NCBI GenBank assembly: GCA_964187785.1
Contig: OZ076409.1
Span: 43,526,001-43,590,000, forward strand
Direction of reading: 5' to 3'
DNA from: Amphiscolops sp. MND2022
Taxonomy: Eukaryota
Length of the DNA: 64,000 bases
This document shows, in pieces, positions 1 through 64,000 of this stretch; the first letter of the stretch is position 1, and the number at the start of each line of letters is the position of its first letter. The notes below the pieces were generated by a model. The model saw only the letters and a list, made by a program, of their open reading frames with translations, was not told the DNA's origin and did no database searches. Made by a program: the position numbers and the translations under genes.

Positions 1-1636
1 GCAGACTGATTACCTTTGCAGATAACGACAGAGTGCTCGCCGGAGCAATGTTTGCATGACACTTTCGAATGACAGTTGGAACTGACGTGCCCGAACTCCT
101 GACCTCGGTAGCAGCGGATTATTCGTATGCCTTGCAGTATGAATTCGACTGGTTGAAAGTACAAATGGTCAATGAAAATCCCGTCGGTTGTTGCCTTGCC
201 AAACAGGACTTTTGAGGGAAACGTGATTCTGACACCAGGTAATTTATCCGTAGGAGCTAATATCATGTAAAACTCGGCCACTTCTAATGGAACTCCTCGA
301 ATTACGGCGCTGTGATGTTCATTCCTGTCACTAGCTCTCCGAACCGACGAGTCGCTCCCAAAAATTCAGCCTTCCATCACTGAAAAACACACACATTCAG
401 CCTTCTGTGCAGCTGTAAATTCAAGATGTATACTACCACGCGCTGTAATAAATGCGTTCAGTATTTTTTGTTTGGAAATATTGAAGCAAACGCTTTTGTG
501 ATTTCGATGCTTTCTCTGAAATTCTGATTTGTCTTGATGAGCATTATGTTGCGAGGATCACTATTTTGTCTTGTTCCACCTCTGGTGTCATTTGTACTTT
601 TTGTTAGAGTTTCGTTTTGATTAGTTTTCACTTTATCCGCATAGTTCTCATGAGGTTGAGTTGATGCTGGGTTGTCAAGCTTGAGTTTGATGGTTAACAG
701 ATCCTTCTTCATGGATTCCATAATTTGTATCTCCGATTTTCTAAGTTCAGTCTCTTTCTTTCTGTTGTGGATAAAGGCTTTCAAGGATTTCCAGACGTTA
801 GAAGAACGACCCTGTAAATGCTTGTCTTCGCATTTGGAGCAATACCAATGAACAGAGGCATATTTTGAAAGTGTTTGTAGGTCTTATACATCAAGGACCT
901 CACACGATCCTTGCCACCACAACTCACACGGTTTCTTCCTTATCTTTTTATCTGGTTTGAACCTCTGTACGTGATTTCGGTGATTCCAGACTATAGAGAG
1001 GAGCTTGAAGTCTAGTGCTGCTGACCGATGCACCTGTTGAAAGTCGGACAGGATCGTGCTGTCTTTGCGTTTCCTATGAGAGATTAATTATCTAACAGCG
1101 TCGAGGATGATGATCTGTGAACCGAATAAGCGCCTTTTGATGTCCCCGGTGCCCAGACGACGACAGTACACTATAGCTTTATTTCTGTCTTGAAGAGCAG
1201 GAGATTTTCTTTTAGCTGGTTGATTGAATTTGGCTGATAGTGATGCATCTATGGGGCGAAATTAATTCGTTTATAACGTCGTGTCAAATGATAATAATGG
1301 TAACTTTACTGAGAGAACCTCGAGTAAGAAGGTTTTGAAGAATTTTTTGACGGCTGATGATTTTATCGTTAAAACTAAGCCCCGGAACCGAGAAGCAGCT
1401 GCAATCAAATACTTTTTTAAATTTGTAAGGTATAGAATCAAGCATTTGGCACAATGAACTAGCGGCAATAATGAAAACCATGTAATCAGTAATGAAAGGG
1501 ATGCGTGCTAAATAATTTTAGAAAAAGAACGAACTAACCATTTTTGATACAGGCCGAATTGGCACGACAAACCAACAGAACAGTCACAGAGACCAGAGTG
1601 TGATGATAGTCCTTGAGTCAGTGAAAGGTGAATAAT
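1..1636 (-). mobile_element. 5' part of a decayed non-LTR retrotransposon (LINE): SGNH-like upstream ORF, PHD finger and CCHC zinc-knuckle ORF1; runs off the left edge
   Basis: Minus-strand translation gives MVFIIAASSL..VPGLSFN..(W)HDVIN..AIVYCRRLGTGDI..QQVH (broken by stops/frameshifts). A PHD half follows (CE.WWQGSC..VHWYCSKCED), and 1-130 encodes gag-like knuckles (RIIRCYRGQEFGHVSSNC..CKHCSGEH...C). 5' end placed near an ATCATTC-like start, seen best in copy 2 (~5337). Confidence 0.75.
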
Positions 1637-1721
1637 AAATCTAACCAATAACTTTTTAAAGGCTATTCAACATGTTTTTAGCAACAATTGGATAGTAAAT
1701 GGAAAAAATCTACAAACTTGC

Positions 1722-3985
1722 TGTCGCGACCCGCTCCCGGTCGTCTCTACACTTGCTGTGCTGGATTTCCGGGCTAATCGAAAGAAACCGGTCACGGTTA
1801 CAACAAGTATTTTTAAGGTGAGTTACAAACTAACCTAAAGAATTCTACTTACAGTAGAGCTAAGATATTTGCAGGTAAAATTCTTGGATAACAAAAACCT
1901 AGGTAAGAGTTACCGAACAATTCAAGCAATGATCTCGATCTAGTCAGAATTTCCGGTCTCAGCTTCTAAAACTCACATACCGATTTGAATAGCGAAACAG
2001 ACACAAATTATGTAACGGAAAATAGCACTTTTTCCACCCTAGAATGAAAACATCAAGGGCAAAAATTAACTCCGAATTTATAACGGATTTCATACAATCT
2101 AAAATGGAAGAAACATACACGAACAAAAAATGGATTGTTTTCTAAAGAATAAAGTAGTTGTCATATTTCATTTAAAGTACAATCAAGTAATTTAGGCAAA
2201 TAATTACAACTTTATGATTACGTCACTCCGTTCAGCTAGTTGTTGATGTTTCTATTTTTACGATCCAATAGCGTCGTAGCTTAACAAAGTTGTTTGAGCA
2301 TATTCCAATAGGATGTCAGCTTGATCTAATAAGAAAATTACCATAGCAACGCTAACTAGCTTATAGAAAATGGCCGCCTGCCCACTCCGCCGCATCTCTA
2401 CCAGCCGCCGCAAAGCTATACTTAATCTTAATACGTACAGGCGACTACGTAGTGGATTGTAAAATTGTAAAGCTATACACAATCTTAATACGTACGGAAA
2501 GCATTGTGCGCGAATTGTAAAATGATGAATAAAAAAGAAGCTCGTTGGTAACCGTAAGAATGATTTTGGAGGGGAACAATGCTTTTTGTGAATATGATCC
2601 AACATAACAAAACTGTACTGTACGGGAGAATATGATGAAAGTATCCTTGAACTGTGTGCTATTTTGAAGTGCATCTTTGGTGGTAATTACAAAAGCTACG
2701 TTTACCTTACGTTGCGAATAACCTGTTTGAAAGAAAGTTGTAATCAGATATTTTATCATATGTTTAACTAATAACGCAGTTGAAGGACCGAAATCACAAC
2801 GTAAGGTCATTATTTTCCAAAGTGTAATTCCTTGGGCCAAGGCTTCTATTCTTACTACGCTATTGATTATAATCATGTAATGCTAGTAATGCTGTATTTG
2901 TTTTGTTATTTGGATTTATATCATCTCAAAATAACGGACCGTTTCTGTTAATATAAAGGTATGTTGTTGTTTTGTTAATTATGTAGAATAGTACAATTTG
3001 GTATTGGGTTGAAAACTGTATCTTAACCAGTACAATAGTGTTTCATGTCATTGACAATAAGTGAAGTACGTTATTCCAGCATCATTTGTTCCTATCGATG
3101 TCTAAATGTTTGCATTTCCGAGTTTCTTTGCTCCACTTTAGTTTCGTTGCCATTTTTGAGTGTCATACTTTTGCTTCGAATATTAACTTCCTAAGTTGGA
3201 ATTGACTGAATGATCCCGCCGCCGAGCCTTCGTTGATGCAATTGTAAGCTAGACTTTTGTTTTACCGCATTTTTGATTTGAAACAGGAAATGGAATTGCC
3301 TGAACAAAACTCATTTCAACAAATATTACGGAATAGTGACAAAACTAGGAGTTTCGATACCTGATTTTTTGACATGGGACTGAAATAATTTGATTTATGA
3401 GTGCTTTTTGGTGAACATACCTGATTTTTGTGGAATTTTTAGGTGAGGAACAAATGATGCTGGAAGGGTATAAATATGTTAAACTTACATGTAAAAGAGA
3501 GTTACTTTTGAAGATGCATAGTACTTAAACTGTTCCGTTACAACTACGTAAAACAAAAATCTTCTTCAAAGAATTCATCCTTTTCCGAAGACTTTGATTT
3601 TTCAACAAAATGACAACTAGAAGCCAGAAGAGAAAGGCAGTAACTGAGCTAGTTTCTGGAGAATTCGAAGCTTTTGTAGCTGAGAATATCCAATCTGAGA
3701 CCTTCGCATCTGGTCCTAGTAAAACTCTTACAGTTGAACCTGAAAACTTAGACGAAATTAAAACGCCTTTAAGAAAAAAGATCATGTCTGATCTAGCGGA
3801 AATGTTAGCTGAGAACCAAAAGGAAATGGTAAAACTCATAGAACTATTGAGTAAAAAACAACCAGTACATCCAAATAATCAAGATTCTGATTCTGAGTCT
3901 GAAAATATTTCCGTAGCTCGCACGTCAGCGCCTGTGAAATCTAATACGGCTTCACCTGAAACTACCCCGATAAACAACCGTATTA
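1722..3985 (+). mobile_element. Long (~2.26 kb) solo LTR, copy 1, with 5-bp TSD CTTGC
   Basis: Starts TGTCGCGAC and ends CCGTATTA (degenerate inverse of TGTC/TACGAC). CTTGC lies immediately on both sides (1717-1721, 3986-3990). Contains the ORF MTTRSQKRKAV.. running up to its 3' edge. Confidence 0.75.
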
Positions 3986-4020
3986 CTTGCTTTCAAATAC
4001 TTACTACATTCCAAAGGTAG
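3610..4020 (+). pseudogene. LTR-encoded N-terminal gag-like ORF (MTTRSQKRKAV...), repeated at 7304-7774 and 11043-11507
   Basis: Open ~125-codon acidic/coiled-coil ORF inside the LTR in all three copies. It reads across the LTR end into flanking DNA. Gag identity is inferred from position only. Confidence 0.5.
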
Positions 4021-5421
4021 AGAGTGAATTTGTAAAAAAACATCTTTGTAGAAGTAAGTTTGTAGAAAAGTGATAGTAAGGTTGTAGAAAAAACTTTGTT
4101 TTTTACCCTATCCGCATAGTTTTTGAGAGGCTGAGTTGCTGCTGGGTTGTCACGCTTGAGTTTGATGGTTAATATTGAAGCAAACGCTTTTGTGATTTCG
4201 ATGCTATCTCTGAAATTCTGATTTGTCTTGATGAGCATTATGTTGCGAGGATCACGATTTCGTCTTGTTCCACCTCTGATGTCATTTTACCTTTTTTGTT
4301 AGAGTTTCGTTTTGATTAGTTTTCACTTCATCTGCATGGTTCTCGTGAGGTTGAGTTGATGCTGGGTTGTCGAGCTTGAGTTTGATGGTTAACAGATCTT
4401 TCTTCATGGATTCCATAATTTGTATCTCCGATTTTCTAATTTTAGTCTCTTTCTTCCTGTTGTGGATAATGGCATTCAAGGATTTCCAGACGTTAGAAGA
4501 ACGACCCTGTAAATGCTTGTCTTTGCATTTGGAGCAATACCAATGAACAGAGGCATATTTTGAAAGTGTTTGTAGGTCTAATACATCAAGGACCTCACAC
4601 GATCCTTGCCACCACGACTCACACGGTTTCTTCCTTATCTTTTTATCTAGTTTGAACCTCTGTACGTGATTTCGGTGATTCCAGACTATTGAGAGGAGCT
4701 TGAAGTCTAGTGCTGCTGACGGATGCACCTGTTGAAAGTCGGACAGGATCGTGCTCTCTTTGCGTTTCCTATGAGAAATTAATTTTCTAACAGCGTCGAG
4801 GATGATGATCTGTGAACCGAATAAGCGCCTTTTGATGTCCCCGGTGCCCAGACGACGACAGTACACTATAGCTTTATATCTGTCTTGAAGAGCAGGAGAT
4901 TTTCTTTTAGCTGGTTGATCGAATTTCGCTGATAGTTGATGCATCTATGGGGCGAAATTAATTTGTTTATAACGTCGTGTCAAATGATAATATTGGTAAT
5001 TTTACTGAGAGAACCTCGAGTTGGAAGGTTTTGAAGAATTTTTTGACGGTTGTTGATTTTATCGTTAAAACTAAGCCCCGGAACCGAGAAGCAGCTGCAA
5101 TCAAATACTTTTTTAAATTTGTAAGGTATAGAATCAAGCATTTGGCACAATGAACTAGCGGCAATAATGAAAACCATGTAATCAGTAATGAAAGGGATGC
5201 GTGCTAAATAATTAAAAAAAAGAACGAACTAACCATTTTTGATACAGGCTGAATTGGCACGACAAACCAACAGAACAGTCACAGAGACCAGAGTGTGACG
5301 ATAGTCCAGAGCTTGAGTTCAGTGAAAGGTGAATGATAAATCCAACCAATAACTTTTTTAGGCTATTCAACATGTTTATAGCAACAATTGGATAGTAAAT
5401 GGAAAAAATCTACAAACTTGC

Positions 5422-7685
5422 TGTCACGACCCGCTCCCGGTCGTCTCTACACTTGCTGTGCTGGATTTCCGGGCTAATCGAAAGAAACCGGTCACGGTTA
5501 CAACAAGTATTTTTAAGGTAAGGTACAAACTAACTTAAAGAATTCTACTTACAGTAGAGCTAAGATATTTGCAGGTAAAATTCTTGGATAACAAAAACCT
5601 AGGTACGAGTTACAGAACAATTCAAGCAATGATCTCGATCTAGTCAGAATTTCCGGTCTCAGCTTCTAAAATTCACATACCGATTTGAATAGCAAAACAG
5701 ACACAAATTATGTAACGGAAAATAGCACTTTTTCCACCCTAGAATGAAAACATCAAGGGCAAAAACTAACTCCGTATTTATAACGGAATTCATACAACCT
5801 ATAAAGGAAGAAACATACACGAACAAAAATGGATTGTTTTCTAAAGAATAAAGTAGTTGTCATAATTCATTTAAAGTACAGTCAAGTAATTTAGGCAAAT
5901 AATTACAACGTTATGAGTACGTCACTCCGTTCAGCTAGTTGTTGATGTTTTTATTTTTACGGTCCAATAGCGTCGTAGCTTAACAAAGTTGTTTGAGCTC
6001 ATTCCAATAGGATGTCAGCTTGATCTCATAAGAAAGTTACCATAGCAACGCTAACTAGCTTAAAGAAAATGGACGCCTGCTCACTCCGCCGCATCTCTAC
6101 CAGCCGCCGCAAAGCTATACCTAATCTTAATACGTACAGGCGACTACGTAGTGGATTGTAAAACTGTAAAACTATACACAATCCTAATACGTACGGAAAG
6201 CCTTGGGCGCGAATTGTAAAATGATGAATAAAAAAGAAGCTCGTTGGTAACCGTAAGAATGATTTTAGAGGGGAACAATGCTTTTTGTGAATAACGATCC
6301 AGCAAAACAAAACTGTACTGTACGGGAGAATATGATGAAAGTATCCTTGAACTGTGTGCTATTTTGAAGTGCATCTTTGGTGGTAATTACAAAAGCTACG
6401 TTTACCTTACGTTGAGAATAACCTGTTTGAAAGAAACTTGTAATCAGATATTTTATCATATGTATAACTAATAACGCAGTTGAAGGACCGAAATCACAAC
6501 TTAAGGTCATTATTTTCCAAAGTGTAATTCCTTGGGCCAAGGCTTCTATTCTTACTACGCTATTGATTATAATCATGTAATGCTAGTAATGCTGTATTTG
6601 TTTTGTTATTTGGATTTGTATCATCTCAAAATAACGGACCGGTTCTATTAATATAAAGGTATGTTGTTGTTTTGTTAATTATGTAGAATAGTACAATTTG
6701 GTACTGCGTTGAAAACTGTATCTTAACCAGTACAGTAGTGTTTCATGTCATTGACAATAAGTGAAGTACGTTATTCCAGTATCATTTGTTCCTATCAATG
6801 TCTAAATGTTTCCATTTCCGAGTTTCCTTGCTCCACTTTAGTTTCGTTGCCATTTTTGAGTGTCATACTTTTGCTTCGAATATTAACTTCCTAAGTTGGG
6901 AATTGACTGAATGATCCCGCCGCCGTTCCTTCGTTGATGCATTTGCTAGACTTTTGTTTCACCGCATTTTTGATTTGAAACAGGAAATGGAATTGCCTTA
7001 ACAAAATTCATTTCAACAAATATTACGGAATAGTGACAAAACTAGGAGTTTCGATACCTGATTTTTTGACATGGGGCTTAAATAAATTGAATTATTAGTG
7101 CTTTATGGTGAACATACCTGATTTTTGTGGAATTTTTAGGTGAGGAACAAATGATGCTGGAAGGGTATAAATATGTTAAACTTACATGTAAAAGAGAGTT
7201 ACTTTTGAAGATGCATAGTACTTAAACTGTTCGGTTACAACTACGTAAAACAAAAATCTTCAAAGAATTCATCTTTTTCCGAAGACTTCGATTTTTCAAC
7301 AAAATGACAATTAGAAGCCAGAAGAGAAAGGCAGTAACTGAGCTAGTTTCTGGAGAATTCGAAGCTTTTGTAGCTGAGAATATCCAATCTGAGACCCTCG
7401 CATCTGGTCTTAGTAAAACTCTTACAGTTGAACCTGAAAACTTAGACGAAATTAAAACGCCTTCAAGTAAAAAGATCATGTCTGATCTAGCGGAAATGTT
7501 AGCTGAGAACCGAAAGGAAATGGTAAAACTCATAGAACTATTGAGTAAAAAACAACCAGTACATCCAAATAATCAAGATTCTGATTCTGAGTCTGGAAAT
7601 ATTTCCGTAGCTCGCACGTCAGCGCCTGTGAAAAGTAATACGGCTGCACCTGAAATTACCCCGATCCCGATAAACAACCGTATTA
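5422..7685 (+). mobile_element. Solo LTR, copy 2 (TSD CTTGC)
   Basis: TGTCACGAC...CCGTATTA flanked by CTTGC at 5417-5421 and 7686-7690. Confidence 0.75.
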
Positions 7686-9124
7686 CTTGCTTTCAAAAAA
7701 CTTACTATATTCCAAAGGTAGAGAGTGAATTTGTAAAAAAACATCTTTGTAGAAGCAAGTTTGTAGAAAAGTGATAGTAAGGTTGTAGAAAAAACTTTGT
7801 TTTTTACCCTATCCGCATAGTTTTTGAGAGTCTGAGTTGCTGCTGGGTTGTCACGCTTGAGTTTGATGGTTAATATTGAAGCAGACGCTTTTGTGATTTC
7901 GATGCTATCTCTGAAATTCTGATTTGTCTTGATGAGCATTATGTTGCGAGGATCACGATTTCGTCTTGTTCCACCTCTGATGTCATTTTACCTTTTATGT
8001 TAGAGTTTCGTTTTGATTAGTTTTCACTTTATCCGCATGGTTCTCGTGAGGTTGAGTTGATGCTGGGTTGTCGAGCTTGAGTTTGATGGTTAACAGATCT
8101 TTCTTCATGGATTCCATAATTTGTATCTCCGATTTTCTAATTTTAGTCTCTTTCTTCCTGTTGTGGATAATGGCATTCAAGGATTTCCAGACGTTAGAAG
8201 AACGACCCTGTAAATGCTTGTCTTCGCATTTGGAGCAATACCAATGAACAGAGGCATATTTTGAAAGTGTTTGTAGGTCTGATACATCAAGGACCTCACA
8301 CGATCCTTGCCACGACGACTCACACGGTTTCTTCCTTATCTTTCTATCTAGTTTGAACCTCTGTACGTGATTTCGGTGATTCCAGACTATAGAGAGGAGC
8401 TTGAAGTCTAGTGCTGCTGGCGGATGCACCTGTTGAAAGTCGGACAGGATCGTGCTGTCTTTGCGTTTCCTATGAGAAATTAATTTTCTAACAGCGTCGA
8501 GGATGACGATCTGTGAACTGAATAAGCGCCTTTTGATGTCCCCGGTGCCCAGACGGCGACAGTAAACGCTTGCTTTTTTTCTGTCTTGAAGAGCAGGAGA
8601 TTTTCTTTTAGCTGTTTGATCGAACTTGACTGATAGTTGATGCATCTATTAATGGCGAAATTAATTTGTTTATAACGTCGTGCCAAATGATAATATTGGT
8701 AACTTTACTGAGAGAACCTCGAGTAAGAAGGTTTTGAAGAATTTTTTGACGGTTGATGATTTTATCGTTAAAACGAAGCCCCGGAACCAAGAAGCAGCTG
8801 CAATCAAATACTTTTTTAAGTTTGTGAGGTATAGAATCAAGCATTTGGCACAATGAACTAGCGACAATAATGAAAACCATGTAATCAGTAATGAAAGGGG
8901 TGCGTGCTAAATAATTTTAAAAAAAACGAACTAACCATTTTTCATACAGGCCGAATTGGCACAACAAACCAACAGAACAATCACAGAGACAAGAGTGTGA
9001 CGATAGTCCAGAGCTTGAGTCCAGTGAAAGGTGAACAATCAATCCAACCAATAACTTCTTTTAAGCTATCCAACATGTTTATAGCAACAATTAGATAGTA
9101 AGTGGAAAAAATCTACAAACTTGC

Positions 9125-11418
9125 TGTCACGACCCGCTTCCGGTCGTCTCTACACTTGCTGTGCTGGAACTCCGGGGTAATCGAAAGGAACCGGTCACGG
9201 TTACAACAAATATTTTTAAGGTACACTTACAAACTAACCTAAATATTTCTACTTACAGTAGAGCTAAGATATTTGCAAGTAAATTTCTCGGATAACGAAA
9301 ACCTACGTAAGAGTTACAGAACAATTTAGGAAATGATCTCGATCTAGTCAGAACTTCCGGTCTAACGTTTTACACGTTATCATTTCCGGTCTTAGCTTCT
9401 AAAATTCACATACCGATCTGAATAGCAAAACAGACACAAATTATGTAACGGAAAATAGCACTTTTTCCACCCTAGAATGAAAACATCCAGGGCAAAAAAT
9501 AACTCCGTATTTATAACGGAATTCATACAATCTAAAATGGAAGAAACATACACGAACAAAACATGGATTGTTTTCTAAAGAATACAGTAGTTGTCATATT
9601 TCATTTAAAGTACAGTCAAGTAATTTAGGCAAATAATTACAACGTTATGAGTACGTCACTCCGTTCAGCTAGTTGTTGATGTTTCTATTTTTACGGTCCA
9701 ATAGCGTCGTAGCTTAACAAAGTTGTTTGAGCTCATTCCAATAGGATGTCAGCTTGATCTAATAAGAAAGTTACCATAGCAACGCTAACTAGCTTAAAGA
9801 AAATGGACGCCTGCTCACTCCGCCGCATCTCTACCAGCCGCCGCAAAGCTATACCTAATCTTAATACGTATAGGCGACTACGTAGTGGATTGTAAAATTG
9901 TAAAGCTATACACAATCTTAATACGTACGGAAAGCCTTGGACGCGAATTGTAAAATGGTGAATAAAAAAGAAGCTCGTTGGTAACTGGAAAAATGATTTT
10001 AGAGGGGAACAATGCTTTTTGTGAAGATGATCCAACATAACAAAACTGTACTGTACGGGAGAATATGATGAAAGTATCCTTGAACTGTGTGCTATTTTGA
10101 AGTGCATCTTTGGTGATAATTACAAAAGCTACGTTTACCTTACGTTGCGAATAACCTGTTTGAAAAAAGTTGTAATTAGATATTTTATCATATGTATAAT
10201 TAATAACGCAGTTGAAGGACCGAAATCACAACGTAAGGTCATTATTTTCCAAAGTGTATTTCCTTGGGCCAAGGCCTCTATTCCTACTACGCTATTGAAA
10301 ATAATCATGTAATGCTAGTAATGCCGTATTTGTTTTGGTATTTGGATTTGTATCATCTCAAAATAACGGACCGTTTCTGTTAATATCAAGGTATGTCGTT
10401 GTTTTGTTAATTATGTAGAATAGTACATATTGGTATTGGGATGAAAACTGTATCTTAACCAGTACAGTAGAGTTTCATGTCATTGACAAAAAGTGAAGTA
10501 GGTTATTCCAGCATCATTTGTTCCTATCAATGTCTAAATGTTTCCATTTCCGAGTTTCTTTGCTCCGCCTTAGTTTCGTTGCCTTTTTTGAGTGTCATAC
10601 ATTTGCTTCGAATATTAACTTCCTAAGTTGGGAATTGACTGAATGATCCCGCCGCCGAGCCTTCGTTGATGCAATTGTAAGCTAGACTTTTGTTTTACCG
10701 CATTTTTGATTTGAAACAGGAAATGGAATTGCCTGAACAAAACTCATTTCAACAAATATTACGGAATAGTGACAAAACTAGGAGTTTCGATACCTGATTT
10801 TTTGACATGGGACTGAAATAATTTGATTTATGAGTGCTTTTTGGTGAACATACCTGATTTTTGTGGAATTTTTAGGTGAGGAACAAATGATGCTGGAAGG
10901 GTATAAATATGTTAAACTTACATGTAAAAGAGAGTTACTTTTGAAGATGCATAGTACTTAAACTGTTCCGTTACAACTACGTAAAACAAAAATCTTCTTC
11001 AAAGAATTCATCTTTTTCCGAAGACATTGATTTTTCAACAAAATGACAACTAGAAGCCAGAAGAGAAAGGCAGTAACTGAGCTAGTTTCTGGAGAATTCG
11101 AAGCTTTTGTAGCTGAGAATATCCAATCTGAGACCCTCGTATCTGGTCATAGTAAAACTCTTACAGTTGAACCTGAAAACTTAGACGAAATAAAAACGCC
11201 ACTAACAAAACAGATCATGTCTGATCTAGCGGAAATGTTAGCTGAGAACCAAAAGGAAATGGTAAAACTCACGAAACTATTGAGTAAAAAACAACCAGTA
11301 CATCCAAATAATCAAGATTCTGATTCTGAGTCTGGAAATATTTCCGTAGCTCGCACGTCACCGCCTGTGAAAACTAATACGGCTGCACCTGAAACTATCC
11401 CGATAAACAACTGTAATA
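9125..11418 (+). mobile_element. Solo LTR, copy 3 (TSD CTTGC)
   Basis: TGTCACGAC...CTGTAATA flanked by CTTGC at 9120-9124 and 11419-11423. Carries an extra ~30 bp near 9360 that is absent from copies 1-2. Confidence 0.75.
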
Positions 11419-11580
11419 CTTGCTTTAAAAAAACTTTCTACATTCCAAAGGTAGAGAGTGAATTTGTAAAAAAACATCTTTGTAGAAGTAAGTTTGTAGA
11501 AAAGTGATAGTAAGGTTGGAGGAAAAACTTTGTTTTTTACCTTATCCGCATAGTTTTTGAGAGGCTGAGTTGATGCTGGG

Positions 11581-11871
11581 TGGGACTTGCCATATGGCAA
11601 GTCTCAACGTTGCTACTTGGCGAAGGGAGCGAAGCGACCGAGCCATACAACAAATATGCAAAACTAGTCGTAACACTTTTTTCTGGAAAGTTTCCAAAAT
11701 GTCGTTCAAAATTCTTTTCAGTATTGGTCTTCGATGAATTTGTTCCCAGCATTTGCTTGAGTTAGAATGGTCTTAGCGAAACTTGGTGGTCATTTGGGTT
11801 TAAAATAATAGACCAAAACACTTGAGGGGAAAATTCAGTCCAATGGCTTTTAGCCAAGTGACTTCTAACCG
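11581..11871 (+). mobile_element. Truncated MITE: hairpin core B plus AGCCAAGTGACT-type right arm
   Basis: Perfect palindrome GACTTGCCATATGGCAAGTC, then TTGCTACTTGGCGAAGGGAGCGAAGCGACCGAGCCATAC (shared with 24836-24872 and 60976-61015). Ends AGCCAAGTGACTTCTAACC, like the end at 24682-24700. Confidence 0.6.
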
Positions 11872-12272
11872 TTGACAACAACTGGCAATCATCGAAGTTA
11901 AATGGAATCGTATAGTTCTCATTCTTAACGCCTTACATAACTTCATCCAATTGTCGATGCTTTCTTTGACTATGTATACGGAAAGCTCTCCTGCAAATTG
12001 CGGTTTCTACAAATCATATCATATAGGTCAAAGACATTTCGGTGCTTTGCGACATTTACTTGGTGACACCCACTTAGTTACTCGATTATGAAACATTTGT
12101 CCAGCTTTTCACCAAGTTTCTTGACCTCACTTTTTTCCCCTTTGTATTAAATTCAAACATTGGACGCGGGCAAACCTCGATATCAGGGAAGCTCCAGAGT
12201 CAGTTTTAACCTACGCGACAGCACATCTAACTTAATTCGAAAGAGAACAAACTGTATGAAACTTTGCCACGC

Positions 12273-12319
12273 CTTTCTCTCTCTCCCTTTCTCTCTCTTT
12301 CTTTCTCTCTCTCTCTCTC
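12273..12319. repeat. (CT)n-rich microsatellite
   Basis: ctttctctctctccctttctctctctttctttctctctctctctctc. Confidence 0.9.
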
Positions 12320-12518
12320 GAATGATCTGACTTACAAATCTAGTGTCATCTAGTCACTCACTACGGAAGCGACCTCTTTGAATACAAAGAGGTTTGCGAA
12401 CAAAAATATATTCTTGCAATTGCTGTGGTAAACTTATTAACTAGTTGCTGAGAAGTTTACTGAAAGTGAATGCACGTCTGGTTGCTAAACACCTCTTTAC
12501 AGAATGGCATCAAGGGAA

Positions 12519-15500
12519 TCAGTTGCAGACACGTTGATTGTTTGCCGACCTTGATTGGACATTGATTTGTTTGCAAAAAGACTACAGGCTCAACTCTATC
12601 CTGCTAGTTCGTTCCTTTATCTATCTTTATACATGGTCTTCTTTATAGGCGCAAGCTGCTCAGATAACGCCTCTGATTCATTAGAACGCATCATGCAAAA
12701 GGGATTAAAAAGAAAAATTTGTCACAAATCTATAAACCCACACGCCCTTAACAGTAAGAAATAGACCCGAAACTTCTAACAGAGAAATAGAGCCAAAAAT
12801 GGGTAACTTGGCACAATGTGATCAGTATTTTCTTTTCCAAACATTGAAGCAACGGTAATACATCCTGTGTTCATTCAAGAACATAATAGCCGTTATTCTT
12901 CACGTTCAAATGTTCACAAATGTTAAAGAGCATGGGGATTTTTATTCTGGACGTGAAGACGCGTCTCACGTCAACCCGGAAAAGGAACAAGCTAATATTC
13001 AATGCCGACCTCAAGAGAATATAGCCAAATTTTGCGACTGGACGCAAGTTACTTCATACTATATTGAAGAACCATCACACCCTTAGAAATCTGATCAGCA
13101 AAAAAATCTATCTCGGAAAACCAACCATGTCCGAGAAGACGGAAGAAAGCCCAAAAATGCAGTCGTCTAAGTGGGGTAAGTCACTCAAAACAGTCATTTA
13201 AGCTTAGCCGCCTCAGGGGCTTCAGTGTATCAGTAGGAACTTTGTCAAATAACCTACAATAGGTGACTATAACAAAAAGAAAATCAAAAAGGCAAGGATA
13301 TGTATCACTTGCACTAATACTATTGAAAACGAGCCGGCAATTTCTTGCGAATCTTGTGAAAAATTGTCTCATGGCAACTGCGTGGGACACACAAAACAAC
13401 CGATTGAAGTGATAAACGAAACTGAAGTGGCAATGTGATTCTGTAAACCATGCACACCCACAGTGAAAAAGACTATCCAATCAGGCTTGCCAAACTTGCG
13501 TCTTGAACTTGGAAAAACGTCATGACAATCGAAGACAAGGTCGCAATTGGGATTGCACAAATCGAATCTTTAGCTTCCGAAATTTTTGAAATAATTGAAG
13601 GCATTCATGACGCTTGCACTGCATGCAGGTCCTTAGTTTCTGTCCCGAAACCTACATTGATGGAGGTGAACATATTTCTCCAACAATACACTAATACACA
13701 AACGAAACACAAAATGAATTACGCAACGAAAAGCGCCAATTACGCAACCAATTGGAATAAAGATGCCGAAGGAAAACGCCTACCAAATGCTCTAATTGTA
13801 AAAAGAGTCGACACAGGAATCAGCGATGAGACGCTGGCGTGGCAACTCTACACAGACAATGAAAAGGTCACAATCAGACGTTTCATCAAAAATCAAATAA
13901 TGCCCGAATGACCACGGTCAAAGTTGACTCACCAAAAAGATCTTCGTTAGACATCGCATTAGCAAACGACCTTTTTGTCAGACAACTGTTTTTCAGACCT
14001 ACCGAAACCATCGAGAAAACAGATATTCACGTGACCAGATGCTTCTGCAATTTAGCACTATCACGAAATTTGAGTCAAAACTTGCGGGCAATCTCAGTAC
14101 CGATAGCTGTCACCAATCAGAACAAAATTATAAACGTGGCAATTGTCTGAAAGATTACTCTTCATGATCGAGAGATTGCCTTGCCTACCTGAAGACTGTG
14201 GAGAAGTTGTATCAAGGTGGATTGGTACCTCTACTGAAACGATTACAAAACCAAATTGACAGACTTGTCATCAAAAACAAATGACCCGCATAACAATAGT
14301 AATAATGGCAGGTTAATCACTCATAGCTCAAAAGTTTTTTTAACCTGAACCAACGATGGCTCCAAGCAGTCAATTTAACAGAGACACACCGCGAACCAGC
14401 AGCACATGAAGGTATTAACTACTCCGCCATTAGCTACCGTGGGATGACCGGTCAGAGAGGATATTTTATTTTTGTCGGAAAAGATATCACGCACGTACCG
14501 AAAACATTCAATGCTCCTTTTGACTCTGGTTGAACCATTATCATTATTCACAGAGTACCATTTTTTTGGGATCTGTTAACATACTACCAACAAGCAGCTC
14601 AACGAAACTAAAAAGTTTCATCTGTCACCTACAGGAAGCAGTGACTTTTTCCAAAAAACACAACCTCGATCTTCTTCTGGGGGGTCACATTAGTTCCAGA
14701 CACTCAAAGTGGGGAGGGAGAAAGATTGACGAAAGAGCACGGCAGAACTCTCGTGAACGCTTTACATGATCCCTCCAGGTTGTTAAATGTCCTCAACGAC
14801 GGACAACCCACTTTCGTGTCAACGAACGGGAGCAGTGTTGTCGACCTGCTGAGCATTAATGGAGAAGATACGAAAGAAGTCAAATATAAAAAGACTTGAA
14901 GAACGCTAAATAAGAAGGATATTCCGAATTTGTAGAAAACCTACTATTAAAAGTGATAGATTCCAAAACAATGGGCACCAAATCCTCATAATTGTTACTG
15001 AGTTTTTCGAATTTGATTTTCGATTAGCTGATACGCTGACGGTGTGGTGTAGTCTTATTTACCTTGCTTCCTCAGAAGTTTTTGACTTTTGATAATTCTA
15101 CAACCAGCGATTTTCATTTAGAGTTCTGTTTGAAATGTGAAGAAGGACTTCTTTCCATTGCAGCCCTGAACACTGGATCGTTTTGGGGTGGATGGTGTGG
15201 TTATCGAGAGACTTTCTCGAAGTTTTCAAAAAACGCAGGATGTATTCCAGTTCGTCGGAGGTGAAGTCGCAGTTATACCACCTAGTCAAATTCTATCTCG
15301 TGTTTTGCGGAATGTAGGGCTTGTAGTGATTTTTTTCTACTGTTTTCTACTTGTAGCTTGAATTCTTCGTTGAAGCTAAGTTTCTCCGAAAGTTTTCCAG
15401 TGAAAAAAGATTTACGAAATATATCAGCTTTGTCTTTTTCAGCAAAAGGGAATTTTATTCTGTTTCAACAACGGGGTAACTTTGTCAGTCAAAGCTTCAT

Positions 15501-18095
15501 TGACACGCTTCCAAATAGCCTTTGAGTGACTATCGTTAACGTCTTCGATGGAGCTCTACAATATCCGCTTGCTTTGTTGTTAACAATATTTTCAAAAGAT
15601 TGTTTAAGATCTCTCTCAAAAGCTTCGGGTTATGCGCCGTGCTACGGCATGGGTAGTTTTTCAAAATGGAGTTCAGGTTCATGTCTTTCTGAAGCAGTTT
15701 TATTTGCTACTAATTGCCAAATCATTCTCAAACAATTGAAAAGGTGATGCAAAAATTGGAGGATTGCAGTCATTGGTGACAAGACATAAATCATCTACCT
15801 CAACTCTGAGAACACGCATGTCCCATTTTTTTCAGAGAGGCCTGGAAGTTTACCAGAAACACAACAATTGTAGTGTTTGACTATGGACAACAAAATGAAT
15901 TTAAACGAACATCAACGGCGAGTAGAAGGGAAAGTTGCTAAACAGCTGAATACATAAAAAAAGTTTTGCAGCTCTAACTGGTGGCCAAGCAAGTAACGCT
16001 CATAAAGCTTCACAAAACTCTAGTGCTCCCCGACTACTGTACGCGGCCCCTGTATGGGCCAGGAATCACATTCGAGCCTTTAGAATATTCCAATACACCT
16101 CGCTCAAATTTATCCTAGGTACAATTGCAAAGTTTAATCAGTTGGCTGCAGAAATACTTTGCGGTCTCCCACCTATGCAATTACAAATCAACATTTTACT
16201 ATAAAATTTGGAATCAAGCATTCTCAGCATCGGGAGATATTGTTGGGACTGTCGGAAATGTCAATTGCCAAAAATAAGAACCGAAAAAACCTCATTGACA
16301 ATTTTTATAAAGTCACAGGCAGGAAAGTTGGCTGCAATGTCAAATCGGGTATTTTGAAATCGAATTTTTGTGTGATCGAAAAACGAAATCGAAAATGGAT
16401 CGATAAAGTTGAGATCAAGCTGTTTCTGCGAGGTTTGTGCTGCAAAGCGTTTAAAATATTTTAGGCACTTTTCCCCAACTAAAATGGGGTCGTATATGGT
16501 GTATAAAAGCTCGCCCACATCGTTGCAATGGTCAGCTCAAACTACGATCGCTTCGCGATCTCCGTCCCACCTAGGTGTTTGCTCCTGTTCGACCTCGCTT
16601 AGTAAAATGGGAACTTAAGCGGCCCCAAGGTGCCGCGGTGCACTAGAGGAAATGGGGACACATCCGAGGGCTAAAAAGATTATTTGAAAATGCTTGATAA
16701 TTGAGAACATTAATTCGATCTCCTTTTTTGACCATTTTACTCCGATCTCAATGAGGGATTGCATATTCACGCAAATTGAATCGATCCAACCATCCACCAC
16801 CTGCCAAATCCGGCGGTAATTCCATTTCCCAGCGGTTCGATTCCAATTCCAAAAGTTTATAGAAATCAATTACAATTCCAATTCCTGAACGCCTGAAATT
16901 CGGCGTAAATTTTGGTTAAAAAATTTCCAAGTTCTTTTTCGGAATTTTGACACTTCGAATTCCTAACGTCCAATCATTAGAGTCGAAGAACAGCGTCGAA
17001 TCTAGTCGAACTCCTGATGTCGAATAATTGGTGAAATTTTTTCAATTTTCAGTCGAATTATTCCCGTTTGTTTGAATAATATGGCTAATAATACCACTAC
17101 TAACTACACCAAACAAGCCTTTTCCAACCTAATATGAGGTCATATACGGTGTATGCACGTACGCCGTCACCGTCGCGAAGTCCAGCTCCCACTACGATCG
17201 CTTCGCGATCTCCGTTCCCGCTAGGTCTTTGCTCCTGTTCGACCTCGCATTCTGTGACATCTGTTACATTTGTGTCACTGACTAAGGTTCCGATGTGGAA
17301 TAGTTGCCGAATTGAAGGAAATATGGCGCTGTTATATTGATGTTACGCAATCTTCTACAATCTTTGTTTCAACTTAATTTCAGAATTACAGTGTTGTTTT
17401 TGATTATTTCGCCCTATTTTCACTTCCTGTTAGAGTTCTGCAAAGTAGTCTCAACGTTTAGGCAGCCGCGAAGGGGTTATGCCCCGTGGCAATTCCGAAA
17501 GAATATTCAGTTCCAATTCCTGTACTCGGATGTGACTCATTTCTAATTCTCGATTCCTACGGAAGTGTCGATTTTCATTTCCATTAAAATTCAACTAGCT
17601 GACAACCGTGGTCACAGGTACAACAAATGGATACACGGTGTCAACATGCCATGAGTACTTGAAAGGTAGTTGGAAAAAAGTTGACCAACGCGCTCACGAC
17701 TACCACACTGGATTGGATAATCACTCAAATTGAATTGGAAGGGATTGCTTATCCAAAAACGACAAGCAGACACTTAGAGAAAACTATCAGCAAGCTCCTA
17801 AATTGCAACGTGGAAATGGCAGAATATGCATACAAAATTCGTCTAGCAGAGACCCCACTCTGTTCTTGTACAGCAGACACAGAATCAATCCTGCACTAAT
17901 TATTTTTTGCCCTCTGTCTGAGAAGTTCCGTGCACGCGAACTAGCCACAGGAAATATCTATTCACTTGCCTTAGACCACGAGCCTAATAAACTTCAAAGT
18001 AGAACAAGACAGTACTCTACTAGTTGAGAGGCAGAATCTCTGAGGCGATGACTAAGAAAACTCCAAATTTTAATTTATTTACACTGAACTGATAT
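12519..18095 (+). mobile_element. Decayed, rearranged LINE (I/Jockey-like group): SGNH-like ORF, PHD + knuckle ORF1, APE, inverted RT segment, C-terminal CCHC
   Basis: MVFFIGASC.. at ~12633 and WVTWHNVI at ~12800. PHD CITC..CESC..H.NC..*FCKPC at ~13300-13455. Knuckle remnants at ~14030-14190. APE-like LLLGGHISSRHSKWGG and PTFVSTNGSSVVDLL at 14660-14850. Minus-strand ORF2-like piece at ~15000-15850. Post-RT LIKLHKTLVLP at ~16000. ETPLCSC...ESILH...CP at ~17850-17915. Interrupted by MITEs at ~16320-17610. Confidence 0.7.
16479..16670 (-). mobile_element. Hairpin-rich MITE core A (diverged copy) with GATCG-repeat arms (~16330-16800)
   Basis: Reverse complement of the ~190 bp module at 59072-59267 (GATCGCGAAGCGATC hairpin, GCGGCCCC/GGGGCCGC-type hairpin). 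A second partial copy lies at 17128-17248. Confidence 0.8.
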
Positions 18096-21000
18096 CAGGT
18101 GCCAAAAACTTGTTTATCAGTTTAACCCCAAATTTACCATTTTAGGAACTTCGCGAATTCAAATCCGCAGTTTCAGAAGTATCGCGAATTAATAGACGAT
18201 GGATACTATTTCCAACCGGTGGCCTTGGAAATTCAGGGTTCTTTAGGCGAGAGCAGTGAAATTTTCATCACGCGTCTCTGTAAAATGCTCTGTCGTTCGC
18301 ACGATGATCAACGAGCTGGCAGCTTTTTGAAGCAACGGATTTCAAGGGCTCTTCAGAATTACAGTGTTGTTTTTGATTATTTCGCCCTATTTTCACTTCC
18401 TGTTAGAGTTCTGGAAAGTAGTCTCCCCGTTTAGGCAGCCGCGAAGGGGTTATGCCCCGTGGCAATTCCGAAAGAATATTCAGTTCCAATTCCTGTACTC
18501 GGATGTGACTCATTTCTAATTCTCGATTCCTACAGAAGTGTCGATTTTCATTTCCATTAAAATTCAACTAGCTGACAACCGTGGTCACAGGTACAACAAA
18601 TGGATACACGGTGTCAACATGCCATGAGTACTTGAAAGGTAGTTGGAAAAAAGTTGACCAACGCGCTCACGACTACCACACTGGATTGGATAATCACTCA
18701 AATTGAATTGGAAGGGATTGCTTATCCAAAAACGACAAGCAGACACTTAGAGAAAACTATCAGCAAGCTCCTAAATTGCAACGTGGAAATGGCAGAATAT
18801 GCATACAAAATTCGTCTAGCAGAGACCCCACTCTGTTCTTGTACAGCAGACACAGAATCAATCCTGCACTAATTATTTTTTGCCCTCTGTCTGAGAAGTT
18901 CCGTGCACGCGAACTAGCCACAGGAAATATCTATTCACTTGCCTTAGACCACGAGCCTAATAAACTTCAAAGTAGAACAAGACAGTACTCTACTAGTTGA
19001 GAGGCAGAATCTCTGAGGCGATGACTAACAAAACTCCAAATTCTAATTTATTTACACTGAACTGATATCAGGTGCCAAAAACTTGTTTATTAGTTTAACC
19101 CCAAATTTACCATTTTAGGAGCTTCGCGAATTCAAATCCGCAGTTTGAGAAGTATCGCGAATTAATAGACGATGGATACTATTTCCAACCGGTGGCCTTG
19201 GAAATTCAGGGTTCTTTAGGCGAGAGCAGTGAAATTTTCATCACGCGTCTCTGTAAAATGCTCTGTCGTTCGCACGATGATCAACGAGCTGGCAGCTTTT
19301 TGAAGCAACGGATTTCAAGGGCTCTTCAGAATTACAGTGTTGTTTTTGATTATTTCGCCCTATTTTCACTTCCTGTTAGAGTTCTGGAAAGTAGTCTCCC
19401 CGTTTAGGCAGCCGCGAAGGGGTTATGCCCCGTGGCAATTCCGAAAGAATATTCAGTTCCAATTCCTGTACTCGGATGTGACTCATTTCTAATTCTCGAT
19501 TCCTACGGAAGTGTCGATTTTCATTTCCATTAAAATTCAACTAGCTGACAACCGTGGTCACAGGTACAACAAATGGATACACGGTGTCAACATGCCATGA
19601 GTACTTGAAAGGTAGTTGGAAAAAAGTTGACCAACGCGCTCACGACTACCACACTGGATTGGATAATCACTCAAATTGAATTGGAAGGGATTGCTTATCC
19701 AAAAACGACAAGCAGACACTTAGAGAAAACTATCAGCAAGCTCCTAAATTGCAACGTGGAAATGGCAGAATATGCATACAAAATTCGTCTAGCAGAGACC
19801 CCACTCTGTTCTTGTACAGCAGACACAGAATCAATCCTGCACTAATTATTTTTTGCCCTCTGTCTGAGAAGTTCCGTGCACGCGAACTAGCCACAGGAAA
19901 TATCTATTCACTTGCTTTAGACCACGAGCCTAATAAACTTCAAAGTAGAACAAGACAGTACTCTACTAGTTGAGAGGCAGAATCTCTGAGGCGATGACTA
20001 AGAAAACTCCAAATTTTAATTTATTTACACTGAACTGATATCAGGTGCCAAAAACTTGTTTATCAGTTTAACCCCAAATTTACCATTTTAGGAACTTCGC
20101 GAATTCAAATCCGCAGTTTCAGAAGTATCGCGAATTAATAGACAATGGATACTATTTCCAACCGGTGGCCTTGGAAATTCAGGGTTCTTTAGGCGAGAGC
20201 AGTGAAATTTTCATCACGCGTCTCTGTAAAATGCTCTGTCGTTCGCACGATGATCAACGAGCTGGCAGCTTTTTGAAGCAACGGATTTCAAGGGCTCTTC
20301 AGAATTACAGTGTTGTTTTTGATTATTTCGCCCTATTTTCACTTCCTGTTAGAGTTCTGGAAAGTAGTCTCCCCGTTTAGGCAGCCGCGAAGGGGTTATG
20401 CCCCGTGGCAATTCCGAAAGAATATTCAGTTCCAATTCCTGTACTCGGATGTGACTCATTTCTAATTCTCGATTCCTACGGAAGTGTCGATTTTCATTTC
20501 CATTAAAATTCAACTAGCTGACAACCGTGGTCACAGGTACAACAAATGGATACACGGTGTCAACATGACATGAGTACTTGAAAGGTAGTTGGAAAAAAGT
20601 TGACCAACGCGCTCACGACTACCACACTGGATTGGATAATCACTCAAATTGAATTGGAAGGGATTGCTTATCCAAAAACGACAAGCAGACACTTAGAGAA
20701 AACTATCAGCAAGCTCCTAAATTGCAACGTGGAAATGGCAGAATATGCATACAAAATTCGTCTAGCAGAGACCCCACTCTGTTCTTGTACAGCAGACACA
20801 GAATCAATCCTTCACTAATTATTTTTTGCCCTCTGTCTGAGAAGTTCCGTGCACGCGAACTAGCCACAGGAAATATCTATTCACTTGCCTTAGACCACGA
20901 GCCTAATAAACTTCAAAGTAGAACAAGACAGTACTCTACTAGTTGAGAGGCAGAATCTCTGAGGCGATGACTAACAAAACTCCAAATTTTAATTTATTTA

Positions 21001-21275
21001 CACTGAACTGATATCAGGTGCCAAAAACTTGTTTATTAGTTTAACCCCAAATTTACCATTTTAGGAGCTTCGCGAATTCAAATGCGCAGTTTGAGAAGTA
21101 TCGCGAATTAATAGACGATGGATACTATTTCCAACCGGTGGCCTTGGAAATTCAGGGTTCTTTAGGCGAGAGCAGTGAAATTTTCATCACGCGTCTCTGT
21201 AAAATGCTCTGTCGTTCGCACGATGATCAACGAGCTGGCAGCTTTTTGAAGCAACGGATTTCAAGGGCTCCTCAG
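17380..21275. repeat. Tandem array of four 973-bp units (MITE piece + LINE C-terminus + CRE-like RLE C-terminus)
   Basis: Identical ORFs at 973-bp offsets (17681/18654/19627/20600). Junction microhomology TCAGA at 17380, 18353, 19326, 20299 and 21272. Confidence 0.98.
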
Positions 21276-21347
21276 ATCGGCAATGCGGCCTGTGTTCTAG
21301 GAACTGTGAGCGACAGAGATGCGTTCGAAGAAATTTATTACATATAA
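21093..21347 (+). mobile_element. 3' end of a CRE-clade-like (restriction-like endonuclease) non-LTR retrotransposon
   Basis: KYRELIDDGYYFQPVALEIQGSLG...FLKQRISRAPQIGNAACVLGT matches the recalled CRE/RLE C-terminal pattern KY..L...Y.F.P.A.E..G..G...QRIS.A.Q.GNAA.VLGT. Truncated copies occur in each 973-bp unit. Confidence 0.75.
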
Positions 21348-21621
21348 TATAACTTTATTTTTTAAACCTTCATCATTGCACCTTTAAAATATTCTACCGG
21401 TCGACTGGGATAGTGGCTGGTAAGGGGTTCCCTACTTTCTTTGCAGACCACGGGTTTGTGTCTTCTCCCCCCAACATAATGATACACATCGCACTTGATT
21501 GATGACGAAGATCCATGATATCTGATAGAGAATTTTAAAAAATAGGGGTTGTGCAGATTCTAGCACTATTTCATGAATACGTACGATAGAGATGTTTGTG
21601 CGAGATTTTCGAACATTCAAC

Positions 21622-21750
<129 letters not shown>

Positions 21751-21950
21751 NNNNNNNNNNNNNNNNNNNNNNNNNNNNNNNNNNNNNNNNNNNNNNNNNN
21801 NNNNNNNNNNNNNNNNNNNNNNNNNNNNNNNNNNNNNNNNNNNNNNNNNNNNNNNNNNNNNNNNNNNNNNNNNNNNNNNNNNNNNNNNNNNNNNNNNNNN
21901 NNNNNNNNNNNNNNNNNNNNNNNNNNNNNNNNNNNNNNNNNNNNNNNNNN
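21751..21950. other. Assembly gap (200 N)
   Basis: Run of N. Confidence 1.
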
Positions 21951-24146
21951 TGTGGTTTTCATTGTAATGCGTCTCGAAATGTTCACAGTATATCTTCAAA
22001 GTGCTTCGCTTTAAATCATCCGTATTGAAGAAATCGATTTTTTCACTTATTTTGTTGAGCAGTCAGCAGGTACGGTAGAAAAAGTTGAACTTGCATTTCT
22101 CATATCTGGTTTGCAGCAATCGAAACGGCCTTCTTGAATTAGGCTGCAAGAATATATATTTCTCCCAATCGATTGAAAATTGACCATTCATTTTTTCGAC
22201 ATCAAACGTACATCCAAAACCTCCAAATAAAGCGTTAAAGGCAGAATTTTTAGTTTTTTGAGTCGTTCAACGTAGTGAAGATCGCTTCTGCTCAAAATCC
22301 ATTTTGTTGATAATTTCTGCACATTTTCCAATTTTTTCATATTACCAACGTTAGCATACCAAACAGAGGAACCATAACTGAGAATTTGCAGCACCATTGA
22401 TTTGTAAAGATTTAACTTCTGTGCAGATCGTAGAAAAGGCGAGCAATTTTTCCTAAGAACTTGAAGAGACTGGATACTTTGTCTTCATGCATTAGCAATT
22501 TGGATGTTCCATGAAAGGTCAGATGATATAATGACACCTAAGTCCTTTTCAAAAATTGATGATTCTATTGGACAATCGGTAAATCCAATGTCACAGTGGT
22601 ACTTGGAAAATGATAGCATGTGGCATTTATTGGCATTCAACACCATATTGTACTTATTGCACCATTGGTCAAGTAGCATAACGTCCTGAGGTAACACATA
22701 GGTCTCTTTTTGACCATGAATAGAGAGCATCTTGGAATCGTCAGTGAAACAATAAAAAGAGGACATCATACCACAAGCAAGTCCATGACATATATGAGAA
22801 ATAATGTGGGACCGAGAATTGATCCCTGAGGCACACCGCTCGATACGTTCAACAAAGAGGATTTATAACCATTGATTTCAAAAAATTGTTTTCGGTCACT
22901 CAAGTAACTACTTAATAAATTCAATAACTTCCCATAGACTCCAATTGACTTGAGCTTCTCTATCAGAATGGCATGATCAATTTTGTCGAATGCTCTTTCA
23001 AAAATGCAAGTATAAGGCTTCGACGCATATGTCGTTTATTTGCACGTTCTTGGAAATTTCATCTAAATAACAGAGTAATTGAATAGTTGTCGACTTTCCT
23101 TTTGTGAAGCCAAACTGTGATGAGTGTAATAACGGGGCAGCAAAACTGTACAAGCTGTCGAAAATACATTTTCCAAAAATCTTCGATAGAATGCACAAAA
23201 GTGTGATTGTTGAGTAGTTGGTGACAAGAGCCCGATTACCTTTTTTTTGAAAAGTGGCTTTACTTTACCAATTTTCCAGAAACTTGGAAAAGTACAAGTT
23301 CGTTTTATCGTGCGAAATAAACCATATATCGAAGTTTTCAAAGTATCCATGCGTTTAAAAAGAACAGGAGGTAGACAGTCATGTCCTTTAGATTTGCTGA
23401 CATCTAGGCATTGCATGAAATTCGATATTTTTTCAAGACTAATATCGTTATCATCGAGTAAAAAGTTTTCACAACCATAGAAATTAGTTAGATCTGAGGG
23501 CGTAGCAAAAACTGACTGGAAACATTTGTTGAAACTTTCACATGCTTCAGGAGTGCTCGAGACAGACTTCTGACCCCATTTCATAACAGCTGGCAACTCG
23601 TGGTTCTTTTTCAATGATTTGAAGAACTTGAAAAAATGCGATGACGATCGAGAATCTGCGTAGGAAAGCTGGTCTGTTTGTAACGCTGAATTTAGACTCG
23701 TTTTCAATTCACATAGTCTTTGTCGATCATGATTAATTTTGTTGACACGTCGACGTTGTGTCTGAGCAATTTTTATCAAATGCGAGGTTGAAGAACTCAC
23801 CCAAGGTGGTAGGTTGTGTCTATGTAATGTTATGATGAGAAATTATTCCGTTAAAATAGCCATTGATACCATTGTTCGAGCAAAACGTCCGGATTGGTCC
23901 AGCAGTAACCAATAAAAGGCGGCAGTAAAATATGATCATTCGAACTGTCAAAAGTTGCACGACAAAAACTGAATTGAACACTGGGAATATTAACTCTGCC
24001 CTCATTGTTCCGCGGTATCTCGATGCTCAGTGAATAGTGATTAGACGCGTGCTTTCCATTAATAGAAAAAGAATCATCAATATTATAGTCCCTTTCAATG
24101 TTGATCACGGGGAAGTTGACAAATACAAGGTCCAGAGTAGAAGTTG

Positions 24147-24700
24147 TAAATGGTCTCTTGGCTTAATGCCATTTGGTTTAGAGTCTTTTGGCTTAATACA
24201 ATTGGTCACTTGGCTTAATTTTTTTGAGCTAAGTGTCTCGGGTATTGATCAATCGGCTTAACGTCATTTGACTTAAAACCACTTAGTTGAAAACACGTGG
24301 CAGATTTTGTCGAGTTTATCTTTATAACGTAGTCATCGTATTATTATAACATGTCATATCAAGTACCCCTCGGATATGTCGCCATTTCCTCTAGTGCCCT
24401 GTGGCCCCTTGAGGCTGCTTATATTCCCATCTTGCTAAGCGAGGTCGAACAGGAGCAAAGACCTAGCGGGAACGGAGATCGCGAAGGGATCGTAGTGGGA
24501 GCTGGTCTTTGCGACGGTGAGGGCGAGCGTGCATACACCGCATTTGCTTCACATTATGATATTTCCGGGAGTTGACATATTTATTCCTTGAATTGGAATG
24601 GAGATAGCTTAATTTGTGGTCACTTGGCTCAAAATTTTTAAGCCAATTGACTCGACGAAAAAGTTAAGCCAAATAGTATTAAGCCAAGTGACTGGTAACT
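24147..24700 (+). mobile_element. Mutator-like MITE (TTGGCTTAA-repeat arms, core A at 24368-24556) with 10-bp TSD
   Basis: GTAGAAGTTG is duplicated at 24137-24146 and 24701-24710. TTGGCTTAA repeats on the left face TTAAGCCAA repeats on the right. Removing it restores the CR1 APE frame. Confidence 0.8.
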
Positions 24701-24725
24701 GTAGAAGTTGATGTTGTCTTGAAAT

Positions 24726-25064
24726 GGGTGGCTGTAAATAGGTCGAATTTTTCTGGTCGAAAGGACAGAAGTCGAAACTTTTGACCGAATTGCAGGGATC
24801 GAATGGAGTGCGGTCGAATTCGATCGTATTTGTTGTATGGCTCGGTCGCTTCGCTCCTTTCGCCAAGTAGCAACATTGAGGCATGGCCATGAGGCACGTC
24901 GCTTCGCTCCTGCATTCAGGGCACTAGGGGTATGTGAACATATCTGACTACGTTATAAAAATTTCGATCCGAGTTGTTTCAATCCCATTCAAAAATTTGG
25001 TATGTCGACCTGAGGACTAACTCTGATTTTCGATACCGTTCCTTCGACCTATTTCCGCCCACCC
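24726..25064 (-). mobile_element. Mutator-like MITE (22-bp TIR, core B) with 9-bp TSD
   Basis: TIRs GGGTGGCTGTAAATAGGTCGAA / TTCGACCTATTTCCGCCCACCC. TCTTGAAAT is duplicated at 24717-24725 and 25065-25073. Second copy at 60775-61123. Confidence 0.88.
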
Positions 25065-25136
25065 TCTTGAAATTAACAATTTGATCCATCCTTGTGTCAT
25101 TTAGGAGGTTCGGAACATCAGCTTCATAATCATTTA

Positions 25137-25274
25137 CTACTACTACTACTACTACTAAAAGACTGAATTGATACTAGTCAACACAAAAGAACAACTTGAT
25201 GATAACATGTACAGATTTTTTAACAACAGCTACATTTCAGGAACATTGTAGAATTTTCAGAAACATTTCAGAAA
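25137..25274 (-). mobile_element. Very short 5'-truncated retroposon insertion with (TAG)n tail
   Basis: CATTTA is duplicated at 25131-25136 and 25275-25280, with (ACT)n at one end. Removal restores MDSIN|DYEADV in the CR1 APE. Confidence 0.7.
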
Positions 25275-26191
25275 CATTTATAGAATCCATAATGTCCCAA
25301 TCAACTTTAGGCAGATTAGCATCACCGAGAGCAATAACATTTCGAGAGGTAGCTAAGTTTTCGACTCTGTTAAAGAATTTTTTCCATTTTGCGATCGGCC
25401 AAACATAATTGCTGCTGTCATATGGAGGGTTATAAAAGGATATCAAATGATACGGCTCGTTGGCATTATATATTGTACAAGCTACTATATCGTATTCGTC
25501 AATTATGTCGAGGGGTTGGTGCCTTATGGAATTACTAACTGCAATCATTACGCCACCATGTTTTGTCTTGCTTTCGAATATTGTCTCTTTCCGATATAAG
25601 TGAAAACCTGGTAATGACAGCTCGTTATCTTCAAACATATTAGTCCACCATGTTTCGGAAAATGCAAATACTTTTGCTTTAGACGTTAGGATAGCCCGTT
25701 CTAGAGCATTGCGCTTTTCTTTCGCAATAATACTTCTTAGATTTGCACAAACCAGGTTAAGCGTGAAATCGTTGTGACTTTAGTCAATTGCTGCGATTTT
25801 CAATGTTCACTTGCTCACCCTTGTGATAAAGTTTCAATGAACGTATTTCCAATTCAGTAGGATCGATGCCTGATTCTATCTTTATAGCTTTGTTATGTTC
25901 TCAGTTTAAAAAATTAAAGACCTATATTCAAGTCTAGTAGTATTAGCATTAGAAATGAATCCTCAGAATTGATCTCAGGCAAACTCAGTAAAAAATCAGC
26001 TCTATTTCTATAGGTGATAGACCAAGTTTTCGATTTATATTTTTGCATAAAGACGATGCCCGGTTTTCGATGTAGCTCAACATTTCTTATAATTTTCCCC
26101 TGCACGTATATGATAAAAAGCGATAACACATTTCCTTTTAACCCAATTTTATCGAATTTCAGATACCTCTTGGTTCGCCTCAAACTCCAAA

Positions 26192-29174
26192 ATGGAACAA
26201 GCTTATAGAGAAGAAAGTACCTTCGACACTTCGGTTAGTCTTTCAAAATAGTGAAAATTCCGGCACAATTCGGTAGGTTTAGAATACTCTTCGTTTTTTT
26301 TAGTTTGTCCCTCGAGTGCTCGAGCAGCATAGAGAAAACCTTTGCAAATTGTTTCTGGGTGGATTGAATAAATCTGTCACGGATGACGACATCAGAGAAT
26401 ATTTCGCCCGATTCGGAAATGTCACTGACTGTGTGGCTATTAAAAAGTAAGTTATATTTCTGTGTACTGTCCTTTTTACCAACCAAAATGAGCTTCACGT
26501 GAGCGACATTCCCCCGCTCACTCAAGCTTCAAAGATAATGACTGGGCAATGTTCACAAGCGGAAAAAAATTGTCAACGGAAGTTTATAAGCCAGTGCCTA
26601 AATTTGGAATTCCGTTTCCAATGAAATTTTTAGAGCAGTTTTGATAAATGTTTGCTCCAATCAAAAATGCTCGTCTTTTCTGGTTCTTCTTTTCATTGGA
26701 GAGATGTAATAATTGGGCTTCTTTCAGCCGCGAGGACCCGAGTCGTGGAAATAAAGGATTCGGTTTCGTGACTTTCGACAGCTTGGAGTCAATAAATAAT
26801 GTCATGAATGAGTTCTCCTCGAACGGAATCGAACTCAGAGGCAAAACTATTGATTTGAAGAGGGCCATTCCAAAAGAGGTAAAAATCAGTTGCACACTTA
26901 TTTGCTGCTGTTTTTTACAAGCTGTTCAATAAATAACTTTTCATTTTAGGTATCCAACCCCAGAGCTGCTCACGCTCGAACCAAGAAATGCTTTGTCGGA
27001 GGTATTTCTCAGCACATGACGCAAGAAGATCTCGAAGATTACTTCAAGGCGTTTCCAGGCGTGACAATCGAAAAATTGGACTTCAAGGGAAAGTTCGCGT
27101 TTGTTGAATTTGGATCAGAGAACGATGCCGATCTGTTTTCAAGTAAGTAGGAGTTATCGAATTGATCTGTAATATCTCAAAAGGTCAATTACTGTTTTTA
27201 TTCGGAGAACAGTTTTTTAAGTGATGCAATTCTAGTAAAAACGAAATTGATCGTATATGAAATTGCTGTTAAACAAATTTTCGACTGCTAGGTGTGGCTT
27301 GTATTCGTGGGTATATATTTTTCGATCAACTACTTCATTGACATTTTTGTCGAATAACAAATTCTTTCAGTTATCAACCTTCATTCACATCCCAAGCAAG
27401 GTCACCGACCATTTGAAGTCAAGAAATCAGAGCCCAAAGGTGAGGGTGGAGATTTTGGTGGACGTGGCGGTGGTTTTGGAGGTGGCTTTAGAGGTGGTCG
27501 TGGACGAGGTGGAATGCCCCGCGGCGGGGGTTACCAAAGAGGAGGTTACGGCAGTGGAGGAGGAAGTTACGGTGGTGGATATGGTGGCAACTCCTATGGC
27601 GGTGGCGCTGGACCTGGTGCATATGGAGGAAGCGGTGGATATGATTCAGGATATGCATATGGTTAGTCTCACATTGTTACATAACGATGGATTTACGGTT
27701 TTTGTGTTGGCACAACCGTTTTACTCATTGGACTTCTCAGTTGCCATCTTGAGGCCTATGTCGTGCCTGTATAAAGTCAGGAAGTTGGGAGTATAATGTA
27801 TGGACCATGCGCATCGAAACCAAATAGGTAACGGTCTACGTATGTATGGCCCAGGTTACAGAGAGGGCTCGTCAAAAAGGTGTGGAAAGTGTCGATACGC
27901 TGCAAGCTGCAGAGCCTCCTTGCAGTGTCAGTAACGATTCCGTGAAAATAAATGAAAACCTCTGTAAGTGGAGGACTAATTTATAAAACAGGAAGTTCGA
28001 AAAAGATTTTTGGTACAAATTTTGGTAACATTTAAATGTTTAGACAACTTTGGAGCTGCTCCTGCGCCTGCCGCTGGTGCATCTGGCTATGGAGCCAGTG
28101 CATATGATAGTGGATCCTACGGGGCGTCTGCTTACGGATCTGGAGCTTACGGTGCAACTGCGCAAAATGGAACTGGCGGCTATGGAGATAGTTACGCACA
28201 AGGATACGGAGCAACCAGCACAACTGGCTACGCATCAGGATATGGATCCATGAATGGCGGAGGAATGGGATCATATGGCCAGGAAGCTTCAGGTTTCGGA
28301 CCCACACGAGGTACAATTGTTTTAGCTTAATTAAAAGTAACAAGCTGGGACCGGCCCAAGTCGGCGCCATATCCAAGGCTCAAAAATAGCAAAAAGACTT
28401 CCAACTGTCAAGTATTCTCTTTTACAGACGAAAATCTAAAATTTTACGAAAAAAATTTTTCGAAAAAATTACATACCCAGAAAAATGGACCGAGTGGCGC
28501 GCCGGGGCCCGCTAGCGCGAGCCCCTGGCGCGCTGAAAGGAGGACACTTCCGAAATTGTCAACATTTTTGTCGCAGTTGAAGTGGTTTTGTCGCAAAACA
28601 TCAAAAAATTGAAGGGGAGAAAAATTTTTATTTTCGGAAAAAAATCTCGTGCCGAAAAAAAACTGAAAGGGGGGACCCTTTGGGATTTTCCGACATCCAT
28701 TCTGTCGCAAAACAGCAAAAAAATTGAAGGGGGCCCTTTGGGGAAAATTTTTTCCGGAAAAAAGTCTTGCAGTGCCGAAAAAAAATAGGAAGGGGGGCCC
28801 TTTGGTCTCGCCGGGTATGGTATGTTACGCGGGAAACAGGAAAAACCTTTTTGGTTCAGTTCGCTAGACCAAATAGTGCAGTTTGGTGCAATAATATTTT
28901 GTAGAACTTTTGTAGAACTATTTTGGTCAGTTCGTGTGGATTGAAAAAAAAGAAAAGCCACTATAATAGTCGCGTTTCACTTCATAAAGCGCCGACTAAA
29001 AACTAAAAGTAAAAAAAAGTAGCTTAGTAAAAACCAAAGAAATCCTTGGAGGCATTCGAATATTTCCTCTTGGATGTCCATATTCAAGGGTTTTGGTTAT
29101 TTTCAGGTGGCCGTGGCGGTGGTGGTTTCGGAGGACGAGGAGGAGGTCGAGGTGGACGAACTCGTCCTTATTAA
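26192..29174 (+). CDS. hnRNP A/B-family RNA-binding protein (2 RRM + Gly/Tyr-rich RGG tail, C-terminal RPY), ~384 aa
   Basis: Exons 26192-26233, 26304-26446, 26728-26878, 26950-27142, 27371-27661, 28044-28310 and 29107-29174. All introns GT-AG with consistent phases (1155 nt). RRM1 KLFLGGL...KGFGFVTF...KRAIPK. RRM2 KKCFVGGI...KFAFVEF...EVKK. Tail GSYGQEASGFGPTRGGRGG...RTRPY*. Confidence 0.93.
28339..29002 (-). mobile_element. Helentron-associated non-autonomous element (HINE/DINE-1-like), family 1, in hnRNP intron 6
   Basis: Subterminal inverted repeats AGTCGGCGC / GCGCCGACT, a 3' hairpin (GCCGG-TC-CC(G/A)GC) followed by TTGTT, a T-run at the 5' end and no TSD. Internal TTTTCGGCAC/GGGTCCCCC repeats. 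Confidence 0.75.
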
Positions 29175-32100
29175 ATATCCGTGTCTATACTGCAAACAGT
29201 GAGTCATTTTGAATTCTGATTTTTACTCGACAAGCGATCCTTTAAGTCGAAAAAATATAAATTTTGGAATTGTATGTATAAGTTCAACGCTATTGGAAAT
29301 TTGAATTTTGGAATTTTGCTAAGAGTGTAATCGAAGAGGATAGGTAACGTATAAGACATTTGGTTGAATGTGATAATGTTTCGTTGATACTTTAGGTTAT
29401 CATGAATCTACTACACATAAGAGATGAAAGTGCAATGCAAGAAGACTTGACATTCTAAGGACTACTACTACTACTACTCATTCTACTCATTGTGTCCTGT
29501 AACTAGCTTAGACATAACCAACAATTGTCCCTCTGTGCCAACCATTGACGAGGAAAGCAAAGATGAAGAATATTTAGCTACGAACTAAGTGCTTAAGAAC
29601 TAAGTGTCGTCGTCTAAGTCTAGTCTAGGCTAAGACTAAGACATGCCAAGTCGCAACCTGTTCTTAAACGCACCTGAACTTGTTCGTACTCGTGGAACTC
29701 TTTTGATATAACCTTTACCTCCAAACTGTAATACGTGACATTTTTATTAAACTTTGTTATCCAGTATTGTACGTTGACCACCCATGCGTATTTAATTTCG
29801 TAGGGCAGTCATGGGTTTATTTGATATTGCGTGTTTCATGATGAACTCAACTGTGCAAGTATACTAGGGCGCTTAAGGCTAGATTCATCTTTGACATGTT
29901 TAGCTTCTTGAAATTTCATGCCATGTGCTATCCTCAATTGTGGGTCACGAAATAATACAGCGCATTACTTCTACATGTTAAGTAAGGAATTCTTATTTTG
30001 AATATCAATATGCATTTCGTGATCCATGTCCTAAGTTTGATCTTTTTGTTTGTTGATGTTTATCGAAGTAGAACAAGTATTTTCAATAATGGCGTTCAAA
30101 TAGGTTTTCAACCCATTGATTGACCCAAGATTTATTCATTAATTTATACATTATTGCAAGGGCTAATCTAGAAAAAAAAGGAAACCTATTAGGACTTTGC
30201 TTGTTTGTAAATTCATTCTTCGATTTGTTTCCAAAACCCTCTTATATGTTTGACCACAAGTTTTATATCATGCAAAAGTGAATGCGCCTCCGTATGAATG
30301 ACGTTATCTAGCTGGATTTGCAACAATGAGGTTATGAAGATAGATGATATAACTGAAGATCTGTTCAATTTTTAACGTTCTTTTCCATCGTCTCTTGTTC
30401 AATATATTTTTCGTTGTCTTTGAAAAACTTTATTAAGCTAGAATTCAGTAGGTTGCATATTGAAGATAATTTACCATAAGTTCTGTAGCCAGCTATAAAA
30501 AAAATCGAAGCTTACCGTAGCTTAATTATCAATGATAATAATGATTTTGAATTTACTACAAGGTTACTACAAAGTAGTGATCCATGTCAACGAATAAGAA
30601 CCTATACAAAAACTGAACTCACGACCAATTCTTCAGGCGCGTGGATTTTCGTGTCAGTTAAAAACAAATATAGCTGATGATCAAACAGCTGATCATTGAA
30701 CGACATGTTGGTTTCTTTTCAAGTTCTATATGAAAACCATTGGCATCGACTAATGCGGGATTTATAAAGTTCTTCTGGAACTGATATGCCCGTAAAAAGA
30801 CATGAAACCAAAAACTTGTGAGCCTATCGTGTTTCTATGTGCCTGAGGTTTGAAAAACATTTGAATCTCATCTCTGCGACTGACTGATTTTTTGTCCTGA
30901 ACCCTGTCAATCCTCTAATATACCCAGTTCGGAAATACTACCCGAGTCGCAAAGGATACAGTTTGGAAGTTGATAATATTCTTCATCACAAGCAACTTAA
31001 TCTGGAAAATGGGGCCTGAGCTAAACACCCATTAGTCTCGAAAGTGTCTATTTTTTCCAAAGCTACTTGTTCATTGTAATTCATATTCATCATAATGCCA
31101 TTGAAACCTGGAATTAACCTTCAAAATAGAGAAATATAACACTTTCATCGATTGTTGATTGTTCGACAAGTCTTTTCGTAAGTAGTGGAATTGCTTCATT
31201 GAAATGCAGCAGCCACATTTGTTTTCACTGAACGGGCCTTTAGAAGTCGGCGTTCCGAAAATATGGCCATACATACTTACATTCAAGTAAACAACCGACT
31301 CAGCAACAAAAATCGCACGGTACCGTATACTATCTATGTACCTTAGATGACAACTAAAAGTTAAATATTTAATAATCGGTACAATAAAAGACTTCACAAT
31401 CTAGGCGTTCTCTTAAATTGAAATAAATCGGAAAAATCCGTGTTCTTTCAAAAAAAATCAAGCTTCGAAAGTGTTTTTCATTCATAGCTTTATGTAAGTA
31501 ATTGAAGTAAAAGAATGATAGTTCTGAAAATCGTTTCTTAACTGAAGAGTCCAAAACGATAACGTCTTTATGCAGGGAAAATTTATGCAAGGAACGAACT
31601 TTTTGCGGGGATTCGTGAACGCTTTTGACGACTTCCTGTTTCGAAAATATTGATTCATTCTCAATGACTGACGATTTCAACCAGAAAAGAATGCGTGTTA
31701 TTTCAGTCACATGTACAAATTTTTTGAAGCAGTTATATGACAAATTCTAACAAAGAATTCAATGAAAAAATTAGTAGCAAAATTGAATAATCAAAGTTGA
31801 TCGTGTTAGGATTGAAATCATTTTTTAAACATGAGATACCGTCGTTCAATGAAATTTTGTACATGCTGATTTTTGCATTATTGGATCTAAAATTTAGCGG
31901 GTTTCAAATTGACCTTTGATTTTTTTCTGCACTAGCATTTTTCTGATGATTTAGTTAATAGCTGATGTGACTGGCAGTGTTAGCAGTTTTAGAACAAGGT
32001 TTTAATGTGGTTGAAACGTGATGCACTTTCTGTTCTACTGTTCTATGCTGCCATATTTCCAGGAACGCTTTTTCCGCCTTTTGCTGAAAAGCGCTTTGGT

Positions 32101-35100
32101 CCAAATGGAAAGCTTATACTGTTCACTGTCGCGATTGATGCTAAAGTTTGAATTTAGAGATATGCCATTTTCATTTGACCACTTAGTTTTTGCAGTAAAA
32201 GTTAAAATTGACTGAAAAAAAACTTGACTAAAAAACCAATAAAACACGGCTCTTTTCTGTTTTACCCCCCTCCACCGCCAAAATTTTTGAAAGGAAGTTT
32301 CATTAAAAACTTCAGACTAGCCTGAATAAAAATGAAACCTTCTTTCATAACGGGAATTTAACGTCTATTAGAATAGTTTTTTGTTTGAACAAAACCTTTG
32401 TTTTTGTTCACACATTTCGACTATAATTATGTTCGCATTAAGTGTTTATTGATGACTCAAAACAGGAAGCTGTTGATTTCTTCATCAAAAATGCGTGACT
32501 ACTTAGGGAAAAAGTGTGAACTAAGTTTGTATCTCAATTCCAAACTGTCACTCTGGAAATTTAAAATTGAAGCTTTCTGGTTTGTATTCAAGTCTTTGTT
32601 ATAAGATTTTCACTATTTTTCCAAAAAAAATTGGTGGGGGGAATACAGAAAAGCCGAAACACGTTTTTACCACTTTTTGACACCATTATTGCCAAATTAT
32701 TATTTGTGATCATCAGTTGTTAAAAATTAAATTGATTTGGCATCAGAAGTAATTAACGTGCCTCGGTGACGCATCGCTCTGATCTGTAAGGCATGCGTCC
32801 ACTTTCGGGGCAAATTGCAATGCTTTAACAACTATCTTATTTGCCTTAGAAATAATTATAGTTTCTCTAAACAAAAAAGAACGAATACAGTGTAGTTGGG
32901 TCATGTTTGTAAAGGGCCCGAAACAGCATAATGATGCCAATTAAGTAGGATTCTTAAGAAAAACGAATTAATAAAAGAAGTACAAAATACATGCAGCATC
33001 TTTAATGCAAAATACAAACCGGAGGTGCATGTACATGTATGTACAGTAGATTTCATCACATGCTGAAAAGTAAACCATTTATTTTAGCCTTCATCTTGTG
33101 ATATTATTTTCCTCAACTCAAAATATTAGGATGCCCATGTTGTGGCGACTGATATTCGAAAGAAGAAATTAAAGAGGAATATTTCACTTTTTCACGAATT
33201 CATGGTCAGCGAGGAGCTCGCGAAACTCGTAAATGGGGGAAGTCATAAAAATTTGTTTGACAGTAATAAGATTTGGAATTCGAACATAGGCTATACAGTT
33301 GTTCTAAAAACTGATCTTTCACTATGTCCCCACCTTTTGACTCGTTACACTGTCCACCTCCACCCCCTGTATTCGCTTCTTCACTCAGCCAAGCAGAAGC
33401 GTTGATTCTTCATACATGTATTAAAAGTGTTTCACTTAGTTCTCCCTTTTGCGATGTATTTAAGAGCGTTTCACTTTGTTCCCCTTTTTGCTATGGGGAG
33501 GGGGGGGTGTAAAGTGAAAGAGATTCCTAAAAACACAACTCCATTTCTGATTCGGTTGAAAATTGAGTTATTTCGAATATTCAGTGACTTGGTGAAGAAG
33601 TCTGTTCTTCAGAAATTTTGATTAGAAATATACACAATATCTTGTGTCTATGATTTTTGAAATACATGTTATAGTCAAAACTCTAGATTTGAAGGCAATA
33701 AATGGCCCAATTTCATAGAAAATCATATTTCCAACTTCTTGGAAGTTCAAAAAATATTTTGTAATTGTTTGAACTTCTTAATTTTGTAATTTGTAAACTT
33801 TGTAATTTTGGTTATAAAATTTCAAATAAAAATTGAAAACTACAAAACAAACTCAAAACTTTCTTGGATGACAAGTTTTTGTATCCCTGATAACAATTTG
33901 ATCTTCGCTACTTGGAGCATTGGAGTTGTTAATTGAAAACGCTACTGCCTTAGTAATGGAATTGCTGAGGTAGTTGGATTCAAACTGTTTGAATCGAAAA
34001 CGATTTTGCAATTGAGATCCGACACAAACTACATGTATCTGGTATTCCAATATTAATTTTTCGAGCGGTACAAATTTTGCTAAATTGAGGATGTGGCAAT
34101 TGGGAGAAACAATTAGACTGGTTTTTAAAATTGAAATACCAGACATCGGCCCGAGAAGTTGATTTGCCATGATATTGTGAAAAAGAATACCTTGGAGGAC
34201 CATTGAACATTTGTTTCATTCATGTTTTTTCACTATCGAGTGTGTTCATTTTAAACGCAATATCCGGTCTTGAATCTCTAATGTCTGCCATTAATGTAGC
34301 TCCAATTCCGTAGAGCACCTGACAAAGTAAGATAACTCTACTATGATGAATAAACATGTAATTGTTTTTCGATTGAATGTTGGGTGTATATTTTTTGGGT
34401 GTTTCAGGTATTCCTTTTATTTAGGTTTTTCTAAGTTTCTAGCAAAGGACTATGCATACAAGTGCATACGCGCAACGCTCGTGGTTAGGACTTCGTAATA
34501 CAGTAACAACCAGTGTAAGTTTCCTAAAGGATTTCAAATTATTTTAAGCAATAATTTTATACCCTTGTTAGGTTAGATGCTATTCTGTTGCTGTTTTCTA
34601 GCGCTGGAAATACTTGGTCTCCTGACCAAAATTCGCCGCTGATTTGTCGACAGCTTGGAATGTATTGGTAAGTTTCTAAGCTTTCCAAGAAAATCTATGT
34701 TGCCTGGCAAGGGTTCCAAAAAATAATATACTAATAACCGACACAAATGCATGTCATGGTGCTTTTGATAGTCAATCTTTATCAATTTGATTTTTGCTTT
34801 TAGGTTTCAACATATTTAAGCAGTTGAAATTTCAAAAGCTTCAAATCGCATTGAACCAAATACATTTTATTAGATCAAAATGGTTCATCCAAAATCATGC
34901 AAATGACCAAATTGATTATCTTCCAACAGATAATGCATAGAAAATCAAGTTTTAATACTTTATGCAACGACTAAAAATTAGTTCAATTTTGAGTTTGACG
35001 AAAACATGATGGAAGCGTGGACTACAAGAGATTTGATTGAAATACAAGTTTAGCTGAAGAAGGAGGATCTCTATTTTCAACTCTTGGAACATCTCTGTTA

Positions 35101-35873
35101 TTAACACTGCCTTGTTTGAAATTTCAAACTTGAAAATATGCTGAAAATGTTCCTCAAATTTTCCTGTAATACTTTTAGAATTCAATTGAACTTGATTTTG
35201 AGATTTTTGAATGTCATTTAAATGGAGTTCAACGGTTAAACGATGAATGGAAAAGCCCAGACCTGGCGTCGATACTTTGATTACTTAGTTTCAATTCCCT
35301 TCGTATTTCAAGATCATTCAGTTTTGTTTAACCAATGAGCTAATGCCATATAAAAGTGTTTGCAAAATGTCCGAGGACGGATTTGTTTTCGCTAACTCAA
35401 CAGTGACATCCCGTTTAATTACCGAGTGAATGTGATAAGGGCAATAAAAGACCCCATAATATTTGCACGACTTCAATATTGATAATGCCAAGAGGCGTGT
35501 TCTCCCAGACACAGGTTTACATAATTAGAGCCGAATCATTCTCACCTCATATTTCAGCCTGAACAGTCGGTGGAAGTGTGATCACTTTTTGGTGCTTTCT
35601 TGTCAAGAACTTTCTCGTACTGCAGGTAAGGCTTTGAATATTATGAATTTGCAATTTTGAAATAATACCTAGCCAACTTACGTGCAAAAATGTCTATATT
35701 TCAATATGCTGTCTGTTGGTTGTTTAATGCGGCAATGTAATTTTGAATCCTCGTAAATTTCTAGCTCCCTCTTATGTCAGATTTCCGCTAAATCTTTGAG
35801 CCTAACTCTGAAAACATGATACTTCCATACATTTTTGTTGATTAAAGCCAAAACATTTTCCGATGCTTCAGAA

Positions 35874-36987
35874 ATGGCTGCCCTCATCCACGTCGTCACC
35901 AATGTGCCCGAAGACAAATTCACAGATGGAGACAAGGCTCAGGGCATCGTCAGCACCATCGCATCCAAGTTCGGCATTGAAGAAAAGGTTACTCATTGTC
36001 AATATTTTCGAAATTCACTATAACCCTGCTGCTGTCTCCTCTGCAATTCTTTTGAAACGTCATCCTTCTCGTACTGACAAGCTTTTAAATTGGCGCCCCT
36101 GACTCTTGATTTTCCAACGATGATATTTGACCGAATCAAAGACTTCGCCGGCCGACCTGAGTTTTCGTTGAATTTCTTTGTGATTTGAATCACGAGTTAC
36201 AATTCATTTTTGACGCCAAGATGTTCAATTTTGACAGCCTTTTAAGGATCGTCAAATTTCGGTCGAAATTCCTCATTATCAAAACATGTTCTTCATATTA
36301 GCTTCATATTTTTCTCATTCAAAATATTGTGACTCAGATTGGTAATTTCAATCTGCTTTGCCATTCGCTGTAGCAGTTCATTTTTTGCAGTTTTCGGTAT
36401 TGACTGAATTTCCCATTTTTGCACATCTTTCATTTTTTGCGTGTTTGGAGTGTGCTTTTGTCCCAAGCGTTCCCGCGCTTTGTAATGTTTGGCTGTTTAG
36501 AACATTGTCATGATGTTCAACGCTGGCGCCAAAGCTTGGTTCCAGAACTCAGGAGATCCCATCTTTGTCATCAAAGTAGTTGCTCCTCCTCAACTGACAA
36601 CTGCTGACAACGTCAAACTGGCCATTGAGAACATCACTAAATGTGTCAAGGAAAATCACCCCGATGTCAAGGAAGATAGGTTTGTTACATATTTGGTTTT
36701 CACGGTGACAGATGAAATCAAAATTATCGCACCCGTTAAAATTGTGACTCAAATTTTTGTCTTGTTTTGACTATTTTAATTTGTCTGGGATCTGAAATCT
36801 GCATGGCTTTGTATGTATCTAAGTACATGTATCCTGTATGTTTTGCGCTGAAATTTTGGGTTAAAAAACTTTGAAATTACAAACAGCATTTTTGTTTTCC
36901 AGGGTTCTGATTTTCTTTGGACCACACGAACCCACCATGGCTGGAATTGCTGGTGTTACCATGGCCGAATATGCAGCGAAACAATGA
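35874..36987 (+). CDS. MIF / D-dopachrome tautomerase-like protein, ~125 aa, lacking N-terminal Pro
   Basis: Exons 35874-35987, 36501-36679 and 36903-36987 (378 nt). Protein MAALIHVVTNVPEDKF...IASKFGIEEK|NIVMMFNAGAKAWFQNSGDPIFVIKV...EDR|VLIFFGPHEPTMAGIAGVTMAEYAAKQ*. TNV motif, length, and intron positions/phases (0, then 2 inside DR) match recalled vertebrate MIF. AATAAA overlaps the stop. Probable 5'UTR exon 35558-35626. Confidence 0.8.
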
Positions 36988-37992
36988 ATAAACTTGTATT
37001 TTCATCAAACTGACCCAATTAATTGCACGCAATTGACATAGTTTTGTGGAAGCATTTGCAGTGCTCACAATAAAATTTTGGAATTCATCTTTTTTATACA
37101 TGTATGAATGTGAATTCTGGAAAAAAAACTTCATTTAAATTGCAACTCCGGTGAAAAACCCACTCTACCTGTCCATTATAATTTTACTTTGAAGTAAAGA
37201 ATCTCAAGTATTTACTTAGAATAAAAAATTACATTTACATCGTCCTAGTATGCAGAAAAACATGAAGTTTCTTGATTACAAACTAAAATTCTACCTTGTG
37301 AAGGAAATATGACCGGCAGAGGTACTGCGACATGTTTCCTGGAATTGAAAAGTGAATGTAGTTTGAAGATGTCACGCTAATGTCTGGCGTGAACGTTTGT
37401 ATGCCTCCAAAGATTGCGTCATTTGGCCTTCATTCTCTAAGTATGACCTACTTCAGCTGATGGTTAGTATATGTGTACTTCGAACGCTGAACTAAGTATT
37501 AGGTCTTATTTGTACCGAAGAAGTAAGATTTGTAGCGATGACGAAGTGTAATGCGAACGATTTTTCCGGAAAAGTTTCTTCAGTATTACATCGAAAGGTG
37601 TTGATCACTTCATTCGTGGTTTCACATAATTAGACATCCCCAAATAGTCCCAGCTTTGAGGGTTTTTTGGCACTGCAGAACTTTCATTTTTTCATTCCAC
37701 CAATAACTTGACTTCCCCTTCGATTTTAAAAATGTTTCTTTCAAGGAAAATCGCGTGAAATTCTCGGCACTATGAGAACCTGTTAATTCTGCAGTCTTTT
37801 AAAAATGATTGCGTTTTTGTATCTCGAGAGGTGTGCCGATTTGGGCCGTGCCCGCTGGCTAGAGAAACCATTTAAACCCATGAAAGTTTCCGATTCTGAA
37901 CAATCGGTGACAACACGATCCTTCGTAGAAAGATTTGTGTTGCATTCTACGTTTGAACTCGCATTTAAAGTTGAGATTTTGTCTAAAAAGCT

Positions 37993-38719
37993 TTAGTACT
38001 TACACTTTTCATAATATTCCTTTTTTTCATTGGATATGAGTGTGTTTTTTGGGTGAAAAAGTGATTGTTGGCGGTTTTTATTTGCTAGTTTCTCTATTGC
38101 CAGGGTAATTTGATTGACTGCGTCAAGTGGTTTTGTTGTCGAAATTGACGTATTTTGGTCTGCGTGGGATCCTTTCGTGTCGTTCAAAGACTGAAAGATT
38201 TGTGAACTTGGTCTATGGAGTTAGCATGTGATAATCCTCTTCATTAGAGTTTTCATTTATGAGAACCGTTTCGTTAAGATCTAGTTCATTTTGGAACGCT
38301 GGTTCTACTGGATGCCTTGAATTCCTCATTTCTGGGGCCCTGAAAGGATAATATTTATCTTCTAAATCAGTATTTTGGTTGTCTGATGCGTGACGTTCTA
38401 TAGACTGTACTTTTTTGGATCACATTGGATTTTGCATCTCATTTATATCAGATCTAGGGTTTGTTATAGTTAAGGTGTTTTTATAGGATCATATTTCCTT
38501 CAAGTTTATCTTCATCTCTTTCCAGAGTTTTCCAGTTCTGTCATTTTTCTTTTGCTCACGAATCTGGGCCCACACTTGGATTTCGTTGTCGATTAGACTA
38601 GGTTCAGTCAAGTGCGAACCCATGTAATTTTCTCCTAATTTCTTTTGGCCTTCATTCGTTTCTCTTTCCGGCGACGGACTTTCTAGCCTTCCAGACCTTC
38701 TATTTTGTCTGTTTCCCAA
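37993..38719 (-). mobile_element. Decayed LTR-retrotransposon (Gypsy-like) LTR-end/gag fragment
   Basis: MGNRQNRRSGRLESPSPERE...ENSNEEDYH|MLT.. followed by ..NQITLAIEKLANKN..FHPKNTL... The junction TATCACA|TGCT resembles an LTR end plus degenerate PBS. Stops and frameshifts present. Confidence 0.5.
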
Positions 38720-38959
38720 TTATGCTCAAGTGAAAACAGGTTTACGGTGCAGGGAAAGATTTGAATTTCTTTCTAAAACTGAGATCTAATTTTGAAGAAG
38801 CTGTGGATACCGAAGTTACTGCTCGTGAAGAAATTTTTTTTCGAATGAAATAATCTCTTTGCGCCGTTATTCGTTGAACAAAACTAACACCATGACGATC
38901 CTTTTTACAGAAGTCATGGGCTTTTTAAAATATAATTAGGATTACGTCAGATTCCGTAA

Positions 38960-40008
38960 TTATACTTGCGATAAGCAAGTGTTATGGGAAAGTGCGGGTG
39001 CTTTTTTTTCCGCGCGACAACTCTCTCGTTTCAGACCGCAAGTCGCATAATTCAGACTTTTTTGGTCTAGCGGTAAGATGCTTGCTTTTCAACCCAGAGG
39101 GTCCGGGTTCGAACCCGTGCCTATGCGCTAATTTTTTTTACAAAATTTTCGAAGCAGAAGATTCTCACTTTTTTCGACAATGAGACTCCCCTCCCCCTTT
39201 TCGGCTTTTTGAGACTTATTTTCGAAAATTTTTTAATGTCCCCCTTCATTTTTTTGATATTTTGCAACAGAACGAACGTTAAAAAATTCAAAAGGGTCTC
39301 TTATTTCAGATTTTTCGGCACTATGAGACTGTTAAAAATTTGTATTTTTTTCGAAATTTTTTCGAAGTCTCCAAATGGTCCCCCTTCAATTTTTTTTTGA
39401 AATATCGCAAAAGAATGGATGTTAAAATATCTCAAGGAACCCCCCTTTCACAGTTTTCGGCCTTGTGAGATTTTTCAAAAGTAATAATTTTTGTCTTAAA
39501 GTTAGGTTTTCTCAGGCCCAGCACGCTATATCCGATTTTTTTTCAAAGACCGGTGTTTTTCATATGCGACTTTTTCAATTTTTTTTCATCGAAGTCCCCC
39601 CTCAATTTTTACCAAAAATGAAACGTTTTGTGACTCTAAAGGACTCGTCAAGGTTTTCGGCACTATGCGACTTCAAAAAAATTGCCGGTGACCTTCAAAA
39701 AAATTTTTCGAAAATATTTTGGAAAAATTTTGGAAAATTTTTGAAAAAATTCAAAAAAAAATTTCCTTCAATTTTCTGTTTGTTTTTGAGGTTTTCCGTT
39801 GAGGAAGATGGGTTTTTTGCTGTTTTCAGTTGGGGAAGAATGGTTTTCGAGACTTATGCCCATCCCTTCGGGTATTTTTTGGCGCTGTAAAATTGATGAA
39901 ATTTTAACATAGTCCTTTTACCCTTGGTTCTACGTATGATATTGCTTATTTGGTTTTCAAAACTTCGCAAGTGTTTGCGAAGCACGGCTTCGCCTCTGTG
40001 TTCTAATT
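38960..40008 (+). mobile_element. HINE-like element family 3 containing a tRNA-derived segment
   Basis: Sub-TIR ATACTTGCGA / TCGCAAGTGT (9/10) and 3' hairpin GCACGG-CTTCG-CCTCTGTG. The body shares TTTTCGGCACTATG repeats with family 1. An inverted partial copy lies at ~44060-44545. Confidence 0.65.
39063..39118 (+). pseudogene. tRNA-Glu(TTC)-derived segment (Pol III A and B boxes), no acceptor stem
   Basis: TGGTCTAGCGG (A box) ..CTTGCTTTTCAACCCAGAGGGTCC.. GGTTCGAACCC (B box). Resembles eukaryotic tRNA-Glu-TTC (TGGTCTAGCGGTTAGGATTCCTGGTTTTCACCCAGGCGGCCCGGGTTCGA), recalled from memory. Confidence 0.65.
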
Positions 40009-40177
40009 ATGAATTACAAAACTTTACTTACGACTTCCAATTTATGTTCTATGTTGAAATCCAGGGTTTGACTGCGAATGTTTTATCCCGCAGAAGTGGT
40101 ATACTTCAAAACGTATGAATCCGCACATGCATAGAACTGAAAGATGTATGTTACCGCATGATCGATGAACATAATGT

Positions 40178-40277
40178 CGCATAATCAAAAAATGCACAAT
40201 GTCGTATATACAAAAGAACAAGATGCGCATAATCAGAAAATGCACAATGCCGTATATACATAACTACAAAGATGCGA
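40178..40277. repeat. Short tandem duplication (~48 bp x2)
   Basis: CGCATAATCA(A/G)AAAATGCACAATG(T/C)CGTATATACA occurs twice in tandem. Confidence 0.85.
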
Positions 40278-40765
40278 ATGACGACGCATATTAAGTATAT
40301 TGAAGATGCATTTCGACGCCTATTCGTCAGACAAATAAGCGTAAGATGAATATGTATGTTGCTATTGAAAACTTACAAAGAACAAGTTAGGACAACTTTC
40401 ATAATCAACAATTATGACTCACAATTGGTAAACAATTATGAAGGGGATATGTCAAGCTTAGTAGCTCAAAATCAATCTAATTAACAATTAATTAATCTAA
40501 TTAATAATCCTGTTGAAAGATGAAAGGTACAAATGAATTACATAACTATACATAACTACAAGAATATGAAGACAAGTTCTACGGAGTTTATAATGTTCAC
40601 CAATTGGGTTTAGCTGCCATTTGCTTCTTTCATATTTGCACTACGGACCTATCTTTGTGGCTGTGACAGTGATAATTGGATTTTTTGGGCATAACTGAAG
40701 AAGTTTAGAACTCACATTAGTAACAAGGGCGATAAAATCGACATATAAGGTATATCTGACTTTTA

Positions 40766-40951
40766 TATTTTCCGCCCACATATAACGGGGGAGGAAAATC
40801 ATAATATGTGTTGCGTTTTTTCCAAATTCTGCCAAAACTCACTTTATCTACATCCACTTCATTTAGTTACTTGACTATTTTACTAGTAACTAAAATAGCG
40901 CCACGGCACAGTTGGTAGGAAAATATCCCGTTGCTTAGCGGGCGTCTTGTT
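40766..40951 (+). mobile_element. HINE-like element family 2
   Basis: 5' TATTTTCCGCCCACATATAA.GGGGGAGGAAAA. 3' GGAAAA..CCCGTTGCTTAGCGGG hairpin + CGTCTTGTT. Confidence 0.6.
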
Positions 40952-43176
40952 CATTTATAAAGCCTTTTTAGCGTTATGGAAGTTGGCTACCTGAAAATAT
41001 GGAAACTTCGATTTTGAAAAACTTCACAATCCATTGTTCAATCCGGGACAAACTATTGAATACACAAAAGCGCTCTTTCTAAAATATATCTGTTCTGAAA
41101 AATATAGTTCGGAAATGACCTGAATGCTTTATACCAGTTACGAGAGGTCTAGTCGAGACTGCTGGATGCAAGCCTCTATGCAGAAATATTTCTTACAAGG
41201 AGAAAATTACGGTGTCAAATCTTTCAAGTGAGCTTTCAGGTGTACACTGCAGTTTCCACTATTGAAATTCAACTCGAAAAGAATTTTCTTTGTTCCTCAC
41301 AAACAGTGCCACACTGTTTCCACACATTGATTTCTCTCATGTACTCATTTTTCTCATGTATTCACCTCATGTAATCACCGCGTCTCAGATAATACGCTAG
41401 AGGTGACGCTAGTTATTTGTATTTTACAACGTCACTGAAGTTGAAATGGCCGTAACAATGACATCTCTTAAAAACAGACCTGTTTTTTGATGCAACCTGC
41501 AAACCTCCAGGTCTACGAGTTGCCGCCGAATTTATGTTGTTTCTACCGAGCAGCTTGATAAAAGTCGGAAAACAACAGGGAAATTCTAATGAATGATTTT
41601 TTTGAATAACTTTTAGAGAATCATAGAGAGTAAAAGTAGTTGGCAATCTTCAAAAACGTAAAAAGTTCAAACAGTTTAACAAAAGAACTTTGAGATATGG
41701 CGGATGACACACTAGGAAGGATTTGAAGCTGCGGCTTTTTTTAAATAAAGAACCGCGCTGAATAAAGACTGACCAACCCTGGTAAGCAAAATCTAATTTG
41801 TTGAAAAGCTTCTTAAAAACAGCTACCATTGAGCTGAAGAATTTTTTCAAGTTTGTATAATGGAAATGATGTTGAACGAATGAAGTTGTTCTGGGGCGCG
41901 CCAAAAAACTTTTTCACTGGTGAAGAAATTGGAAGTGAAATATTCCCTTGAATTTAGAAATTTCGCGAAACTGTTTTTACGATGCATTATTTGGAGAATC
42001 ATTACAGGTTATACAATTGGAACAAAAAAAAATTAATTATCGGAAAATTTCAGTTGGATTAACCAGGGTATTCAAGCGATTGGTCTGATTTAGCGAAGCA
42101 CATTGGCATTTTTTTGTGATAATTCTGTGGGATTTATTTTTGCTTCTTACTACCTTACAATTTATGATAGGTACACCTTCGTTTTCTTTTGAAAAAGTTC
42201 GACAAGTTCAAATTCTCAAATCATTCATCTTCATGCTTGTCAGATGAAAACAAATTGGCTTCCTTTGATTTGAAGTTTTTATTTGAGGACTTCGTTTCAT
42301 CTTGATGCTGTAAAAGTTGTACTACCAAGAACTTTTGGCATGATTTTTGGAGTTTCATAGAGAATCATTAATGATAAATGTTTCCCTTAGGTTATTTAAT
42401 TGGATTTTTATACAATTGGCTGGTTTTCATAGCAACATCAAGGAAATTGAAAACATTTCCGCGAAGTTTCGCAGATTTTCGCGGGCAAAACCTCAATTTT
42501 CGAAAGTGCTGACCCACCAAAATTGCGTAAACAAAAAATCTAAGAAAACCAGTGTGGCAAACAAATTCGTAACGCTGGAATTTTTTGGAGGGAAAGTTTT
42601 TGAATCGTCAAAGTTTTCAAAGGTCGTGACAAAATCTTTTAAAAATCGAAAAGGATCTTTAGAAGGTTTTATGAGCATTTTTCTTAGAATTCGTTGCAAA
42701 AAATGAAAATTTTGATCTATGATGCTAAAAGAAACATTTTCGAAAAAACTCGAATTCAATTCTCGGTTTCTAGAGTTCCTTTCTGGGCGTGTGGGAATAA
42801 CGTCTAAAGAATAAGGTCTATATTAATACTACAAGCATTGATATCACTTTTCAGACTAGTGCAGCACATAGCCATTACATAATAAAGAAAATAGGCTACT
42901 TTTGCGCATGAAAAAGTTTTCCATAAAAATGTAAGTTTCATGCTCGTGTGAAAACAATTTTTCTCAACTGACTTTTCTTGATGAAGCTTCGCAACTCTCG
43001 TCAAGTACAATTTTTGTTTATTGACCTCAAAAAACGATTAGCGGAAGGTCAAATTCTTGCTGAAGTTTGGTTGATAGTTGGTGAAAAAGTCACTTGACAC
43101 GACCTCAGGAACTGTTTTCTTGAAAACTGATCGCCTGTCGGGAAAAATACCACTAGCCAAAAAAACTGTTGATTAT

Positions 43177-43456
43177 AAACAAGACGCCCGCTAAGCACCG
43201 GGATTTTTCCGCTAAAAATGTAACGCATCAGTGTCTACCAGGCAGACGCAGTGCCAACTGCGCCACGGTGGAGATTTGGCAAGTGGAGTAATAGAGTGAG
43301 TTCAAGAGTAGAGTTCAAGTAACTAAAATAGTCAAGTAACTATGTAGTTATAGCCAAGTAGTGGATGGAGATCGCGGAGATTTGGCAAAATTTGTAAAAA
43401 AAAAACGCAACGCAGATCATGGTTTTCCTCCCCCATTATATGTGGGCGGAAAATAA
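43177..43456 (-). mobile_element. HINE-like element family 2, inverted copy
   Basis: Reverse complement has the same termini as 40766-40951 with a longer interior. Confidence 0.6.
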
Positions 43457-44059
43457 TATTCAACTATTATGAATATTAATTACCTGGGGACGAAAGGGAA
43501 AATTTTGCTCCTGACCATTTTTTAAATTAGGCTCGATTTGCAGGGAATTGAGAAGATTGACTGAGAGAGCATTTTTGAAATAGTTGTGACATTTATCAAA
43601 ACACACGAACAAGTAACTCTGAGAAATGAAGAAAAATCACGGAAACGAAAAAAAATTGTAGAAAATGGTTCCAATTAAGACAATTTAAGGGAAGTTTTCT
43701 TTCGAATGAGACCCATACATGAAAAATTCTACTAAAAAATAGAAATCATTTATGTAAAACGAACTAAAGGTTTTTTGGAAACATTTAGCGGGTTTTCACT
43801 CATTAGCGAAAAGTCAATTTCTTGCTGAAGAATAGTTTTTAATTTAGTTGATTATTGGTGAAAGTTTTTGGATATGACCGAAGCTTTCTTGAAAACTGAT
43901 TGCCTTACTTTACATGGCTGCAAATATAGCAACATAGCTTGTTATGGGTAGATAGTATCCGAAAGGGCGCCGATTTAGAAAAGCAGAACTTCTTGCGAAA
44001 TTGGAGAAACTAATTTTTAAAAAGAACACAACTCTTAGTGGCATTTTTTCCAATTGTTT

Positions 44060-44545
44060 GGACTCAGAGGCGAAACCGTGCTTCGCAAACGCTTGCACAG
44101 AAGGTTGCGAACTTTTGAAGAAAACCAAATGAGCAAAATCATACGGAGAACAAATGTGAATTGACATTGTTAAAATTTCATCAATTTTCCAGCGCCAGAA
44201 AATACCCGAAGGGATACGCATAAATCTCGAAAACCATTCTTCCCCAATGGGGAAACAGCAAAAAACCCATCTTTCTCAATGGGAAACAATTATTTAAAAA
44301 ACAGAAAAATAAGGGAGAAAATTTCGAAAGGTCTCCGGTAAGTCGCATAGTGCCGAAAACCGTGAGCAGTCCTTCATGCTCGCAAAACGTTTCATTTTTG
44401 GTAAAAATGGAGGAGGGGCTTCGATGAAAACAAATTGGAGAAAAGTAGCACAGAAAAAACGCAGGTCGTTAAAAAAATCAAAATTCGGATATTGCGTGCT
44501 GGGCCTCAGAAAACCTAATTTTAAGACAGTAATTATTCATTTCGA
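44060..44545 (-). mobile_element. Partial inverted copy of HINE family 3
   Basis: Reverse-complement match to ~39485-40000 (e.g. CAGAGGCGAAACCGTGCTTCGCAAAC, AAATACCCGAAGGGAT). Confidence 0.75.
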
Positions 44546-45260
44546 AATTTCTCTAAATTGTGCCATTTTTATAGAAGAAACTGTATTTTCTAACCATTAT
44601 GATTTTGCGGATCTACTCCCACAGGCACCAGCTTCTTCGTCCTGCGTCCAGGGATCCTCTGGAGGTCCACGAACCCGCACTGACGTTTGCAACCTATCAA
44701 TTTTGCGAAATTTTTCTACTTGTATCCCAAAATGCATTCCGACTTTCTATGTAATTTTTTAAATTACTCTTTCTCGCTCCGGAAAATCAGGCAAAGGCTC
44801 GCAGTGAAACCGTGTGCGGAACCTCTCGCCGCCTTGGATTGCTTGACATAACAAGCTAGCCCCTTTTACACTCTGGCACATAGTTATAACGAATGCATCC
44901 TCCCATATTCCAGTACTGCCAGTAAATCAATATGTCCGTCTGTAATAACCAGGCCGTAGCTAAAATCTAAATAGTCAAATTGTCACGCTTGTACCCTGAA
45001 TCTACCGTACAATCTTGTAGATAGGAATGATAGTTCAAATCGCGGCATCAGATGTGCTTTCCAAGACTTTCGAACGCTCATGAGCCAAAAAGTCGTTAGG
45101 AGCAGTCACCAGACATCCTCGACAATATTCTTTGAACTCATTGGTTCATTGGTCTGCATAACTTTTGTTGCTGCCACCCTGAGACCCTTGCATTTTGGTC
45201 CTGGTGAACTATCCTTACGATCTTAGGGAATATTTCATTTTTTTGTACATTTTTTACAAC

Positions 45261-46076
45261 TCAATATGTGCATGTATTTTTCTCTAATTGCTTTCTCTGC
45301 ACATACCTGATTTTCGACCACAGACTAAAAAATAGATGCTTGAAAAGAAGCATTCCCCCAATTTCAGCCAAATTCCCCAGTGGTTCCTTTCTCCCAGGAT
45401 TAGATAGGTCCACAAACACATTGGACGCACGCGAAGATAATTTGGCCTCCCACATGCACGTATATCCGAACTTGTCGCATAACTCAATCCGTCTGGCTAA
45501 GGACAAGGGAAGATGCTTCTGCACCTTCTTCCCCTCATCACTGTCAAAGTAGCAGGTTTGACAGTTTGTCAGGAACCCAAGACGATACGTATAGTATTTT
45601 CTCTCTCTTTTTAGCAATCATACCTACAAAAAAACTCATGATTTTACTAAATGATGTACTCACTCTTCTGCTAAAGCTTTCAGCCCACCGAGAGCCGCTG
45701 GGTACGCCACTCTAGCCTCTGACAGAGCAGCAACTATATGTAACTGCACCCCCCGATAAAGCTCTGTTTTTCCCACGTTTTTGCCCTTCTTCCAGTCTCT
45801 GATATGTACTTTGTACAACAAATTACCCACTTGTTCTGGTATAGGAACGGGAGGATACTCATTACGCTGTCCTTTGTACATCAAAACGCCATTTTCCACC
45901 TTGAGACTTCGGCAAAGTTTTCTGAAATTTCCATGTTTCTCAGATGTTTTCAGCACAGTGTTATCCAAAACACCATCATTGAGATCCTTGACATGTGCTT
46001 CGTGCAAAAACCGATCCGTGTGGAAATCTGAAACAATCGCAAATGTCGTCACTACTACCTTTTTTCTCTTTCTCAT
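45261..46076 (-). pseudogene. Possible Ginger/GIN-like integrase N-terminal (H2C2) fragment with a short intron
   Basis: GNFRKLCRSLKVENGVLMYK..PVPIPEQVGNLLYKVH, then a GTGAGT...TTTGTAG intron-like segment (45624-45663), then FLTNCQTC. No DDE core recognised. Confidence 0.35.
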
Positions 46077-47039
46077 TTTTCAGTTCCTTTTCTTTTGCCA
46101 ACTCTTCAAGTCACAATGGCGCGCCGACACATGACTAGCACATATATCTTATACATGACTAGCATTAATAGTACACAAGTCTCAATTTTACAAAATTATC
46201 ACTATATTAGTACATTTTTTTCTTTCTTCGTTTTGACTGTTTTCTTTTACTAGTTTTCTACTCTTTTTTTCTTTTTCTCAGGAAAATTTCATTTTTTTCT
46301 CTTTTTCTTCTCTTTTTTCTCTTTGTTCTTTGTGCTCCTCTTTAGTTGATCTTCATTTTCTGCGCAACAAAGCCACAACACATATACATGGGCGATGGTC
46401 GCCAGAACCACCCCTCACGCCGCTCAGCCACCACTTCAGGTAGCTGGAGTTGTTTGGAGTCAACTTGGCCAATGACTCCTCACACTCTGGTCTCCACGTT
46501 TGACTAAATGAGAGAAGCTGGCCTTCTCTCTCCACATACATGCCCTCGCGGCACAACCACAAAACAAAATCGGCAAATTTTGCCGCCAGACAATTCATTT
46601 TAGACTTTCTGAAAAACTTACGAACAAATTAACTTTGACTCACTTTGATTAGTTAGGCAGTAGAACTCCGATCGGGAACAATGATGAATCAACAGCAGAA
46701 CAAACTATTCTCTAGCTCGACAAATTGACATCTATTGACAACTTTCGATCACACAAACATGATATTCGAACTCTTTTTTGCTCTTTTTGTTGACATATGA
46801 TACACGCCACCTCCGGTTTAAATACCATGGTTCCAAGACCACATTCCTTATTTACATGATCACGCCCGATGGTGTTCCCCACCTCAATAAGGTTCTACTT
46901 CTCACTTATGCTTACAAACGAGCAGCCACTTTGCTCTTCTATTAAAGGATAAATACCACATCTCATTTCATTCATTACATTCAAAAATACAATAAACTTT
47001 GATATTCAACAACTTTCGTTCAACACCGAAATGTTCGAT

Positions 47040-49247
47040 ATGACTTCGCTTTGTTTGCTTCTTTTTCTTGCATCTTTGGGATGTTCTCAATCTCCCATTT
47101 CCGCATTTGATGATTCTGATGGCCTCCTCAGAAAAGGTATAATCTTCCATGAGAACAAGAAGATCTTATTTGCTGAGAAATTCATCGACGTTGAATTCTT
47201 ACTACCATTTCCAAAATTCGCTGTGTACTTCAAATCTGATCTTGAGCATCTCTTGTCTGTGATGGCAACAACTTGGCACATGCCGACATTTAATTGCTAC
47301 TTGAATATTACTAATGTTTCCTTGGAAGGATTCCACGTCAATTGGTTCCTTACGGAAGTCCAAAATGAATAACAACTTGCTGGAAAAGCATTGAATACAC
47401 TGCAGTTGGAAATTGCATCATCCTTTCATCCACCTTCGCCTCTTTCTCAGCATGATCGCTCTCGTCGTGCTGTTCCTCTTTCAGCTGTCGCTGATGGAGC
47501 TATCGGACTTTTCGGCACTGGAATTGCCATGGGAAGTGATGACTGTGGACTGCTCGGAATTTTTGGAACTTGTCAATCAAAAGAAAATGCAAATGCAATC
47601 AACCGCATGTTTCACATGACCGAAAACTGGGCTGCTATTTTACAACATCTGCCGTCTGCTATCAACGAAAAATTTCTTATGGTGGGACAGGAGTTGAAGG
47701 CCATTCGTGACCTTCAAGCTCAGATGATCGAAGTACAGAATGCTAACTGGCATACGATCTCTCAACAAATTGAGACCTTTCGTCACGTTATACACGAGAT
47801 GCGCAATTGTGATCAGTTGCTCTTCACTAGACAGCAGATCAATTTGAATTTCGATACGGTCACCTCGTTGCTGACTCTTTCCTACTCCAACGTCAAATCA
47901 TACCGGTCATTTTTTTGCATATCGTTCAAATCTCCTCAACAGGATTCCAGCTCTATTTGACAAGTATATTCCGATCTCTTTACTGGATCGTTCCTCATTG
48001 GAACAAGTGCTTAATGTGGTTCAGGACATCCAAAACAAGGCAACGGATCGACCGACTCTTGCCATCCCCTATCAAGAGACCCTTTCTCATTACGAAGCTC
48101 GTCTTTTCTAGGACTTAGTAACACTTCCTGATGGTCTCCTGACAAAGATGTCCATTCTTCTAGCCTCTCGTCAAAAGGTTCTCAACACCCATGAGGCTAT
48201 TCCGATTCCCATGCCTCAACTTGATGACTCTGATGTCATGATTTGGTCCCTCGAAGCTGACTTTTTAGCAGTTTACGAGGATGCACGTGAAACAGCCAGT
48301 GGTACCCGTCACGATCTCGCGTCTTGTATCTGATCCTCCCGATACAGCATGTGCCAACAGGGTTTAGCAACAGAAAGCCTTGGTTCCTCTTGCCTCTCCT
48401 TACTCTTCTTCGGCAACTTGTCCAGGCAATCAAGGTTTGTGACCTCATCCTTTTTAAACTTCCCGTCATGGAACGCGCTGTCAATTTGCGCTTTGGGATC
48501 TGGCTGATTCTATCAGCAACTGCCGATTTTGAACTCCGAGAGTCCGTGGCCAATGATACGTCTCATCTGTTCATCAAAGTCTTCCCTGGTTGCGGAATAT
48601 GTATATACACTTCACCGTGTTGACACCAACTTCGAGGTCCTAATGTATTCTTTCGTTCCGACGTCCATTCCTGTTCGAAGGTGCCTTCCATTAAAACCCA
48701 TGTTGACCTTCCAGTTCCATTGTTGGACGTCCTCAGTGTTCTTCCGTCTCTCAATGAACTACTATCATATAACACGAAATCTTTAGCGAATCTGGACCTT
48801 CTACGTTTCTTGAAACATGAAATGAAATACATCTCTCCCACAGCTCTACAAACACCTGATACTCTTCGGACATTGGCTCAACCCATCGCCATGAAAATGC
48901 CAGATTTGAAAAACCCTCTCAAACACGAGTTCAGTCATATCCCTACATTTAAAACAACTCTGACAATGGGACTCGCAAGTTCTTTAATTTCGATGCTACT
49001 TCATTTACTATTCATATATATAGTTCATCGCTGTCACAATTTGCACAAATTAATGCTATTTAAACATACTCTGAAAAGTAAGGACGAAAAGATAAAACTT
49101 CCTCTCCACCCCTTCTTTTGGGTTCCTTCTGACGATATTGACGCGATAAGGGCAGACCATAAATTTCGTTGCCTTAATAAATGTCGAATAGCAACACATA
49201 ATCCCTCCACGGAACCCCAACACTATACGCAGATTCTCTGTGTGTAA
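47040..49247 (+). pseudogene. Decayed retroviral-like envelope (class I fusion glycoprotein, F/errantivirus-env-like)
   Basis: Signal peptide MTSLCLLLFLASLGCS, furin site RSRR followed by hydrophobic AVPLSAVADGAIGLFGTGIAMG, heptad-rich segment, Cys-rich region, and TM LTMGLASSLISMLLHLLFIYIV. Stop at 47370-47372 and several frameshifts. Confidence 0.85.
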
Positions 49248-50571
49248 ATTCTTGGACTTTCTCTGTTAAAGTCACCTTCCCTCCTTTTTAGGACCATAGA
49301 ACAGAGTGTGCCTCTTGTACGCTTTTTCGTTTAGTTTTCACTGTTACTGCAGTAGTAAATAATGTCCTCTCTGTTATTTACAGTAGTTGACTGCTTTCCA
49401 GTCAAGTTCTGCCGACTTTGCTAAAAATATTCTTCATTGACAGACATCTGAATAAAGTGCTGCGCTACGATTCCATCACCGTGCCTTGAATTTTCCGTCT
49501 CTCTCCTCTTGCCCGTTCTCCTTTTTTTCTTGTATAATTTTCCTTGTTCCAAATACCAAGGTATTGTTTGAGAACAAGATGTATATCATTGTCGTTAGGA
49601 GTCCGAGTACTCCTTCCCCCAAGATTCGGTGTTCTATCATCATATCCAATGCTGATTTGATTGGTATATTTGTATACAGATCTTCAGTCTCGACAGTTGA
49701 TTATCCATCTATCAATAAACTCTCTTTGTCAAATTTGTTCCAGGTTCATAACCGTTTCAACACTACCCATTGTTGTAGCCGGTATATTTGGTCTGTGACC
49801 AGGCTTACTTTCTTTAATCTCTACTTCTGATATTGCCATTAATCCATCTACCCGTATACGTTTTTCTTTGCTGTTTCGACACAATATCAAGCTCTGCTAA
49901 AAAAGATGATCTTTTCATCTTTCCTTTTCGAACATTATACCTCCCAGTGTTCATCTTTGACCCCCCTTTTTCCGGTTCCCTCCGTTCTTGATTTTGTTTA
50001 GATTTGCACCTTGTATACTCTCATAGTATATGCATAGTACATATTCAACACTTTTTCTCTGGCTCCAAGTTACTTTTTCTGGTCTTTTATTTGTTCACCG
50101 CTGATAAGATAAGGCCTAGGACTGCACTGTCCACGTTAGCCAACACTTTGTTGACTTTCTTGTTGACATCAGCGACATAGTTGCCACACTTTGGCACGTG
50201 CCTTTCCTGTACCTTTGATAACAGCCGCTGGAAATGATTTATCTACAAACAATAGGCCCCATATTCACCTCTTTACTGTAAGTACTGACTCGCTGTTAGC
50301 CAACTAAGCTGACTTTTGGGACCCTTCTTTTTCTTCTATAACCGTCTCGGTCATATAACTTTTGCATGAACTTTAGCATTTCCTTTTCTTTCTTTATAGT
50401 CTTCCGACACCTATGTCATATGTATTTTACCTCTTTTTCTTTTTTGGGCATTTGTGTTGGCTCCGCTTGGTTTCTCTCGGATTCATCAACATTTTTTTGT
50501 TCCATGTCACTGCATCATCTCTCCTGAAACGACTTCACCTGGTGACTCTCCCTTTCTTCAAAAGTGGGGAG

Positions 50572-50838
50572 TGTCATGACTTCATCATGGAAGATTAACA
50601 AAATTTCGTTACAGACAGAGTCCAGCCAATCAGAAGTCTGGACCAATCACAGGAAGAACAGAGAACGAATTGCCGCGGATGATAAAGAACCTGATATAAA
50701 TGATTACTTTTCACTTGAGTAACTATTCGATAAATGTTATTCTAACTCTCTATAACTTTAACAAATCTTTCTGATAAATAACTTGTATTTTCTGAGTTAA
50801 GGAAAGGTGACCCAGCAAGAAATCTGAAGTTAATAACA
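50572..50838 (+). mobile_element. 3' LTR of the env-bearing element, preceded by polypurine tract
   Basis: AAAAGTGGGGAG (50560-50571) directly precedes TGTCATGAC. Two CCAAT boxes and GATATAAAT inside. Probable end TAATAACA (right boundary uncertain). Confidence 0.65.
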
Positions 50839-51130
50839 ATTCAAAAGTCTTCACAAATAGTCCAAATACAATGCTTCTAAATATGATAAGTTACCGCTCG
50901 GACAACACTGATGACAGAAGTGAAGTGCTAACAGGTGCTTCACGGTCCTCCTTCCAGTTTTTCCGTCACCTATGAGAGAGAAAATGTACACCGGGCTAGT
51001 ATTTTGACTTTTAGCACAACCTTCATAAAAACATCTTTTCACCACATCAGAAAGACCGCAATTTCGTACTTTTAAACGATGCGCCGATGAGATTCTCATC
51101 ATGTTCAACATTTCTGCAGTAATATGGCAG

Positions 51131-51545
51131 AACAAGCCGGGATCGGCATAAGTCAGGGCCATAGCTAAAGCTCAAAAATAGCAAAAGGACGTCAAAGTGT
51201 CAACTATTCTTTTGCAGTACCTGAAAGTGTCAAGCATTTTTACAATACAAAAATTGAGCCAAATTGGCAAACTCACGAAAAACCCAAACGACCGAACTGG
51301 CGCGCCAGGTACCCGCTAGCGCGGGCCCCCGACTTGCTAAAAGGGGACTTTTTCGGGTTTTTTAACATCCCTTGTTGTCAAATATCAAAAAAATGGGGGA
51401 CCCTTTGGGTTTTTCAACATCTATGCCGTCGCAAAACATCAAAATTGAAGGGAGGACCCTTTAGTCTCTCCCGGTATTGTTTGTTACGCGAAAAAGGGCA
51501 AAACTTTTTTGGTTCAGTTTCCGACATGAAGCGCCGACTAAAAAA
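51131..51545 (-). mobile_element. HINE family 1 copy
   Basis: AACAAGCCGGGATCGGC...GAAGCGCCGACTAAAAA, the same termini as 28339-29002. Confidence 0.75.
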
Positions 51546-51772
51546 TTAATCAGGAAAAAAAATCAAATATCACAAAACTGGCTCACCTGAATGAAACAAT
51601 ATTTTTCTAATGATCTACTAGAAAGAAATTGAGTTGTTATAAAACCAAGTAAAAATTATGGAGGGTTAATAAATTCAGTTCATCACAAAAACCGATCTTT
51701 GCAGGATATCGTTGTTGTTTTTCCCAATGAACTGTTTCCTCTAGGTCTACTACAAGTAGCGATATTTGAAGT

Positions 51773-52379
51773 TTCATGAAGTGAAACGCGACTATTATAG
51801 TGACTTTTTTCTATCCACACGAACTGACCAAAATAGTTCTTAAAAGTTCTACAAAATATTATGGTGTCTAATTGCACCATTTGGCCTAGCGAACTGGACC
51901 AAAATGGTTTTACCTGTTTTTCCGCGTAATATATCATACCGGGCGAGACCAAAGAGTCCCCCCTTTCATTTTTTCGGCACTGCGAGACATTTTTTTTCGA
52001 AATTTTTTTTCCTCAAAGGGTCCCCCTGCATTTCTTTGATGTTTTGCGACAGAATGGATGTTGGAAAATCCCAAAAGGTTCCTCCTTTCAGTTTTTTTCG
52101 GCATTGTGAGATTTTTTCCCGAAAATAAAATTTTTTTTTCAATTTTTTCATGTTTTGCGACAGAATGGATGTTGAAAAACCTCAGAGGGTCCCCCCTTTC
52201 AGTTTTTCGGCTTTGTGAGACGTTAGCGCGCCACTCGGTCCATTTTTTGAGTATGAATTTTTTTCAAAAAAAAATTTCGACTTTCGACTACTGTAAACGA
52301 ATACTTGACACTTGGAAGTCTTTTTGCTATTTTTGAGCCTTGGATATGGCGCCGACTTGGGCCGGTCCCGGCTTGTTTT
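51773..52379 (+). mobile_element. HINE family 1 copy (5' tip missing)
   Basis: TTCATGAAGTGAAACGCGACTATTATAGTG ... GGCGCCGACTTGGGCCGGTCCCGGCTTGTTTT; reverse complement of 28339-28990. Confidence 0.8.
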
Positions 52380-52382
52380 GCA

Positions 52383-52883
52383 TTTTTAGTCGGCGCATTT
52401 TAGAAGAAAATGAGCCCGACTATTACAGTGGCAAGTTTTTTTTTCTTTTTTTTTCGTCAGACCACAGAATGTATGCGTAGTGGACACTTTTTACAGAACT
52501 ACTAAAAGTACTGCACCGGCAAGCGGAACCATATCTGAGTTACTGCAAAGGGTCCCCCCTTTCGTGTACTCAATTTTTAACGTAAGATACAAAACCGGAC
52601 GGAACTACAGGGTCCCCCCTTTGAATTTTTTTCGGCACTGTGCGACTTTTTTTTCGAAATTTTTTTAACGTCCCCAAAGGGTCCCCCCTTGGAGTTTTTT
52701 GTTATTTTGCAACAGAATGTGTGTTTATAAATCAAAAAAGGTCCCCCTTTTACATTTTTCGGCACTACGCGACATTTTCCGAAAGAAAAATTTTTTTCGA
52801 AAATTTCAAGTTTTTTCCAAAAAAATGTTTTGCGCTTTTTGAGACTTAGATATAGCGCCGACTTGAGACGTTCCCGTCTTGTT
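52383..52883 (+). mobile_element. HINE family 1 subfamily copy
   Basis: TTTTTAGTCGGCGC ... GCGCCGACTTG-AGACG-TTCC-CGTCT-TGTT: same sub-TIRs, different 3' hairpin sequence. Confidence 0.75.
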
Positions 52884-53842
52884 ATAGTATAACCATAATT
52901 TGTCGGTGCTCCTAGTTAAGTGAAATAGCTACTTTTCTCTTCAAGACAGACTCGATTGCGACGAAACGGATAGGAAAGTTTGTCTAGATATTCCATTTGA
53001 CCTAGTTGCTAGTGCGCTGACTTCCGAGGAACAAAGTTCTAATCGCTGTAGTGTCTAACTTTTGCGCAGACCTGGAGCTGTTCTCGACTTGTTTTTCAAT
53101 CATAATCACGTGCACGATCTTCGGATGGAAGCCCACTTCATCTCCATCGATAACAGGATTCTTTCCCACGTTTGGGCAAGGAAAATCAACGACTCTCTAC
53201 AACTGTATTGCCCTCCAAATTAACTACTCTAAATCAACTATGTTAGAGTAAGAGTTAAACTTCACTTTTTTTCAGCCTAGTGAAAAGATACTTTTGGAAG
53301 TCAACCGCCAGACTGAATTAAGTGTCACATCATATGAATATACAAAACAAAATAATGAATAACAATACATTATGATCAACGATATCATTTACAATAATTT
53401 GTTAAGGAAAATTATCCAACTTAAACCAACATAGTTTTAGACAATATAGAATTTTTCAGGTTCACCAAACATTACATGGCTCCGCATACAACAGCACTTG
53501 CTATAGTTATATAACCAAAACCTTAGACAAATCCTGTCAAGTTTCTCAATAGCATTTCAGAAATGAAACAACAAACTCAGCTGCTGTCAACAGCAGATCG
53601 ATAAGAGCAGATATCAGAGTCCTAATTGTAAGATCACAGATAGATGGTACACAGTTTTGTCTGCTTCATAATTTGTACATCAAACATCCCCGCAAAAGTC
53701 AAAGTGTAGGATATACAATCAGATAATAATAAGTAAGCTGAAGAGGAGTCAAGTAGGTTTTCTCATTGAATGAGCAAATGTTGAGTTGAGTTGATTGAAG
53801 GAAGAGGCCAATTTGGAGAGGGCGATGGATGAGAAGACTAGT

Positions 53843-56800
53843 CTAGAAGACGTTTCCTCGGTTGTCGGGTTTCTTTACCTTGTAGATTCGAACAATCCAG
53901 TGTTCTGTCGTGTAGGCCTCGTCTAACACGTTCAACTCGAAGTCTTTATTTCCGATCTCCACATCTCGCACACGATCAAAACCAGGGGGCTTAGCTGAAA
54001 AAAATACATGTAGTTTCAGCTGAAACCAACACGGGGCCGAACAGTTTAGTTTGAATGCTACATAAAATTGACTTCATAAAACTTTTTCATCACGAAAGCA
54101 AAGAGAAACATTGTTTCAGCTCAATCTACAATTCGAACTTTTGCATCATGAGAGATCTATTTGATTGTGATTCTCATTGCGAATCGAAAATATTTTCGTT
54201 AATAAATCACCCTCGTAATTTCATTAAAATTTCACAAATCGTCACAAGCTAATAAATTCTTGATACGAAGAGCGTTCCAAAAGACAATGGACTTACAGAA
54301 AGCTGGTTTTTAATTTAGTAAATACATGTATTATGCCCCCAGCATGTAAGCGAAAAGGTTAGGGACCCCCCTCCCAAATTAGTGAACAGAAAATTAGTTG
54401 ACACAAAATTAACAAAGGTAGGAATTAGCCAGCGAACAATAAGAACGCCGCTAAATTAAGAAGAGATCTTGTCGTTTACTGGCTAATTATTTGCCTGCGT
54501 CTGTTATAAGCACCCAATAATATTTACTAAAAATAGAAACCTTTTATTTAAGCTTTCTATAAGACCATTGTAAAATTCAGCTTTACCAACAAATGTATTC
54601 TTTTTTTTTGGGGGGGGGGGGGGGGAAGGGGTTGTATCAAGAGCTCGAACAGGAAAGAGCCAGATTCAGTGTATTTCCGAAGTTGAAAAATTGCCAATGG
54701 CCACAATTCATATTCAAAATTAGGTTGAGTTTAATTTTCAAATGTGCAATAACTAGATTCACAGAGTGCAAAAACAGATAAATGGATTCTAGACAACCAG
54801 TGGAATCAAATTTTCAGGAAAAAAATCAAAAACCTACTCAAAACGGGGAAAATTACTGAAAAGTTCTTTCTGCGCCTGAGATTTCACTTAATACTCCATC
54901 TAAATTGAAAATGAGAAGAAACCATTTTGATTGGTTGCTAACGGCCTCAGCACATAGGGGGATGATTTCATCACAATATTTGATTTACTCAAAATTTGTC
55001 AGGAGTCATTGAATGCATGCATTTCCATGCCACGCTCTTTCCTGAGTCAGAAATGAATGCATAACACAGATGTAGCATCTTTCAAGTCCAACTAATGTGT
55101 TCTACTGCATTCAATACCAAAACACAACTGCATACTTGCACATAATGGCATGATCGAGTGAGACTAGGAAAGCAAACACGTTACTAACAGCCGTCAGTGT
55201 AAACTTGTCCGAATTTGTAGTAGCACATTTTGTACATCATGCAATTCAGCAACGTGGGACTTCCTTCTCGGTCTACTTTGAATTCCCCAGCAGATGTGTA
55301 GTAATGCTCTTCCTTGATATGTTTGCCCAGCTCTGTGTTTCCCCCGATTCGAACCATCCACAAAAATTTGTTGATGTCGTCAGAGGAATATCCGACGAGA
55401 CCTGAAGTCATTAATTTTGTTGACAGAATTGAATAGCAACCCTATTTTTCTAGTCAAACCGAAGACACAAAGCACTAGAGAAGATTGGAACGTATTCGCA
55501 GTAAATGTTTCCGAGCATCGCAATATAATCAGCAATATGGCAGCCAAGGCTCTCAACAAAACAGAAAATGAGTTGATATTTCTGTTCCCCATTAATTTTT
55601 AAAATTGGTATCTTCAAAGTTGGAGAGAAATTTAATAGTAAAAACTGAAGTTTCAACCCAACTTGGCCATTTTTCGGCCAAACAGTTGTTTATTGCGTTT
55701 CATTTGCGAACTATTACTTCCGCCGACCTCCGAGATTGGGCAAACCAGGCGTAGGTGTTGCATGATAATTGGAATTTTCTTCAAAGGTTTTGTTTTGGTT
55801 TTCCGACAAAAAATTGTTATACCTCCGAACACTACAAGTACGTAGTCCACATCCAGTTGTTTCATGATGCCATAGGCGTGTTCCTCGGTTGAGCTCATGG
55901 CTTGGCCCACTCTAGATATGTGCGTGTTGTTCCACGTGTTGTTGTCCACCAGGATCGTACGGTTGCCCATGGCAGTTATCTGGTATCCGTAATCCCACCA
56001 AGACATGATCTTTGAGTCCTGAAACCAACAGAGTTTTTTTCACAGAGAACTTTTTTGTCTATGGCACTTCCCAAAGAAAGATCGAATATCTTCTGCATTA
56101 GTTCGATTCAACAGGAAATTGAACATGAAAAAATATGAAGGCATCAGTGGTAACGGAGCTTCAAGTAGAAAATTTGACTTTCCAAAAAATAAAAAAAGCA
56201 ATAGCTGACCTCGGGCGTGTTTTTAGCCAACCACCTGTAAGCTTCTCGGAAGTCGTCGAAGATAATCCGGTTTCCATCGTGACCCTTGGCTCCCAGCACA
56301 ATTGAGGGACTAGAGTAAGCTTCGCTAGTTACCCAGACACAGTGCATAGCATACATGGACAGGAACACAGTCAACATAGCCACCACTCCACACGCGACCT
56401 CACCCTTTGCGGGATAATTCCAGTCACTGTTTCCGGCGTACTTCTTACTAGTTCCAACAGACTTGCCGGCTCCACTCGTCTGTTTGTTAATGAATTCCAC
56501 GTAGTTCTTCATGTACAGGTTCAGAACAGCGTTGAGGCCTATTCCCCCAACAACGCACATGATGGGAGCCAGCACTAACATCAAACGTACCATGACACCC
56601 TACCAACAGAAATCTTCACTCAAGAAAAGCATAACTATTCACAGCACAAGCAGTTGAATCTGATACTCATTATGTTGCTATTTTTAGTGAGAAACAGCAA
56701 ATGACAAAACGATACTTACGGCAAAATAGATGCTTGTAATTCCGTACATAATGACGAAGATGTTCTGTTCTGTCAGTTTTGTGAAGCAGTAATACATCCC

Positions 56801-58402
56801 AACTGAAAACAGAAAATATACAAGAACAGATCATGTCACTGGTCAACTTTTGAGGATGACGCTAACCTGGAAACATGATAACGAGCATATGCAGATCAAA
56901 GTAGAAAGAAGACCAGGCAGTAGGCTGATGCTCAGAAACAGATGCAATGATGGGAATATTGTTCTTGGCATAGCTAGGGTCCAGTAAAGAATAGAATCTT
57001 CCAGTCCATGGTGCAATCTAAATTTATATAGTTCTTGATTTACATAGCAATTTATTGAGATTAAATCTGAACCCATTGAACTTGTGATGTGACCCACCTT
57101 GCCGAGAAGTTGAAGAATGGTAGCAGCCGCGACAGCTCCGCCAACACTGACTACCAAGAAACATTTAACGAGGTAGAAAAAATCAGCGTGGGACAACTTT
57201 GCTCTCAAGTATTCGACAAAAGCTACTATTTGACACAGTCCAAATACACCGAAGGCTGCCATATGTTCACTCGTTTCGACGGGTTGAAACCCAACGAACG
57301 GAATCTGCATAGAGAGCAAAGTTCCAAGGCAGTACACCGTGGTATATGCTACGTAGATCTTATGAGAGAAGCGCCCAGTTATCATGATAACAAGCACATG
57401 AAGAGGAATCAAGTTGATGAGGAACACATATCCACCCCATGATGATACCATGTAGAAGTAAGCCAGAGAACACATGACACTCCAGAATATGGACCCGGTT
57501 TTCACTGATTTGATCCACAGTGTGTAGGTGAGCATCATACAGAAAATCGCAATACCCTCATTATCGTAAGAGCCAGCAACTGATCGGGAGATATAACCTG
57601 GTACGGCTGAAATCATTGCAGCTGCCAACAGACCGGCGCCGACGCTCTAAAAATACAATTTCCGTTCAATTGTATTTAACTAAAAGCAATCTTATATTAA
57701 AGGCTGGAGTTGAAACTAACGTAAACTTCCTTCGTGAATTGGTACGTGATTAGAACAGTGAAGGAAGAAAAGACAGGGGCCAGAAATACACAAACTTCTC
57801 GCACATCAACCGTCAAATTGAACGTGTTCAGAATATTATAGATGAATGCTGATGTTACCATCAAACCTTGAAAAGACGTTTTAGATACAAAGTGAAAATA
57901 ACATCGCCTTTTTCAAAGAGTAACAAATCATATTTTATTTTAAATCTAACCAGGATAGATCGTTCCACCAATAATACGTCCCAAGGGATACCATGCTGTG
58001 TCATCGAACCAATCAAGAAACTCGTAAAATCCTTCTTCAGAAAGAAACTTCGTCGTTCGGTAATTGAAGTAGCTAGGAAGAGGAAGCGTATGATAATTAA
58101 TCACCCATACAAAATTTAATTTTAAAAACATACGCTGTAAAACTCACGGATCAAACTCGTGAATAACACTCTCAAAGCGAATGACCGCAAAAAGACGCAC
58201 AGAAAAGGCTGAAACAATTTGAAACACTTGATAGTGAAATTCAGAAATTCATGAAAAATCTGATTTCAAAACAAGGTGACGTACCAAGAATAGCTGCAAT
58301 TGAAAGAATCAGGAGCTTCAGCAACGACTCCTGTTTTGCAAAAGAAAACTTTGAGGATGCTAAGGGCAACTGGAAATTGAAACTCTCCGCCGAGAAAACC
58401 AT
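53843..58402 (-). CDS. STT3A: Oligosaccharyltransferase catalytic subunit STT3A, ~726 aa
   Basis: Exons 58402-58285, 58208-58148, 58072-57951, 57866-57721, 57646-57098, 57017-56867, 56802-56720, 56599-56210, 56018-55823, 55401-55189 and 53994-53843. All GT-AG with consistent phases (2181 nt). Motifs [86 protein letters not shown]. The short N-terminus and LLKLLILS motif favour STT3A over STT3B. Confidence 0.96.
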
Positions 58403-58735
58403 CTCTGAAACGATACATACAATGCAATATGAATACAGGCAATCAATTTCAATCAACTGTTATGTTCAAAGTTGTTCGAGTTTTATTGTTCTTACGCGAC
58501 GATTGAGTCACTCTTCTACAAACTACTACTATTACTACTAAAACGTTTTGACGTAGAATTTTTTTCCCACAAACTGGATCATTAAATTCTACAAACTGGA
58601 TATCGTTCACACAAGATCCTGAGAGCTCCACCGCCTAAGATCTAGAGGAATAAGATCTAAAAACTGAAATGTGGGGCATATCCGGTGTATTCACCATCGC
58701 CTACTCCGTGGCAAAGACCCACTACGATCTGCGTT

Positions 58736-60306
58736 CCGGATACGGGACAATTTGCCGAAAATTGACTCAGGGACGATTTGCCGAATAATTTTCGGCAAAT
58801 TGTCCATCACGTTCGGTAAGGGTGCGGCGAATAGGTCCGAATGCCGATGACCGAATTGCAAGAAAGAAGTCCGACTATTTCAACAAGGCTATAAGTCAGA
58901 AAGAATAAGTTCGACTGGGATGCAAAATGGAAGAAATACGAATGACTTAAACCTAACGAAGTCCGAATCGGTTTTTTATGAAAAAATAGTCAATTGTTAT
59001 GAAAAACTAACGAGATTTAAGGCGATTTTTTGCAGAATGGACGAAATTTAACGCGGTTTTTTTGAGTACAAAACGTGCCTCTGATATTTACCCATTTCCT
59101 CTAGTGCCCCGCGCCCCCTTGGGGCCGCTTACATTCCCATCTTGCTAAGCGAGGTCGAACAGGAGCAAAGACCTAGCGGGAACGGAGATCGCGAAGCGAT
59201 CGTAGTGGGAGCTGGTCTTTGCGACGGTGAGGGCGAGCGTGCATACATCGCATATGCCCCACATTATATAATGTGCTACAAATGCTACAAACTTGAGTTC
59301 AGAGGTACAAATTGTCAATATAAAGTCGGAAACATCAACTTTGAGGACACAGAAGAAGTTAAAGACCTTGGCATCTTTGTAAAAAAAAGATCTCAACTGG
59401 TCAGCACATGTTAGCAGTAGGTTGAAAAAAGCCTATAATGTTTTGTTCTCCCTCAGGCGGAACATTGCGTACAATGTTAAATCTAACACTAAGCTGAACC
59501 TGTACAAATCGCTGGTACTTCCGACCGTCACCTATGGACTTTTTTGTGCCAAACAATCAAAAGCCATCATGAACGCTTTAGAGAGGCTCCAGAAGAAAGC
59601 TGTGAAATGGATAATGGGCAACAAACAGACTTGCTATGCTAACAGTTTGAGGCTACTGAACATTTTGCCGCTACCAATGTTTGTGCAGATGAACGATCTC
59701 CTACTTTTTTCATCGCTTACCAGAGGAAACCTGGCGAACATTTTGAACTTACATACCAAAATGACTTGCAGCGCACGCAGACCCATGAACTATCAAATGA
59801 AAATCCCCCGGACTGAGAGAAGCCGCAGCGAATTTTTCTTTAGGAATTGTTAGATCGTGAACAAGGTTAATAATTGCTTTGACATTGGCAACGGAATGGG
59901 TGTCAAAGACAGACTTCTCTGCGATATGTGGAGACACTACAATAACCAGTTCGACGAAGACAACTCTTGTACATGGTTAAGGGTGTGCGACTGTGGACAA
60001 TGTAGAATCAGGGGACGAAGATGTTAGAAAGAATTTGGGAGCAATCCCATCAGCGAAAGCTGTAAATCCACATCAACAACAACAACAACAACAATAAACT
60101 AAAAGTCTCTGCCATTTGACAAATTCGAACTATTTCCAAAAAATCGCACGTTCGAACTTAATCAGTCGGTCAGTTTTCGGTCTTAATCGATTCGGACTTA
60201 TTCTTTCGGACTTATGGTCGGACTAAAAAACTCGGACCTATTCTTTCGGACCTATTATGACAGTCCGTTCGGCAAATTGTCTTTCGGGGAATTGTACCGT
60301 ATCCGG
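58736..60306 (+). mobile_element. TIR MITE (CCGGATACGG TIR, GTCCGAA-repeat arms, core A at 59072-59267) carrying a CR1 insertion; itself inserted in a diverged core A
   Basis: CCGGATACGGGACAATTTGCCGAAA vs TTTCGGGGAATTGTACCGTATCCGG (22/25 inverted match). The flanks 58668-58735 and 60306-60319 join into a core-A-like sequence. No clear TSD. Confidence 0.7.
59270..60095 (+). mobile_element. 5'-truncated CR1/L2-group LINE 3' end with (AAC)n tail
   Basis: VKDLGIFV..LNWSAHV..KLNLYKSLVLP..LERLQKKAVKWIM..LNILPLP..EFFFR..CTWLRVCDCGQC*, then CAACAACAACAACAACA. Confidence 0.88.
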
Positions 60307-60350
60307 TTTTTGCTCCTGCGAAGTGTTTGAAATAGATCAGGAACTTCCCA

Positions 60351-60585
60351 CCTAATATGGGGTCATATGCGGTGTATGCACGCTCGCCCTCACCGTCGCA
60401 AAGACAAGCTCCCACTACGATCGCTTCGCGATCTCCGTTCCCGCTAGGTCTTTGCTCCTGTTCGACCTCGCTTAGCAAGATGGGAACATAAGCGGCCCCA
60501 AGGGGCCGCGGAGCACTAGAAAAAACGAGGACATATCCGAGGCACGTTTTATGCTTTGCATCATTCCTACATTAATGGTCTTATC
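60351..60585 (-). mobile_element. MITE core A copy
   Basis: Near-exact reverse complement of 59072-59267 and 61340-61535. Confidence 0.85.
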
Positions 60586-60774
60586 GTTTTTCAATTCCAG
60601 AAATCTACAAACTGGTATTTTTCAAACTGGACCTAACCAGTTTGTAGAAAACCAAACAAGATAATACAGGACGTTTCGGCATGAAAAATTTGCCGGAACG
60701 TCTCGAGGTTTTTTTTGCCGAAACGTCCTGTTCCCGTCTTTGCGACGGTGAGGGCGAGCGTGCATACACAGCAT

Positions 60775-61123
60775 GGGCGGGCGGAAATAGGTCGAAGGAA
60801 CGGGATCGAAAATCAAAGTTAGTCCTCAGGTCGACATACCAAATTTTTGAATGGGATCGAAACAACTCGGATCGAAATTTCTACAACGTAGTCAGATATG
60901 TTCACATACCCCTAGTGCCCTGAATGCAGGAGCGAAGCGAAGCGGAGCGACGTGCCATATGACCATGCCTCAATGTTGCTACTTGGCGAAGGGAGCGAAG
61001 CGACCGAGCCATACATCAAATACGATAAAATTCGACCGCATTCATTTCGAACCCTGCAATTCGATCAAAAGATTCGACCTCTGTCCTTTCAACCAGAAAA
61101 GTTCGACCTATTTACAGCCACCC
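60775..61123 (+). mobile_element. Mutator-like MITE (GTCGAA arms, core B), second copy
   Basis: Reverse complement of 24726-25064 including TIRs. TSD not retained. Confidence 0.85.
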
Positions 61124-61176
61124 CATAAGCGGCACCAAGGGGCTGTGGGGCACTAGAGGAATGAGGACATACCTGA

Positions 61177-61674
61177 GAGCTACGTAGAATCAGGTCTAAT
61201 GAAATAGATCTAAGAGAGGGGACAAGACTGGGATCTAAATAAATTGATCTGAATAATCAGGTCTAAAAATCTCTTTTAATTTCATCTAATTTCTAAAAAG
61301 TCAATTAGGGTCTAAAACTAAAAAGTGACATAAAGTATAAAACGTGCCTCAGATATGTCCCCATTTCCTCCAGTGCCCGCGGCCCCTTGGGGCCGCTTCT
61401 ATTCCCATCTTGCTAAGCGAGGTCGAACAGGAGCAAAGACCTAGCGGGAACGGAGATCGCGAAGCGATCGTAGTGGGAGCTGGTCTTTGCGACGGTGAGG
61501 GCGAGCGTGCATACATCGCATATGCCCCACATTATATTTTCGCTTTCAGAAAACATATTAGATCATAAAGGGGTTAGACCTAAGTATTTTGGATAAAATT
61601 AGATCTGAAAGTTAGACCTAACAGTTAGATCTAATTCAATTAGACCCAAGCAATTAGATCAAAGGCGTGCACTC
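61177..61674 (+). mobile_element. Mutator-like MITE (GATCTAA/TTAGATC arms, core A at 61340-61535) with 9-bp TSD
   Basis: CATACCTGA (61168-61176) / CATATCTGA (61675-61683). G(G/A)TCTAA repeats on the left face TTAGA(C/T)C repeats on the right. Inserted into another core-A copy. Confidence 0.7.
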
Positions 61675-62320
61675 CATATCTGAGGCACCTTTTAAACTTT
61701 GTATCATTCCTACATTATTGGTCTTATTTGTCCGCGCCGATCCTAGTGTAATTCGGAATCTTTATCTTTGCGGCGGACCATCCTGGCTTTACAGGCAGTT
61801 GAAAACGTTCTTTCAAAAAGAAAGAAAGTTTCAGTGAATTCAGAGAATGAGGGTTAAATATTTATGAAGAACGTAGCTCCTGTGGTTGACCAATTGTGGC
61901 TAAGTTTCCGCTAAGATTCGGCATAAAGCGGGAAAGCACCGAAGAGAGGAAGCTCGAAAGCGTTGAAGCATGTTATGAAACGATCAATTTTTAATCGGTG
62001 GAGAAGTAACTTGAGCAGAAATTCCCAAATATAGCCAATCAAAGGTCAAATACATGACAATCAAGATAGAACAGCAGATAATTTATCAATCTTTTAACAT
62101 TTTATAGCAATTTTACCAATTTTGCTATTTTCGCGAACTTTTTGATGAATTCAGAGCAGTTGTATTTCCATCTAAAATTTTCGTTGTCAAAGCAGATTCT
62201 ATTTGTGACATGCTCAAACATACCGCACGCCTCGATCAAATTGAACCATTAGGAGAAAACAAAGCGATTAGAGTTTCAACTAGAATAAGAGCAATTGGCC
62301 TGACTTTTGGTAGTATTTTT

Positions 62321-64000
62321 TTAAATGACGCGTGAGCCATCAAAGAGGGGAAGTTTTTTGAGTTTCTTGACAAGACGATTGTATTCGCCAGTTGATGTTC
62401 TTTTGAGCTTTACAACACGAACAAAATTGTCTGGTCCACTATGCACATACGACACTCGAGCCATGGGCCATTGTAAGGGAGCCGCGTTCTCGTCCATGAC
62501 ATGTGCATCATCGCCCACTTTGAGATTGGAGCTCTCTTTCGTCCATTTAGTTCTTTCCTGGAGAGTGGATACATATTTTTTTCCAGCTATTCCCGAAATG
62601 ACATAAGACATTTTGTATGTGAGTCCATCGAGCAGTTGCAGAGCAGCATTTCAAATCGGATGTCTGGAATGACTTCTCAGCCGGGTAGCTTCACAGTTTT
62701 GATCCACTTATCAGGTGCCCAGGAGTCAAAATGACTTCGTCTTTCGGATCATCTGAGACTAATCCTATGGGACTTGAATTTAGCACGTTTTTTACTTGGC
62801 AAAAAAGGGTGGAAAGCTCTTCAAAACTGAAAATATTTTTACCCATCATTCCAAAAATGCCTTTCTCTGCTGTTGACGCACAAGAACATCAGTAGCGTTC
62901 TTAAGTTCTACTGAAAGTCTGGAATTTTGTTTTCCTGTTTTGTTTCTCACGTAAGTTTTCGATGAATCGCAAAACGAAGGCATTTATGCGAGTCACTTTT
63001 CGAAACGAGATGTGCTTCGAAAGATCAATAATATCTATGAACGTGTCGTTCGACAATTGAACCGCCATCACGGTTATGTTTTGAGAAGACTTTTTCGTTT
63101 CTTCTTTCGTTCCTTCTGGTTTGAATAGAACGAATGGTTCATGAGTTTGCACTTGAGTCCAAATTCTTAAGATTTTGTTCTCTTGAATTTTAGCAATTCG
63201 ATTGGCTACAAAAGTTGCCCGAACGCTTGGCTGATAAGATATTCAGTTTAAAACAATAGTAGAGTCAGTCCAAGCGTATTGTGATTGAATTTTCACATTC
63301 ATTTTGTTAAGGCTTTCGAGAACTGATTTAACTAATTGACATCCCAGAAGGGCTGTGCAAAGTGCAAGTCTGGGTATTGATTGCGTTTTTAGAGGTGCAA
63401 TTTTGGCTTTTTGCTATGAGTAGAGTCAAACTCCGCCCGCCTAGCTCATCTTGATGCAAGCAGCCTTTCCGATCTCTGAAGAATCACAGAAGAGATGCCT
63501 GAACACGGTATCTGCTTGTTCTGTTTTCAACACAAAACGTTGTAGTTTTATCTTGCGAAGCGCATGTAATTTGAATCGTCATTCGATATACGATTCCATA
63601 TTGTCAGAGGGTATTTTATCATCCCAGCCGACATTGGTGTGCCATATAAGATGCATGATATGCTTCAATTTCAGCGTGACCGGCGAAAGCCAGCTGAAGG
63701 GGTCAAAGATTTTGGCGATGTCACTAAGGACTTTCCTTTCGTCTTATATGAATTATTCAGCTGTTGATCTAACTGCTGAATTTTGAAGCTGAAGTTATCA
63801 TGAGAAGGGTCCCTGACAAGGCCTAAGGTTTTAATGGTAAGATTTGTGCCAAGAAACTCAAAATGACTCATTAGCTTCTCGATACTCGGGCGGTAGAGAA
63901 AGCGTGAGCGGCGAATCACTACGGGTGTAATTTCGTAGGTGGAATTTGTTTCGTTCCAACCCGCTGATCAAACCTTTCTGTAGTTGCTTTGCTTGTTCAA
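62321..64000 (-). mobile_element. Decayed BEL/Pao LTR retrotransposon pol (RT end, RNase H, integrase C-terminus)
   Basis: KTLGL..RKVLSDIAKIFDPFSWLSPVTLKLK..W..NVGWDD; KAKIAPLKTQSIPRLAL; WTDSTIV; TFVANRIAKIQ; KYVSTLQERTKW..LKVGD..PLQWPMARV...GPDNFVRVVKL...YNRLVKKL. Confidence 0.92.

Follow-up and report, generated by a model that had tools for sequence, protein, structure and literature searches.

One interior shared by transposon families with different ends is an uncommon arrangement that is already known, from the available parts of the respective reports, in coral and fruit-fly transposons. The CMITEs of Acropora corals are piggyBac-like elements of ~100 bp (TTAA TSD, CC[C/T]T termini, 13–14 bp TIRs), in which families with different TIRs have a common interior that is more conserved than the TIRs; the text available gives its origin as unknown and proposes a role in transposition (PMC2872659). 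Galileo of Drosophila mojavensis, a Foldback-like element of the P superfamily with 7-bp TSDs, combines one central region (98% identical) with the TIRs of three subfamilies (77%), and the accessible part of the report attributes its chimeras to ectopic recombination and conversion (PMC3573991). Both systems contradict the premise of a sequence-only reading of the present locus, that interior sharing between end families is without precedent. For Muta1 of Aedes (8–9 bp TSDs; PMC5225508) and Tm1 of Meloidogyne (PMC3169594), the sections available describe TIRs made of a short terminal motif and subterminal repeats, TSDs of 8–10 bp and many non-autonomous derivatives; in Tm1 the ends are also asymmetric, and one class of interiors is conserved and bears a hairpin. 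The interiors of the P-MITEs of Anopheles gambiae were proposed to result from gap repair off an ectopic template; they are AT-rich, and one interior across families is not described in the part available (PMC1562414). MULEs are the largest DNA-transposon class of an acoel genome (PMC6451197).

Our evidence comes from a single 64-kb window of Amphiscolops sp. MND2022. The observation that several MITE families of this acoel have different ends and nearly the same middle piece largely holds. As in CMITEs, the interior is more conserved between families than the ends. The elements differ from CMITEs in their size (340–550 bp), in long repeat-array arms and in two alternative cores with a common border; CMITE membership was rejected, since the TSDs are 9–10 bp long and the termini, as delimited here, start with G. 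Like Galileo as described in the available text, they are Foldback-like and one interior accompanies several end types, whereas the TIRs of Galileo are still 77% alike and the acoel arms are unalignable beyond a heptamer; moreover, the shared part here holds a sharply conserved hairpin block. The TIR architecture corresponds to that of Muta1 and Tm1. However, one TIR family has varied interiors there, according to the sections available, while here one interior is common to several arm families and no transposase partner was identified. For two open questions, what determines the success of MITEs and where their interiors come from, the locus is a cleaner test case than the CMITEs: it combines four or more arm families with two alternative cores that have a border in common, and its conserved block has sharp limits. 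A search of mainly open-access literature found no paper on acoel MITEs, and the families may already sit in repeat libraries. Libraries clustered by the similarity of interiors will lump separate arm families of acoel genomes together.

The core copies were located by an nhmmer profile search of the window. About nine copies of a core A and three of a core B had been claimed, and the search recovered them as five full and four partial copies of A and two full copies and one partial copy of B. The full A copies (E-values 1e-68 to 1e-77) are at 16474–16689 (+), 24346–24562 (−), 59058–59272 (−), 60348–60564 (+) and 61325–61540 (−), the partial ones at 17125–17249, 58667–58736, 60736–60775 and 61125–61186. 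Core B is complete at 24820–24959 (+) and 60879–61029 (−) and partial at 11580–11658 (−). Among the five full A cores, four are 92–96% identical to each other; three of these lie within 2.5 kb and are not independent. The fifth, at 16479, is 83–86% identical to the others. Outside the cores, the 150-bp flanks have only the adjoining 12–23 nt in common, except that the copies at 16479 and 60351 share a left flank of ~60 nt. The borders are staggered and common to changing subsets of copies, and the identity of core A, 97–100% in the block, drops stepwise (90, 86, 80, 73%) down to background. A border common to cores A and B, which had also been claimed, is real: it is the 3' border, with alignment scores of 33–36 against shuffle maxima of 25–28. 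ORFs spanning the cores have no Pfam match, and a captured host exon was rejected as core origin on this ground. The likeness of the 5' and 3' parts of core A is within the shuffle range (score 17, 95th percentile 18), which speaks against a tiny LTR or direct-repeat unit.

Six elements have two ends. The element at 24146–24699 (−) carries core A (strict core ~24373–24537, invariant block 24435–24537) between arms of GGCTTAA repeats and has a 10-bp TSD with one mismatch. Next to it, at 24726–25064 (+), core B (24835–24944) lies between GGTCGAA/GATCGAA arms with a TIR of 17/20 and a perfect 9-bp TSD. A second copy of the GGTCGAA family, at 60775–61123 (−), carries core B (~60895–61014) without a TSD and is flanked by two core-A fragments of opposite orientation: a 5' fragment at 60736–60774 (−) that ends within the 5' stem arm, and a 3' fragment at 61124–61176 (+) that belongs to the family of the 60351 copy. 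The latter resumes at 61675–61730, past the inserted element with GGTCTAA/GATCTAA arms and core A at 61177–61674 (−; core ~61352–61515, block 61413–61515; 9-bp TSD with one mismatch), which thus sits inside the 3' border of another core-A copy. Between GTCCGAA arms, the element at 58738–60304 (−) carries core A (~59083–59247, block 59145–59247); it has no TSD and is interrupted by a LINE-like 3' fragment (~59290–60099). An older element at 16318–16805 (+) has GATCGA arms, GGCAGG termini and the diverged core A (16500–16664), again without a TSD.

The remaining copies are incomplete or lack arms. At 60348–60590 (+), a full core A (60373–60537, block 60373–60475) has family-specific flanks without a recognisable inverted arm pair. 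At 16975–17249 (+), a left arm of GTCGAA type precedes the 5' half of core A (17125–17249), which stops where the invariant block ends. The truncated element at 11581–11869 (−) consists of the 5' half of core B (11581–11648) and one arm; its left part was lost at a tandem-duplication junction. A GATCTAA-type short arm with a diverged (78%) core-A 5' fragment (58621–58737, +) is broken at the GTCCGAA element. What looks like a split core at 58737/60305 is ambiguous, as the right piece scores higher against the flank to the left of the 16479 copy (37) than against core A (24).

The statement that every intact core sits between inverted arms stands for four of five A cores and for both B cores, the 60351 copy being the exception. 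The family heptamer is present 2–7 times, in both arms, in all five families. Arm motifs do differ by family, as had been read, but they are not unrelated: the heptamers are variants of each other, two variants occur together in single arms, and in none of 5000 draws, with 6-mers or with 7-mers, did GC-matched random k-mers resemble one another as closely as the five motifs do. One arm family can carry either core. The arm at 11740–11869, which flanks core B, and the right arm of the core-A element at 24146 are homologous (42/62 ungapped; score 69, shuffle maximum 32), and within this family the two cores have the same polarity.

TSDs of 9–10 bp, claimed for three elements, were found at three of seven element ends searched (the six two-ended elements and the one-ended 11581 copy), namely at 24146–24699, 24726–25064 and 61177–61674. 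A match of this kind would arise at a fixed border by chance with a probability of 6e-6 to 1.6e-4. The three two-ended elements without a TSD are nested, truncated or older. TIRs are imperfect (15/20 and 17/20 ungapped in two elements, while the GATCTAA family requires a gap), and G stands at both ends of all six elements as delimited here, three of them by TIR match only. G-starting termini are typical of MULEs and not diagnostic, and Merlin elements have a similar TSD length. No transposase family and no MULE-type match was found among the 96 of 172 window ORFs scanned. The proposed assignment to the Mutator superfamily agrees with the Mutator/Foldback-like anatomy, and judged by TSDs and arm architecture alone the elements are best read as Mutator/Foldback-type MITEs.

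The shared-core pattern probably results from elements copying one another's interiors. Our preferred explanation, to which we lean with modest confidence, is a set of non-autonomous MITEs of one clade, with Mutator/Foldback-type ends and interiors swapped by ectopic repair or conversion. The observed pieces are imperfect TIRs, starting with G as delimited here, inward-pointing heptamer arrays and the TSDs of three copies; the elements have no coding match. We infer that each heptamer variant would be the binding repeat of a different related transposase, that arms would diverge along with their transposases and that interiors would be free to move. After excision or breakage, the gap between the arms could be repaired from an ectopic high-copy MITE through the short homologous borders common to cores A and B. 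The current core would then land between the arms of another family, and the chimera could amplify as a new family. Repeated conversion, possibly begun at the break-prone hairpin, may keep the copies of the 100-nt block alike, and this model would need no core function. As the cores are 92–96% identical and the arms unalignable, arms and core did not diverge together, and the stepwise loss of identity away from the block is the pattern expected of conversion tracts. The elements also adjoin and nest in one another, including one TSD-bearing insertion within a core-A border. Cores as insertion hot spots were set aside as main evidence, because there is a single clean TSD case (61177) and all cases lie in one cluster. 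The earlier proposal of a core swapped between arm families is supported as far as exchange is concerned, as opposed to independent insertion, but not in its structured-RNA form.

The 103-nt block of core A is central to a second explanation, which we consider possible and clearly the less probable: the block may be a cis-acting module, either a site bound by the host or a transposase or a DNA structure that helps synapsis or excision, and may boost transposition whatever the arms. Chimeras with an intact block would then prevail, so that exchange is joined by selection, which would account for the conservation. Despite 12 CpGs, the block has 2 changes at 412 sites, and the neighbouring 3' part has 17 at 248 (p = 3e-6). 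The boundary was picked after inspection of the data; when the cut point was re-scanned in each permutation, none of 300 reached this contrast. Each arm family with core A is represented once in the window, and family-fixed and copy-private changes are inseparable. Private changes in the 60351 lineage, counted by eye, are fewer in the block (1/103) than in the 3' part (4/53; p = 0.046). Between the 24368 and 59072 copies the block differs at 1 of 103 positions and same-family arms at 18 of 229 (Fisher p = 0.01). Internal transposition enhancers are known for mPing (PMC12595863) and, in the part of the report available, were proposed for CMITEs. Conversion and selection acting on the block in each round of transposition would leave the same conservation pattern.

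Folding gives a divided picture. The cores had been called hairpin-rich; this applies to the 5' ~100 nt of core A, which folds beyond shuffles (z −2.3 to −3.4), on both strands alike, but neither to the whole of core A (z −1.1 as RNA, −0.9 as DNA) nor to core B (z −0.1 to +2.5). Core B takes the place of the block and does not fold, and in its same-family pair it is not significantly more conserved (4/110) than the arms (18/229; p = 0.16). The 16479 copy has 15 changes in the 103 nt of its block, which is no better conserved than the 3' part of this copy (p = 0.64). None of the 20 predicted pairs shows a compensatory change among five distinct sequences, a comparison of low power, and 6 of 100 cells in the predicted stem are unpaired. 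Neither core occurs in the other Foldback-like elements of the window (28.3–29.0, 39.2–40.0 and 51.1–52.9 kb).

A functional, transposition-enhancing role of the core is possible. In its most general form, the block might tentatively be seen as a module that can be carried over to any arms: it could enhance Mutator-type transposition in general, to the benefit of any family that acquires it, or it could be a self-spreading, break-provoking hairpin, a parasite of MITEs copied by conversion and so passing from family to family. Such a module would explain MITE interiors that are more conserved than the ends. Should the block prove irrelevant to mobility, ordinary interior exchange is what is left.

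It is unlikely that the core is an independent mobile element, a non-autonomous Helitron or SINE, inserting into MITEs or captured by them. An 18-nt palindrome in core A ends 6 nt ahead of CTAG, resembling a Helitron 3' end (features according to PMC3789558), and the 60351 copy is full without an arm pair. However, the nucleotide after CTAG (CTGG in one copy) is A or G in all seven full cores and never the target T that follows a Helitron end at CTRR, and homology extends at least 20 nt further. Direct repeats around the cores reach at most 5–7 nt and inverted ones 5–8 nt, as in random pairs, and the staggered borders do not fit a discrete element. With general consensus patterns, no A box was found in the seven cores and the sole B-box-like match lies in an arm; there is neither a tRNA nor a tail. 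The ancestral interior might still hold an old captured Helitron end.

Quite unlikely, too, is a polishing artefact, by which core sharing would be real and short-read polishing of a very high-copy repeat would have erased copy-specific variants in the block. Uniformity that is highest within the repeat and drops toward its edges would suit this, yet the uniformity belongs to the 5' half rather than to the centre, and the 16479 and 17128 copies retain many block differences.

The MITE pile-up at 58.5–61.7 kb, a 3.2-kb cluster in which several copies are broken, lies immediately upstream of the STT3A gene (53846–58402, −; start codon inferred at 58402), which is outside the elements and serves as context; its best full-coverage match is from the acoel Symsagittifera (87%). 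That the block is a structured RNA or regulatory element useful to the host, which MITEs dispersed and selection on the host maintained, would agree with its low divergence and this location, but is very unlikely given the absence of covariation, the strand-symmetric folding, an Rfam search without a family at gathering score (two weak matches far below it, neither on a full core), the broken copies and the known preference of MULEs for insertion near genes (PMC5225508, in the sections available).

In DNA of other origin, exact-pattern scans for core A gave no match in viral contigs or GTDB genomes, and a blastn comparison of core A with phages and plasmids found none either. The single metagenome match, a contig with a short palindromic repeat that is presumably chloroplast petB/petD, shows no extended homology and was rejected. 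Core B had no exact match in GTDB; an 18-mer of it occurs in 14 viral contigs, where similarity spans at most ~45 nt, and we read these matches as convergence on a GCGAAGC-type motif.

Profile searches of the window, from which all the evidence on these elements comes (64 kb), detected five full and four partial copies of core A, and two full and one partial copies of core B, the two alternative interiors of the MITEs. Four of the full A cores are 92–96% identical over 165 nt; the fifth, the 16479 copy, is 83–86% identical to these four. Beyond 12–23 nt, the flanks of the full A cores align no better than shuffles, the one exception being a left flank of about 60 nt common to the 16479 and 60351 copies. 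The right arm of the 24146 element has a homologue at 11740–11869 (42 of 62 positions match without gaps), and this arm, with polarity kept, borders core B. The mix-and-match of arms and cores proposed in the sequence-only reading is therefore real in both directions, the same-arm/different-core direction being represented by one truncated copy only.

Cores A and B have their 3′ border in common. The core borders are staggered: left and right extensions differ, and each is common to a different subset of copies. Past the core border, a linker motif of 14–18 nt (24322–24338 and 24945–24958) is common to the GGCTTAA element with core A and the GGTCGAA element with core B (score 31 versus a shuffle maximum of 27); 58572–58612 resembles the core-B border more weakly. 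In the 11581 copy, a 10-bp palindrome of core B is lengthened to a perfect 20-bp palindrome (11583–11602).

The description of intact cores as lying between inverted arms applies to four of the five full A cores and to both full B cores; for the 60351 copy no recognisable pair was found. Three elements keep 9–10 bp target-site duplications (TSDs), as had been reported: 24146–24699 (10 bp, one mismatch), 24726–25064 (9 bp, perfect) and 61177–61674 (9 bp, one mismatch). TSDs were looked for and not found at 60775–61123, 58738–60304, 16318–16805 and the one-ended 11581 copy. The most enriched arm motifs, GGCTTAA, GGTCGAA, GGTCTAA, AGTCCGA and GATCGAT, resemble each other more than GC-matched random k-mers do (5000 of 5000 draws), and single arms hold two motif variants together. 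Thus, the arms are not unrelated between elements, and motif comparison suggests that the ends form one clade. End architecture and TSD length match those of Muta1 (PMC5225508) and Tm1 (PMC3169594), as far as the excerpts of these papers describe them. The set represents real Mutator/Foldback-type MITEs with exchanged interiors; as no transposase was found among the 96 of 172 window ORFs scanned, membership in the Mutator superfamily is likely but not proven. The set is probably undescribed; literature searches in article text listed no paper on MITEs of acoels. In the Praesagittifera assembly, MULEs account for 5.7% (PMC6451197, in excerpt).

The feature of main interest for experiment is a uniform block of about 100 nt in core A. 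When the four similar copies are compared, two of 412 sites are changed over the initial 103 nt, versus 17 of 248 over the 62 nt that follow (P = 3e-6; none of 300 permutations reached this when the cut point was re-scanned). In steps of 20 columns, the block keeps 97–100% identity, and the steps after it have 90, 86, 80 and 73% before background is reached. A pair of copies 35 kb apart, with arms of different families, shows 1 difference over the 103 block sites, whereas the arms of a same-family pair show 18 over 229 sites (P = 0.01). Over-reading is discouraged by 15 block changes in the 16479 copy, by the location of three of the four similar copies within 2.5 kb, by core B, whose conservation does not significantly exceed that of its arms (P = 0.16), and by the comparison of block with TSD decay, in which the difference falls short of significance (1/206 versus 2/38 changes, P = 0.06).

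TIR and repeat arms, TSDs, shared cores, staggered borders and nesting are directly observed. We favour, with moderate confidence, an exchange of interiors by ectopic repair among trans-mobilised MITEs. Related Mutator-type transposases would act in trans, each recognising its own heptamer; a gap left by excision, or a break, would be repaired from an ectopic MITE via the shared borders, moving the interior between families, and repeated conversion would keep the hairpin block uniform. Gap repair from ectopic templates is proposed for P-MITEs (PMC1562414), and in Galileo a single central region accompanies the TIRs of three subfamilies, which is ascribed to ectopic recombination and conversion (PMC3573991).

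The main rival is tentative and does not conflict with exchange: the block would help elements transpose, and each jump would filter for it. Internal enhancers are known in mPing (PMC12595863, in excerpt). Coral CMITEs, for which a transposition role of the interior is proposed, likewise combine different TIRs with a more conserved interior but are piggyBac-like (PMC2872659).

Other explanations are less probable than conversion or transposition enhancement. That the core is an independent element, such as a SINE or Helitron, is unlikely: the direct (5–7 nt) and inverted (5–8 nt) repeats that flank the seven full cores have the lengths seen in random window pairs, neither an A box nor an in-core B box was found in these cores, no tRNA was found, and the borders are staggered. 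A palindrome in core A that lies 6 nt ahead of CTAG resembles a Helitron end (features as excerpted from PMC3789558); however, the base after CTAG is A or G in seven of seven cores and homology runs on past CTAG. Core A may still hold an anciently captured Helitron end. A polishing artefact, which would account for the uniformity of the block, is slightly more doubtful still. Least probable is a host-selected RNA or regulator. The cores had been called hairpin-rich, which is correct for the 5′ ~100 nt of core A, where each strand gives a single nested stem-loop (z −2.3 to −3.4), but not for whole core A, whose shuffles fold equally well (z −1.1 and −0.9), or core B (z −0.1 to +2.5). GCGAAGC mini-hairpins, present in both cores, may be underrated by folding programs. 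The covariation proposed as a check did not appear: in five distinct sequences, 0 of 20 pairs show a change in both partners, and 6 of 100 cells are unpaired, at low statistical power.

A core-B 18-mer occurs in 14 viral contigs, mostly among similar GCGAAGC-rich repeats and with no extended homology there; it is possibly a convergent mobile-DNA motif.

The window is eukaryotic, repeat-rich and has a GC content of about 38%. A ~3.7-kb unit forms three tandem copies (477–11581, 94–95% identity), and the core-B element at 11581 is cut short by the right junction. At 17379–21276 a 973-bp unit is repeated four times in tandem (~99% identity), and a TA microsatellite and an N run follow near 21.6–22.0 kb; this stretch could be an assembly artefact. 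Remnants of the endonuclease and the reverse transcriptase of a decayed LINE (22188–25779) flank the adjacent MITEs at 24146–25064. Another Foldback-like family with longer internal repeats (28339–28988, 39198–39673, 51127–52884) contains neither core. Two long inverted-repeat pairs with arms kilobases apart are nested (39467–40001/44062–44553 and 40766–40954/43175–43455), with a double motif of the GCGAAGC type at the inner end of the outer pair. By eye, the broken ORFs at 46953–49247 look like the envelope/fusion-type gene that a decayed LTR element would leave; they have no Pfam match. At 60667–60730 lies a 64-bp mini inverted-repeat element; its 14-bp arms are perfect and include GCCGAA, and it has neither a core nor an evident TSD. 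The minus strand carries the STT3A gene. At full coverage, one of its exons best matches a Symsagittifera protein (87% identity over 99% of the query), and the host is accordingly most likely a related acoel; a Toxocara entry scores higher, but at 65% identity, and resembles a doubled model. With the inferred start codon at 58402, the element cluster at 58.5–61.7 kb is located just upstream of STT3A.
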